This document shows positions 1 through 64,000 of a stretch of 64,000 nt of DNA, piece by piece. The position numbers were made by a program, and so were the translations under genes. This DNA is from Mobula hypostoma (Eukaryota): contig NC_086098.1 of assembly GCF_963921235.1 (NCBI RefSeq), positions 236,034,001-236,098,000 of the forward strand, given 5' to 3'. Below the pieces are notes generated by a model. It was not told where the DNA came from. It ran no database searches and was given only the letters and a program-made list of their open reading frames with translations. Positions within the stretch are counted from its first letter, which is position 1; the number at the start of each line of letters is the position of its first letter.

Positions 1-1255
1 TACCAAGCAGAAGCAGAAAAAGCATTGTTGTGATGTTGTCATGACAGAGTTTTTAAATCTGTTTACCCTGTCCACACTACAACACGCAACAATCGTTTTC
101 AAATTTACACACTCTGGGGAGTGTTTTAGAAAAGCTCTCCGTTTTCAGGGGATGAAAACACCATTTCAATGTGGACAGAGGGTCAAAACGAAGAGAAAAA
201 GCTTCGTTTTCAAAATGATCCAGCGTAGTGTGGACGTAGATAATTTTGAAAACGCCAGTTTTGAGTAAAAACAACAGGCGTCCACACCAAGCGTTTTTCA
301 AAATATCTCCATCCACATTAGAACGGATATTTGGGCAAATCTCCTCCTACTGGGCATGCGCAGGGCACAGAAAACAAGTGAAGAGGAAACAGTACACTTG
401 GTGAGCATTTGTCCAGTTATCGACTAGAAAAACTTCAAAGAAATTGCTGTTGGCTCTCACGCAGGAGGACTTAAAACTAAAACACAAATACTGGAGCGTA
501 TGGAGGCAATCGACAGGAAGTTCACCGACAGTATGACTCGGCTGACGACGAACATTGAAAAACTGACTAACTCTGTTGCATTAATAAAGCACCTTGTTAA
601 ATGTATAAAACATGTCTGCATTAGTGTTATCTTGTATTTCCATACAATGTTACATTAGGCTGTTACACATCTATTGTCAAAGTACTTGCATAAATAGGTA
701 AACCACCTTCATACAAGCAAGGACAGAAAACTGGGTAAAGTGAGTATAGTTATTTATTCAGTAAGCTATGGGTCAAAGTATTTGGTGAGTACATTTCTAA
801 CTCTTCTGGCTTCAGTCTCGTTGCTGTCTGTTCTGAAATTGTTAGGTTGTGTAGGGGGTTGTGTTCAATAATGAAATGCCGCGCTGTTGCCATCTGTTCC
901 GGCACGTCATGACAGCATTTTTAAATAGTCAAAAAAGCTCACTTTACAATTTAACTCTCACGCTGTTCACACCGACTGCGTGTTATAACAGCCGTACGGC
1001 AGTGCTTGCGCAGTACCAAGCAGAAGCAGAAAAAGCATTGTTGTTCTGGTGTTGTCATGACAGCGTTTTTAAATCGCTCCGTTTACCCTGTCCACACTAC
1101 AACACGCAACAACCATTTTCAAATTTACACATTCTGGAGAGTGTTTTAGAAAAGCTCCATTTTCGGAGGATGAAAATGCCGTTTCAATGTGGACAGAGGG
1201 TCAAAACGAAGAGAAAAAGCTTAGTTTTCAAAATTATCCGGTGTAGTGTGGACCT
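1..1255. mobile_element. Non-autonomous PIF/Harbinger-like DNA transposon, two copies head-to-tail (3' part of one copy at 1-237 fused to a near-complete copy at 239-1255)
   Basis: 1-237 is a diverged direct repeat of ~1014-1253. GATAATTTTGAAAAC at 239-253 is the reverse complement of part of the right terminus (GTTTTCAAAATTATCCGGTGTAGTGTGGACC), which is followed by TAA, a Harbinger-type target trinucleotide. No transposase ORF. Confidence 0.6.
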
Positions 1256-1699
1256 AAGTTTTGCTCTATTTGAGTAGCTGGAATGTCTATTGATCTGATT
1301 ATTCTTTTGCATTGAGATGTTAAAGGATCAATTTGTCCTGCTGACATGCAAGAAATTAGATGCTAAGCTTCCTTGTCTCACATGCAGGAAGCAATTATAC
1401 TCTGTTTACCTCTGCTTTTCTTTGTCAAGTATGATTATCTCTGTTTTAGGTGATTAAGTGGCCTTTGTCTCGGACTATCACTGTTGTTGAGAATTGGACA
1501 ATTGGGGTAGCAAAATTTTGTTTTCTGCATACATGACAAAGATGGATTAAAAAATCTCTGTGCTTAGGCAGAGAGACTTCCATGGATAACTGAGTGCAGA
1601 AGGAAAGTTCTCTCTCACAGCTTGCTACTAATAAAGGTGGAAAAGAATCAACTGTGGTACTTTTTCATTACATCCGGTTGATCACCGTTGACAATTCAG

Positions 1700-3330
1700 G
1701 CCATTGATTCTACTCTGCCATGCCATCATTGTTAATTTATTCCTCCTCTCTCAACCCCATTCTCCTGCCTTCTCCCCATAATCTTTGACACCTTAATAAT
1801 CAAATATCTATCAACCCTGGCTTTAAATATATCGAAGCAACACACACAAAAATTTCTGGTGAACGCAGCAGGCCAGGCAGCATCTATAGGAAGAGGTACA
1901 ATTGAGGTTTTGAGCCGAGACCCTTCGTCACACCAGAAATTTTTATGTGTGTTGCTTGAATTTCCAGCAACTGCAGATTTCCTCATGTTTGCATTTAAAT
2001 ATATCCAATGGCTTTGCCTCCACAGCCACCTGTGGCAATGAATTTCACAGATTCACCAACCCCTCTGGCTAAAGAAATTCCTCCTCATCTTTGTTCTCAA
2101 GGGACATCCTTCTATTCTGAGGCTGAGCCCTCTGGCCCTAGACTCATCCACCATAGGAAACATCCTCTCCATATCCACTTTCTGGGCTTTTCAACATTCA
2201 GTAGGTTTCAATAAGATCTTCCTCATTCTTCCAAGCTTAGACCAGAGACATCAAATGCTCCTCATACATCAGTCAACACTTCCATTCCCAGGAACATTCT
2301 CAAGAGCCTCCTCTGGGCAGTCTCCAACACCAGCAAAGCTTTTCTCAGAAAAGTATTGAGGATTTTTCAGCCCAATACTCCCAAGTTCTGCTTGACCAAT
2401 ACCTTATAAAGCCTCAGCATTACATCCTCTCTAGTCCTCTCAAAATGAATGCTAACATTGCATTTGCCTCCTTACCACCAACTCAACCTGCAAGTTAACT
2501 TTTAGGGAATCCTGCACAAGGACTCCCAAGTCCCCTTGTACCATTTTTTTCCCCACTTCAAAAATAATCTACACCTTTATTCCTTCTACCAATGTGCATG
2601 ACCATACATTTCCTCACACAATATTCCATCATCCATCTTTGACTATTCTTCTCATCTGTTTAAGTCCTTCTGCAGAAACTTTGCTTCCTCAACACTACCT
2701 GCCCTCCCACCTATCGTCGGATCATCCACAGACTTGACCACAAAGACATCACTTCCATCATCAAATCATTGACATACAATGCAAAAAGAATCTGTCCCAA
2801 CACTGACCCTGCGACAAACCACTAGTCACTGGCAACCAACCAGAAAAGGTCCCTTTTATTCCTACTCTGTGCCTTCTGCCAGTCAACCAATCTTCAATCG
2901 ATGGTGTTTTTTTTTAGTTTTTCAGGATTTAGATGAGTTGAGCTGAGATAAGTGTGGGAAGATAAACGAGGGCAGGACTTTCACAGTAAATAGCAGGGAC
3001 CTACTAGCCTAGGGGTAGAGATGCATAGTTCCCTGAAAAAGGTGTCACAAGGCACAGTAGGGAGTTCTTGGCACACTGGTCATCAGTCAGGAAAGTGGGT
3101 ATAGAAGTTGGGTGTCATGTTGCACTCATATGAGACATTGGCGAGAACACATTTAGAAACTCATGCACAGATTCAGTCACCACACTATGGGAAACGTGCC
3201 TTTACACTGGTGAGAGGGCAGAGAAGACTTACAAGGATGTTGTTTGGACTTGAATTATGGAGACAGTTGGTACTTTTCATTGGAGCAAATTAAGAGCACT
3301 CTTATAGGTGTGCAGAAAATCGTGAAGGAT
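1700..3330. mobile_element. Degraded CR1 LINE fragments (- strand ~1700-2900, + strand ~2930-3330) with a Penelope-derived MITE at ~1835-1990
   Basis: CR1 ORF2 C-terminal remnants (YETLARTHLE...QSPHY...LTRML) and the CR1 3' UTR. The MITE carries the ATGCTGCCTGGCCTGCTG motif. Confidence 0.7.
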
Positions 3331-3557
3331 CTCCCAAATTTCTCAAACCCCTGTGTCCCCTCACCCTACCCTTCCTGTTCCCAGACACTTTCAGCCTTCT
3401 CCATCCCATCTCACCCTTCCCTAGGCCCACCTCTGAGCTCAGATCCCCTCCCCACTTCAAGGAACTTTCACAGCCTTCCTCACCCCGATCACGCTCGTCC
3501 GCCTGCTGGAGTTCTCACCCCTGCCCGCTCCCCACCTGAAGACCATCACACCACCTT

Positions 3558-4109
3558 CTCTATTTCCTGAGGAGACTGAGGTCCTTTAACATCTGCCAGA
3601 CGATGCTGAGGATGTTCTACAAGTCTGTGGTGGCCAGTGCGATCACATTTGCTGTTGTGTGCTGGGGCAGCAGGCTGAGGGTAGCAGACACCAACAGAAT
3701 CAACAAACTCATTCGCAAGGCCAGTGATGTTGTGGGGATGGAACTGGACTCTCTGATGGTGGTGTCTGAAAAGAGGATGCTGTCCAAGTTGCATGCCATC
3801 TTGGACAATGTCTCCCATCCACTACATAATGTACTGGGTGGGCACAGGAGTACATTCAGCCAGATACTCATTCCACCGAGATGCAACACAGAGCGTCATA
3901 GGAATTCATTCCTGCCTGTGGCCATCAAACTTTACAACTCCTCCCTTGGAGGGTCAGACACCCTGAGCCAATAGGCTGGTCCTGGACTTATTTCCTGGCA
4001 TAATTTACATACTACTATTTATGGTTCTATTACTATTTAATTATTTATAGTGCAACTGTAATGAAAACCAATTTCCCCCGGGATCAATAAAGTACAACTA
4101 TGACTGTGA
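3558..4109 (+). mobile_element. 5'-truncated Rex1/Babar-type LINE
   Basis: Reads LYFLRRLRSFNICQTMLRMFYKSVVASAITFAVVCWG...SFLPVAIKLYN, then AATAAA and an (ATGACT)n-type tail. CTT is duplicated at 3555-3557 and 4110-4112. Confidence 0.85.
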
Positions 4110-4114
4110 CTTAC

Positions 4115-4670
4115 CCTTGACTCGGAGCCCCGGCGTCCAGCTGGCGAACTCGTCCATCCAGTTAGCCAGCAGGGAGGCGGGCATCAGTATAAGCACGCCG
4201 TGCACCAAGCGGGCGTCGAACATGCCCGAGAGGAAGGCGAGTAACTGTATCGTCTTGCCCAGGCCCATATCATCCGCCAGGATGCCGCCGCCGCGCTGTT
4301 CGGCATACAGACGATGCAGGAAGGCCACGCCGCGCCGCTGATGCGGGTGTAGCCGCTCGTAAAGCTGGCGGTAGAGGCGTAACTCGCAACCTTCCACGGG
4401 CACCCACTCGTCCTCGTCCTCACCCTCGTCGGCCTGAGCCTCCAGCGCCTCTCGCACTTTCCGTATCCGCCGCTCCAGCCGCTCACTCGGCCGCAGCAAC
4501 ATGGCCTCCGACAACAGGTCCAGAGCCGCCTGCAGATTACCCGACCGCGCCTGCTCCTTAGCCCGGGCCACGCATTTGCGGTACCGCTGCAGCTGCTTGG
4601 AGCTCAGGGTGCTGCCCGTCTGCGCCACAGAGCAGTCAAAGGCAGGCGCGTCGCCCTCCGCAACCACCAT
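4115..4670 (-). CDS. ERCC6L: ERCC6L (PICH) SNF2-family DNA translocase, first coding exon (185 codons + 1 nt); downstream exons not in the window
   Basis: N-terminal TPR-like helix (YRKCVARAKEQARSGNLQAALDLLSEA), Q motif (LYERLHPHQRRGVAFL), motif I (GGILADDMGLGKTIQ), motif Ia (LILMPASLLANWMDEFASWTPGLRVK). Consensus donor G|GTAAGT at 4115/4114. CpG-island context. Confidence 0.93.
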
Positions 4671-4900
4671 CTTTGCCTCCCGCCGCCGATTAAAAGCCGC
4701 ACAGGCTCTCGGGAAGGGGCGTGGCTTATGTACCAGCGTCCGTGAGTGACAGTTCAATTATCCAGTCAGGCTGGATCAGTTAATTACCTCAGAGCCGTGT
4801 TTAGTTTACGGTGATTGGCAGTTACCCGCAGGCTTGGTGGAACACGGCTGTCCGGGCGAGTGCGCAGTCGCATTGGCAGGGAGCGTGGCTGTATGTGGTC
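4671..4900 (-). promoter_or_regulatory. ERCC6L CpG-island promoter
   Basis: GC box GGGGCGTGGC at 4716-4725, two CCAAT boxes (ATTGG at 4814-4818 and 4872-4876) and an E2F-like GGCGGGAG just upstream of the ATG. This combination is typical of cell-cycle genes. Confidence 0.55.
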
Positions 4901-5332
4901 GCGTCAGTGAGGGAGCGGGGCTTTGCAGTGAGATGCAGGGACAGATGGGACTGAAGTCTGGCCAACACACTGAGACGAGCCATATAAACCTTGTGTCTGG
5001 ACTGGGCAAGATCCCTAGGCCGGTTGGCTACCCCAGCCGAGGAGCGGAGCCTTCCTGGGTGGTATCTTAGTGGCGGTGGGAGGCATCCTGAGGAAACTGC
5101 GTTAAATGCCAGCAGGGTCTGAGGCCCAAACCCAGTTGTCTGATGCCAACGGTCAGTAGGTCACAGGGTGGGACCAGTCGTGGTCAGCAGGTCCCAAAGG
5201 CTGAAAACTTAATCGGCTGTGATCCAACGTCCACAATGTGACATTCCCTCAGTACCGCTCCCCCCCCCCCAAAGTGTGACCTAAAGGATCCCTAAGTCCA
5301 ACGTTGAGTTCAGCAATTACTGCGCTGCTGGT

Positions 5333-5737
5333 GTGATGTTGTGGGGATTGAACTGGACTCTCTCACGGTGGTGTCTGAAAAGAGGATGCTGTCTAAGTTG
5401 CATGCCATCTTGGTCAATGTCTCCCATCCACTACATAATGTACTGGGTGGGCACAGGAGTACATTCAGCCAGAGACTCATTCCTCCAAGATGCAGCACAG
5501 AGCGTCATAGGAAGTCATTCCTGCCTGTGGCCATCAAACTTTACAACTCCTTCCTTGGAGGGTCAGACACCCTGAGCCGATAGGCTGGTCCTGGACTTAT
5601 TTCATAAACTACTGGCATAATTTACATATTACTATTTAACTATTTATGGTTCTATTACTATTTATTATTTATGGTGCAACTGTAACGTAAACCAATTTCC
5701 CCAGGGATCAATAAAGTATGACTATGACTATGACTAT
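5333..5737 (+). mobile_element. Second 5'-truncated copy of the same Rex1/Babar LINE
   Basis: Near-identical to ~3724-4109 (DVVGIELDSLTVVSEKRMLSKLHAIL...); tail AATAAAGT(ATGACT)3. Confidence 0.85.
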
Positions 5738-6271
5738 GGTGCCATACTGTATTGGTCTCTACCGTCCCTTTGGTTTCTGTCTACTGCATGGAGATGGGGA
5801 GCTTGCTACATGGGCAACAGATTGCTCTCCTTAATGGTACTGCCCTGGCTTTCGTATCACATAGACAGCCGGGACGCAACACTCATGGTCGACCCCGACC
5901 AACGGAGGGCCTCCAAAGTTCAAAATCATCCCACCCCTCCCCTCAAATATTGTAACCTACTCTCTCAGTAGTGGAATAATCATAACCCCTACCCTATCCT
6001 GTTCCTGTCGAGATCTTCCAGGTTTAAAAAAGATCATCCCTCAGTCTTTTAAACCTCAAAGAACACAGGTCTAACTTTATCTCGCTGAGATAGAATCCGA
6101 GTCACGTGTAATATCACCGGCGTATATCGTGGAATTTGTTAACTTAGCTATAGCAGTACAATGCAATGCATGATAATTAGAAAAATGCATAATTATATCA
6201 ACTACAGATAATATATGTATGTTAAAAGTTAAATTTTAAATAGTGCAAAAACAGAAATAATGTATTTTTAA

Positions 6272-6662
6272 GTAAGAGAGGAACCCTTGACGACGAAGAG
6301 TTCCATACACTGTGTCAGTACAATCGCGTGCAGTTGCAGCACGTCAGCTGGGAAAACCCCGCGCTAATTTCCCTCCTCTCAAAGTGCTGTCAGCTAATTT
6401 TAATCCCTACTCGTCAGGGGAACTACGCCATGGACAGTCCAGCCCGGCTGCGGAAGGAGGAGAGTTGAGCACAGGATTGGCTCCCGTAAAAAGAACGGTA
6501 CTACGGAAACGCTTACAGAAGCTCCAAAGTCGTCAGCCTCTTATAGAGGAAGTATCTTCGAAGGTGATTTGGGGACCACTTGAAAGTGGGTCAGAAGAGA
6601 GGAATCTGGCGAGCTGGTGTCGGCAGCCTATGTCCTGGAAAGGGTAATGTGCTTAAGTAAGT
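6272..6662 (+). mobile_element. RTE-derived non-autonomous retroelement (RTE-like 5' region plus short 3' end with TAAG tail)
   Basis: RTE-5'-UTR-like GAGTTGAGCACAGG...CCCGTAAAAAG and a 3' end TGGCGAGCTGGTGTCGGCAGCCTATGTCC...TAAGTAAG. Confidence 0.45.
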
Positions 6663-7479
6663 TCTCAGGAGACTTACAGAAGGGTCGGTTCTCAAGATTC
6701 ATTTATTACCAAAGAATGTATAAATTATACAACCTTGAGATTTGTTTGCTCACGGGTTGCCACAAGGCAAAAACAACCCGAAAGAAGCTCAATTAAAGAA
6801 AAAGATAAAAAATAAAAGACGAACGCTTGATGCGCAAGAGAAAAAGATCACAAACGAGCAAACGACAGCCATCTAAGCAAAAAAAAAGGTTGCAAGTTCA
6901 TCCCCTCTTCGGAACAGCTACTGAAGGTAGGAACTCCATAACGCTGACTAGTACCTCGTGGAATTGAAGAAATTCCGGACGATGGGGGTGAGGTGGGGGG
7001 CGTCTGTTTTCCCAAGCCTCTTCTCCTCGCCCCGTGACTGGTGGGTGCTGAAGAGAACCAGTCTGGGTCTGCTTGACGGACAGGCAGCCGAGCCAGTGAA
7101 TGAGTAGGTGGGGCTTTTAAAGGGTTGATACTCCCGTTTGCGTTCCGCGTCCCGGATTCTGAGCACACGTCTCCCCGTGGCTGGATCTCTCCAGAATAAC
7201 TGCCCCTGGGCCACCACTTCAAATCTATGCCGGTAAGACGCTCCCGCTGTGTGTCACCGACAACTTCTCCCACTCCATGATACCTTCTCCTGGAATCCTT
7301 CCGCTTCATGTGCGCTTGGATCGAGAAGCCAGTGTGTGAGAATGGTGACCTCGCGATGTAGCGGTCGCGGAATTCTCTGTCCAACGCGATCGCCTTGTAC
7401 AGAAGGGCCCCTCATGCCCAGTACTTCCAAAAAATGATTCTTCCCTTCCTAAGATTCGGCTTGGTCCGGACATTTTTGT

Positions 7480-8480
7480 AAGATTAAAGATTAGTTTATT
7501 TGTCACCTGTACATCGAAACATGCAGAGAAACGAATCGCTTTTTGAGTCAACGATCTAAACAATTCGTACTGTGCTGGGGTGGGTGAGTATCCCACAAGT
7601 GTCACCATGCTTCCGCCGACATAGCATGCCCCCACTTTACTAACCTACCAATCCAATGTGTTAGGGGTGTGGCGAATGTGCAAATGTAGGGGAGTTGTGA
7701 GTTCACGTCTCACCAAAGCCAGTATTGAACCTGGGAAAAGCCGGGGGCATTATTGCCCAGAGGTCCGTTACTTGACACTTCGGCCATTCGAGTTCGCGCT
7801 GACTATCAATGTAGCTGTAGTTCGAAGTTCGAAAAAGTAAATTTATTATTAAAGTCCCTATGTGTTGTTATATACTACATTGAGATGAATTTCCTTGCGG
7901 ACATTTACAGGGAAAAAATAAATACGATAGAATGTATGACAAACTGTACATTAACAGGCAAAGACTAACAGACTATGTCCGAGAGAAGACAAAATATACA
8001 AATACTGAGCACAACGCGAGTTGTAAAGAATCCTTGAACGTGAGTCTATAGGTTGTAGAATCAGCTCAGAGCAGCGGTGATCGAAGTCATCCATGCCGGT
8101 TAGCGGGCCTGATGGTTGTAGGGTAATAACTGTTCCTAACGCTAACGGTTTGGGCCTTGATGCTCTGTACCTCTTGCCTGATGGTGGTAATGAGAAAGAG
8201 AGCATGGCTTGGATGGTGGGAGTCCTTTATGATGGATGTTGCTTTCCTGTAGCAGCGCTCATGTGAATGTACTCGATGATAGGGAAGGCTTGATGGAATG
8301 GGAAGCATGCACCACTTCCTGGAGAGTTTTGTTTTTCGATCCCGGGCAATGTTATTTCCATATCAGGCCGTGATGTATCTAGTGAGGGCACTATCCAGTG
8401 TGCGCCTATAAAAATTGTCAAAGGCTTTGGTCACCTGCCGCAAATACTGAAAAGGTGCTGTTGTGCTTCTTTATGACAAC
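7480..8480 (-). mobile_element. Degraded Rex/Babar LINE 3' fragments
   Basis: RCYRKATSIIKDSHHPSHALF...PSGKRYR...RNSYYPTTIR remnants on the - strand. Confidence 0.7.
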
Positions 8481-9754
8481 ACCTCCTGGTCCCAGGAGTA
8501 GAGTAACACACACACAAAATGCTGGAGGAACTCAGCAGATCGGGCAGCATCTATGGAAAGGAATACACAGAAGACGTCTTGGGACTCTTTGACAGTAACC
8601 AGATCTGCGACAAAAGAGATTCTGCAGATGCTGAATCTCTTGTGTTTATTGATTGATGGAGGAACTCAACGGGTCAGGCAGCATCTATAGAGAGGGGTTT
8701 GGCCCAAAATATTGACCGTTCATTTCCACCCCCATAGATGCTGCCTGACCTGCGGAGTTCCTCCGGTGTTTTACATGCTAACTAGACCCATGCTTTCCTG
8801 GAATTCCCAAATGGTTCCGATTAAGTATATTTGACGGTGTCTGTCTTGTTTCCGACAGCGGCTATCAGGATGGCGGCGCGGAGATCGTCAAACAGAGCTC
8901 CTCGGGTAGGCTGTACCTGTCACATGTCCACTGTGGCCTTTGCTCTTTGTCTGTGAAACAATGGTTGTGCGCAGAAACAAGAGGGAGGAAGGGGCGGAGA
9001 GGAATAGGGGGAATCTCAGGATTCGCATTATCAGAAGCGGTTTATTATCACTGTCATGAAATTTGTTTTGCGGCAGCAGTTCTGTGCAATACATAAAATA
9101 CTATAAATTACAATAAGATATATGTTTAGTAATTTATAAAGCACCGCCAGTTTTCAGAAGTGGGAGAATGGAATGGATTTAAAAATAAAATTATCATCCA
9201 GGTACACATGTGTCACCATAAACAACCCTGGGATTCATTAATTATCGAGAACTTGAGATGAAGAGTCCTTGAAAGTGTATCCATTGTGTGGGGGTATTTC
9301 AATGATGGGACAAGTGAAGTTAGTGATGTGATCTCCTTTGTTCAAGAGCCTGATGGTTGAGGGGTAGTAACTGTTCCTCAACCCGATATGGATGAGATGA
9401 TGGAAGAAGTGGATAAGGGGCACGAGAAGGAGGGATGGTGATGAAGGGAATGAAAGCAGAGGAGAGGGACGGAAGAGAGAGTTGGGATAAAAGAGACAGA
9501 AAAGATGGGAGTGGGAAAGGGCGTAGTGAAGGAGGGGAGAGAAAATAGCGGAGGGACAGAGACGTTCGGTAAGGGTATGGCGGAGAGGAGGGAAGTGAGG
9601 GGGCGGTGAAAGATGAGAAAGAGGGAGGAGCGGTATTGTGGGGATGGTAGTGAGGAGAGCGAGAGGAAGGGAGGAGTGTGTGGAGTGTGGAAGAGGCAGA
9701 GGGAAAGATAACTGATAGAGGTAGAAGTGAAAGGTTAGAGAGGTGGGAGACGAC

Positions 9755-9985
9755 CGGCACGGTAGCATGGCGTTTAGCGCAACGCCATTACAGCGCCAGT
9801 GACCCGGGTTCACATCCCGCCGCTGTCTGTCAGGAGTCTGTACTTTCGCGTGGGTTTCTTCCGGGTGCTTCGGTTTCCTCACACATCCCAAAGGTGTACG
9901 AGACAGTAAGTTATTTGGCCACATGGGTGTAACTGGGCAGCGCGGGCTAGTTTGGCTAGTAGTTACCACGCTGGGTCTCTAAATA
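9755..9985 (+). mobile_element. tRNA-headed V-SINE-like element (related copies at ~40160-40340 on -, ~41370-41600, ~50760-51320, ~51900-52270)
   Basis: Pol III A/B-box-like head (GGTAGCATGG...GGTTCACATCC) and V-domain-like core GCGTGGGTTTCTTCCGGGTGCTTCGGTTTCCTC. Confidence 0.65.
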
Positions 9986-10219
9986 AACAGAGGGATGGAC
10001 GGAGGGCGTAAAATGGCATAAGTACCACCGACGCGTGTAATGCCGGGAGGGAGTGGATTCTGGAGGGTGAGGAGAGGGAGAGGGAATGGGAATGAGAGAA
10101 TCAGCCGGCACCAGAGGCAGCAGGAGGACGTGGAGCTGAAGTGATGGGAAAAGCAGCTTCCCTGAGGCCGTAATGGAAGCCGCTTTAAATCCGGCGCCCG
10201 CCGGAGCGCGGAGCATGCG

Positions 10220-10252
10220 ATGACACCGAGCGCTGAGTGCGGATGGCGGTCG
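10220..10252 (+). CDS. plin6: Perilipin (PLIN6-like) exon 1, MTPSAECGWRS
   Basis: ATG with a phase-0 donor G|GTGGGT, then a 73-nt intron ending in a pyrimidine tract and CAG at 10325. TATA-like TTTAAAT at 10184-10190. Assignment rests on splice logic only. Confidence 0.55.
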
Positions 10253-10325
10253 GTGGGTTATTCTTAATAACCCTAGGTTCTATGTGTCCCCTCTACCTCT
10301 CCCACATTCCCACCCCGCCCTCCAG

Positions 10326-10524
10326 ACCAGTGTCGTCCGTCGCTTCGGGGAACTCCCGCTGGTCAGCTCCAGCACGCAGCTGGCGGTGGCCACCTATTCG
10401 GACATGAAGCGGAGCTTCTGGCTGACTCGTTCCGTGTGTGGCCTGGTGGAGGGCAGTGTCAGGCTGGCGGCGCGCCTGACGGCCAAGGGCATTCAACCGG
10501 TACTGGAGAGCTTCGAATCTCAAA
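10326..10524 (+). CDS. plin6: Perilipin (PLIN6-like) exon 2, PAT domain
   Basis: TSVVRRFGELPLVSSSTQLAVATYSDMKRSFWLTRSVCGLVEGSVRLAARLTAKGIQPVLESFESQ matches the PAT signature (V.RV..LPLVSS...Y...K...SVC..AE.GV.....P....LEPQI). 199 nt, CAG acceptor, phase-1 GTGAGC donor. Confidence 0.9.
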
Positions 10525-10759
10525 GTGAGCGGGGTGCGGGGGTTCGGGAACGGTACAGGACCAATGCCCGGCGCGGGTGGTCTGTACAATCTCTTTACGA
10601 TGTAGCAGAGAAAGTGCTGCATATCTGTGGCGCCTGTCACGTCCCTTTCACGTAGCCCCAGAATAAATGAGCGCTCTACAAGTCCTCCTCACACCTCTCC
10701 CTCCATTTCTGTCCCCCTTTCCCCTCTCCCTCTAACCTATCCTCTTCCTCATTGCTCTA

Positions 10760-12340
10760 AAGTTTCTAAATAGGAGAAAAGCCAATTTCGATGGCATCAG
10801 AAAAGATCTGGTAAGTGTGGATTAGGACAAGTTGTTTTCTGGTAAAAGTTTACTTGGTAAGTGGGAGGCCTTCAAAAGGGAAATTTTCAGAGTACAAAAT
10901 TTGTATTTGCCTGTCAGAATAAAAGGTAAACATAGCAGGTACCGGGAACCTTGGATTTTCAAGAGATATTGAGGGCCCGGTCAAGAAAAAGGTGTAAACT
11001 GGTGCGGGCAGGTAGGAATAAATGAGGTGCTTCAGAAATGTAAAAAGAACACTTAAAGAAATCAAGAGGGCTAAAGGATGGCAGGAGATTGCCCTAGTAG
11101 ACAAGGTGAAGGAGAATCCTAAAGGATTCTATAGATATTTTAAGAGCAAAAGGATTTGCAAGGCACAAAATTGGTCCTCTAGAAGATCAGAATGGTAATA
11201 CAGTATATACACGGAGTCAAAAGAAATGGGGGAGATCTTAGGTTATTTTCTGCATCTGTATTTACTCTGGACGCAAGGCAGTATCGGCTTCATGAACCCT
11301 ACTACAGAGGAGGAGGTGTTTGCTGTCTTGAGGCAAATTAGGATGGATAAATCCCCAGGGCCTGGCAAAGTGTTCCCTTGGACTTTGTAGGGACAATAGC
11401 AGAGATATTTCGATCATCCGTAGCGACAGATGACATACCGGAGGATTTCTAATGTTGTTCCACTGTTTAAGAAAGACTCTCTTTTAAAAAATCAGGAAAT
11501 TATAGGCCCGTGAGCCTGACCTCAGTAGTGGGAAAGTTATTGGACAGTATTGTAAGGGACCATATGTATACGAGTATATCGATGGACGGGGACTGTTTAG
11601 AGATATTCGGCGTGGCTTCATGCGTGGTAAGTCATGTCAAACAAATGTTGTAGAATTTTTCGAGGAAGCTACCAGAAATATTGATGAAGGCATTTGACAG
11701 ATCCGGCATGGGAGGTTGGTCAAGAAAGTTCAGTCGCTCGGCATTTAAGATGAGGTAGTGAATTGGATTAAACGTAGGCTTTGTGGGAGGAGCCAGAGGG
11801 TGATAGTAAATGGTTGCCTCTCTGGCTGGAGTCCTGAGACTAGTGGAGGGCGCAGGGATCACGAATGGGCCCGTTATTGCTTGTCATTAATATCGGTGAT
11901 CAGGTTGAGAATATGACTAACCGGATCAGCAGATTTCTGGATGATACGGAGATCAGGGGTATAGTGGACAGCGAGGAAGATTATCAGAGCTTGCAGCGGG
12001 ATCTGGACCAGTGGAAAATGGGCTGAAAATGGCAAGTGGAACTTAATTTAGCCAAGTGCGAGGTGTTCCACGGCGGTAAGACCATCCAGGGTAGGTCTTA
12101 CACCGTGAGCAGTAGGGCACTGAGGAGTATGGTAGAGAAAAAGGGATCTGGGAATACAGATACTAAATTCACTGAAATAGGCGTCACATATAGACAGGGT
12201 CTTAAAGAAAGCTTTTGGAACATTGGCCTTCATAAATCAAAGTACTGAGTACAGGAGATGGGATATTAAGTTGAAGTTGTATAAGACGTTGGTGAGGCCC
12301 AATTTGGAATATTGAGTGCAATTCTGGTCAGCTCCCATAG
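10760..12340 (+). mobile_element. Degraded CR1 LINE ORF2 fragment
   Basis: Remnants of KSPGP, GNYRPVSLTSVVGKLL, DDTEI and YKTLVRPNLEY, with many stops and frameshifts. Confidence 0.8.
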
Positions 12341-14504
12341 AAAGACCCTGCGGAAGGAGGTGCCTGGCCTTTGCCAGGTGACAGCAGTATCCCGGGTTGT
12401 ATCTCTCGGGACAGGGCGAAGCGCCTGTGTGTTGACGCTGTAATGCTTGACAATGATCTTCATTCACTGTCCACTAAGTAAAGTGGAACAAACAAGTTGT
12501 AAATATCTTCTCCCTCCGACGTGGCGCCAGGCGACTAATTCATCCGCCTCGCTCCCACATTACATAGCCAAATACAGTACAAACGGGTTGTTTCACCAGC
12601 ACCAACGCCCTAATATACCTGCCTGTACCACCAGCCCTGGCAAGGCACTCCATGTATCCAACCCTCTATACGTAAAAAGAAAAACATACCTCTGACATTC
12701 GCCTTATACTTCCCTCCACTCACCTTAACCTCTGCCACCCTGGGGGAAAGGCGCTGCCTGACTAGTCTGTCTATGCCTCTCATATGGAACGATCTGTCGC
12801 AGGAAGTGTTTCGGGCAGGTACAATAACAACATTTAAAGGACAATTGGATGGCTGCACGGGTAGGAAAGGATTTGAGGGACATGGGGCAAATGAGAGCAC
12901 ATGGGACTAACTTGCATGGACTCCTTGGTCGTGATAAACAAGTTGGCTCTGAGTTACAAATGAAAGTCCTTCTTCCCAGAACGGAAATCTGGGAAAAGGT
13001 GATTGTAGAAAAGTATATTGAGGTAGATTTTTACCCAGCGTGGTGGGTGTGTGGAACGTGCTGCCAGGAGTGATGACAGAAGCAGGTACATTACTGGCAT
13101 TTAAGAAACTCAGACAGGCGTAGTGACAGAAACGTGGAGGGCGATGTGGAAAGGAAGAGTTACTTCGTTCGTGGAGTAGATTAGAAGGGCTCGTATTGTG
13201 CCCTAATGTTCTATGTTCTTATTTGGGGGTCTATATAGGAGGAAGACTTTAGATTGATCTTAGCGTAGGTTAAGGAATCAGCATAACATTGAGGGACGAA
13301 GGGCCTCTACTGCGCTAGACTGAAGGGCGAGTTGCAGGGCAGGTGAGGGTGTGGGTGGGGTTAAAGGAGAGTTGGAGGTGTTGGATAATAGGAATGCGCC
13401 ATTTGGAGCCTTTATGGGCTGAATGGGCTCTCCCTTGTGGTAATGCGGGTGAGAGTCAGGTGTAAACCTTGCGCGCAGTCTTTAAGCTACAGTGTCGTAA
13501 CTTCACGCGAGCCCCAGGCGGTGAAAGTTCCGGAGTTGAGCTAATAAGGCTCCCGTTGTGTGAGTGCCCTTACCCACCAGATTCGTGCTTATCACACGTG
13601 ACCGTGACCAAACTGAATCCCGAGATATCCTCCTGCTCCTAGGGTCACCGAGCTATACAAACCGCTGTTTTGTTGGCCTTAGACAGCAAACGGGTGTCGA
13701 AGCTGAACTCCCTACTCCCAAGTAACGGAAGTGATAGTACCCAGTACATTACTGTAGTCCACCAGCCCCAGAACCACCACCCCGCTCCCATCGCCCACCA
13801 ACTTTCTCCCGGGGCCCGGGGTATAGTAGTATAGTAGCTATGGAGCTGCCCCCAACATCTCCCCCCCCCACCCCACTTTGCTGATCTTATTTACTTGGCC
13901 GTATATACGCTGCGGTAAATTCAGACTAATGGGTGGAAAGTCAAGGCCATCGGCGCGTTGCATGGACAAGGGGAAGACATTGGTTCCCTCCCCTAACCCA
14001 CCGTTCACAGGGGAACAGGGGGCTAGCACTCCTCCCCTGAACCTTTCTCACCACAATGCAACTTTGACCTATCGACCCCTTAACCCTTCGCCGACTGGCT
14101 TTGCATTACGTCCACTCATCTGCTGATTTCTGGCAACCCCGATTGACCCGATCCGCGGTTGTTTGAGGTTGGGGTTAGAGCGCCCGGATCCTCGCCACTC
14201 CCCCAACTCCTGCTCGGGAGCTAGATATTCTGACAACCTCTCTGTTTGTCCGGTTCTGCGGTAGTTCTCTCCCCTTGCTCCGGACTCTACACTCTCCCTG
14301 CTGCCGAGGAAACCGCTGCGGGCAAGTCGATCCGAACTGCCGGGCAGAAGGCAGGACAAACTCTCCATTTAACCCCTCGTGAACTAGCGTCGGACCTGTT
14401 GCGCTTAGTGACAGAGCGGGGTTGTTAAATGGGAACTACAGAGGTAAGTCTCAGGGGTGTATGTGACCTATAACCCCACCACTCTCCCGTACCCGTCCCC
14501 GCAG

Positions 14505-14587
14505 TTAACGTCGCCAATGACGTCGCAGCCCACAGACTGGACAGACTGGAAGAGACGTTCCCCATCCTCCAACTTTCGGTCGATGAG
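14505..14587 (+). CDS. plin6: Perilipin (PLIN6-like) exon 3
   Basis: (I)NVANDVAAHRLDRLEETFPILQLSVDE matches the PAT C-terminal motif (AN..A..GLD.LEE..PIL). 83 nt, phase 1 to 0, CAG acceptor and GTAAAT donor. Confidence 0.9.
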
Positions 14588-14789
14588 GTAAATGTGCCAG
14601 CGGACTCCCCGGGTGTTCCGCAAACTCGCAAGGTGGCGGGGGGAGGGGTGGCGGACCAACCTGATACCCGGGATCTACTCCCAGTGGGCGAGTCCCTCCC
14701 ACCGCCCGCAACCCCTTCGATGGATGAGGCCCCTAACAAGGGTCCACTCATCCAACGCCGCTTGTCCACACTCAGTCGCCATTAAAAAT

Positions 14790-16300
14790 TAGCGGGAAGG
14801 TAGAGGATTGGAAAGCTTTTAAAAACCTACAGAGAGAAACTAAAAGAATCACAAGGAGGGAACAGATAAAATACGAAAGCAAGCCAGCGGACAACGTCAA
14901 AGTTTACAGTAAAAGCATTTTAAGGTATGTAAAATATAAAAGAGATGAGCGTGGATATAGGACAGCTAAAAATGAGACAGGAGAAATAATAACCGGGGGA
15001 CAAGGAGATGGCTGATTAACTAAATGAGTATTTTACATCAGTTTTCATGTCAAAGACACTAGCTGTTTGCCAGATGTTGAAGGGTGTGAGGATCAGAAGT
15101 GAGTGTAGTTACGATTACAAAGGAGAAGGTGCTAAAAATAAAAATTGGAAGACCTAGTCACTCAGATCAGATGAACTGCACGTTGGTGTTCTGAAGGAGG
15201 TAGCGTTAGAGATTGTGGAGGCATTGGTAATCATCTGTCAAAAATCATTGGACTCTGGCATGGCACCAGAGGACTGGAAAATTGCAAGTGTCACTCCACT
15301 CTTTGAGAAAGGAGGAAGGCAGCAGAAAGGAAATTATAGACCAGTTATCCTGACCTCAGTGGTTGGGAAGATGTTAGAGTCAATTGTTAAGGATGAGGTT
15401 ATGGAGCACTTGGTGGCACAGGACAAGATAGGACAAAGTCAGCATCGTTTCTTTAAGGAAATAGGTAAGCTGCAGATGGTCTCAGACAGATTAAGAGAAT
15501 GGGTAAGAAAGTGGAGAATCAAATACAATGTTGGAAAATGCATGGTCATTCACTTTGGTAGAAGAAATATTTTCTAAACAGGGAGAAAATCCAAATTTCT
15601 GAGATGCAAAGGAACTTGGCAGAACCCCCTAAAGGTTAACTTGCAGGTGGAATCAGTGGTGAGGAAGGCAAACACAATGTTGGCATTCATTTCAAGAGGT
15701 CTAGAATACAAGAGCGAGGATGTGATGCTGAGGCTTTCTAAGGCACTGGTGAGGCCTCACCTTGAGTATTGTGAGCAGTTTTGTGCTCCTCATCTAAGAA
15801 AAGATGTGCTGGCATTGGAGAGGGTTCAGAACAGGTTCACGTGGATGATTCTGGAAATGAAAGAGTTATCATATGAGGAACGTTTGATAGCTCTGGGTCT
15901 GTGCTAGCTGGAATTCAGAAGGATGAAGGGGGATCTCATTGAAATCTTTTGAATGTTGAAAGGCCAAGGCAGAGTCAATGTGGAAAGGATATTTCCTATG
16001 GTGGGAGAGTCTAGAACAAGAGGGCACAGCCTCAGAATAGAGGAGCATTCATTTAAAATAGATGTAGAGAAGTTTCTTTTGCCAGAGGGTGGTGAATTTG
16101 TGGAATTTGTTACCACAAGCTGATGTGGAGGCCAAACTGTTGGCTGTATTTAAGGCAGAGCTTGATGGGTTCTTGATTAGACATGACATCAAAGGTTACA
16201 GGGAGAAGGATGGGGAGTGGGTCTGAGCAGGGGGAAAAGATTCAGCAGTGATTGAATAGTGGAGAAGACTCAATGGCCTAAATCTGCTCCTATGTCTTAT
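14790..16300 (+). mobile_element. Degraded, internally deleted CR1 LINE
   Basis: PEDWKIASVTPLFEKG...GNYRPVILTSVVGKMLESI and ALVRPHLEYCEQF, plus the CR1 3' UTR. Confidence 0.85.
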
Positions 16301-16648
16301 GGCCTTATTCCACTGGGGATGTCCTAATTCTAAACTTCATCAAATTTCATGTCCTTCACACATCACCCCCCTCCAACCCTACACCCGTCCCTGTTTCTGT
16401 AACCCCCCTCCAGTACCTACAGCCCTCTCCATCTCTGTAACCGGGTCCAGCCATACACCCCTCCCATATTTAACCCTTTCAGCCCCTATACCCTTCCATG
16501 TCTCTGTAACCCCCCTCCAGGCCCCACACCCTCCCTGTTGCCATAACAAATTTCCATTGAAAAGGCTGACCTTCATCATTAAAGGATTCTCTCCCCCCAT
16601 GGGCGTTGTCTGAGACCTTGTCTGACCTCCAACCTCCTTCACCACCAG

Positions 16649-16900
16649 GTGATCTCACACCTTGGAGAATCCATCAGCCTCAGCCTGCAGGATGCACAGG
16701 AGCGGGTCTCCCTTGGGCGGAAAGACCTAATGAAGAGGACGACAACTGCCATGGAGAGGTACAAGAGCTTATGGCCAGACAGGCCACTGCATTCCTCAAC
16801 TCAAGCCTGGGACAGGCGCTGGAAGCTGGGGGAGTCCAAGTCCTGGTCAGGCTGGACCAAGCAGTGGACCACTACCTTCCCAACAATGAGGAAAATGGTG
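16649..16900 (+). CDS. plin6: Perilipin (PLIN6-like) exon 4, with an apparent 1-nt deletion
   Basis: Starts VISHLGESISLSLQDAQERVS in one frame. The perilipin-like end (LNSSLGQALEAGGVQVLVRLDQAVDHYLPNNEENG) is in another frame. Length is 252 nt where 253 is needed. CAG acceptor, GTAAGT donor. Confidence 0.85.
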
Positions 16901-16999
16901 GTAAGTGAGGCAGGCCGAGCTCAACGGCAGCAGTGTCCCGTTACTAGACACCAGGATCCAACCGCAGGGATTCACCCTTGGGAGACAAGGCCAGTATTG

Positions 17000-18700
17000 G
17001 ATTTATTATGGCCTTCATTAGCCGGGGTCAAAGTTCATAGATTCCTCAAAGTTGCCGCACAAGTTGATAGGGTTGTTAAAGAAAACATATGGTGCGTTGA
17101 TCTGCATTAGTCAAAGAACTGAGTTCAAGAGCTGCAAGGTACAGTAATGTTGCAGCTCTGTAAAACTGGTTAGACTGCACTTAGAGTTTTGCTTTCAGTT
17201 CTGGTGACATCATTAAAGGAACGATGTGAAAGCTTTAGAGAGGTTGCAGAGGAGATATACCAGGATGCTACCTGGATTAGAGAGCATGCATTATGAGGAC
17301 AGGTTGAGTGAGCAGGTTCTCTTCTCTTTGGAGTGAAGAAGAATGAGAGGTGAATTGATAGAGGTATATGAGACTATGAGAGATACAGATAGAATGGGAA
17401 GCCAGCACCTTTTCTCCAGGATGTCAATAGCCAGTACATCTATTTAAGCTGAGTGGTAGAAAGGTTTGGGGAGACTTCAGAAGTAGGTTCTTTTACACAG
17501 ATAGTAGTAGGTGCACTGCCGCAGGCTGATACATTGGGACATTCAAGAGATTTTTAGGTAAGCACATGGATGATAGAAAAAAAATTGGGGTTTCGGGCTG
17601 TGTACAAAGGAAGGTTTAGATTGATCTTAAGAGTACATTTGTATTGGAAGAGATGACACTGTGGGCCGAAGGGCCTATACTGTGCTGTTCTGTGAGACAG
17701 TGAAAAACTTTGTCGTGTATGTCATACTTACAGATGTGAGTGTACTCGTAAGGAAAAAGTGCTGGAGAAGCTGAAAAGTCTGAAAGTAGTTAAGTTTCCT
17801 GCATCCCAGGGTTCTGAAAGAGGTAGCTGAAGGGATTGTGGAGGGATTAGCAGTGATTTTTTGAAGTTGTGGTACTGGAATAGTTCCATACGACTGGAAA
17901 ATCACTAATATCACCCCACTCTTTAAGAAGGGAGGGAGGCAGGCAAAAGACAAGAAATTATAGTCATTGGTAAGATGTTGGTGTTTATTACGAAGGATGA
18001 AGTTTCAGGATACTTGGAGGCACATGATAAAATAAGCTAAGTCACATGGAAAAGTCTTGCCTGAAAACTTTGGAATTCTTTGAGCAAATCATCAGCAGGA
18101 CAGACAAAGGAGAGTCGGTGAATACCGTTTACTTGGATTTTCAGAAGGCCTTTGACAAAATGCCACACATAAGGCTGCTAAACAAGGCAAGAGACCATGT
18201 TATTGCAGGAAAGATACTAGCATGGATAGGAGAGTGGCTGCCTGGCAGGAGGCAAAGAGTGAGAATAAAGGGGGCCTTTTCTGATTGTCTGCCAGTGGTG
18301 TTCTGCAAGGGTCAGTGTTGGAACCACTTCTCTTCACATTATATGTTAATGATTTGGATGACAAAATTTATAGTTTTGTGCACAAGTTTGCAGATGTCAC
18401 AAAGATAGGCTGTGTTGTGGAAACAGAGAGTCTGCAGGAGGACAGATAGGTTGGGTAAAGCACAAGAAAAGTGGCAGATGGAATATAATGTATGCTCATA
18501 CACTTTGATAGAGGAATAAAGGCATAGTTTATTTTGTAATTAGGAAGAAAAATCAGAAAATGAGATGCATAGGGATTTGGAAGTCCTGCAGGATCCCCTA
18601 AATGCTAGTTAACTTGCAGGTTGAGTTGGTAGAAAGGAATGCAAATGCAATGTTTGCATTTATTTTGAGAAGGCTAGAATGTAAAAGTAAGGAACTTGAC
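17000..18700 (+). mobile_element. Several degraded CR1 fragments
   Basis: SCLKTLEFFEQI...VYLDFQKAFDKMPHIRLL RT remnant and CR1 3' ends. Confidence 0.75.
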
Positions 18701-19957
18701 TTGGAATTGGTTTATTATTCACATGTACTGAGATACAGTGAAAAGCCTATCTTACATACTGTCATGCAGATTAATTCGTTGCAACAGTGCATTGGGGTAG
18801 TACAAGATAAAGCAGTAACAATGCAGAACAAAATGTAACAGCTACAGAGAAAATGTAGTGCAGGTAGCTAGTATGGCACAAAATCACAACAAAGTGTATA
18901 GTAGGGCCAAGAGTCTACCTAATCATACCAGGAAACCAAGCTTGGAGTTGTTGGGTGGAAAAGGCAAAGGGACAGAGAAGGAATCTGATGGGAGAGGGGA
19001 GTGGACCTTGGGAGAAAGGGAAGGAGAATGGGCAGCAGGGGAAGGTGATAGGCAGGTAAGGATAAGAGGCAAGAGGCCAGAGGCCAGAGAGTGGGGAATA
19101 GAAGAACAGGGAGAGGGAAAATACACCTGGGGTAGAAATCGTCATTCATGCTATCAAGTTGGAGGCTGCCTAAACAGAATGTGAGGAGTCACTCCTCCAA
19201 CCTGAGAGTGGCCTCACCGTGGCAGAAGAGGAGACCCTGTACTGACCTGTCAGAACGGGAATGGGGACAGGAATTAAGATGATTGGCCGTAGGAAAGTAC
19301 ACAAGACAGTTGAGAGAAAGACCATGCAAAAGAAGACCTTAGTATAAGGAAAGCCACTGTGCAATTCCATGTGGTTTAAGAGGTGGTCCATAGTGTTCCA
19401 CTGCTGAGGTGGGGTGAGTGTTGTGTCAGTGTGGAGACAGAGCTAAAGGGAAGACTTAAGGAAAGTCACAGATTTAGAGAGGGAAGGGGTGAGGTTTCCA
19501 TAATCTGGTTCCACGCGGCTAGAGGAACGACATCCAGTAGTGGGGCAATGAGTGTAGGAGATGGCCAGGGGGCAGTACAGGGGAAGTGGGACAATTCTGC
19601 ATTGCTGGGAAAAAGTAACTGGAGAGTGATGTAACATCGGGAAGGGGTTATAGAGCCAAGGAGAGGTGCAGGGGATGGAGCAGGGTTACAGAGGTGGGGA
19701 GGGGTGTAGAGTACGGTGGGGTTTACAGAAATGGGGAGGGCTGGAGGGGCTGGAGAAGTTTACAGAAACGGGGAAGGGTGTAGGGACCAGAGGGGTTTGC
19801 ATAGATGGTGAGCGTTGGTTGATGTGTTTGAGGAGGGTGATAGAGGGACTGTTGTACTCTGCTGCTATGACTCTCCCTTCCTTCATCACTGGAGGATGTT
19901 GTCTGTAAGTAGTTTGTACTTTCTCCCCATGGCTGCATGAGTTACCTCTGTGGTTTC

Positions 19958-20426
19958 TAACTGCAGGAGTATTGAGGCCATGAACTCCCAGCGCCAGCTG
20001 CAGTGGCTGGGGCACGTGTTAAGGATGCCCCCATGTCGGCTACCCCACAGAGTGTTATATGGCCAGCTACATCATGGTTGACGCTCAGCTGGAGGGCCGA
20101 AGAAGCGCTATAAGGATCAGATGAAGAATGCTTTAAGGAAGTGCAAGATCAGACCCAAGGACCTGGAGGATGTTGCTGCTGACCGTACCACTTGGTAACA
20201 GCTGTGTAGGGACGGGGTTCGTATTCTGGAAATGGAAAGAACAACCAGAAAACAGCAGAAGAGAGCCAGGAGAAATGCAGCCATGGTTGCCACCACTACC
20301 ACATATACATGTCCCACCTGCAATAGAGCTTGTAGGTCCAGGATAGGACTGTATAGTCATCAAAGATCTCACCATTAAAGGAGTGGACATTATCATCGAT
20401 TTTGATGGACAACCGAAGAAGAAGAA
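19958..20426 (+). mobile_element. 5'-truncated RTE LINE with (AAG)n tail and long TSD, inserted in a V-SINE-like element
   Basis: QLQWLGHVLRM...VLYGQL...GGPKKRYKD...CPTCNRACRSRIGLYSH. Exact TSD TGAGTTACCTCTGTGGTTTC at 19938-19957 and 20430-20449. Confidence 0.9.
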
Positions 20427-20898
20427 GCGTGAGTTACCTCTGTGGTTTCCTCCCACAGCCCAAAGACGTACTGGTTGTTAGGTTAATTGGTCATTGTATA
20501 TTGTCCCATGATTAGCCGAATGTAAAATTGGGAGGTTGCTGAGTGGTGTGGTTCAAGGAACAGGAAAGCCCAAATAAATGTTACCGGCACCTGTAAGTGA
20601 GGTTCTGTGGCACGTCGGATCCCGGCCAAAGCCGGGTGCCAGGGACCAGGCGCCACTCGGCACAGAGCCAGCAGTGTCAGCAGGTTCCTTGTAAGTTCTG
20701 CATCTTGGGTCCTGAGCGGCGTGTGTTCGGTCACTCCATCCCAGGGCTGAGCCGCTCACGTGAGCCCAGTGTCGGAGGGGTAAGATGTGGGGGGTAGGCT
20801 GTCCCCCACGCCACTCCATTCTGGTGCTAGGTATGAGTGGAGTCCACGCTGCTGGTATGCTGACTGACCACCTCCCTCCCTTTCTCTCCCTCCTACAG

Positions 20899-21077
20899 GT
20901 GAAAACCGTTCAGCCGGCGACGGACAGGCAGAAGAGCAGCTGGCTCTGGTCCCCTGGGCACGAAGGCTGTTACTGAAGTTTGGGCTCTGCTGGCAGGACA
21001 GGGCATTAGTCTACACAGAGACCCTATGGGAGGGGACCTTGACCAGCGCTCTGCTCATCTCCGAGGGCATGAACAGG
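20899..21077 (+). CDS. plin6: Perilipin (PLIN6-like) exon 5
   Basis: Strong polypyrimidine tract and CAG. Open only with phase-1 entry: (G)ENRSAGDGQAEEQLALVPWARRLLLKFGLCWQDRALVYTETLWEGTLTSALLISEGMNR. Donor GTAGGT, with an alternative donor GTGTGA after 21081. Confidence 0.75.
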
Positions 21078-21557
21078 GTAGGTGTGACAGCTGCCCATCC
21101 CTAACTGTCCTGCACCCTACCAATGGACCATCCCATCTCTCTCCCATACCCCCTTACAAAAAACCTGAACCCTTCAATGCCTATAAACCCCATAACTCTA
21201 CAAAGAGACACCGGCATCTCCCTCCCCATGAGTTCACTTCACAACCCCACATACCTACATATCCTAAACATCTCTTCCCAACACTGACAAGACAACCCAA
21301 ACTCCCCCACTTAATTTCCATGTCCACTCACCTTCCCATACATATATACCACTACAGAACACAACTTTGCTCTACTGACACCCCACACCAACCCACCCCA
21401 CTCCCAACTTACATTCTACATATCTGCCTCTCCACTCCGCCCGAACCTCTCCATCCCATGCTTGTTTGTCCCTCTCTTCTCTCCCCTCACGTCTCTCCCC
21501 TCCCTTCTCCTCTCTTCCCTCCCCTCTTTCTCCCCTCCTCCCTCCCCCCACCCCTCC

Positions 21558-23800
21558 TCTGTCATTGTCCACCACCTTCTCGGGTGTTTCCCATTTGGAC
21601 TTGGGAATGTCCAATCCACACTCAGCGCAGATGTATCTGTACACAATTCCTGCAACATGTTTGTACCATTCAGCGTATGCAGCCCCTGTCTGCATCTTGC
21701 ACCCTGTCACCATGTGCTGGATGGCTTCAGCAGATTCCTTGCACAGTCTGAATCTTCCGTCTTGTCTGCTGTGATATAACTTCACTTCGATTTCTCTTGG
21801 GCTGAGCGTCTGCCCTTGTGCAGCCGTGAACAGCCCCTCTGTGCTGACCCTCAGCCCCGCCGTTTCCAGCCATTGGTAGGATTTTCTGATGTCAGCCACC
21901 TCTGATATCTAGCGATGGTCCATCCCATGCAGTGCTTGTCCTGCCATTGGTTCTGTTTCTCGAGCTCTGCTTCACCCACTTCCATTTTCATATCCCCTGC
22001 CTGCTGTCTGAGGTATTCTCCTATCAGGTCATCCACAGGGGACATCTTCCTGACATAGTCATAGATGTTTCACATTTCTTCCAGGACCTTGACACTTCCA
22101 AGTCCCCATCCTCCTTTATTCCGGCGGGTGTACAGTCGCTCAACATTGAACATCCTCCGTGTATTGTTAGTGGTTTCCGGGTATTGATATCAGTAGCTTC
22201 CAGTTCATTCCTTCACCAGCACTCTGTTGCGGCTGGGTCTCTGTTGATTAGTGGGGCAAATGTGGTGATGGCTCTGATCTTGTTCTTCCCATTCAGCTGC
22301 CTTTTGCTTTCTGGTAGTTGATCCAGACTGTGCTTAGTTTGGAGTCTCGCATGACTGCTTTGTCCACCAGTACTTGGTGCTTGGAGACTCTGGTTCCATT
22401 ACCAATCGCCCTCTGAGCGGGGCTCAGGAATTTACACACATGTTCCTTCAGCTTGGTGGCTATGATGCCTGACAGGAGCTTCCATGTTGTTGACAGGCAG
22501 ATTATAGGACAGTAGTTTGATAGAGTTGCTTCTTTGTGAGGATCCTTATTTATGAATACTGTACTGTCCTTCCTTGAGTTAGCCAGCCAGAGTACTAGCC
22601 TGTTTCAAGCAGCTGATTAATTTGAGCTGCCTGCAGTGTATGTAATGCTGTCAGTTTCTTCAGCCAATAGGTGTGGATCATGTCAGGCCCTGGTGATGAC
22701 CAGTTCTTCATACTTGCTACCTGTTGCTGCACATGTATTGCTGTGATGGTGACTGGTTCTTCCTCGAAAGTTGCAGAGCCTTGCTTGTAGGTCTTTTGGC
22801 CACTGGGCACTGCTGTTATGTGATGCTTCTCCCTCACATATACTCTTCCAGTACTCCTCAGTTACTGTTCAAGTACTGGCATGTTGTCACTCTGAAAGCT
22901 GTGCTTTTCCTGGTTCTATGGAGAAGTGTGCATTTATTCTCTTGGCCTCTGCATCCTTAGTGTACCTTTGCCGTCTGGTAGCCCGAGCTGTTAACCCTTG
23001 CTTGGCAGCTTTCAGGGCTTCGGCTATGGACATACCTCTGTAGCCGAGATGAGTCTTTGCGCAGCTCATTTAGGCTGCTGACTTCTGCCATTGTGGTTTT
23101 CATCTCAGCTTCCAATCTTTGTGGGGAAGGGGAGTTTTGACAGTATTCGTTTTGTAGCTCAGCATTTCTAGAACAACTGCTGCCCGATGCATACATCAGG
23201 TTATTGTTCTCAGTTAAGTTGGAGGTTGCAGTTTTGAGTAGTGCTTCATTAGCTGCTTCTAGAATGCTGTCTGATGTAATTTTATCACGAAGGCTGGGGA
23301 GCCTAATTCATTGATTGACAGTCGTCAGTTTAGCCATGATCTTCTCGCCGACTGCAGCAGCCAGCATTGATATTCCCCAAGATGAGGTTTGAACGTGCAT
23401 TTCCCGTGTGCGAGGCAATGATATTACCTTTGCACCACCTGTGAGTTGTGGAGGTGGGGTTTGAACTCGTGATTCCTCATCGGCTCGGTTCTGCGGTGAT
23501 GTTGCGGTAGTGCGTCGTGATCGTACGTCCAATTCAAGATGTGATAGCGATCCTCTGTTGACAGTGTTTGCTCACTGGGTAACCAGCAGTCTTCGTTGTT
23601 GCCAGAGGCACACGTGTGCTTGGTGCATCCTCTTTGTCATGTGGGTTGCTGTTAAAATAGTATTCCATTAATTTCATGTTGTCCTGTCTCATCCATTAAT
23701 GGTTTATTTCAGTAGCTAATTTCTCACCAGATGGTCCTGGTTCTGCAGCCACTGGCACGGATCTTGTTAATCTGGGCGCTGTCTGAGCCGGCAGGACTCT
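21558..23800 (-). mobile_element. Degraded R4/Dong(Rex6)-clade non-LTR retrotransposon
   Basis: MKNWSSPGPDMIHTYWLKKLTALH (RT N-terminal region) and KSYQWLETAGLRVSTEGLFTAAQ...RLCKESAEAIQHMVTGC...HVAGIVYRYIC (zinc knuckle preceding the RLE domain). Confidence 0.75.
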
Positions 23801-25125
23801 TCCTGGCCTTCTCACTCTCATTCAGAGGTTTTTATGGGCCGATGTAGCGTGAACGCGTGGGTTCAGCCAAAGACCCGTACTGGACCCCCACTGGAAACGC
23901 CGGACCCCCGCGCCACGACGGGCGGCGGAGCCCGGAATGATATATGTATGTATACTGCATATCTCACTCTGCCTCTCTCCCTCGCATTCTGTTTCTCTGC
24001 CCCCTCCCTCTCCCCACCCTCCCCAGCTCTCTGTGCCTTCCTCCAGGCTGTTGTTCACAGCATCGGAGAGTTATGGTTGCTGCTGTAATAGTCCTATAAC
24101 CAATGTACAGTCACCAAACTGCACACCAGCCCTGTGCACAGGAACCAGATGCTGTTCACAACACTATAGAGAAGACACTGGAGACTCACCAGTCTGCTGC
24201 ATTGATCAGAGAATTACACAGCATACAAGCAGACCATTCTGCCCATCATAATCATGCCAGCCACTGGCACCACTGGTATCAATGCTGGTATAAACATTAT
24301 TAACCCATATATACCCAGGGGACTCAGGGGCTGGTATAAACACTATTAGTAAGTCTGTTTACACCATCCTCCGGTTACTCGCTGCTCTCTGGGTGGAGGA
24401 GGTCCCCCTCACATCCCCTCTAAATCTCTTTTCCACACCCCCACTCTAAACCTGCACCACTAATCAGTTCTCCCCCTCTCCTGCCACCTCGCCTCTCCTC
24501 ATGTGGGATGACAGCCTGAAACTGTGAGAATTTCTCCCCACCCCGCTCATTGGGGGTGCGGGAGAGGGGATGGGGAATGGAGGTGAGGAGGAGGAGGAGG
24601 AGGGGACGGGGGAGATAGAAAGGGCAGAGGGAGGGGTTGGGGTGCAGTGGTGATGGGATTGATAGAGGTGAAAGGAGGAGATGGGGGAGTGGAGAGGGAA
24701 GGGGATGGGAGAGGTTTAGGAGGAGGGGGGAATGGGGTGGGAGGAGGTAGAAGGGTCAGAGAGTGAGGGCGGGTGATGGGGAGTTGGAGAGGTCGAGGGG
24801 CAGAGGTCAGGGAGGAGGATGAGGTGGTGGAAGCAATGCGGGGAGTTAGAGGAGGAGGGGATTTAGGAGGGGAGAGGAAGGAGTGAGGGGATGGGGAAGG
24901 TAGTGGGATGAGGCATGGAGGGAGATGCAGGTTGAGGTGAAGGGTAAGAGATGGAGGAAATGGAGGAATTGAAGGATGGGGAGTGGTGGAAATGGAGTGA
25001 ACGGCACGAGGAGGTACAGCATGTGAATCTGAGAGTGCAAAGTGGGGTGGGGGAGGAGGAAGAGTGGATTCATTGCCCTCCCCACCCCTCCGAGCTAACG
25101 CTCTCCAGTCCCTCACCTCCTCCAG

Positions 25126-25340
25126 CTGTGGAGGTCCCAGCCGCTGCCGTTCCGGTTCCTAGTATTCGAATCAGCCGCCTGTCCTGGCTCCAGCTCCAAC
25201 TACAGGCACGTCTGACCCGCACCGGCCTGGGCCTGATGCAGTTTGGCCACAGCTGCTTGCGACTCGCCCAGCGGCTGATCTGGAGCCCCAAGCTCACCGT
25301 GCTGGGGATGATGCTGTTCCTCAATGTACTTGGCAGCCTG
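25126..25340 (+). CDS. plin6: Perilipin (PLIN6-like) exon 6, entry phase unresolved
   Basis: Pyrimidine tract and CAG at 25125, GTAAGA donor at 25341. Long open frame ...SRLSWLQLQLQARLTRTGLGLMQFGHSCLRLAQRLIWSPKLTVLGMMLFLNVLGSL. At 215 nt it needs phase-1 entry or one extra base. Confidence 0.6.
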
Positions 25341-25610
25341 GTAAGAAACTAACTTCCCCACCCCACTCCCACAGTCCGTAACACCCCTGCCTCCCTCCCC
25401 GCCTCCGTAACCTCCACCAGCCCCTGAACCCCTCCCCGGATCTGTGAACCCCACTGGACCCCTCCCCCTCTACAACCCTCTCTGTCTCTGTAAGCATACC
25501 TGCCCAGACATGCCTGGTTATTCCAGATGCCATGGCTCAAACTTCAGCTCTCTGAACTCTTCCCCCACCCCACCGAAATACACTCCCTTCCCGACGTACC
25601 CTCCCCACTC

Positions 25611-25625
25611 TGTGTGTGTGTGTGG

Positions 25626-25662
<37 letters not shown>
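25611..25662. repeat. (GT)n(GA)n compound microsatellite
   Basis: Directly visible. Confidence 0.95.
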
Positions 25663-25664
<2 letters not shown>

Positions 25665-27674
25665 TCTGAGAGAGACTTTTGGAGAGTATGTGGGAAAATG
25701 TGTGTCTGTGTGTATGAGACAGATTTAGACACACAGACAAGTGTGTATGTGCGATGTCTCAAGAAGACAGTATCCATCATTAAGGACCCCCAAGACCTGT
25801 CCTCTTCTCATTACTATCATCAGGGAGGAAGTACAGGAACTGAAGACACTCACTCAACATTTCAGGAACAGCTTCTTCCCCTTCGCCTTCTGATTTTTGA
25901 AAGGACACTGGATCCATTTTTCCTTCACTATTTTTGCTCTTTTTTCACTGCTTAATGTAATTGGATTATGTTTTCTTATTGTAATTTATAGTTTTAAAAT
26001 TATTATGTATTGCAGTATACTGCTGTCGCTAGGCAACAAACTTCACAAGATATGCCAGGGTTATTAAACCTGATTGTGATTCCTGTCTTTTCCCCATGGT
26101 AGAAATGTCAAGCATGTTTTTAAGGTTAGATAAGAAAAGTTTAAAGGTACTTGAGAGGCAAGTTTTTTTTAAAAAACACAGAGAGTGGTAAGTGCCAGGG
26201 ATGGGTGGCCTGGGACAGCAGGCAGTTTGGTAAGTTTAAGACACTTTTAGATAGAGACGTGAATATGAAGGGAATGGAGGTTATGGACAATACACATGAA
26301 GGAGAGATTTAGCGTAATTTGGAGTGCTGAGAGGGTTATGAGCCGTATAGGAGGGAAGGGTTAGATTGATCATGGAGTAAGCTTCTACAGGTTGACACAA
26401 CATCGTGGGCTAAGGGCCCATACTGTGCTGCACTGTTCTGTGTAACACTGACCAGGCCAAATGACCTGTCCAACGCTGTGTTCTAAACCAAAGCTTTTCA
26501 CTGTATCTTGATACACGTGATGAGAAGAAGCCACTTACCAATCACATCTACCTTACATCCCTCCTGCCAAATTACAACACAGAAACGCGCCCTTCGGTGC
26601 ACAATGTTGACTGGATCAATTAAATTATTAATGAGGTAGCCAATTAACCTGTTCCCTTGTGCCTACACAGTGTCCTTGTCCTTCCATTTTCCACACATTT
26701 GTTTGCCTATCTAAACGTTTCTTAAAAGTCCCTAATATATTTGCCTACACCATCATCCCAGGCAGTGAATTTCAGGCACCCACGACTCTCCGTATAAAAA
26801 AACACTTCTCCCTTACATTTCCTTTGAAATTATCCCATCTCACCTCAAGTGCACACCCTCTGGTATTAGACATTTCAATCCTGGGGGGGGGGGCGAAATT
26901 CTCTGTCAACTCTATCTTTGCCTCTCTTAATCTTATAGACCTCTGTCTGATCTCCCCTCAGCCTCCACGCTCCAGAGAAAACGACCCAAGTTTGTCCAGC
27001 CTCTCATGATAGCACATGCCCTCTGTTGCAGGCAGCATCCTGGTAAACCTCTTCTGCCCTCTCCAAAGTCTCAGCATCCTTCCTATAGTGGGGTGACGAG
27101 AACCGTACGCAATCCTCCAGATGTGGCCTAACCTGAGTTTTATAAAGCTGTAACATAACTTCCTGACCTTTGAACCAAATTCTGTTATTTAAAAGTGCGC
27201 ATAGCAGGTATAGCAGAGGAACATTCGGCCCACGATATGCTGCCAAACCAATTAAAGTATCGGTGCCTAATTACATGAATCCCTTCTACTTTCTCCGTAT
27301 CCCTCCACTTCCTGCACATCCACGTCCCTAAGAGCCTCTTGAACGCCTCTATCGTACTTCCCTCCACTACCACCCTGGCAGCGCGTCGCATCTCCTTTGA
27401 ACTTTCCCCTTCTCATCTTGAATACACGCCCTGAGGTATTAGACATTTCTACCCTGGGAAAAGATTCCGACTCTCTACGCTGTCTTTGCCTCTCCTGATT
27501 TTACGAACCTCTATTAGGACTCCCCTCAGTCTCCGACACTCTGGAAAAAACCAGCCTAACTCTGTCCAACCCCATAAATACAGGAGATTGTACAGATGAT
27601 GAAAAGCTAGAGCAGCTCACACAAAATGTTGGAGGAACTCAGCAGGTCAGGCAGCATCTATGGAACTGTATAAA

Positions 27675-27712
27675 CAGTCGACGTTTCAGGCCGAGACCCT
27701 TCATCAGGACTG
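27675..27712 (-). ncRNA. Minimal type I hammerhead ribozyme motif in a Penelope-derived MITE
   Basis: - strand reads cagtc-CTGATGA-AGG(gtctcgg)CCT-GAAAC-GTC-gactg: intact core, 5-bp stem I, 3-bp stem II, palindromic ACGT stem III, GUC cleavage triplet. Confidence 0.75.
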
Positions 27713-27894
27713 GAAAGGGAGGGTGAAAACGTCAGAACAAAAATAAATGTGTGTGTGTGTGTGGGGGGGGGGGAGGTTTGTTGAATCTCTCCTTACAACT
27801 CATGCCCTTTAATCTAGACAGAACCCCGGTAAACCTCTTCTGCACTCTCTCCAAATCCTTCCTATAATGACAAGTGGTCTCTCACTTTCCTGAA

Positions 27895-28508
27895 ACATAC
27901 ATCAAAGTTGCTGGTGAACGCAGCAGGCCAGGCAGCATCTCTAGGAAGAGGTACAGTCGACGTTTCAGGCCGAGACCCTTCGTCAGGAATAACTGAAGGA
28001 AGAGTGAGTAAGGGATTTGAAAGTTGGAGGGGGAGGGGGAGATCCAAAATGATAGGAGAAGACAGGAGGGGGAGGGATAGAGCCGAGAGCTGGACAGGTG
28101 ATAGGCAAAAGGGGATACGAGAGGATCATGGGACAGGAGGTCCGGGAAGAAAGACAAGGGGGGGGGGGGTGACCCAGAGGATGGGCAAGAGGTATATTCA
28201 GAGGGACAGAGGGAGAAAAAGGAGAGTGAGAGAAAGAATGTGTGCATAAAAATGAGTAACAGATGGGGTACGAGGGGGAGGTGGGGCCTTAGCGGAAGTT
28301 AGAGAAGTCGATGTTCATGCCATCAGGTTGGAGGCTACCCAGACGGAATATAAGGTGTTGTTCCTCCAACCTGAGTGTGGCTTCACCTCCACAGTACAGG
28401 AGGCCGTGGACAGACATGTCAGAATGGGAATGGGATGTGGAATTAAAATGTGTGGCAACTGGGAGATCCTGCTTTCTCTGGCGGACAGAGCGTAGATATT
28501 CAGCAGAG
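27895..28508 (-). mobile_element. Penelope-like element 3' fragment (GIY-YIG endonuclease C-terminus, 3' UTR and hammerhead motif at 27954-27990)
   Basis: LRSVRQRKQDLPVATHFNSTSHSHSDMSVHGLLYC...RLEEQHLIFRLGSLQPDGMNIDF. Near-identical to 48468-49118. Confidence 0.85.
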
Positions 28509-29274
28509 CTCACTTTCCTGAACTCGTCTGCCCACGCCCACCAGTCCTGGGATCAACCAGACTGGACGCCTCGCCCTGTGCCAAACATCACCATCCTTCA
28601 CGTTACACTGCCGAGGTTAAATCTGGACACAGCACGCTCCGGGAGGGAGAGAGTGATTCATCACATGGTTTGTAGCTGTAATCGGATTCTCAATGAAGAG
28701 CCCCAAGGGCATCACGGAGATATCGAGTAGGGAGTGCACGTGGATCCTCTCAGCCCGACAGGAGACAAAACAAGACTGATACCCCACTGCACCGCTCCTG
28801 TCAGCCGATGCCCCTCTCGCCTCTCCGGACGTGGAGCGGAGTAATTGAAACCCGGGCCTGGTCTCCTAGTTAATCATAACGTAGCTGATCTGATAATAAC
28901 CTTGTTCACAGGACCCGTTTATCCAGAATCACGAAACCCTCACAGAACCTCTGCTCTTCTCGGGAGACGGATCCAAATACCCTCACACCGAGAATTAAGT
29001 TTTGTCTTGAATGGGAGACCCTCTTATCTTTAACCAGTGTCTTGCGGATCGTGTGAGGACGGACCACCGTGGTGTATACGTAGCAGAGAATGGCCTCAAT
29101 TTCTCTGCAACACAGACGCACACGCACATATACATATATTCTGAGACAATCACACACACAGATACACAGTGTGAGGCATAGGCGCACATGCACTCTGGGG
29201 CACACCCTGACGTAACATAAACACATACATATATACATTCTGAGACACACTCACGTATATTGAGTTTAGGCATA

Positions 29275-29275
<1 letters not shown>

Positions 29276-29332
<57 letters not shown>

Positions 29333-29348
29333 CACACATACACACACA
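29276..29348. repeat. (CA)n microsatellite within a larger CA/GT/CT low-complexity tract (29110-29870)
   Basis: Directly visible. Confidence 0.95.
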
Positions 29349-29864
29349 ACAGATAGAGAAACAAGTCACAAAAGCAAGCCCTCTTCCTATCAATGACCAT
29401 AGGATCAGACAGAGAGGTAGAGAGTGGCTCCCCTGTGTGATTTGTTTCTCTATCTGGTGGGGGTGTGGGGGTGTGTGTGTGTGTGTCTGTCTCTGTATAT
29501 CTCAGTGTGGCTCAGTGAGTGTGTTTGTGTGTTCGTCTGTGCGTGTCTCTGCGTCTGTGTGTGTGTCTGCGTATGAGTCTGAATGTGTCTGTCTCTCTGT
29601 CTCTTTGCCACAGTCTGTGCCTGTCTGTCTGTGTCTCACAGGCATACACACAGACGCACATCACTCCACAGACTCTGCTTTTCTGTTTGTTACTCTCTCT
29701 CTCTCACACACAAACACTCCCACAGCGAGTGTACCTCTCTCTCTCTTTATCTATCTATTCCTCAATCTCTCTATCGCTTTCTTTCTATCTCTCTCTATAT
29801 CACTCTCTACCTTTATCTTTCTATCTCTCTCTCTCTATGCCTTTCTCTCTCTATCAATCTCCCT

Positions 29865-30150
29865 CTCAATCCTGTTGTTTGTCATTGATAATAATTCTCT
29901 GATTAACGCTCCTGTTAAAAGCCTTGCAAAAGTTGGACCAGTGTATGTTTACCAGGCGGGAGGGAGAATGAGACATCTGCCCCTACGTGATTTAATCTCC
30001 AGCCCCATCCCTCAGTGGGGAACGTGTTCTGTCTCCGGCCAGCTCTGCCGATCTAATCGGATTGTCAGCGCTGAGCCCCGGGGCAGAAGCTGCTCCTTCA
30101 CACAGACACGTGTATCCTGGACGTCGGCAGCTCACTGCGCCTGCCAGCCC
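29865..30150. promoter_or_regulatory. Candidate enhancer with paired-class/K50 homeodomain motifs (second copy at 38352-38672)
   Basis: CTGATTAA at 29899-29906, TTTAATCT at 29991-29998, TAATCGGATTG at 30054-30064 directly followed by the palindrome TCAGCGCTGA. The block is strongly conserved in the duplicate. Confidence 0.4.
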
Positions 30151-30758
30151 CGATACTCTGCTGTGGGAGGGGGCAGTACCGAGAAAGCGTCGCATCATGC
30201 ATGGCGGGGGTTGGGGGGGGGGGAGGGTAACCGAGACACTCCGTGCTGTGGGAGGGCCGATACTGAGGAAGAGAAGAACTGTGTGAATCGTGCCCTGATG
30301 AGGGTGTGCTACACTGGGGCTAGCTGTAAGGAGAGAGCGCCGTATTGTGGGAGGGCGGTGCTGAGGGGCCCCTGCACTATTTGTTCGTGGGGAGTTTGTT
30401 TCTGTGATAATTAGCCCTGTTTGTCGCTTCTTCCCGCCCCCGCACCTCCCCATACCTACTCGCCCTCTCATCTTCACCCTCTTCCACCCTCCTCTCCCCC
30501 TTTCCGCTCCCCTCTCTCTCCTCGTTCTCATTACGCCTCCTCTTCTCCCCTCCTCTCACCTTCTCCTTTTCCGCATCCTATCCTCAACCCCATCCACCAT
30601 CCCCTTCCACCCTCCTCCACTTCCTCTTTCGCCGGCTCCCCCGCCCCCACACTCATCTCTTCCCCACTGCGTCCTCCCGTACCACCTGCTTCTCCTGTCC
30701 CCTTTCCTCGTGCCCTCCCCCTCTTCTTCTAACCCCCCCCTCCCCGCCCCCCTCCCAG

Positions 30759-31115
30759 CTGCTGGAGCCGGAGGAGCAGGAGGAGAGCAAGGAATCCGGG
30801 GAGGAGTCGGCGGACGACCTGTACGAAACGGGCATGTGGACGGGGCGCGGGCAGAGCTCCCAGGGGCAAATGATTCTCCTCGACCAGGAGGCCATTCAAC
30901 TGATGCTGAAACAGGCGAACTGGCGGCAGCGCTCTCGCCACCAGGAGCAGCCGGACCGCGGCCTCTGCCCCAGCCCCCGCTCCGAACCCCAGAGTCCTGA
31001 CGAACGTAACATGAACGAACAACCGTTCGGCCCGCGCAGGCCCTCTCTGGCCGAGCAGCTCCGGGGAGATCCTCGCAACTCCCGGGCGCCTGCTGTAGCT
31101 GACATCGTGCAGTGA
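30759..31115 (+). CDS. plin6: Perilipin (PLIN6-like) terminal exon 7
   Basis: Long pyrimidine tract and CAG. Phase-0 ORF LLEPEEQEESKESGEESADDLYETG...PFGPRRPSLAEQLRGDPRNSRAPAVADIVQ*: acidic stretch followed by a PKA-consensus RRPS, GC-rich codon usage. Confidence 0.7.
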   Translation: MLEPEEQEESKESGEESADDLYETGMWTGRGQSSQGQMILLDQEAIQLMLKQANWRQRSRHQEQPDRGLCPSPRSEPQSPDERNMNEQPFGPRRPSLAEQLRGDPRNSRAPAVADIVQ

Positions 31116-31373
31116 GGCCCTGAGGCGGACGGCCCCCACCTCATTTTGTCTGTATACGCTGATACTCTGAACCCGGCCTGCAGCGATCTACTGCTAACGT
31201 GTAATGACCTCGCTGGCGTGTCCAGTCACGTACTGGGCGCCGGCACCATTGCGCCGACCCTTATAACGTCGGCGGATTGTCACCCTGTGGACTTGCACGC
31301 ACTGGACTGGTCAATGAGGCCGGTAGATATTCACCTATTGGTTTCCAATGGACTCAACCCTTGTGGTCACTGG

Positions 31374-31665
31374 CCCAGTGGGGTTTCCAGTGGCATGGTG
31401 CCTAGTGGTCTATGTCCCAGTGAGGTGTCCAGTGTGCTACCACCAGTGGAATTTCCAGTGGTCCTCCGTCTGGAGGGGTTTCCAATAAGCTGCTACCTAG
31501 TGGAATTTCTAGTGGTCTATCTCCTGTGCCCAATGGAGTTTCCAGTGGACTGGCACCCAGTGGTTTTGCAGTGGCCATGCGCCCAGTACAGGGGTTCCAA
31601 TGGTACTACGTCCAGTGGGGTTTCCATTATACCGGCACCCAGTAAGATTTGCAGAGCCCAGTGGA
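31374..31665. repeat. Degenerate ~26-bp minisatellite (core CCAGTGGRRTTTCCAGTGG), about 10 units
   Basis: Repeated cores visible, e.g. CCAGTGGGGTTTCCAGTGG, CCAGTGGAATTTCCAGTGG, CCAATGGAGTTTCCAGTGG. Confidence 0.8.
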
Positions 31666-33009
31666 TTCATATCTCGTGATCTATGTTCGTTCCAGTCTGA
31701 TCAATTTATTATATTGACCATCGGGATTGTCCGACTGGGAATGAATAGTGGGTGGAGTAAAGGGGAGGGGTACTGCCACTGAGGTCGGAGCTGGGATTGC
31801 GGCTTGGTTGGTGAGAGGCGAATAGTTTATAGAAGTTCGGTACATTAACAGGCAGGGGAGAGATTTGACTTTTTTCCCTTCTGGGAAAGAACGAATGAAA
31901 TGGAGAGAGAGAGAGGCGATAACTGCAGTGGTCGGGGGCTCTGTTTATCAATCACGGGAGATCTCGGGTGCGTCAGATTCTAGGGAGCACGGATGGAACG
32001 TTCTCCCGATTTTCCAAGAACTGGTGTATTTGGGGAAAATCAGACACCAACTGTGCATGAAAAGAGCGAGCTCACATCTGGGGGAGAGTGAGGTCTGGGG
32101 AGGTTGGAAGTGGTCAGAGATAGAGGGATTGTCCCAAACAGGAGACGGGCTACAGTTCGGAGGAGGATTGCCAATCAGGCCGCTAGGGGATCCACTGAGG
32201 TAAACGGCGACAGGACGTTGGGTCTTCCGACAAAGCCCAGAACCAGAGTGCATGGGCTTAGGGTAACGTGCTGGTGGTAGTGTAGGTGAGGAGAGCACAG
32301 CTACACCGGAGGTGAGGGAAGATTTGTGTTCTACTTGCCGCAGAGCAGTGCAGCTCAGGCGATGGGGGTCAGGGCAAGGCTCTGATCAGGAAGGCAATCA
32401 AGGGTGATGCGGAAAGGGACGGGGAAATAGGAGAGGAATGTGGGATCAGCCACGATCCTAATGTAGGGTGGGATAGGTTGGGGCCGAATGGCCTCCAGTT
32501 ATAGGGTCTTATCCAGAAGGTTCCTAAGCGGACCGCACTGGTGCAGTCCGTCCTAGTAACCGGGAGACAGGAGATCGCTTGGCCATACGGGAACTGCTCC
32601 ATCAATAGTTGATTACCACCCCTCCTCGACCGAAACTTGTAGACGGCCCCAGTGGGAACAACCCCGCTATCATCTGTCTTGACAGCTCTCTCTGGATGAT
32701 AGCTTCACAGTGCCTAATGGCAACGCTCAGAATTGTGCCCGCCTCCCTCTCCGCCGCCGCCCCACCAGTCGACTGTCTACTCCCCTCCGTAGACGCTGCT
32801 CCACTCGCCGAGTCCCTCCAGCATCGCACCTGTGGCTGCAGCTTCCAACTCCCTGAAAAGAATACATATCTTCGATATTTAAACAAAAACAAACAACAAA
32901 ATCTACTGTTCATTCCCCTCCATAGATGCTGCCAGACCCGCTGAGTTCCTCTCGCGTTTTGAGTGTGTGTTGCTCAAGATTTCCAGCATCTGCAGAATGC
33001 GTTTCCAAC

Positions 33010-33167
33010 TTTATTGCTAGTTCTATTAACGAAAGCTTTTTCACACACTACCAATTACATCGATTTGTAAAATAAATGCAGCGATGATAAAATATATTAT
33101 GTAACCTATTAAAATAATATTTACACATCCACACTTTTCCGCCCACTTGTCGGGAAGCCAGTTTATT
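33010..33167 (-). terminator. Candidate polyadenylation signals of the GTPase gene
   Basis: AATAAA on the - strand at 33167-33162 and 33015-33010, downstream of the stop at 33304. Confidence 0.5.
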
Positions 33168-33303
33168 CAGATTGTTCATATCTGCTCTCCTGGAGAAACG
33201 CTCCTGCGTCTCATCGCGGAGCCCACGCGTCCAAGGTTAGGTAGGAAATTCAGAAACCGTCCTGGGATGGGGAAGAGAACGCAGTCCGGGGCGCTGTCTC
33301 GCC

Positions 33304-33753
33304 CTAAGAGCGGGTACCAGCTCCTCCTCTTGGACGAGGCCGAGTCCACTCGCGTTTCCTCCCGCCCAGCACAGCGGAGACACTCCGCACCAGTGCCCGG
33401 AGTGAGGAGCTCCTGCTCGCCTCCGCCCTGGCCTGGCGCACCAGCCGCAGTAGCTGGTGGAAAGCGAGGAGGGCGCCCTGACTGTTCTCAGCCGCCGACA
33501 CCTCCAGGAAGCCGCAGTGGTTGGACAGGGCGAGCAGCCGGGCTTCGTGGCTGGAGACGGCGCGCCGATGCGACAGGTCGGTCTTGTTTCCCAGCAGCAG
33601 AGCCGGTGGGCCGTCGCCCCGGGCTTGGCGGAGCCGCCTCAACTGTCGCCGAGACACCTCAAAACTTTCCCGGTCGCAGATACTGTAGACGAAGATGAAG
33701 CCGTCTGTCCAGTGCATCTGATATTCGGTCGGGAAAGGAGTCACCTTAGAGAC
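33304..33753 (-). CDS. RASL11/RERG-like small GTPase, exon 4 (terminal)
   Basis: WTDGFIFVYSICDRESF, G4 LLGNKTDL, G5 FLEVSAAE, C-terminal LVRSVSAVLGGRKR. CAG acceptor, 450 nt including the stop. Confidence 0.92.
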   Translation of the reverse strand, partial: VSKVTPFPTEYQMHWTDGFIFVYSICDRESFEVSRRQLRRLRQARGDGPPALLLGNKTDLSHRRAVSSHEARLLALSNHCGFLEVSAAENSQGALLAFHQLLRLVRQARAEASRSSSLRALVRSVSAVLGGRKREWTRPRPRGGAGTRS

Positions 33754-34440
33754 CTGGTACAAGTGTGTGTGGGGCGGGGGGAGGCAATAGAGGAATTAAT
33801 GCAGGCAAACCCCTCTCCCTTCCCGTCCAGGAGGTCCTCCCTCCACCCAACTCCTCCAGCGCCCACACACTCAACCCCAGTCCTCCGCCTAGCCGCAACC
33901 CGCACCCCAACCCACCACCACCTCCGTCCTCCCGTCACCCCCACACTCCCCGCCCCCACCCCTCCTCCGTACGCTGGACCCCATCCTCCCCGCCGCCCGC
34001 CCGTCACCACATAGTCGCTCCATCCCCGCCGCCCACCATCATCCACACACCCTCACCACTTACCCCACGATTCCATGCTCCACCTTCCCTTCCCATCAGA
34101 TTCCATCCCCGACAGCTCTTTTCGGTCCCCAACCTGTGTCACTATCCCCATTCTCCTGTCCTCCAACTAACTGTCGCCCCTCATCACCTGGGTCTCCCAG
34201 CCCTTCCACTCGCCACTTCATACAGGCCATCTCCCCATGTCGCAGTCCAACTGAAGAGTCTCAACGCAAAACATTGACTATCCACTCTCCTCCACACACG
34301 CTGCCCGTTTTAAATCATAGTTGATTATGGGGTGGGGGGGGAGACTTAGAGAATTTTGAGACTTGTGGGGAACCGGCATAGAATACATCAAACGGTGGGG
34401 TCGGCGTGAGGGGCCGAACGGCCTACGTCCAGGTCATTAC

Positions 34441-34517
34441 CTGTGCGTGCGGGGAATCCCAGATGTTGAAACAGATGTCTCTTCCGTCCACGGTCACGTT
34501 GTGTGTGTAAACAGTCT
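34441..34517 (-). CDS. RASL11/RERG-like small GTPase, exon 3
   Basis: (E)TVYTHNVTVDGRDICFNIWDSPHAQ. 77 nt, phase 1 to 0, CAG acceptor and GTAATG donor. Confidence 0.9.
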
Positions 34518-34614
34518 CTGTCAAGTGGCAGACAAGAGCGAGTGTGAGTTAAAGATGTCCCCCAAAACACCCAGTGCGGTTCCGGACTGACGGATTCCGG
34601 AGTTCCGTACTCAC

Positions 34615-34668
34615 CCGTCTCTCCGTATTCGCCGATGAACCTCCGCGTGAGGAATCGCACGGTGAGGG
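34615..34668 (-). CDS. RASL11/RERG-like small GTPase, exon 2
   Basis: (A)LTVRFLTRRFIGEYGET. 54 nt, phase 1 to 1, CAG acceptor and GTGAGT donor. Confidence 0.92.
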
Positions 34669-36775
34669 CTGTAATACGAGATGGGAACACGTTCAGGGAC
34701 GCAACAAGATATCCGCGAGGGGGACAACCGCTCGGCCCGCCAGGTTATACTAATCCCTTTTCCCAGTCAAAGAACTGCTGTTTAAATGCCATCCCAGCCG
34801 CGGTGTTCGAGAGTCGGCTTCTGAAATGCCCCTTCTGCCGCCTCCGTCCCAACATGTGAATCCTTAGTCCCGATGAAAGGCCTCGGCCCGAAACGTCGTC
34901 TGTTTATTCCCCTCCATGGATGCTGCCTGACTTGCTGAATTCCTCCAGCATTTTGTGTGTTACCCTATATTTCCGGCATCCGCAGAATCTCTCGTATTTA
35001 TGAATCCTTAGTAGCTAACATTTAATACTCCCCTTACCCACGCCACCCCCCCCCCCGGATTAAGTTTCTCGGGACAGTGTTTCCTCATAACCAAACCCCC
35101 GGAGTGACAATCATCTCCTACAGAGCGCCGACAAGAAAAGCAGCATTCAAAACTTCCCAAAGTTATAAACCAATCCGCCACATAGTAACGTGGATCCTGG
35201 GCAGAGTGATACCTGAGAGCAGCTTCCTAGTGGATCCGGACCTCAGTTCTCCCTGCCCGCCAATTTTTGGAGGCGTTCGCTTCTTTGGAACAAGTAACTT
35301 GCTGCCTGAGTTAGGGTTGTGCGGAGGGGAGTTTTGGGGCCAAGCTAAACTTCCAGTATCATAAGCAAGGGGACGGTAGATCGAGCATCCCTCGTGTCCG
35401 TGGATATTCGGTGTCGCTTCGTCCAAAATTCCCTAGTTTTACATCACACCTTACACCGCCGCACAAGCGCTTCTCTGGGACAGAACCTTCAGCCAAACAG
35501 CCCTGAAGGTTGCGTACAGGTAACAGGGTGGCGGAGCGGGCACGCGTACAGACAGGGCACGGGGTATGTGTGCAGGTCAGTGGGACTAGGCAGAAAATGG
35601 TTCGGCACAGCCAAGAAGGGCCAAAAGGCCTGCTTTTGTGCTGTAGTTTTTCTATGGTTTCTATGGTATAAGATTTGGGACGCTATGTTACAGGTAACAG
35701 GGTGGTGGAGAAGGCACGCATACAGACAGGGCACGGGGTACGAGATTCGGGACGTAATGTTATAGCTGCACGAGGCATTGATAATGCCACGCTTGGAGTA
35801 TTGCGTGCGCCCAGCTATAGCGGGAATGTCGTTAAGCTTGGAGATGTGCAGAAAAGATTCACCGGGATGTCGCCGGGATTGGAGGGCTTGAGTTATGGAG
35901 GAAAGATTGGACAGGCCGGGACTGTTTTCCTGGGAGCGAAAGAGGCCGAAGTTCACGAGGGGGCAGAGTTAACGCGGTCACCATATTTTACCTGCGAGGG
36001 GCATCGGGAGAGCTAAAACTAGACGGCACAGGTACAAGATGATAGAGGAAGCGGACCCAAGGGGCAACTTGCTCACCATAAAGAGAAAGGTGGGTATGTG
36101 GAAGATGCTGCCAGAGGAAGTGTTGATGCAGGTACATCAACAACATTTAAAAGACGTGGACCAAAGGCAGGCAGCTGGGACCAATGTAGATGGGACACCG
36201 TTCTCAGTATAGACCAGATGGGCCGAGGGACTGATTTCCGTGCTGAGATCCCAATTTATATTTTTAATTCCCTAGAACAGCTTCTTCTCATTGCTTCACA
36301 CCGGGAGACTGTTATTTGGATGAGGACGGAGGAGATGAGAGAGGTTATTGGATTCTTTAAGACTATTATTCGTAAGTGGGAGGTGGGGAAGAGGGAAAGA
36401 ATTATTCCATGCTGGCAGAGCAAGTCCCACAAACAGTAAAGACAATCGGGCCGCGTGGTCCGGAGACATTAGACAATGGTCAGGTCCAGGGCCCTGCCCC
36501 AGGACGGGTCTCCGCAATGACACGATCGTGGGCACGGCTTATACCAGAAGATCTCTCCCCATCTCTTCACCCGCTATTAAACATCAACACCACCCCGTCT
36601 CTCCTACTCTCGCGGCATAAATACACTGAAAGGAAGAGAGGGCTTAAAGGTATCTGAACAATGGTCAATAGCCGAATACCCCACGGACAACAGACCATTC
36701 TGCCCATCAGGCTGATGACAGAGCGATCATAATCAGTCTCTGGGCCGGGACCATGGACCAGGCCAGAGAGGTTAC

Positions 36776-36863
36776 CTGACTTTCCGACGTGGTCAGCGCC
36801 GATCACCAGGCAGTTTACGTGGGCTTCCCTTTGGCCAGATTCGGGGCGTTCGGACATTCTCAT
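36776..36863 (-). CDS. RASL11/RERG-like small GTPase, exon 1
   Basis: MRMSERPESGQREAHVNCLVIGADHVGKS with P-loop GxxxVGKS. 88 nt, GTAACC donor. The four exons join in frame to give 222 aa. Confidence 0.9.
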
Positions 36864-36949
36864 GTCGAGAGGAGGTAAGTGAGCAGCGGAGGAATACAAA
36901 AAGGTCAGCTCTCTGATTCGGAGCTAGTTCGCCCGGGTCTGCGCTCTCG

Positions 36950-37040
36950 TGACTCTTTTATACGGAGCCCGCTGCCTCTGCGGGAAGAACAGCGGCCAAT
37001 CACCGCTCCACAACTCTCCGGCCCTGCACCAATCGACAGC
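36950..37040 (-). promoter_or_regulatory. TATA/CCAAT promoter of the GTPase gene
   Basis: TATAAAA on the - strand at 36962-36956, about 95 nt upstream of the ATG. CCAATC at ~36996 and ~37029. Confidence 0.7.
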
Positions 37041-37419
37041 CAGTTTTCCGATGGTGGCGATTAACTCTAAACGCGCCGAGGGAGATGAGGGGGCAATTCT
37101 GCTGCGTCTCGCCAGAGCGTCAAAAGTCGAGGGATCTGAGAGAGGAGGTTCCTGGGGATGACTCTCAGCAAGAGCTTACTGGTCCCATCTCACTCAGGCA
37201 CCCAGGATGCAGCTCTCGGGTCGGGGTTGGGGAGGGAAAGGACCCGCTTGTCCCATTGGTCGAGGGTGGGGGGCGAGGGTCGGTGACCCGCCGGCGCTGC
37301 CCATTCCGAATCGGGACGGTCACGCCCTCTACCAGCCGCAGATCCCAAGGATTCAGGCAATTTGAGGGGATCATACCGAAGCTGTCAGAAATTATATGGG
37401 ATGGGACGGGGTGTAAGAA

Positions 37420-37710
37420 CATAAGGGAGATTAGGGCTGGAGGTATTCACAGAGACAGAGACTGAGACTAGTGGCTGGTAGGGGTTTACAGAGACGGAAA
37501 GGGTCACAGAGACAGGGAAAAGTGTAGGAGACGGATGGGCTCACTGAGACAGTGATGGGTGTAGGTGGTGGAGGGGATTACAAAGACGGGGAGGGATGTA
37601 GGGGCAGTAGGGAGTTACAGAGATTGGGAACTGTGTGGAGGCCGGAGGGTATTACTGTGACGTGGCAGGTTGTAGGGGGCAGCGGAGGCTACAGAGGAAG
37701 AGGTGTCTAG
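37420..37710. repeat. Degenerate ~35-bp minisatellite (GGGGCTGGAGGGGTTACAGAGACGGGGAGGGGTGTA-like); related arrays at ~16365-16525, 19630-19830, 25375-25495 and 39805-39905
   Basis: Recurrent TTACAGAGA...GGGTGTAGGG units. Confidence 0.7.
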
Positions 37711-37815
37711 TGGACTAGGTTGTGGTTGTTATGGACACGGTGAATGGTGAATCCTATAAACATTATTAGATTACAATATAACTCTTTGTTCACAAGCGTG
37801 TGAATCATCCATTAT

Positions 37816-38100
37816 CCACCAGGAGGTGCACTGGCTGGTATCACAAACACGAGAAAATCTGCAGATGTTGGAAATCCAAAGCAAAACACACAAAACGCTA
37901 GACGAACTCGGCAGGTCAGACAGCAACTATGGAAAAGAGTAAACAGTCGGCTTTTCCGGACGAGACTGTTCATCAGCACCCTTCTATCCGAAATGTCCAA
38001 TGTTTACGCTTTTCCGTAGATGCTGACTGACCTGGTTAGTCCTCCAGCATTTTTGTGTGGTGCACCGGGTAGAATCCTACCAGACTCCAGCAGGTGGCGC
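37816..38100 (+). promoter_or_regulatory. Pair of co-oriented CTCF-like motifs
   Basis: CCACCAGGAGGTGC at 37816-37829 and a consensus CCAGCAGGTGGCGC at 38087-38100. Confidence 0.6.
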
Positions 38101-38129
38101 TCCCCTCCAACCCCGGCCCCTTAAACCCC

Positions 38130-40863
38130 TCTTTCCCCCTCTCTCTCTCTCTTCCTCTCTACCTCCCTCAGCATCTCTCTCTGTTCCTCTCCCTCTCTTT
38201 TTCTCTGAATTTCTCTGCAACCCCCTCTCTCTATCTCTCTCTCTCTTCCTCTGCCTCTCCCTCTTCCTCGCTACCTCCCTCTGCATCTCTCTGTCCCTCC
38301 CTCTCTCTTTCTCTCTGCCCCCATCTCTCTTGCTCTCTCTATCTCTCTCTTTCAATCCTGTTGTTTGCTGTTATTATAATTCTCTGATTAACGCTCTTGT
38401 TAAAAGCTTTGCAAAAGTTGGGCCAGCGCAAGGCAGTGCAAGGTGGGAGGGAGGGTGATGGGGAGCGTGAGACATCTGTCCCTAAGTGATTTATTCTCCA
38501 GTCCCATCCGTCAGTGGGGAACGTGTTCTGTCTCAGGCCAGCTCTGTTCATCTAATCGGATTGTCAGCGCTGAGCCCCGGGGCCTCGGCCGGCACGTGGC
38601 CCGGCAGAAGCTGCTGCTTCACACCGACACGTGTCTCCCGGACGTCGGCAGCTCACTGCGACTGCCAGCCCTGACATTGTGCTGTGGGAGGGGCGGTACC
38701 GAGGAAGCGCCGCATTCTGGATCAAGGGGAGAAGTGGGTCGGGGTGGGGGTGGGGGTGGTGTCTGAGGCTGTCCGCACTGTTGGAGCGGAAAACTCTGTA
38801 GGTTGTGCCGTGATGAAGGTGTGAGCACCGCGCAGTGGGGTGGGCTGTAAGGAGAGAGCGACGAATTGCGGGGGGGGGGGGCGGGGGCGGGAGTGGCGAT
38901 GCTGGGGTACTGCTGCACTAGTGTTTGTTCATGGGCAATTTGTTTCTGCTGGTTACTAGGCCTGTTTATCGCTTCCATCCTCCTCCTCTACCTACTCTCC
39001 CACCTCCCTTCTCCTCGGCCCTCTCGCCCACTCACCTTTCACCCCGGTTCCACCCTCTCTCTCCACCCCCCAGTCCATTCTCCCCTCGCGCTCTTACACC
39101 CCCTCATCTTCCCTCCTCCTTTCCCGCATCCATTATCTCCCCTCCCCTCCTTCCACGTTCGCTGCTTTCCCCACTCACCTTTTCCCCACCTTCACGCCCC
39201 TCTCTACCTTCGCCTCCCCCTCTACCGCCACTACGTCGTTCCCCACCCTCATTCCTCTCCTCCTTCTCCACGGAGATTATCCATCTGGGAGGGAACAGTG
39301 AGTGGGGTATGTGGTCACTTTGACACCGGCAACTTCTGACAGTGGTCTGCCTCCCGGGTCAGAGCTGGGAACTGGGCTTCCCAGCAGCCTCCCTGACCGA
39401 GCAGATGCAGGGAGATCCCCGCAACTCATGAGCGCCTCCTGTAGGTGGCATCGCGCAGTGGGGCCCAGCGGCGGCCGACCCCCTGCCTAATCCCGTCTGT
39501 ATCCGCAGTTACTCTGCACCTGGCCAGGAGCGCTCTACTACTCCGCGCTGGCCTCTGCAGTTACCCAGTGGGCGCCGGTACCAATGCGCCGAACCTTACA
39601 ACGTCGGCTGATTGCTCACCCAGTGGGTTTGCACGCACTGGACTGCGCCAATGAGGCCAGTGGATATTCATCTATTTGCATTCCAATGGACTCAAGCCTA
39701 GTGGTCACTGGTCCAGTAGTCCATATCCCAGTGCTCGGGGGTCGTTTTACCAAACACGGAGGTTTCGGGTGCGGCAGGTCCGATGGAACGTCCTGCCGAG
39801 TTTCCAGGAGGGAATTACAGAGATGGGGAGCGGGATAGAGGCCGGAGGGTATTATAGAGACGTAGAAGGTTGTAGGGACCAGCGGGGATTACAGAGGAGG
39901 GGGTGTCTTGGGGGTCCAGGTCGTCGTTGTCACAGAGACGGGGAACTGCGAATGCCATAAACATTATTAGCTCGTATAGGGAAGTTCGTAATTGGGAATG
40001 AGCTTGTTTCCGGACCCAGAACCCGCTGGCTGCCATAATCGGAGTCAGCAAGTCTGTAGAACCCGACAGATGAAAACAGCGCTGAATAAGGCCCTTCGGC
40101 CCAACAAGTCCGTTGTGCCTATAAATACAACAATCCTCTCCAACACTCCCCAGATACCACCAGGCACCCCGCGGATTTAACCACTAAGCCGCATGTCGTT
40201 GGGATTTGAGAGGAATCCGGGCGAAACCCATGCAGTTACAAAGAGGAAGCGGGAACTCCACATGGACAGCACAACAGGTGGGCATCGAACTCGTGTCTCT
40301 GGAGCTGGGAGGCGGCAGCTTTGCCTTTGACCGCTACGCCAATGCAATGAATTGTTGTTAAGAAATTCGTACCTTGGACGCTGCAGACGTTGCAAATCTG
40401 TCCCCCCCCCCCCCCACCACCACCACATCCCCCACCCCTCATCGCAACGCTCATTCGGGGAATTGGAAAGGACCATGTGAGGTTATCGTTTCCGATCAGT
40501 AATTGTCCTGGAGCCATTTTAGATTTAAAAAAAACAGGAAAGTTGTGCATATATTCGCCCAACTTTAACTGAAAGTTGACTTTGCCATGGAGTAAACCCG
40601 AGAGAGTAAACCCTTCTTCGTTGCGCTGAATGAGTGACTAAGTGATTGCTGCGGCGTTCTCCGCGTGTGTTTGGGAGCCATTGTTCAGAAGCGTCAATGA
40701 TCCAGCAGTGGGTGCACTGGGTAGAAACGCTGCCTGTAATCTACCAACATACATCAAAGTTGCTGTTAAACGCAGGAGGCCAAGCAGCATCTATAGGAAG
40801 AGGTGCAGTCGACGTTTCAGGCCGAGACCCTTCGTAATCTACCATACACCAGCAGGTGGCGCT
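38130..40863 (+). repeat. Decayed tandem duplicate of the ~29.8-38.1 kb segment, including a pseudo-exon fragment of the perilipin last exon
   Basis: Collinear matches: 38352-38960 to 29867-30420; 39384-39733 to 31035-31422; 39731-39809 to 31928-32019; 39810-39970 to 37612-37770; 40681-40863 to 37786-38101. Confidence 0.85.
40702..40862 (+). promoter_or_regulatory. Duplicated CTCF-like motif pair
   Basis: CCAGCAGTGGGTGC at 40702-40715 (degenerate) and a consensus CCAGCAGGTGGCGC at 40849-40862. Confidence 0.55.
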
Positions 40864-41734
40864 ACGGGTAGAACGGCTGCCGCTCCGCTCCAACGACCTG
40901 GGTTCGACCCCACGATAGGTGGGAGATGGGGGAGAAGTGTAAGCTGTCAGCTGACAGGTGAGACCGGATGATGGGGAAGGAAAACAAGATGAAGTAAAAA
41001 GCTTGGAGGGGAGAGGTGGAAGAAGTAAAAGGTGAAGAGGATTGAATCTGATAGGAGCGGATTGTTGACCATGGAAGAACGGAAAGGAGGTGGGGAACCA
41101 AAGGAAGGTGATGGGCAGGAGAAGAGTGCCTTTCATCTTGTGGTACTTCCCCCTACCGCCACATCCTTATGCTCCTTTCCTTTCCAGTTCTGAAGAAGGG
41201 TCTCAGAGCAAAACGCCGAATTCATTCTTCTCCACAGATGCTGCCTGACCTGCTGAGTTCTTCCAGCATTTCGTGTGTTTTGCTCCAGATTTTCAGCATC
41301 TGCAGAATCTCTTGTGTGTCCGTTCACCAAGTAAAGGGAGTGCCTTGAACAGTTAGAACCACTTGGTAAAGGGCGCGACGCTATTACTGTACAGCTCCGG
41401 GCGACCCGGAGTTCGCAATTCAATTCCGGCGCCGTTCTGTAAGGTGTACGTTCTCCCCTACCGTACGGAATGCATGGGGTTTTCACCAGACACCCCTGAC
41501 TAGGTAGATTAAGTCATTGTAAGTTGTTCCGTGGTTAGGGGTAGTCCGTCGGGTCGGAAGGCCTACTCCGTGCTGTGACGCTATTTAAAATAAAAAAATA
41601 ACAATTGTTGCGTTAAATTGGTTTATTTTTGTCATATGTCGGTGCAGTTAAAGCTTTGCTTTGCCGTCCATGGAGATCATTTCATCACGTCAGTACATAG
41701 ATGTTCAGCAGTGAAAAGCAAAATCAGACCTTAA

Positions 41735-44690
41735 AACCATAAGACGTAGGAGGCCATTCGGCCCATTGAGTCGTTCTGTCATTTCATCATGGCTGATCCA
41801 TAGAAATATAGAAATCCTATAGCACAATACAGGTCCTTCGGCCCACAAAGCTGTGCCGTACATGTCCTTACTATAGAAATTGCTTGGCGTACCCATAGCC
41901 CTCTATTTTTCTAAGCTCCATGTACCTATCCAAAATTCTCTTAAAAGACACTTTCGTACCTGCCTCCACCACCATTGCCGGCAGCCCATTCCACGCACTC
42001 ACCACTCTCTGCGCAAAAAAACTTACTCCTGACATCTCCTCTGTACTTACTTCCAAGCAGCTTAAAACTGTGTCCTATCGTGCTAGCCATTTCAGCCCTG
42101 GGGAAAAGCCTCTGACTATCCACAAGATCAATGCCTCTCATCATCTTGTACATCTCTATCAGGTCACCTGTCATCCTCCATCGCTCCAAGGAGAAAAGGC
42201 CAAGCTCACACAACCTATTCTCCGCAATCCATGCAACATCCTTGTAAATCTCCTCTGCACCCTTTCTATAGCTTCCACATCCTTCCTGTAGTGAGGCGAC
42301 CAGAACTGAGCATAGTACTCCAAGTGGGGTCTGACCAGGGTCCTATATAGCTGCAACATTACCTCTCAGCTCCTAAACTCAGTCCCAAGATTGATGAAGG
42401 CCAATACACCGTATGCCTTCTTAACCACAGAGTCAACCTGCACAACAGCTTTGAGTGTTTTAGTGATCCATTTCCCTCTCAACCCCATTCTCCTGCCTTC
42501 TCCCCATAACCTTTCATACCTTCACTAATCAAGAACCTATCAACCTCTGCCTTAAATGCACCTGATCTCCACAGCCAGTTGTGGGAACGAATACCACATA
42601 TTCACCGCCCTCTTGCTAAAGAAATCCCTCCTCAATGGGTGTCTCTCTATTCTGAGGCTGTGCCTCTGATCGTAGACTCGACCAGTTCATCCTCTCCACA
42701 ACCACTTTATCTAGGCCTTTCAACATTTGATAGGTTTCACTAAGATCCCCCTCATTCTTCTAAGTTACAGAGAATAAAGGCCCGGAGCCGTCAGTCGCTC
42801 ATCAGGTAATAAGCCTTTCGTTCCCGGAATCACTTGCATGAAACTCCTCTTCATCCTCTCCAATGTCAGCACATCCATTTTTAAATAAGGGGCCCAAAAC
42901 TGCCAACAGTACTCCAAGTGAGGCTTAAATATCGTCTTATAACCCTCGGTATTACGTCCTTACTTTTGTATTCTAGTCCTCTCGAAATAAGTGCTAACAT
43001 TGCATTTGCTTCCTCACCTCCGACTCGAACTGCAAATTAGCCTCTAGGGAATCTCACTCAAGGACTCCCGAGTCCCTTTATCATCGGATTTTTGAATTTT
43101 CTTCCCATTTAGAAAACAGTCTCTACTTTGATTCCTTCTACCGAAGTGTATGACCGTAAACTTCCCGTTACTGTATTCCATTTACCACTTCTTTGCCCAT
43201 TCTCCTAATCTGTCCAAGACCTTCTGCAGACTCCCTGCCTCCTCAACACTACCCGCCCACCACCTACCTTCGTTTCCTCCCCAAATGTGGCCATACAGCC
43301 ATCAATTGCAAATCATTCAGATCATTGACATACAATGTAAAAAGAAGCGGCCCCAATTCTAACCCCTGCGGAACACCACTAGTCACCGGCAGACAACCAG
43401 AAAAGGCCCCCTTTATTCCTATTACAGTGTTTGCTTTTTGCCAATCAGCCACTGCTTTATCCATGCTAATATCTTTCCTGTAATACCATGGGCTCTTAAC
43501 TTGTTAAGCAGCCTCGTGTTTGGCACCTTGTCAAAGGCCTTCTGGACATCCAAGTATACAACCTCCACACATTCTCCTTTGTCTAGACCTGCCTGTTACT
43601 TCCTCAAAGAGTTCCAGCAGGTTTGTTAGATTCCTTAAGGAAACAGTACTGGTTTAGCCTACTTTATCATGTGCTTCCAAATACCCCGAAATTATATCCT
43701 TAACAATCGTTTTCAATACTACTTTGCCGATGATATCTCATTGATTGACCTAATCTCAAACAATTACGAGGTGCCCTACAGGGAAGAAGTCATCTCTCTG
43801 ACACAGTGGTGTCAAGAAAACAACCTCTCCCTCAATGTCGCGGAAAAAAGGAGCTGGTTGTGGATTACAGGAGGAATGGAGACAGGCTAACCCCTATTGA
43901 CATCAATAGATCTGGGGTTGAGAGGGTAAACAGCTTTAAGTCCATTGGCATCCACATCACCGAGGACCTCGTGGTCTATACACACCAGATGTGTGGTGAA
44001 AAAGCGCCTCTTTCACCTCAGACAGTTGCAGAAGATTAGTATGGGCCCCCAAATCATAAGAACTTTCTACAGGGGCACAATTGAGAGCATCCTGACTGGC
44101 TGCATCACTGCCTGGTATGGGAACTGTACTTCCCTCAATCGCAGGACTCTGCTGAGAGTGGTGGGATAGCCAGCGCATCTGTAGTTGTGAACTTCCATTA
44201 TTGAGGACATTTACAAAGATAGGTGTGAAAAAAGGGCCTGAAGGGTCATTAAGGACCCGAGTCACCCCAACCACAATCTATTCCAGCTGCTATCATCCGG
44301 GAAACGGTACCACAGCATAAAAGCCAGGACCAACAGACTCCGGGACAGCTTCTTCCAACAGGCCATCAGACTGATTAACTCACGCTGATTTGAGTGTATT
44401 TCTGTGTTACATTGATTGTCCTACTTATTATAAGTTGTTATAAATTACTACGATTGCATATTGCAAATTTAGACGGAGACGTAAAGATTTTTACTCCTCA
44501 TGAATGCGAAGGATGTAAGAAATAAAGTCAATTCAATTCAATTCAGTTCAACATCTTCCCAACCACTGAGGTCGGGCTAACCGGCCTATAGTTTCCTTTC
44601 TTCTGCCTCTTCCTCTTCTTGAAGAGTGCAGTGATATTTGCAGTCTTCGGGTCCTCCAGAACCATTCCAGAATCTAGTGAATTCTGAATG
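41735..44690. mobile_element. Nested LINEs: - strand CR1 fragments interrupted by a + strand Rex/Babar fragment (~43715-44547) with an (AATTC)n tail
   Basis: CR1 motifs YRTLVRPHLEYYAQFWSP and SGVPQGLELGPLLF on -. Rex motifs FADDISLIDLISNN and FYRGTIESILTGCITAWYG on +. The CR1 sequence resumes after the tail. Confidence 0.8.
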
Positions 44691-45028
44691 AAGTGTCACA
44701 GTTACAGAGAGTGCAGGGCAGCTGACAACAAGGCGCAAGGACTACGACAAGGAAGATTGTGAAGTCATGGGTCCACCTTATGCTACCGTTGGAAACTGAA
44801 ACCACCCTTCGGTTCTGTGTCTTCTTCAACCCCCTCATATTTGCATTAATCGGATTTTATTCTCCTCACGATGATTTTGGTTGGCACGGATGAGTAGGGT
44901 CAAAGAGCCTGTAATTCTCTGAAAGTCCCATACCTCTCACGTCACAGACTGAAGAACGCAGTGGGTTAAATTGTTCTCGTGGAGGTGAAGGGACATTCCA
45001 GCCAAGCCTCAATTCAGGCTCGCCTCGT

Positions 45029-45285
45029 GGCCGGCTAGTGGCGCAGTGGCATCAGCGCCGGACTTCGGAGCGAAGGCTCCCGAGTTCGAATCCAAGTCCG
45101 GCCACCCCCGCCCCGGGCACTCTTTCCATCCGTGCCGGGTTGAGCGTCGAGCTAGCCACTCAGCCTCGTAAAAAAAAACAAGGGCCGTGTCAGGAACATA
45201 TCGTGACCCGGTTAATCCGAAAGGAGACCAATCCCTGACACCACGCGCCAGACAAGAATGGCTGACTGTCTGGTGCGACACGGAT
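45029..45285 (+). mobile_element. SINE with a tRNA-Arg(TCG)-like head and an RTE-like body
   Basis: A box TGGCGCAGTGG, anticodon-loop-like GGACTTCGGA, B box GAGTTCGAATCC, RTE-like GGGTTGAGCGTCGAGCTAGC...CTCGTAAAA. Imperfect 12-bp TSD at 45017-45028 and 45286-45297. Confidence 0.7.
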
Positions 45286-46254
45286 GGCTCGTCTTGTATA
45301 ATTTACATATAACTTCCGTGTGTGTTGTCTCTGCTCAGGGACCCGTGATACTGCTTTCCATTGTGCCCATCCCTCAGCAGTTTTTATGTTTCTTTTTAAA
45401 TTGTGTACTGTCGATGCATAATTTGTTTTATCTGATGATCTACGCCGGAGATGCTGCTGCAAGTAAATTTTTCGATGCACATGTGGATGCGTGCATATCT
45501 GCATCTGACACCAAACTGTGCCAGACCCTTTAGGACTGAGCGTAGATGGTCGGGGGTGAGGGGGAGCAGTGAGATGGGTGACCAGTGGAACCAGATAAGG
45601 TGGGAGGTTGGCAGAGGGATCCAAATTTGGGGGGGGGGGTACTGAGGATTGGAAAAGTTCAACAGAGTCCCTGGGTGGTCCACCTAGAGGTGGCAAATGA
45701 CTTGGGGATGTGGAGGAGAGTATCATTGAAAAATTCAATGTTATTCAAAATTAGAGACAAAATGGAGTTTATTGTCACCTGCACACCTGTGCACAGGCGC
45801 AATCTAAAACTTTCTTTCAGCGGCATCACGTCAGATAAACCGTATTCACAAGAAAAAATACAAATTATACACAGCTTTTACAAATAAAATCACGATCAGA
45901 ACAAAAATAAATATATTTTGATGCAAATTGTTCATAGGATCATAAGACAAAGAAGCAGAATTAGGCCATTCAGCCCATCAAGTATGCTCCGGCTCAATTA
46001 TTTTCTCCTCAGCAACCTTCTGCTGCCTTCCCCCTGTAACCTTCCGCGCCCTTACTATCAGGAACCTATCATCCTCCGCCTTAAATACACCCAATGACCT
46101 GGTCTTCACAGCCGCCTGTGGCGGCGAATTCTACAGCTTCAGCACTATCTGGTCACTATCGTGTTACTTTACTGAGGTAGTGATTAAGGTTTTATTTATC
46201 TATTTAGATATACAGTGCGGAACAGGGCTTTCTGGCCCTGTTTAACCCGAGCCT

Positions 46255-46717
46255 TATCACTGGAAGGAACGTACAGAATTGAAGATGTCGGATTATATGG
46301 GAAGAAGTAGGGGAGGAAAGCGGAAGGAGCAAGTAATTATAAGTAGACTGAGAATTGGGCACAGCAACCTTAATGGCACTCTGGCCATCATAAATAAGCA
46401 TCCAAGAGGTTTTTGCGATCTATGGCTGGAGACTGAAACAGTAGAGCATATCCTTATTTCATGCTGGAAATTTGCACAGGAAAGACAACAAATGTTACAA
46501 CAATTACGCAAAATAGGACTGGTAGAGAACAGTGTTAAATGTTTATTGGAATGTGGGGAGAGTGATCAGGGGAGGAAATGGTTGTTTAGTTTTTTAAGGG
46601 CAACGGGACTGGAAAGACGGCTTTAAAGCGAATGGACAATGGGGGACAACAAATCCTGAAGATGGCAGTAATGCAACAGTGTGGATGCCAGCTGCTGTTA
46701 AAATTCAGGGAAGAAGA
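46255..46717 (+). mobile_element. I/Nimb-clade LINE 3' fragment
   Basis: RKEQVIISRLRIGHSNLN...CDLWLETETVEHILISC (degenerate CCHC knuckle) ...LFSFLRATGL, followed by a short GAA tail. Confidence 0.7.
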
Positions 46718-46875
46718 CGTCGGATTTGTACTCCGTGGCTAACCGTACACTACTGTGGCTATGCCGGTTGGTCCAAGAACCGAATGGTTGAAGGGTAGTA
46801 GCTGTTCCTGAACCTGGTGTTGTGGGACTTCAGGCTTCTGTACCTCCTGTCCGACGGCAGCAGCGAGAAGATGGC

Positions 46876-47397
46876 ATTCCTATTCCCACATTCCCACTCG
46901 GATATGTCCATACATGGCCTCCTCTACTGCCATGATGAGGCCAAACTCAGGTTGGAGGAGCAACACCTCATTTACCGTCTGGGTAGTCTCCAGCCCCTTG
47001 GTATGCACATTCAATTCTTCAGTTTCCGGTAATTCCCTCCCCCTCCCTTCCCCCATCCCAGTTTCACTCTGCCCCCTCCCCCAGCTGCCTATCACCTCCC
47101 TCATGGTTCTGCCTCCTTCTACTACCCATTGCGCTTTCCCCTATTCCTTCTTCACCTTTCTTGCCTATTCCCGCCCTTCCCCTCCCCCATCCCTTTATCT
47201 TTCCCCTTACTGGCTTTTCACCTGGTACCTACCAGCCTTCCCACCCTCCCCCTACCTTCCTTATAGGGCCCCTGCCCCCTCCCTCTTCAGTCCTGACGAA
47301 GGGTTCCGGCTCGAAACGTTGACTGTTCTTTTCCACGGATGCTGCCCGACCTGCTGAGTTCCTCCAGCGTGTTGTGCGTGTTGCTTTGACCCCAGCA
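46876..47397 (+). mobile_element. Penelope-like 3' fragment with hammerhead motif (47288-47325)
   Basis: HSHSDMSIHGLLYCHDEAKLRLEEQHLIYRLGSLQP, and cagtc-CTGACGA...GAAACGTT-gactg. Confidence 0.8.
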
Positions 47398-48467
47398 TAG
47401 AAAACCATAGAAACAGGCCTTTTGGCCCTTCTTGGCTGTGCCGAACCATTTTCTGCCTAGCCCCACTGATCTGCACACGGACCATATCCCTCCATACACC
47501 TCCCATCCATGTATCTGTCCAATTTATTCTTAAATGTTAAAAAAGAACCCACATTTACCACCTCGTCCGGCAGCTCATTCCATACTCCCACCACTCTCTG
47601 TATGAAGAAGCCCCCCCAATGTTCCCTTTAAACTTTTCCCCCCTCACCCTTAACCCATGTCCTCTGGTTTTTTTCTCCCCTTGCCTCAGTGGAAAAAGCC
47701 TGCTTGCATTCACTCTATCAATACCCATCATAATTTTATATACCTCTATCAAATCTCCCCTCATTCTTCTACGCTCCAGGGAATAAAGTCCATAGTAAAG
47801 CATAGCATCTGCAGAGTATTTTGTGTTTAAGATGGCATGGCCTGAAAGGTGGACGTCTTTGATGATGGATGTTGTCTCCTCGAGACTGTCGACCACTCGG
47901 GCAGAATATGAGGTGCTGTTGTGTTTGGCCCCACTCTGGCCATGGAGAAGGCCGAGGGCAGACAGGCTGGGAAGGGGAGTTAAAACGATTAGCAACGTCA
48001 GGAAGTCTGACAACAACCAACGTGCAAAAAAAGACGAACTGTGGAAATTTTTTTAAAATACTGAGAATCTGGGTTGTAAAGAGTCATTGCAAGTGAGTCT
48101 GTGGGTTGTGGAATCAGTTCACGGCTGTGGTGAGTGGAGTATCCATGCCGGTTCAAGAGTCTGATCGCAACGGTGTAATGGTGTTCCTAAATCTAGTGGT
48201 GTGGGATCTCTGCGCCTCCTGCCCGATGGTCGTAGGGAAAAGAGAGGATGGTCTGGATGGCGATGGGTGATAGATTCCGCCTGACCAGCTGAGTTCTCCA
48301 GCACCTTCTGGCTGTTGCTCAAGATTTCCGGCACCTGCAGGGTCTCTTGTGTCTGTCATAGATCCATTGGCAAAGTTGTCCCTGCTGTGCGCCGTTGGGC
48401 TGTAGAGCCCGGGGAACGACACTAGGGGGCGCTGGGCAGGCGTTGGCGTCAGCCATTAGGTTCTTGC

Positions 48468-49118
48468 AACACGCATCAAAGTTGCTGGTGAACGTAGCAG
48501 GCCAAGCAGCAACTGTATGAAGAGGTGCAGTCGACGTTTCAGGCCGAGACCCTTCGTCAGGACTAACTGAAGGAAGAGTGAGTAAGGGATTTGAAAGTTG
48601 GAGGGGGAGGGGGAGATCCAAAATGATAGGAGAAGACAGGAGGGGGAGGGATAGAGCCAAGAGCTGGACAGGTGATAGGCAAAAGGGGATACGAGAGGAT
48701 CATGGGACAGGAGGTCCGGGAAGAAAGACAAGGGGGGGGGGTGGAACCCAGAGGATGGGCAAGAGGTATATTCAGAGGGACAGAGGGAGAAAAAGGTGAG
48801 TGAGAGAAAGAATGTGTGCATAAAAATGAGTAACAGATGGGGTACGAGGGGGAGGTGGGGCCTTAGCGGAAGTTAGAGAAGTCGATGTTCATTCCATCAG
48901 GTTGGAGGCTACCCAGACGGAATATAAGGTGTTGTTCCTCCAACCTGAGTGTGGCTTCATCTTTACAGTAGAGGAGGCCGTGGATAGACATGTCAGAATG
49001 GGAATGGGATGTGGAATTAAAATGTGTGGCCACTGGGAGATCCTGCTTTCCCTGGCGGACAGAGCGTAGATGTTCAGCAAAGCGGTCTCCCAGTCTGCGT
49101 CGGGTCTCGCCAATATAT
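48468..49118 (-). mobile_element. Penelope-like 3' fragment with an intact hammerhead motif (48528-48564)
   Basis: YIGETRRRLGDRFAEHLRS...LPVATHFNS (GIY-YIG region), and agtc-CTGACGA-AGG..CCT-GAAACGTC-gact. Confidence 0.88.
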
Positions 49119-52100
49119 AATTAGGTTCTTGTCCCGTTCTGAAAATTCCAGCTCTGCTACGGTCTCCAATGTAACGACTAATGTCGTTATGTTTATTCTG
49201 TGCTGTAAATTATGCGTAATTTATGTTAATCCAAGTTTGTGTCAGTTTATGTTTGTTAGGTCTGCTGCTGCCGTAAATCCATTTTCTTGACATTTATGCC
49301 CTGTAACGAGGTTTTTGACATAACGAGCCGGCGCGTATTTCTTTCACGAGGACGTTAATGGAGAACAGGAGGCAACACAAGTGTATTATTCAGTTATTTC
49401 CTGTTTTCGCTTCGTACAGAACAATCTCCGATGTGGAATAATCGCCTTGGTTCCCTCCCACTGCATTCGCTCCCATTCACTGAGCAGGGTTTTGTGAAGT
49501 ATTTGATCCTTTTACAATGCGGGGAGGGTCGGTGGTGCAATATCCTGAATAGCAATTTTTTTCAAACTTCAGGCAGTCTTGTAGTTTTGTAACAAGAACG
49601 GTCGCTGCCTTCCGGCTCAGACACGGGTTAGCTCCTGTGTGGAGTTTGCACGTTTTCTCTGTGACTGGGTGAGTGATCGGGATTCTCCTCGCATCCCAGC
49701 GACGTGATTTAAACAGCCGCCGTCAACCGCTCCCGTCATCTCTTCCCCAGGGGAAGAGATGACGGGAGCGTGGGAAGAATGAAATGGGATTGGTGTGGGA
49801 TTACTATACAGTACATAAGGGCCGATACAGACTCAGCGGGCCGAAAAGCCCTATTCAGCCGGGGAACGTGATTCTTCAGGGTACAATCACTGCGTGCGCG
49901 CTGACACGGACACACCACATGGGGAATGCATTAGGCGCCGGGCTCGAAGTAATGTAAACCCCGGACCAGAGTTACATGGACTGGAAGAGGTATCGTCCTC
50001 TCTCACCTACGGCCCGATCCAGTTCTCTGGTGAATACTTCAGCTGGACACCCTCCCATCCCGTCTCCCCCCCCCCCCGCCCCCAACAACTCTCCAGTCCC
50101 TACCAGGGATACACATCGTGTCCAGATGAAGGGTCTTGTCCAATTTCCCCTCATAGATGCTGCCCGATTCGCTGAGTTCTTTCAGCTGATCCTTTATCGA
50201 GTATTCCAGCATCTGCAATCTCTCTCTCTCTATGTGCCTCCTGTTACGAGATTAAAGAGGGTGACAGTCGTTTCAAACCGAGGTTTTAGCGCCATACAGC
50301 TCGTAAACAGGCCCTTCGGCTCATCTCATCTACGCATTCCCAGCAAAGCTAGCCCTATTCGCCTGCAATCGTCCCACATTCCTTTACCCTTCGCATCCAA
50401 AGTACCTTCTGGATGTTGTTAACGTACCTGCCTCAGCCACTTCCTCTGGCACCTCATTCCAATTAAAACTGCCCCTCTGTTTCCTACTAAATTTCTCCCC
50501 TCTCACCCTAAACCTATGCCCTCTAGGTTCTGATTCTCCAACCCCGGGAAAGACTGGTCAAACTGTGCGCCGCCTTTATAAGGTCACCCCTCACTCCACT
50601 GGAAAATAAAGTCCCGAACCCCTCTCTGTAACTCAGTCCCTCGATTCCCAGCAAATCCTCGCAAATCTCCTGTGCACTCTTTCCAGGTAAACGTCATCTT
50701 GTCTGCAACAGGGTGACCAAAACTGAGCCCATCAATTTCATATACAACTGAGGTGTGTAGAAACGGTAGCCTAGCAGTTAGCACAATACTATACTATTAC
50801 AACTCGGGCATCAGCGTCTGGACTCTGGCGCTGTCTGTAAGGAGTTTGTACATTCTTCCTGTGTGTATGTGGGTTTCCTCTGGGTGCTCCAGTCTCCTTC
50901 CACAGTCCAAAACTTTATCTGTTTATTCATTCAGATACAGTTCAGAATAGGCTCCTCTAGCCCTTCAACCCCCAGTATAACCCTAGCCTAATCACAGGAC
51001 AATTTATTTAACCTACCAACCGGTACCTCTGTGGACTATGGGAGGAAACAGGAGCACCTGGAGAAAACATTTATGGGTAAAAGGAAAAATGTACAAACTG
51101 CATACAGGTTGCATCAGGAATTTTGAAACTGGGTCGCTGGTACTGTAAAGCATACAGCTAACAATTACACTACTGTGCAGCCCGGGTATCGGTTGGTGGG
51201 GTAATTGGTCATCGTAAATTGTCCCCTGATTAGGCTCGGGTTTAATACGTGGGTTGCTGAGTGTTGTGGCTCATTGGGCTGGGAGAGCCTGTCCACACTG
51301 TATCTCTAAATAAATAAATAGACAGTGGGAGTTCTCAATCTTGTGTGGGTGGGTGTAGCAGTTGGATCACGGGGTGGGGGATGCAAAGAGGAAGGAGACA
51401 ATGATGTGAAACATCAGATGCACTGAGGGCTCTGGGGAATTGACCCAGAGGTGAAGCTGAAGCCCTGTTGCAGAGCGGTCATGATCACATTGATGAACGG
51501 GGTAGAATTGAGGGGCCAATCAGCCTACTCTCATGTCCTTCCACCCCCAGCCCATTCCCCCCTGTGCAGAGGAACCTCTTCCTCATCACAGTTCCTTTCA
51601 TCTTGGGACACCCCCGCCCCCACCCAGTGCCAACCAGAATGTTCTATTTCTTCCCAACTGCAAGCATCTTCATATGACTCCAACGCACCCCACCGTAGCC
51701 TCACTGAACACCTACAGTCCCTCAGAGGAGGGAAACAGGCCCTTCAGCCCAACTGGGCCATGATTGCCAAGATGCTCATCAGAGCCAGTCCCATTTGCCT
51801 GCATTTGGCCTATATCCCGCTAAACCTTTCCTATCCATGTCAGAGAGTGGGGGAGAATTGTCTTTTAAACATTGTAATTGCAACTCCTCAAGAGCTTCCT
51901 CTGTGAATGCATGTGTTTCCTCTGGGTGCTCTGGTTTCCTCCCACAGTCCGAAAGCATACCGGTTGCGAGCATGCTTGCTTTTATTGTTTGCATGATTCG
52001 TGTCTGTTTTTTTTCTCTCTCTCTGTGCATTGGTGTTTGTTGGTCTTCTTTTAATGGGTTCTTTTGGGTTTCTTGCTTTGTGGCTGCCAACAAGGAGATG

Positions 52101-53133
52101 AATCTCAAGGTTGTATAAATTATACATACTTCAATAATAAATGTACTTTGAACTCTTAATTGGTCTTTGTAAATTGTACTGTGAGTAGACTAGGGATACA
52201 TCAGGGGTTTGCTGGCTGGCACAGCTCAAATGCCCAGAAGAGTCTATTCGCACTGTAGATCAATAAATCAAATAAAAAACTTGCCTATAATTTCCATCAA
52301 CCTCAGTGTGAAAATGTTGCCCCTCAGATTCCCTTTAAATTTTTCCCCTTTCACCTTAAACCAATGCCCTCCAGTTTCAAACTCCCCTATATGGGAGAAA
52401 GATCATTATTGAAGCCCATCATGATTTTGTAAACCTCTACCCCCAAGATCACCCCTCATCCTCCTTCATTCCAGGGAAACCATCCCACCCTGTCCAGTCT
52501 TTCCTTGTAACATATTCTCTCCAGTCCCGGTAACATCCTGGTAAAACGTTTCAGAATCAGAATCAGGTTTATTATCACCAGCATGTGACGTGAAATCAGG
52601 CTTAATATCATCAGCATATGTCATGAAAATTGTTGTTTCACAGCAGCAGTACATTACAATACTTAATAATAAAATCTATCATTACAATATGTATATAAAA
52701 TATAAATTAAATAATTAGTACAAAAAGAGAAGGAACAAAATACTGAGTAAGTGTTCATGGGTTAATTGTCCATTCAGAAATCCAATAGTGGAGGGGAAGA
52801 TTCTGTTTCTAAAATGTTGACTGTGTGGCCTCAGGCTCCTGCGCTTCCTCCCAGATGTCACAAATGAAAGGAGGACAAATACTGGGCAATGGGGGGTCCA
52901 TAATGATTGATGCCGCTGTTTTGAGTCATCTCCTTTTGAAAATGTTCACGATGCTGGTGAGGGCCCATGATGGAGTTTACAACTTTCTGCAGTCTGTTCT
53001 GATCCTGTGCAGTGGGCCGTCCTACTAGATGGTGATGCAACCAATTAGAATGTTCTCCACAGCACGTCAGTAGAAATTTGTGTCTTTGGTGACATACCAA
53101 TTGTCCTCAAACTCCTAATGAAATGTCATCACT

Positions 53134-56100
53134 GTTGTGCCTCCCTGGTGCCAAGGTCCGCGATATCTCGGATCGAGTTTTCAGCATTCTCAAGAGGGAG
53201 GGTGAGCAGCTGGATGTCATGGTCCATGCAGGGACCAATGACGTGGATAGGAAGAGTGAGGAGGTCCTGAAAGGCGAGTTTAGGGAGTTAGGCGCCAAGT
53301 TAAAGGACAGGACCTCCAGGATAGCAATCTCAGGATTGCTACCAGTGCCACGTGCAGGTGGGTTTAGGAATAGTAAGATAGCGCAGATCAACACGTGGCT
53401 GAAGACATGGTGCAGGAGGGAGGGCTTCAGATTTATAGATAATAGGGCAGTTTTCCAGGGAAGGTGGGACCCGTTCCGGTGGGACGGCTTACATCTGAAT
53501 GGAGGGGGACAAATATTCTTGCGGGTAGGTTTGCTAGAGAGGCTCCACTGGATTTAAACTAGATACGGGGGGGGGGCGGGGGGAACCAGAGTGTAGGAAC
53601 AGATGTGGGGGAGAAGGAAGAAAAAGGAAATAGTAAAGTTGTTTGCACGGTTAGTGATAAGCAGAGAGAAAGAGGTGGAAAATTTCTTAAATGCATTTAT
53701 TTTAATGCTAGGAGCATTATAAGAAAGGTGGATGAGCTTAGAGCATGGATTGATACCTGGAAGTATGATGTTGTAGCTATTAGTAAAACATGGTTGCAGG
53801 AGGGGTGTGATTGGCAACTAAATATTCCTGGATTTCATTGCTTCAGGTGTGATAGAATTGGAGGGAGAAGAGGGGGAGGTGTTGCATTGTCTGTCAGAGA
53901 AAATATTACAGCGCTGCTCTGGCAAGATAGATTAGAGGGCTTGTCTAGGGAGGCTATTTGTGTGGAATTGAGGAATGGGAAAGGTGTAGTAACACTTATA
54001 GGGATATATTGTAGACCACCAAGTGGGGAAAAAGAATTGGAGGAGCAAATTTGTAAGGAGATAGCAGATATTTGTAGTAAGCACAAGGTTGTGATTGTGA
54101 GAGATTTTAATTCTCTACACATAGACTGGGAAGCCCATTCTGTAAAAGGGCTGGATGGTTTGGAGTTTGTAAAATGTGTGCAGGATAGTTTTTGCAGCAA
54201 TACATAGAGGTACCAGCTAGAGAAGGGGCAGTGTTGGATCTCCTGTTAGGGAATGAGATAGGTCAGGTGACAGAGGTTTGTGTTGGGGAGCTCTTCGGGT
54301 CCAGTGATCACAATGCCATTAGTTTCAATATAATTATGGAGGATAGATCTGGACCCGGGGTTGAGATTTTTGATTGGAGAAAGGCTAACTTTAAGGAGGT
54401 GCAAAAGGATTTAGAAGGAGTGGATTGGGACAATTTGTTTTATGGGAAGGATGTAATAGAGAAATGGAGGTCATTTAAAGGTGAAATTTTGAGGGTACAG
54501 AATCTTTATGTTCCTGTTAGGTTGAAAGGAAAAGTTAAAAGTTTGAGAGAGCCATGGTTTTCAACGGATATTGGAAACTTGGTTCGGAAAAAGAGAGATA
54601 TCTACAATAAATATAGGCAGCATGGAGTAAATGAGGTGCTCAAGGAATATAAAGAATGTAAAAAGAATCTTAAGGAAGAAATTAGAAAAGCTGAAAGAAG
54701 ATATGAGGTTGCTTTGGTAAGTAAGGTGAAAATAAATCCAAAGGGTTTCTACAGTTATAGTAATATCAAAAGGATAGAGAGGGATAAAATTTGTCCCTTA
54801 GAGCATCAAAGTGGACAGCTATGTGTGGAGCCAAAAGAGATGGGGGAGATTTTAAACAATTTCTTTTCTTCGGTATTCACTAAGGAGAAGGATATTGAAT
54901 TGTGGAAGGTAAGGGAAACAGGTAGGGAAGTTATGGAAACTATGGTGATTAAAGAAGAGCAAGTACTGGCGCTTTTAAGGAATATAAAAGTGGATAAGTC
55001 TCCGGGTCCTGACAGGATATTCCCTAGGACCTTGAGGGAAGTTAGTGTGGAAATAGCAGGGCTCTGACAGAAATATTTCAAATGTCATTAGAAAAGGGGA
55101 TGGTGCCAGAGGATTGGCGCATTGCTCATATTGTTCCATTGTTTAAAAGGTTTCTAAGAGTAAACCTAGCAATTATCGGCCTGTGAGTTTGACGTCAGTG
55201 GTGGGTAAATTGATGGAAAGTATTCTTAGAGATAGTATATATATATAAGTATCTGGATAGTCAGGATCTGATTAGGAACAGTCAACATGGATTTGTGTGT
55301 GGAAAGTCATGTTTGACAAATCTTATTGAATTTTTTGAAGAGGTTACTAGGAAAGTTGACGAGGGTAAAGCAGTGGATGTTGTCTAAATGGACTTCAGTA
55401 AGGCCTTTGACAAGGTTCCACATGGAAGGTTAGTTAGGAAGGTTCAATCGTTAGGTATTAATATTGAAGTAGTAAAATGGATTCAACAGTGGCTGGATGG
55501 GAGATGCCAGAGATTAGTGGTGGATAATTATTTGTCAGATTGGAGGCCGGTGAATAGTGGTGTGCCTCAGGGATCTGTACTGGGTCCAATGTTGTTTGTC
55601 ATATACATTAATGGTCTGGATGATGGGGTTATAAATTGGATTAGTAAGTATGCAGATGATACTAAGATAGGTGGAGTTGTGGATAATGAAGTAGGTTTTC
55701 AAAGCTTGCAGATAGATTTAGGTCAGTTAGAAGAGTGGGCTGAAAGATGGCAGATGGAGTTTAATGCTGATAAGTGTGAGGTGCTACATTTTGGTAGGAC
55801 TAATCAGAATAGGACATACATGGTAAATGGTAGGGCATTGAAGAATGCAGTAGAACAGAAGGATCAAGGAATAATGGTGCATAGTTCCCTGAAAGTGGAA
55901 TCTCATGTGGAAAGGATGGTGAAGAAAGCTTTTGGTATGTTGGCCTTTATAAATCAGAGCATTGAATATAGGAGTTGGGATGTAATGTTAAAATTCTACA
56001 AGGCATTGGTGAGGCCAAATTTGGAGTATTGTGTACAGTTCTGGTCGCCGAATTATAGGAAAGATGTCAACAAAACAGAGAGAGTACAGAGAAGATTTAC

Positions 56101-56571
56101 CAGAATGTTACCTGGGTTTCATCACCTAAGTTACAGAGAAAGATTGAACAAGTTGGGTGTTTATTCTTTGGAGCGTAGAAGGTTGAGGGGGGACTTGATA
56201 GAGGTATTTAAAATTATAAGGGGGATATATAGAGTTGACGTGGATAGGCTTTTTCCATTGAGAGTGGGGGAGATTCAAACAAGACGACATGAGTTGAAAG
56301 TTAAAGGGCAAAAGTTTAGGGGTAACATGAGGGGGAACTTCTTTACTCAGAGAGTGGTAGCTGTGTGGAATGAGCTTCCAGCAGAAGTGGTTGAGGCAGG
56401 TTCGATATTGTCATTTAAAGTTAGATTGGATAGCTATATGGACAGGAAAGGAATGGAGGGTTATGGGCTGAGTGCAGGTCCGTGGGACTAGGTGGGAGTA
56501 AGAGTTCGGCATGGACTAGAAGGTCCAAGGTGGTCTGTTTCTGTGCTGTAATTGTTATATGGTTATATGGT
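53134..56571 (+). mobile_element. Long CR1 LINE: partial ORF1 (SGNH esterase) and complete but frameshifted ORF2 (APE endonuclease + RT), nested in a - strand Rex/Babar remnant
   Basis: ORF1 CLPGAKVRD...VHAGTND...DGLHLN. ORF2 YFNARSI...ETW-like, GSSDHN, DFSKAFDKVPH, GVPQGSVLGP, YADD. (ATATGGTT)n tail. The host element continues at 52550-53130 and 56571-56790. Confidence 0.93.
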
Positions 56572-56835
56572 AATTGCATCAATATGTTGGGCAGGATAGA
56601 TCCTCAGAGATGTTGACACCCAGCAACTTGAAACTGAACTCCCTTTCCACTTCTAATCCCGCAATGAAAACTCATGTGTGTGTGTTCCCTCAACTTCCAC
56701 ATCCTAAAGTCCACAATAAATTCCTTGGTCTTACTGACATTGACTATAAATTTGTTGCTGCAGCAACACACAACCGGCAGCCTCTCCAACTTAATACCAT
56801 CCTTCCTGTTGCTGGGTGACCCAGGAGAGAGAACG

Positions 56836-57462
56836 TTTGGTATATTGGCCTTTGTAAATCAATCTATTGCGTACAGGAGATGGGATGTTATGCTGAAATT
56901 GTATAAGATGTTGGTAAGGCCTAATTTGGTGTATTGTGTGCAGTTTTGGTCACCTAACTTCAGGAAAGTTATCAATATGATTGAAAGAGTACAGAGAAAA
57001 TTTACAAAGATGTTGCTGGGACTTGTGGACCTGAGTTATAGGGAAAAGTTGAATAAGTTAGGACTGTATTCCCTAGAATTTAGAAGAATGAGGGGAGATT
57101 TGATCAGGGTATAAAAAAGTATGATAGGTATAGATAGCATAAATGCAAGCAGGCTTTTTCCCACTGGGGTTGGGTGGGACTAGAAATAGAGGTCATAGGT
57201 TGAGGGCGAAAGGCAAAATGTTTAAGGCGAACATGATGGGGAACTCCTTCACTCAGAGGGTGGTGATAGTGTGGGACAAGCTGCCATTGGAAGTAATGGA
57301 TGTGGGTTTGATTTCAACATTTAATACAAGTTTAGATAAGTGAATGAATGGAAGGGGTATGGAGGGATATGATCTGGGTACAGTCAGTGGGACTTGGCAG
57401 ATTAATATCTCAACAAGGTATAGATGGGCCAAAGAGCCTCCTTCCGTGCTATAGTACTCTTG
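56836..57462 (+). mobile_element. CR1 3' fragment
   Basis: FGILAFVNQSIAYRRWDVMLKLYKMLVRPNLVYCVQFWSP. Confidence 0.85.
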
Positions 57463-58842
57463 ACCTGAACTGCACATAACACTCTGTATGTTTACCCAAC
57501 ATCCTGTATAGCCATAACATGACATTGCAACTCCTGAACTCAGTAACCTGACCGATGAAGGCCAGCATGTCAAACACCTTCTTCACCACCCTGTCAATCT
57601 GGGTCACCGGGTAACCAAACCCTCTACCCACCAGACCAGAGAAATTTCTTCTGCCTCCCCTCTTGTATCTCTCTGAAGACGTGGTGGCAGATGAGTCTTT
57701 TATCACATATTCACGGATGCAATGAAACTCCAGAGTAAACAGTACACATGACAATAATAAGTTAGACTGTCACCCCTTTAGAAGCGTAGTCTGTCCTGGG
57801 CTAGTCTGGTGGTGATCCTTTGTGTTAGAATGTAGCTTCTGCTTTCACCACATGACTCCATACATCTTCTAGGTGATGATCCTTCCTCTCTCAGAGATGA
57901 GACCTTTGACATTTCTGTAGCACTGGGTGTTTACAGGATGGAGTTGCTAGCCCCATGCCCAACCTGTCTCCTTTCGCAGGCGGGTGGAGACTGTCCACGG
58001 CAGAGTTGTGCCAATAATAAATTCAGCGATGAGCACAAAACAGTGAAGACACTATAGTGCTGTCTGAGACAGTGCAGAGAGAAATGGTCTAGTGATAAAA
58101 AACAGGATAAATAAGAGAGGGAGGATTCACTCCAAGAAGGTGGCAGCCTTACTCAGTAGGAGATAGTATAATTGGTTCATTATTGTCACATTTACTGAGA
58201 TTCATTAAAAAGCTTCTCTTGCCTACTGTTCATACAGATTAAATCATTACACAGTGCATTGAGATACAACAAGGTAAGGCAATAACAGAATGCAGGATAA
58301 AGTGTAACAGTTACAGAGAAAGTGCAGGCAGGCAATATGGTGCAGATTGTGAGGTCAAGTCTCCACCTTATCCTACAAGGGAACTATACAACAGATTTAT
58401 AACAGTGGCATAGAAGTTGTCTTTGAGCCTAGTGGTATGTGCTTTCCGACTTTGCATCTTCACCCTGCTGGGAGGCAGAGAAGAGAGAATGCCTGTGATG
58501 GCTTCTTTACTGAAACAGTGGGAAGTGTAGACAAGAGTCCATGAATGGGAGGCTGGTTTCTATGATGTGCTGAGTCGTGTTCAGAACTCTCTGCAGTTCC
58601 TTGTGGTCATGGACAGAGCAGTGGCCGTACCAAGCTGTGATGCATCCGGATAAAATGCTCTCTGTGGCACAACAATAAAGGCTTGACTGGGGGCATGTCA
58701 AATTTCTGTTCCTGAAGAAGTGAAAGAGATGATTGGTTCAGGAATCTGATAGCAGTGCAAAAGAAGCTGCCCTTAAATCCTGATGCATGCTTTCAATCCA
58801 AACTGTTAACAATCTCTCTCTGTCTCTGTCTCTCTATATATA

Positions 58843-60486
58843 CAGTTGAAATCAGAAGTTTACATACACCTTAGCCAAATACATTTAAACTCAGTTTTTC
58901 ACAATTCCTGACATTTAATCCGAGAAAATATTCCCTGTCTTAGGTCAGTTAGGATCACTACTTTCTTTTAAGAATGTGAAATGTCAGAATAATAGTAGAG
59001 AGAATGATTTGTTTCAGCTTTTATTTCTTTCATCACTTTCCCAGTGGGTCAGAAGTTTACATACACTTTGTTAGTATTTGGGAGCATTGCCTTTAAATTG
59101 TTTAACTTGGGTCAAATGTTTTGGTAGCCTTCCACAAACTTCTGACAGTAAGCTGCCGGAATTTTGTTCCATTCCTCCAGACAGAACTGGTGTAACTGAG
59201 TCAGGTTTGTAGGCCTCCTTGCTCGCACACGCTTTTTCAGTTCTGCCCACCAATTTTCTATCAGATTAAGGTCAGGGCTTTGTGATGGCAACTCCAATAC
59301 CTTGACTTTGTTGTCCTTAAGCAATTTTGTCACAACCTTTGGAGGTATGCTTGGGGTCATTGTCCATTTGGAAGACCCATTTGCGACCCAGCTTGAACTT
59401 CCTGGCTGATGTCTTGAGCTGTTGCTTCAATATATCCACATAATTTTCCTTCCTCATGATGCCATCTATTTTGTGAAGTGCACCAGTCTCTCCTGCAGCA
59501 AAGCACCCCCACTACATGATGCTGCCACCCCCATGCTTCACGGTTGGGATGGTGTTCTTCGGCTTGCAAGCCTCACCCTTTTTCCTCCAAACATAACGAT
59601 GGTCATTATGGCCAAACAGTTCAATTTTTGTTTCATCAGACCAGAGGACATTTCTCCAAAAAGTAAGATCTTTGTTCCCATGTGCACTTGCAAACTGTAG
59701 TCTGGCTTTTTTATGGCGGTTTTGGAGCAGTGGCTTCTTCCTTGCTGAGCAGCCTTTCAGGTTATTTCGATATAGGACTTGTTTTACTGTGGATATAGAT
59801 ACTTGTCTACCTGTTTCCTCCAGCATCTTCACAAGGTCCTTTGCTGTTGTTCTGAGATTGATTTGCACTTTTCGTGCCAAAGTACGTTCATCTCTAGGAG
59901 ACAGAACACGTCTCCTTCCTGAGCGGTATGACGGCTGCATGGTCCCATGGCGTTTATACTTGCATACTATTGCTTGTACAGATGAACGTGGTACCTTCAG
60001 GCGTTTGGAAATTGCTCTCAAGGATGAACCAGACCTGACATCATTTTCTGACCTCAATCCGATGGAAAATTTGTGGGCAGAACTGAAAAAGCGTGTGCGA
60101 GCAAGGAGGCCTACAAACCTGACTCGGTTACACCAGTTCTGTCTGGAGGAATGGAACAAAACTCCAGCAACTTACTGTGAGAAGCTTGTGGAAGGCTACC
60201 AAAAACATTTGACCCAAGTTAAACAATTTAAAGACAATGCTACCAAATACTAACAAAGTGTATGTAAACTTCTGACCCACCGAGAAAGTGATGAAAGAAA
60301 TAAAAACTGAAATAAATCATTCTCTCTACTATTATTCTGACATTTCACATTCTTAAAGTAAAGTAGTGATGCTAACTGACCTAAGACAGGGAATGTTTTC
60401 TAGGATTAAATGTCAGGAATTGTGAAAAACAGAGTTTAAATATACTGAGTTGGCTAAATGTATGTGTAAACCTCTGACTTCAACTG
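58843..60486 (-). mobile_element. Sleeping Beauty-family Tc1 element with defective transposase and two right ends (~435-bp inverted arms)
   Basis: Termini CAGTTGAA...TTCAACTG with TA on both sides and IR/DR inner repeats. Transposase SGSSLRAISKRLKVPRSSVQ...WSDETKIELFG...MDNDPKH...SPDLN.IEN...KY has a TAG at 59514-59512, frameshifts and no N-terminus. 60048-60486 is an inverted copy of 58843-59275. Confidence 0.95.
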
Positions 60487-60924
60487 TATATATCTATCTC
60501 TCTCACTCTCTCTATCTGTCTTTGTCTCTCTCCATCTCTATCTATCACTCTCTCTCTCTGTCCCTCTCGACCTATCTACCTTTCACACTTTGCTCACTGT
60601 CTGTCAGGCTGATGTCAAATTTTCTCCACCACCCACCTTCAACCTCACCTGGTCTCACCTATCACATTCCAGCTTGTGCTCCTTCCCCCTACCTTCCTTT
60701 CTAGTCCTGTTGAAGAGTCTCAGCCCGAAACTTCGACTGTTCATTCTCGTCCGTATCCATTGCTTGAAATGCTCAGATCCACCATTGTCTGGTGTGTGCT
60801 GTATTTTCTGTGATGCACTGGTGGGACAGATTGAAGAAAGTGAGCAGAGAGAAAGAGAATGAAAAGAAGAGAACCATGTTAACAACAGAAGCCAAATAAA
60901 ATTGCAAGTCATATGATCTTATTC

Positions 60925-61530
60925 CAGGAATTGATTGTAGACTTCAGAAAGGGATCTATCCTGAGCCCAACATATTGGTGCAACTACAAAGAAGTCACAA
61001 CAGTAGCTATATTTCATTTGGGAGTTTGGGAATTGCTACGCCACCAAAGCCACTTGCAAATTTCTACAGAGAGAGCATTCTAACTGGTTGCATCACTGTC
61101 TGCTATGGAGGGGCCACTGAACAGGACCAGAAAGTTACAAACTCAGCCAGATCCATGGGCACAAGCCTTCCTACAATCCAGGACACCTTCAAAGAGTGAC
61201 ACCTCAAAAAAAGCAGCATCCATCATTAAGGATCTCTACACCCAGGACATGTCATCTTCTCATGGCTACCATCAAGGAGGAGGTAGAAAAGCCTGAAGAC
61301 ACACACTCAAAGTTTTAGTAACAGCTTCTTCTGCTGTTCCATCAGATTTCTGAATGGACAATATGAACTACATCTGATTCTACACCTTCTCCTTCTGCAT
61401 TACTTATTTAATTTGTATGTACATATAAATGTATAGACTTGTAATTTATAGCTTTTATTATTATGTACTGCTGTTGCAAGATGGCAAATTTCATGACGTG
61501 TGCCAGTGATACTAAAGCTTATTCTGCTTC
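60925..61530 (+). mobile_element. Degraded Rex/Babar 3' fragment
   Basis: NFYRESILTGCITVCYGGA...KKAASIIKD. Confidence 0.7.
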
Positions 61531-62369
61531 TGGTAAACTTCACTTCTTCAGAACTTCTCTATCCCTCGCTGAGAGAAAAGAAAGTGGGGGGGCGGGGATG
61601 CAGAGCAACATACACAAAATGCTGGCGAAACTCAGCAGGTCAGGCAGCTTCTGTAGATATCAATAAGCTTTTGATGTTGCAGGCTGAAAAAATTCATGAC
61701 AGAGAGAGAGAGAGAAAGGCAAAGTTAGGGATGGGGGTAATTGCTGGAATTTTGTGTTGGAAGTGCAGGGAAGTGGGTGGATTGTGTGTGTGTGTGGTCA
61801 GGCAGAGTTGACATTGAGCTCTCACACTGTGTTTGAAGATGATCCACCCTGTGTAAAATTCTGAGTCGCATTTCACTATGATTACGCAAGAGTTTGTGAG
61901 CCTCTGCCAAAGGACTTTGAACCTTCAGAGCCACTGCTGAGCCTGAGATACGTTGGGGTGGGGACGGAGGGGAGAGGCATCCCTCAGCCTTCAGCTGAGG
62001 GAGAGCTCTGCACAGCCTAGGCTACAGTCCTTGACAGAAGTCATTAGGATGGTGGGCACCAGAAACCCACACTCGCTATGTGCCTGAGGTGAGGGGAAGG
62101 GGGAGGGTCTCAGGCTTGGAAGTGTGGGTCTGGGTGGATGGGGTGTTGACTGACAGGCTGCTCTATCCTGGATGGTGTCAAGCCTCTTGAGGGTTGATGG
62201 ATCTGCACTCACCCAGGCCAGCTGGGAGTGTTCCAACCCACTCAACAGATTAACTTTGTTGTCATCTGCACAAGTCTATGTGTGCACAGGTGCAATGAAA
62301 AACTTACTTGCAGCAGCATTCAAAAGGTTACAGACAAGAAACACAACACAATTAGAACAAAAGGAGTTG

Positions 62370-62804
62370 TCATGCCCTCCTAGATTGTCACAACCTTGCC
62401 ATTGGGTGTGGAGGCTTGCGTGCCCCAATGACCTGGAGAGCTATGCTGGCTGGAGTCAGGGCCTCATGCTTTCGCTCTTAGTAGGGTCACCCATGCCAAA
62501 CAGGTCAAAGGGAAGAGGCCAGACTAATAGTGGTCCACCAGTCCTCTAGGTTCAGGGGTTCAGCTCAGGGTTAACAACCTTGACTGGTCAAACAAAATTA
62601 TTACAGAAACAGCAGTGAAGAAACCATCCACATCTGAGTGTGACAATACTCCTGAGTCTCCACCCGAGACTTGCATAACTGACAGTACTGAAAACCGAGT
62701 GGAAGCTACCGACATGGTGAAGGAAGCCCTGAACACCATCTGAGATGGAGGACCTTCATTGCTGCCCTAAACACCAGTGGCATAATGGGTAGTAAGTAAG
62801 TAAG
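62370..62804 (+). mobile_element. RTE-derived non-autonomous element with (TAAG)n tail
   Basis: RTE/BovB-like 5' end CCTTGCC...GGCTTGCGTGCCCCAATGA...GAGCTATGC and 3' end TGGAGGACCTTCATTGCTGCCCTA...AGTAAGTAAGTAAG. Confidence 0.6.
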
Positions 62805-62833
62805 CCATTGCAGTGCAAAGAGATCTTAAAACC

Positions 62834-63569
62834 TTTCTTTTTCTTTATTAACCTTTTTATTGATTTTTTTAAAAGGCGAAGATACAGTCAAGAGGTGAAT
62901 TAGTTCAAATATACATATCAGTTACACTATAAACCAAGATTAAGATAAACATTGTCAAATTCATAGATAATGTTAAACTAGTGTAAAATATATAATAATA
63001 ATAAAAAAGAAACTAACAATTCTCCTCTTACCAGTTTATGAAAAGAAAGGAAAAACATTGGATTTTAAATGAAAAGGAAAAAAACCCACTACACTATAAT
63101 AAAACAAAAAAAAAGGGACTGGGCAGTCCATTTTGAGGATATGCCAAAAAAAAGAAAGAAAGAAATACTTTCTGATCAAATCTAAGACTTCGAAAAAAAA
63201 AGATTGAAAGCGTAATAAATTAAATTAAATGAAAATGATAAAAGGTCGCCATATTTGCTCAAATTTAAAGGATGTATCAAATGTCCGACTTCTTATTTTC
63301 TCTAAAATTAAACAGGACATAATGGAGGAGAGCCAGTAAAAGACTGTAGGAAGATTAGAATCCTTCCACTTCAATAAAATGGCTCTCCTAGCCAGTAATG
63401 TCAAAAAGGCTATTATACGTTGAGCAGAATTCCTGCTTCCGATGGGATAATCCCAAAAATTGCCGTAAGCAAGTGAGGTTGTATATCCAGGTCCAAAACT
63501 CTTTATAGTGTTTTAAAAACATCTCTCCAAAAGTTACCTAGCTTTATACAAGACCAATACATATGAGTT
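62834..63569 (-). mobile_element. 5'-truncated L1-clade LINE with a perfect 17-bp TSD
   Basis: - strand remnant LTHMYWSC...FWRDVF...AFLTLLARRAILLKWK and an A-rich tail. AAAGAGATCTTAAAACC occurs at 62817-62833 and 63570-63586. Confidence 0.85.
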
Positions 63570-63586
63570 AAAGAGATCTTAAAACC

Positions 63587-64000
63587 ATGGAACATAGGAG
63601 AAGAATTAGGCTTTTGGCCCATCGAGTCTTCAGCATTCCATCATGGCTGACTTATTATTTCTTTCAATCCCATTCTCCTGCCTTCTTCCCATAACTTTTG
63701 ATGCCCTGATTAATCAAGAACCATTCAACCTCCTCCTTAAATATAGCCAATGACTTGGCCTGCACAGCCATATGTGGCAATGAATTACACAGGTTCACCA
63801 TCCTCTGGCTGAAGAAACAGCATCTCTGTTCTAAATAGATGCCCCTCTATTCTGAGGCTGTGCCCTCTGGTTCTAGATGCTCCAAAAATGGGAAACATCT
63901 TCTCCACATGCACTCTATATAGGATTTCAGTATTCAATAGGTTTCAATGAGATCATCTTTCATTTTCTAAACCAACGAGTACAGGCCCAGAGCCATTCAA
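63587..64000 (-). mobile_element. CR1 3' fragment running off the window
   Basis: Same CR1 3' sequence as ~1700-2250 and ~42470-42790. Confidence 0.75.

What the first reader, a model, noticed from the sequence alone, without database searches (positions are those of the whole stretch)
10220..31115. A PLIN6-like perilipin in an apparent cartilaginous fish
Seen: seven splice-consistent exons encode a ~440-aa protein (after repair) with a PAT domain, almost no 11-mer repeat region and an acidic tail carrying an RRPS site. Established: PLIN6 was described as a teleost-specific perilipin that coats carotenoid droplets in xanthophores and traces to the early vertebrate genome duplications. Inference from remembered sequences: the segments after the PAT domain (EVISHLGESISLSLQDAQ; G...VLVRLDQAVDHYLP; LVPWARRLLLKFGL) look like PLIN6 rather than PLIN1-5. 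If so, PLIN6 predates the bony/cartilaginous split and points to a carotenoid- or lipid-droplet system in elasmobranch skin or eye. The six-frame ORF track does not show this gene as a unit.
Basis: partly seen in the sequence, partly recalled or inferred. Interest (0 to 1): 0.75.

Follow-up and report, generated by a model that had tools for sequence, protein, structure and literature searches.

The report
Broken PLIN6-type perilipin gene in a ray
This is a real seven-exon gene for a lipid-droplet coat protein whose gene neighbours match the fish pigment-droplet perilipin PLIN6, but the copy in this ray genome has lost two single DNA letters and probably no longer makes the full protein.

Summary
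The gene is real. It is a seven-exon perilipin gene on the + strand at 8870-31115. Its PAT exon hits Pfam Perilipin (E 1.4e-10). Sharks and rays carry intact orthologues of 422-483 aa, the closest being Hemitrygon akajei at 84% identity.

- Exon 1 lies at 8870-8905, not 10220.
- The "repair" hides two 1-nt deletions, in exon 4 (~16758) and exon 6 (~25167). As assembled, the mRNA encodes 143 genuine residues and stops at codon 216. An independent DNA contig of the same species has no gap across the exon-4 site. The exon-6 site could not be checked with reads.

Synteny supports PLIN6 orthology:
- All six cartilaginous-fish loci and a teleost perilipin locus share a tail-to-tail small GTPase.
- The teleost perilipin sits next to a synaptotagmin-4/11-type gene, as published for zebrafish plin6.
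- Sharks have a PEX11B-type gene upstream, not PEX11A, which argues against PLIN1.
- ERCC6L is a neighbour only in rays.

No phylogeny against labelled PLIN1, PLIN2 and PLIN6 could be built. Among mammalian PLIN1-5, PLIN1 is the nearest, but that rests on a poor model.

Verdict: a new, here probably pseudogenised, member of a known kind. The scan had not noted this gene before.

The parts
8870..8905 (+). Exon 1 (MAARRSSNRAPR), with start codon and GT donor
   Evidence: tblastn with the Hemitrygon orthologue P0017; sequence; the N-terminus is conserved in Narcine and Heterodontus
10220..10252 (+).
   Evidence: It has an ATG and a possible donor, but no orthologue has this N-terminus
10326..10524 (+). 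Exon 2, PAT domain
   Evidence: Pfam PF03036 E 1.4e-10; AG/GT sites; 91% identical to Hemitrygon
14505..14587 (+). Exon 3 (INVANDVAAHRLDRLEETFPILQLSVDE)
16649..16900 (+). Exon 4, 252 nt, one base short of the orthologous 253
   Evidence: Reading frame changes from 2 to 1 inside the exon; sequence
16757..16760 (+). Frameshift 1: one base missing (GAGAGG^TAC; orthologues read ..AGGG.A..)
   Evidence: DNA alignment to Pristis; X1 DNA contig covers 16279-17065 with 0 gaps
20899..21077 (+). Exon 5; holds the first premature stop of the literal reading at 20974-20976
25126..25340 (+). Exon 6, 215 nt, one base short of 216
   Evidence: Reading frame changes from 1 to 3 inside the exon; sequence
25163..25169 (+). 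Frameshift 2: one base missing (GTATTC^GAATC)
   Evidence: DNA alignment to Pristis; not checked with reads
30759..31115 (+). Exon 7: acidic run (30771-30818), RRPS protein kinase A (PKA) consensus site (31035-31046), stop TGA at 31113-31115
   Evidence: run X25 holds 0.70 of the sampled words of 30759-31300
4098..4757 (-). First coding exon of the divergently oriented ERCC6-type SNF2 helicase (ERCC6L by architecture)
   Evidence: ORF; best solved relatives are Rad26/ERCC6; orthologous ray loci carry a 977-1460-aa SNF2 gene here
33304..36863 (-). Four-exon Ras-family small GTPase, tail-to-tail with the perilipin gene. Exons about 36776-36863, 34613-34669, 34441-34515 and 33304-33740. Intact.
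38222..39717 (+). Degenerate direct copy of the perilipin 3' end (29734-30578 ~ 38222-39131 at 70%; 31042-31379 ~ 39388-39717 at 79%). It has an in-frame stop and lacks most of exon 7.

Best explanation
The locus is the ray copy of a perilipin gene found throughout cartilaginous fishes. It is most likely the orthologue of PLIN6, the fourth perilipin paralogue from the early vertebrate genome duplications, known until now only from ray-finned fishes.

In intact orthologues the protein would work like other perilipins. This is inferred, not shown.
- An N-terminal PAT domain and following amphipathic helices bind the monolayer of neutral-lipid or carotenoid droplets.
- A helical core follows.
- An acidic stretch and up to three C-terminal protein kinase A (PKA) consensus sites make droplet behaviour responsive to cAMP, as shown experimentally only for zebrafish Plin6.

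In this genome two independent one-base deletions, in exon 4 and exon 6, break the frame. The mRNA as assembled encodes the PAT domain (143 residues), then 72 out-of-frame residues and a stop in exon 5 of 7. That position should expose the transcript to nonsense-mediated decay. This copy is therefore most likely a recently inactivated unitary pseudogene, while close relatives such as Hemitrygon keep an open frame.
For: Family: Pfam Perilipin hit; intact orthologues in six cartilaginous-fish species, named only 'uncharacterized' or 'perilipin-1/2/5-like'.

PLIN6 orthology:
- The PLIN(+)/GTPase(-) pair is present in all six cartilaginous-fish loci and in the teleost locus L001.
- The GTPases share exon structure and the C-terminal tail. 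They score 135 bits to each other and 54 bits or less to any solved Ras protein.
- The teleost perilipin lies next to a SYT4/11-type gene. The eLife paper reports syt11b as plin6's neighbour.
- The shark upstream neighbour is 53-55% identical to mammalian PEX11B and 38-41% to PEX11A. PEX11B lies on human chromosome 1 (background knowledge), where the paper places the lost PLIN6 region.
- The profile of the cartilaginous-fish proteins aligns to the teleost protein over 340 columns, against 221 for a turtle PLIN3.
- Shark and sawfish proteins carry three C-terminal PKA consensus sites, as Plin6 does.

Broken here:
- Frame changes occur inside two exons.
- Each site shows a single-base gap against Pristis DNA.
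- The literal reading stops at codon 216.
- An X1 DNA contig spans exon 4 with no gap, and it differs from the assembly at 16917, so it is not a mere copy of it.
- The helicase exon and the GTPase, about 1.3 kb of coding sequence in the same window, have no frame breaks.
- The window's terminal branch is 0.13 against 0.071 for Hemitrygon.
- All five substitutions in exon 4 that are specific to this species are non-synonymous (my codon reading).
Against: - No tree with labelled PLIN1, PLIN2 and PLIN6 sequences could be built. The one teleost protein used is called PLIN6 only because of its neighbour.
- Pairwise BLAST does not place the ray or shark proteins closer to the teleost protein than to reptile PLIN3-like proteins.
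- Among reviewed mammalian PLIN1-5, Foldseek ranks PLIN1 first (E about 1e-6, against 1e-3 for PLIN2). The model is very poor, with pLDDT 38.
- Frameshift 2 rests on the assembly alone.
- X1 may come from the individual that was assembled, and contigs drop rare variants.
- The whole gene evolves fast even where it is intact (dN/dS 0.57-0.65), so the non-synonymous excess is weak evidence of decay.
- A run guessed to be RNA still holds the last exon.
Confidence: 0.58

Rival explanations
1. The gene is an intact, working PLIN6-type perilipin in this ray, and the two frame breaks are sequencing or assembly errors.
For: Both breaks are losses of one G next to another G. All splice sites, the start and the stop are preserved. 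The close relative Hemitrygon has an open 440-aa frame. Other notes of this scan report single-base frameshifts in other genes of this genome, which could reflect assembly quality. A run guessed to be RNA holds the last exon.
Against: An independently built contig from DNA run X1 covers 16279-17065 with no gap, and it differs from the assembly by one substitution. Runs of two or three identical bases are not typical sites of consensus error. About 1.3 kb of neighbouring coding sequence in the window has no breaks. No protein from this window's gene turned up in the protein collections.
Confidence: 0.2
2. The cartilaginous-fish gene is the orthologue of PLIN1, or a co-orthologue of a PLIN1/PLIN6 ancestor, not of PLIN6.
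For: Foldseek against reviewed proteins ranks mammalian PLIN1 first over the whole length. NCBI names the Chiloscyllium protein 'perilipin-1-like'. The PEX11 -> PLIN order and orientation in sharks mirrors human PEX11A -> PLIN1 (the human order is background knowledge). Like PLIN1, the protein has a long tail with an acidic stretch and PKA sites.
Against: The shark PEX11 neighbour is of the B type, not the A type. The downstream GTPase is shared with the teleost perilipin that lies beside a SYT4/11-type gene, the published position of plin6 and not of plin1 (PMC5342826). The structural model behind the PLIN1 ranking has pLDDT 38. PLIN6 itself is not in that library, so the ranking shows only that PLIN1 is the nearest of PLIN1-5.
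Confidence: 0.17
3. It is a lineage-specific perilipin paralogue of cartilaginous fishes with no one-to-one relation to any bony-fish gene. The shared GTPase neighbour is then a paralogue or a coincidence.
For: Sequence identity to the teleost protein is only 26-32% and is concentrated in the N-terminal half. The upstream neighbour differs in each lineage: SYT in the teleost, PEX11B in sharks, ERCC6L in rays.
Against: The same orientation and the same GTPase subfamily, with a conserved tail motif (VRSVSAV..G.KRE), occur in all seven loci. Both PEX11B and SYT11 belong to the human chromosome 1 region named in PMC5342826.
Confidence: 0.05

Closest known systems
PLIN6 (zebrafish zgc:162150; Granneman et al. 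2017, eLife, PMC5342826)
   Same: Perilipin with an N-terminal PAT domain and a long C-terminal tail carrying PKA consensus sites: three in horn shark and sawfish, one in stingrays. Its position matches the chromosome region with SYT11- and PEX11B-type genes. It shares the tail-to-tail small-GTPase neighbour with a teleost SYT-linked perilipin.
   Different: It occurs in cartilaginous fishes, whereas PLIN6 was described as restricted to ray-finned fishes. Identity to the teleost protein is only about 26-32%. Nothing is known of its expression or droplet targeting. In this window the frame is broken twice. In rays the upstream neighbour is an ERCC6L-type helicase.
PLIN1 (mammalian perilipin-1)
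   Same: Best Foldseek match among reviewed PLIN1-5. PAT domain, acidic stretch and PKA sites in a long tail. A PEX11 gene lies immediately upstream in the same orientation.
   Different: The neighbour is PEX11B-type rather than PEX11A. No kinesin (KIF7) lies downstream; a Ras-family GTPase does. Identity is about 19% in the whole-length alignment.
PLIN2/PLIN3 (adipophilin/TIP47 type, including the reptile 'perilipin-3-like' proteins found here)
   Same: 30-34% identity over the first ~180 residues (PAT plus the repeat region up to the conserved YLP motif).
   Different: The alignment stops at about residue 230. The ray and shark proteins have no C-terminal NTP..W.VGPF end, and they carry an extra acidic and PKA-site tail of about 100 residues.

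Membership tests
Perilipin family (Pfam PF03036) | N-terminal PAT domain matching the family profile above the curated threshold | tested here: met
   Exon 2: 41.2 bits against a cut-off of 33, E 1.4e-10. Orthologues carry PF03036.
PLIN6 | Groups with gar and teleost plin6, apart from PLIN1, PLIN2 and PLIN3/4/5, in a phylogeny | tested here: inconclusive
   Only one putative PLIN6 sequence (P0034) and no PLIN1 or PLIN2 sequences could be fetched. The tree has three groups and cannot decide. BLAST scores do not discriminate.
PLIN6 | Conserved synteny with the plin6 locus of ray-finned fishes (syt11b on one side; chromosome region matching human chromosome 1) | tested here: met
   The teleost SYT4/11-linked perilipin and all cartilaginous-fish loci share the downstream GTPase. 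Sharks have PEX11B-type upstream. SYT11 itself was not seen beside the cartilaginous-fish gene.
PLIN6 | Conserved C-terminal PKA consensus sites (three in teleosts, the last also in gar) | tested here: inconclusive
   Three [RK]Rx[ST] sites in Heterodontus and Pristis, one (RRPS) in the window, Hemitrygon and Hypanus, none in Narcine. Positional homology with the teleost sites was not established.
PLIN6 | Expression in xanthophores and targeting to carotenoid droplets | not testable with these tools
   One run guessed to be RNA holds the last exon. The only piece of it laid on the gene is unspliced, and the tissue is unknown.
PLIN6 | Open reading frame encoding the full protein | tested here: not met
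   Two 1-nt deletions; stop at codon 216. Deletion 1 is also present in an independent contig.
PLIN1 | Locus between PEX11A and KIF7 | tested here: not met
   The upstream PEX11 in Chiloscyllium is 53-55% identical to PEX11B and 38-41% to PEX11A. Downstream lies a Ras-family GTPase.

The most novel reading that the evidence does not exclude
[quoted passage not shown] It is kept intact, with its PKA-regulated tail, in sharks, sawfish and stingrays. It has been lost a second time, independently of land vertebrates, in this ray lineage. Loss might track the absence of carotenoid-based yellow or red pigment cells. That would make rays a natural knockout series for the function of PLIN6.
Probability: 0.25. 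Interest if true: 0.6.

Novelty: new member of a known kind. Interest (0 to 1): 0.45.

Why it matters
PLIN6 was published as unique to ray-finned fishes, and its origin in the early vertebrate genome duplications was inferred only from paralogous chromosome regions. An orthologue in cartilaginous fishes, still sitting between PEX11B and a conserved GTPase, would be direct evidence for that origin. It would also show that the PEX11-PLIN pair predates the duplications. These genes are currently annotated only as 'uncharacterized' or 'perilipin-1/2/5-like'. A species with a freshly broken copy beside relatives with intact copies gives a simple comparative test of what PLIN6 does outside teleosts. 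The practical lesson is that a 'repaired' frame should not be read as a working gene.

Tried and rejected
Searches that fell short:
- Three word-indexed protein searches returned at most 20 hits each. They gave cartilaginous-fish orthologues, reptile PLIN3-like proteins and one teleost protein, but no labelled PLIN1, PLIN2 or PLIN6.
- The exhaustive HMMER search with the 64-aa PAT exon gave only nine hits.
- Language-model look-alikes named only 'perilipin' or 'PEX11' clusters and could not separate paralogues.
- Full-text searches found no paper placing PLIN6 in cartilaginous fishes. The eLife supplements hold no sequences or gene lists.

Analyses that could not decide:
- The AlphaFold model of the Hemitrygon protein is poor (pLDDT 38), so the PLIN1-first ranking counts only as a weak lead.
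- The maximum-likelihood tree is uninformative, because only three groups were available.
- Solved structures could not name the GTPase subfamily.
- dN/dS does not separate a pseudogene from a fast-evolving gene.

Rescue of the frame, considered and rejected:
- A 20-nt 'intron' (donor at 16758, acceptor at 16777) would restore the frame in exon 4, but it is far too short for vertebrate splicing.
- Alternative acceptors inside exon 6 do not give the right phase (my reading).

Limits reached: only one stretch could be laid with reads, so frameshift 2 and the state of both sites in the two related species (X5, X10) remain unknown. Their contigs have 3 and 13 gap letters, but the positions were not listed.
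Full report
**What is in the sequence**

The window is vertebrate DNA full of LINE fragments. On the + strand, exon 2 (10326-10524) encodes a PAT domain. It matches Pfam Perilipin at 41 bits against a cut-off of 33, E 1.4e-10.

An exhaustive HMMER search with the PAT exon found full-length relatives only in cartilaginous fishes:
- Narcine bancroftii
- Heterodontus francisci
- Chiloscyllium punctatum
- Pristis pectinata

Word-indexed searches added Hemitrygon akajei (440 aa) and a 307-aa partial model from Hypanus sabinus. NCBI calls these proteins 'uncharacterized' or 'perilipin-1/2/5-like'.

The window is closest to Hemitrygon, at 84% identity over the read-through. It is identical to none of them, so the genome is another stingray-like ray. 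Other notes of this scan call it a devil ray. I did not test that.

**Gene model**

tblastn with the Hemitrygon protein, followed by inspection of the splice sites, gives seven exons:

| Exon | Coordinates |
|---|---|
| 1 | 8870-8905 |
| 2 | 10326-10524 |
| 3 | 14505-14587 |
| 4 | 16649-16900 |
| 5 | 20899-21077 |
| 6 | 25126-25340 |
| 7 | 30759-31115 |

All introns are bounded by GT and AG. Exon 1 encodes MAARRSSNRAPR. This N-terminus is conserved in Hemitrygon, Narcine and Heterodontus.

**The gene is broken here**

The reading frame changes inside exon 4 (frame 2 to 1) and inside exon 6 (frame 1 to 3). Aligned to Pristis DNA, each exon has exactly one single-base gap:
- exon 4: GAGAGGT-ACAAG against GTGAGGGCACAAG
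- exon 6: GTATTC-GAATC against GTGGCCAGGATC

Spliced as it stands, the message encodes 143 genuine residues and then 72 out-of-frame residues. It stops at codon 216 (20974-20976), in exon 5 of 7. By the usual rule, that position makes the message a target for nonsense-mediated decay. With X at each break the product is 440 aa.

I looked for rescue by splicing and found none. The only frame-restoring 'intron' in exon 4 would be 20 nt long. No alternative acceptor in exon 6 has the right phase.

**Reads**

Four DNA runs of one organism hold about 65% of the sampled words of 10200-17000. Two related organisms hold less. I laid 15250-21200.
- A 787-nt contig of run X1 covers 16279-17065 with no gap and one substitution (16917). 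That substitution shows the contig is not a copy of the assembly. Frameshift 1 is therefore in the reads.
- Contigs of the two relatives cover the exon with 3 and 13 gap letters. The positions were not listed, so their state is unknown.
- At five exon-4 positions (16688, 16709, 16725, 16745, 16859) both relatives agree with Hemitrygon against the window. By my codon reading all five changes are non-synonymous.
- A run guessed to be RNA holds 70% of the last-exon words. In the laid stretch it shows only an unspliced piece across the exon 5 donor, and nothing on exon 4. Transcription of a spliced message is not shown.

**Controls in the same window**

The helicase exon and the four GTPase exons, about 1.3 kb of coding sequence, have no frame breaks.

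The gene evolves fast even where it is intact, with dN/dS 0.57-0.65 among rays. The window's terminal branch is 0.13 against 0.071 for Hemitrygon. Both are only weak signs of decay.

**Which perilipin is it?**

Sequence similarity alone does not decide.
- BLAST scores of the ray and shark proteins to a teleost perilipin (P0034) overlap those to reptile PLIN3-like proteins.
- The tree has only three groups.
- Profile comparison aligns 340 columns with P0034 and 221 with a turtle PLIN3, at similar scores.

Gene order is more informative.

| Lineage | Gene order |
|---|---|
| Rays (window, Hemitrygon, Pristis, Narcine) | SNF2 helicase(-), PLIN(+), Ras-family GTPase(-) |
| Hypanus | the same GTPase downstream |
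| Sharks (Heterodontus, Chiloscyllium) | PEX11(+), PLIN(+), GTPase(-) |
| Teleost Prochilodus | C2-domain gene(+), PLIN P0034(+), GTPase(-) |

Three observations tie these loci to PLIN6:
- The teleost and window GTPases share exon structure and a tail motif. They score 135 bits (48.5% identity), against 54 bits or less for any solved Ras-family protein.
- The teleost C2 gene is of the synaptotagmin-4/11 type. The paper that defined PLIN6 gives syt11b as the left neighbour of zebrafish and gar plin6, and places the lost human counterpart on chromosome 1.
- The last exon of the Chiloscyllium PEX11 is 53-55% identical to mammalian PEX11B and 38-41% to PEX11A.

From general knowledge, PEX11A lies beside PLIN1 on human chromosome 15, and PEX11B lies on chromosome 1. 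So the shark arrangement is the chromosome-1-type mirror of PEX11A-PLIN1. That is what a PLIN6 orthologue predicts and a PLIN1 orthologue does not.

Horn shark and sawfish proteins have three C-terminal PKA consensus sites, the number reported for teleost Plin6. Stingrays keep one.

**What speaks against PLIN6**

Foldseek of a very poor model (pLDDT 38) ranks mammalian PLIN1 above PLIN2, 3 and 5. PLIN6 is not in that library. This shows at most that PLIN1 is the nearest of PLIN1-5, which fits PLIN1 and PLIN6 being sister paralogues as well as it fits PLIN1 orthology.

The identity of P0034 as PLIN6 rests on its neighbour, not on a name or a tree.

**Comparison with what is known, and verdict**

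The thing works like a perilipin and is a member of that family. Membership in PLIN6 is supported by synteny and architecture. It is not yet supported by phylogeny, and the feature 'open frame' is not met in this genome.

I found no paper reporting PLIN6 outside ray-finned fishes. The defining paper, however, already inferred an origin before the split of bony and cartilaginous fishes. The finding is a new member of a known kind, of moderate interest.

The main correction is that the copy in this window is most likely a young pseudogene, not evidence of a working droplet system in this species. My probabilities:
- PLIN6 orthology of the cartilaginous-fish clade: about 0.75
- at least one frameshift real: about 0.85
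- both statements together: about 0.58

Noticed in passing
window 38222-39131 and 39388-39717: A degenerate direct copy of the perilipin 3' end (end of intron 6, last ~70 nt of coding sequence and the 3' UTR; 70% and 79% identity) lies beyond the GTPase gene. It has an in-frame stop (SLTEQMQGDPRNS*APPVGGIAQ) and lacks most of exon 7. This overlaps another note of the scan on 29780-40863.
   Followed up: partly
Hypanus sabinus protein P0018 (no DNA served): The RefSeq model of the Hypanus orthologue has only 307 aa. It starts at a methionine inside exon 4 and lacks the PAT domain. The 5' half may be damaged or mis-annotated in that stingray too.
   Followed up: no
window 16917: The assembly has G where the contigs of the same species (X1) and of both related species have C. 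This is either an assembly error or a difference between haplotypes.
   Followed up: no
L002 39261-41687 (Pristis): In the sawfish an 808-aa single-exon Toll-like receptor gene (LRR plus TIR) follows the GTPase. tblastn finds no counterpart anywhere in this window.
   Followed up: partly
window 53123-56491, 59512-60253, and introns at about 11000-12300, 15150-16200 and 17860-18450: There is a nearly complete LINE with endonuclease and reverse-transcriptase ORFs (200, 291 and 367 aa) and a Tc1/mariner-type transposase remnant. Several reverse-transcriptase fragments sit inside perilipin introns. Contig depths there run into the hundreds of thousands.
   Followed up: no
window 29150-29650: A long (CA)n/(GT)n-rich microsatellite block in intron 6 gives spurious long ORFs of up to 384 aa.
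   Followed up: no
L004 698-970 and 2443-2814 (Chiloscyllium); shark loci: A PEX11B-type gene lies directly upstream of this perilipin in the same orientation. This suggests that a PEX11-PLIN gene pair predates the vertebrate genome duplications.
   Followed up: partly
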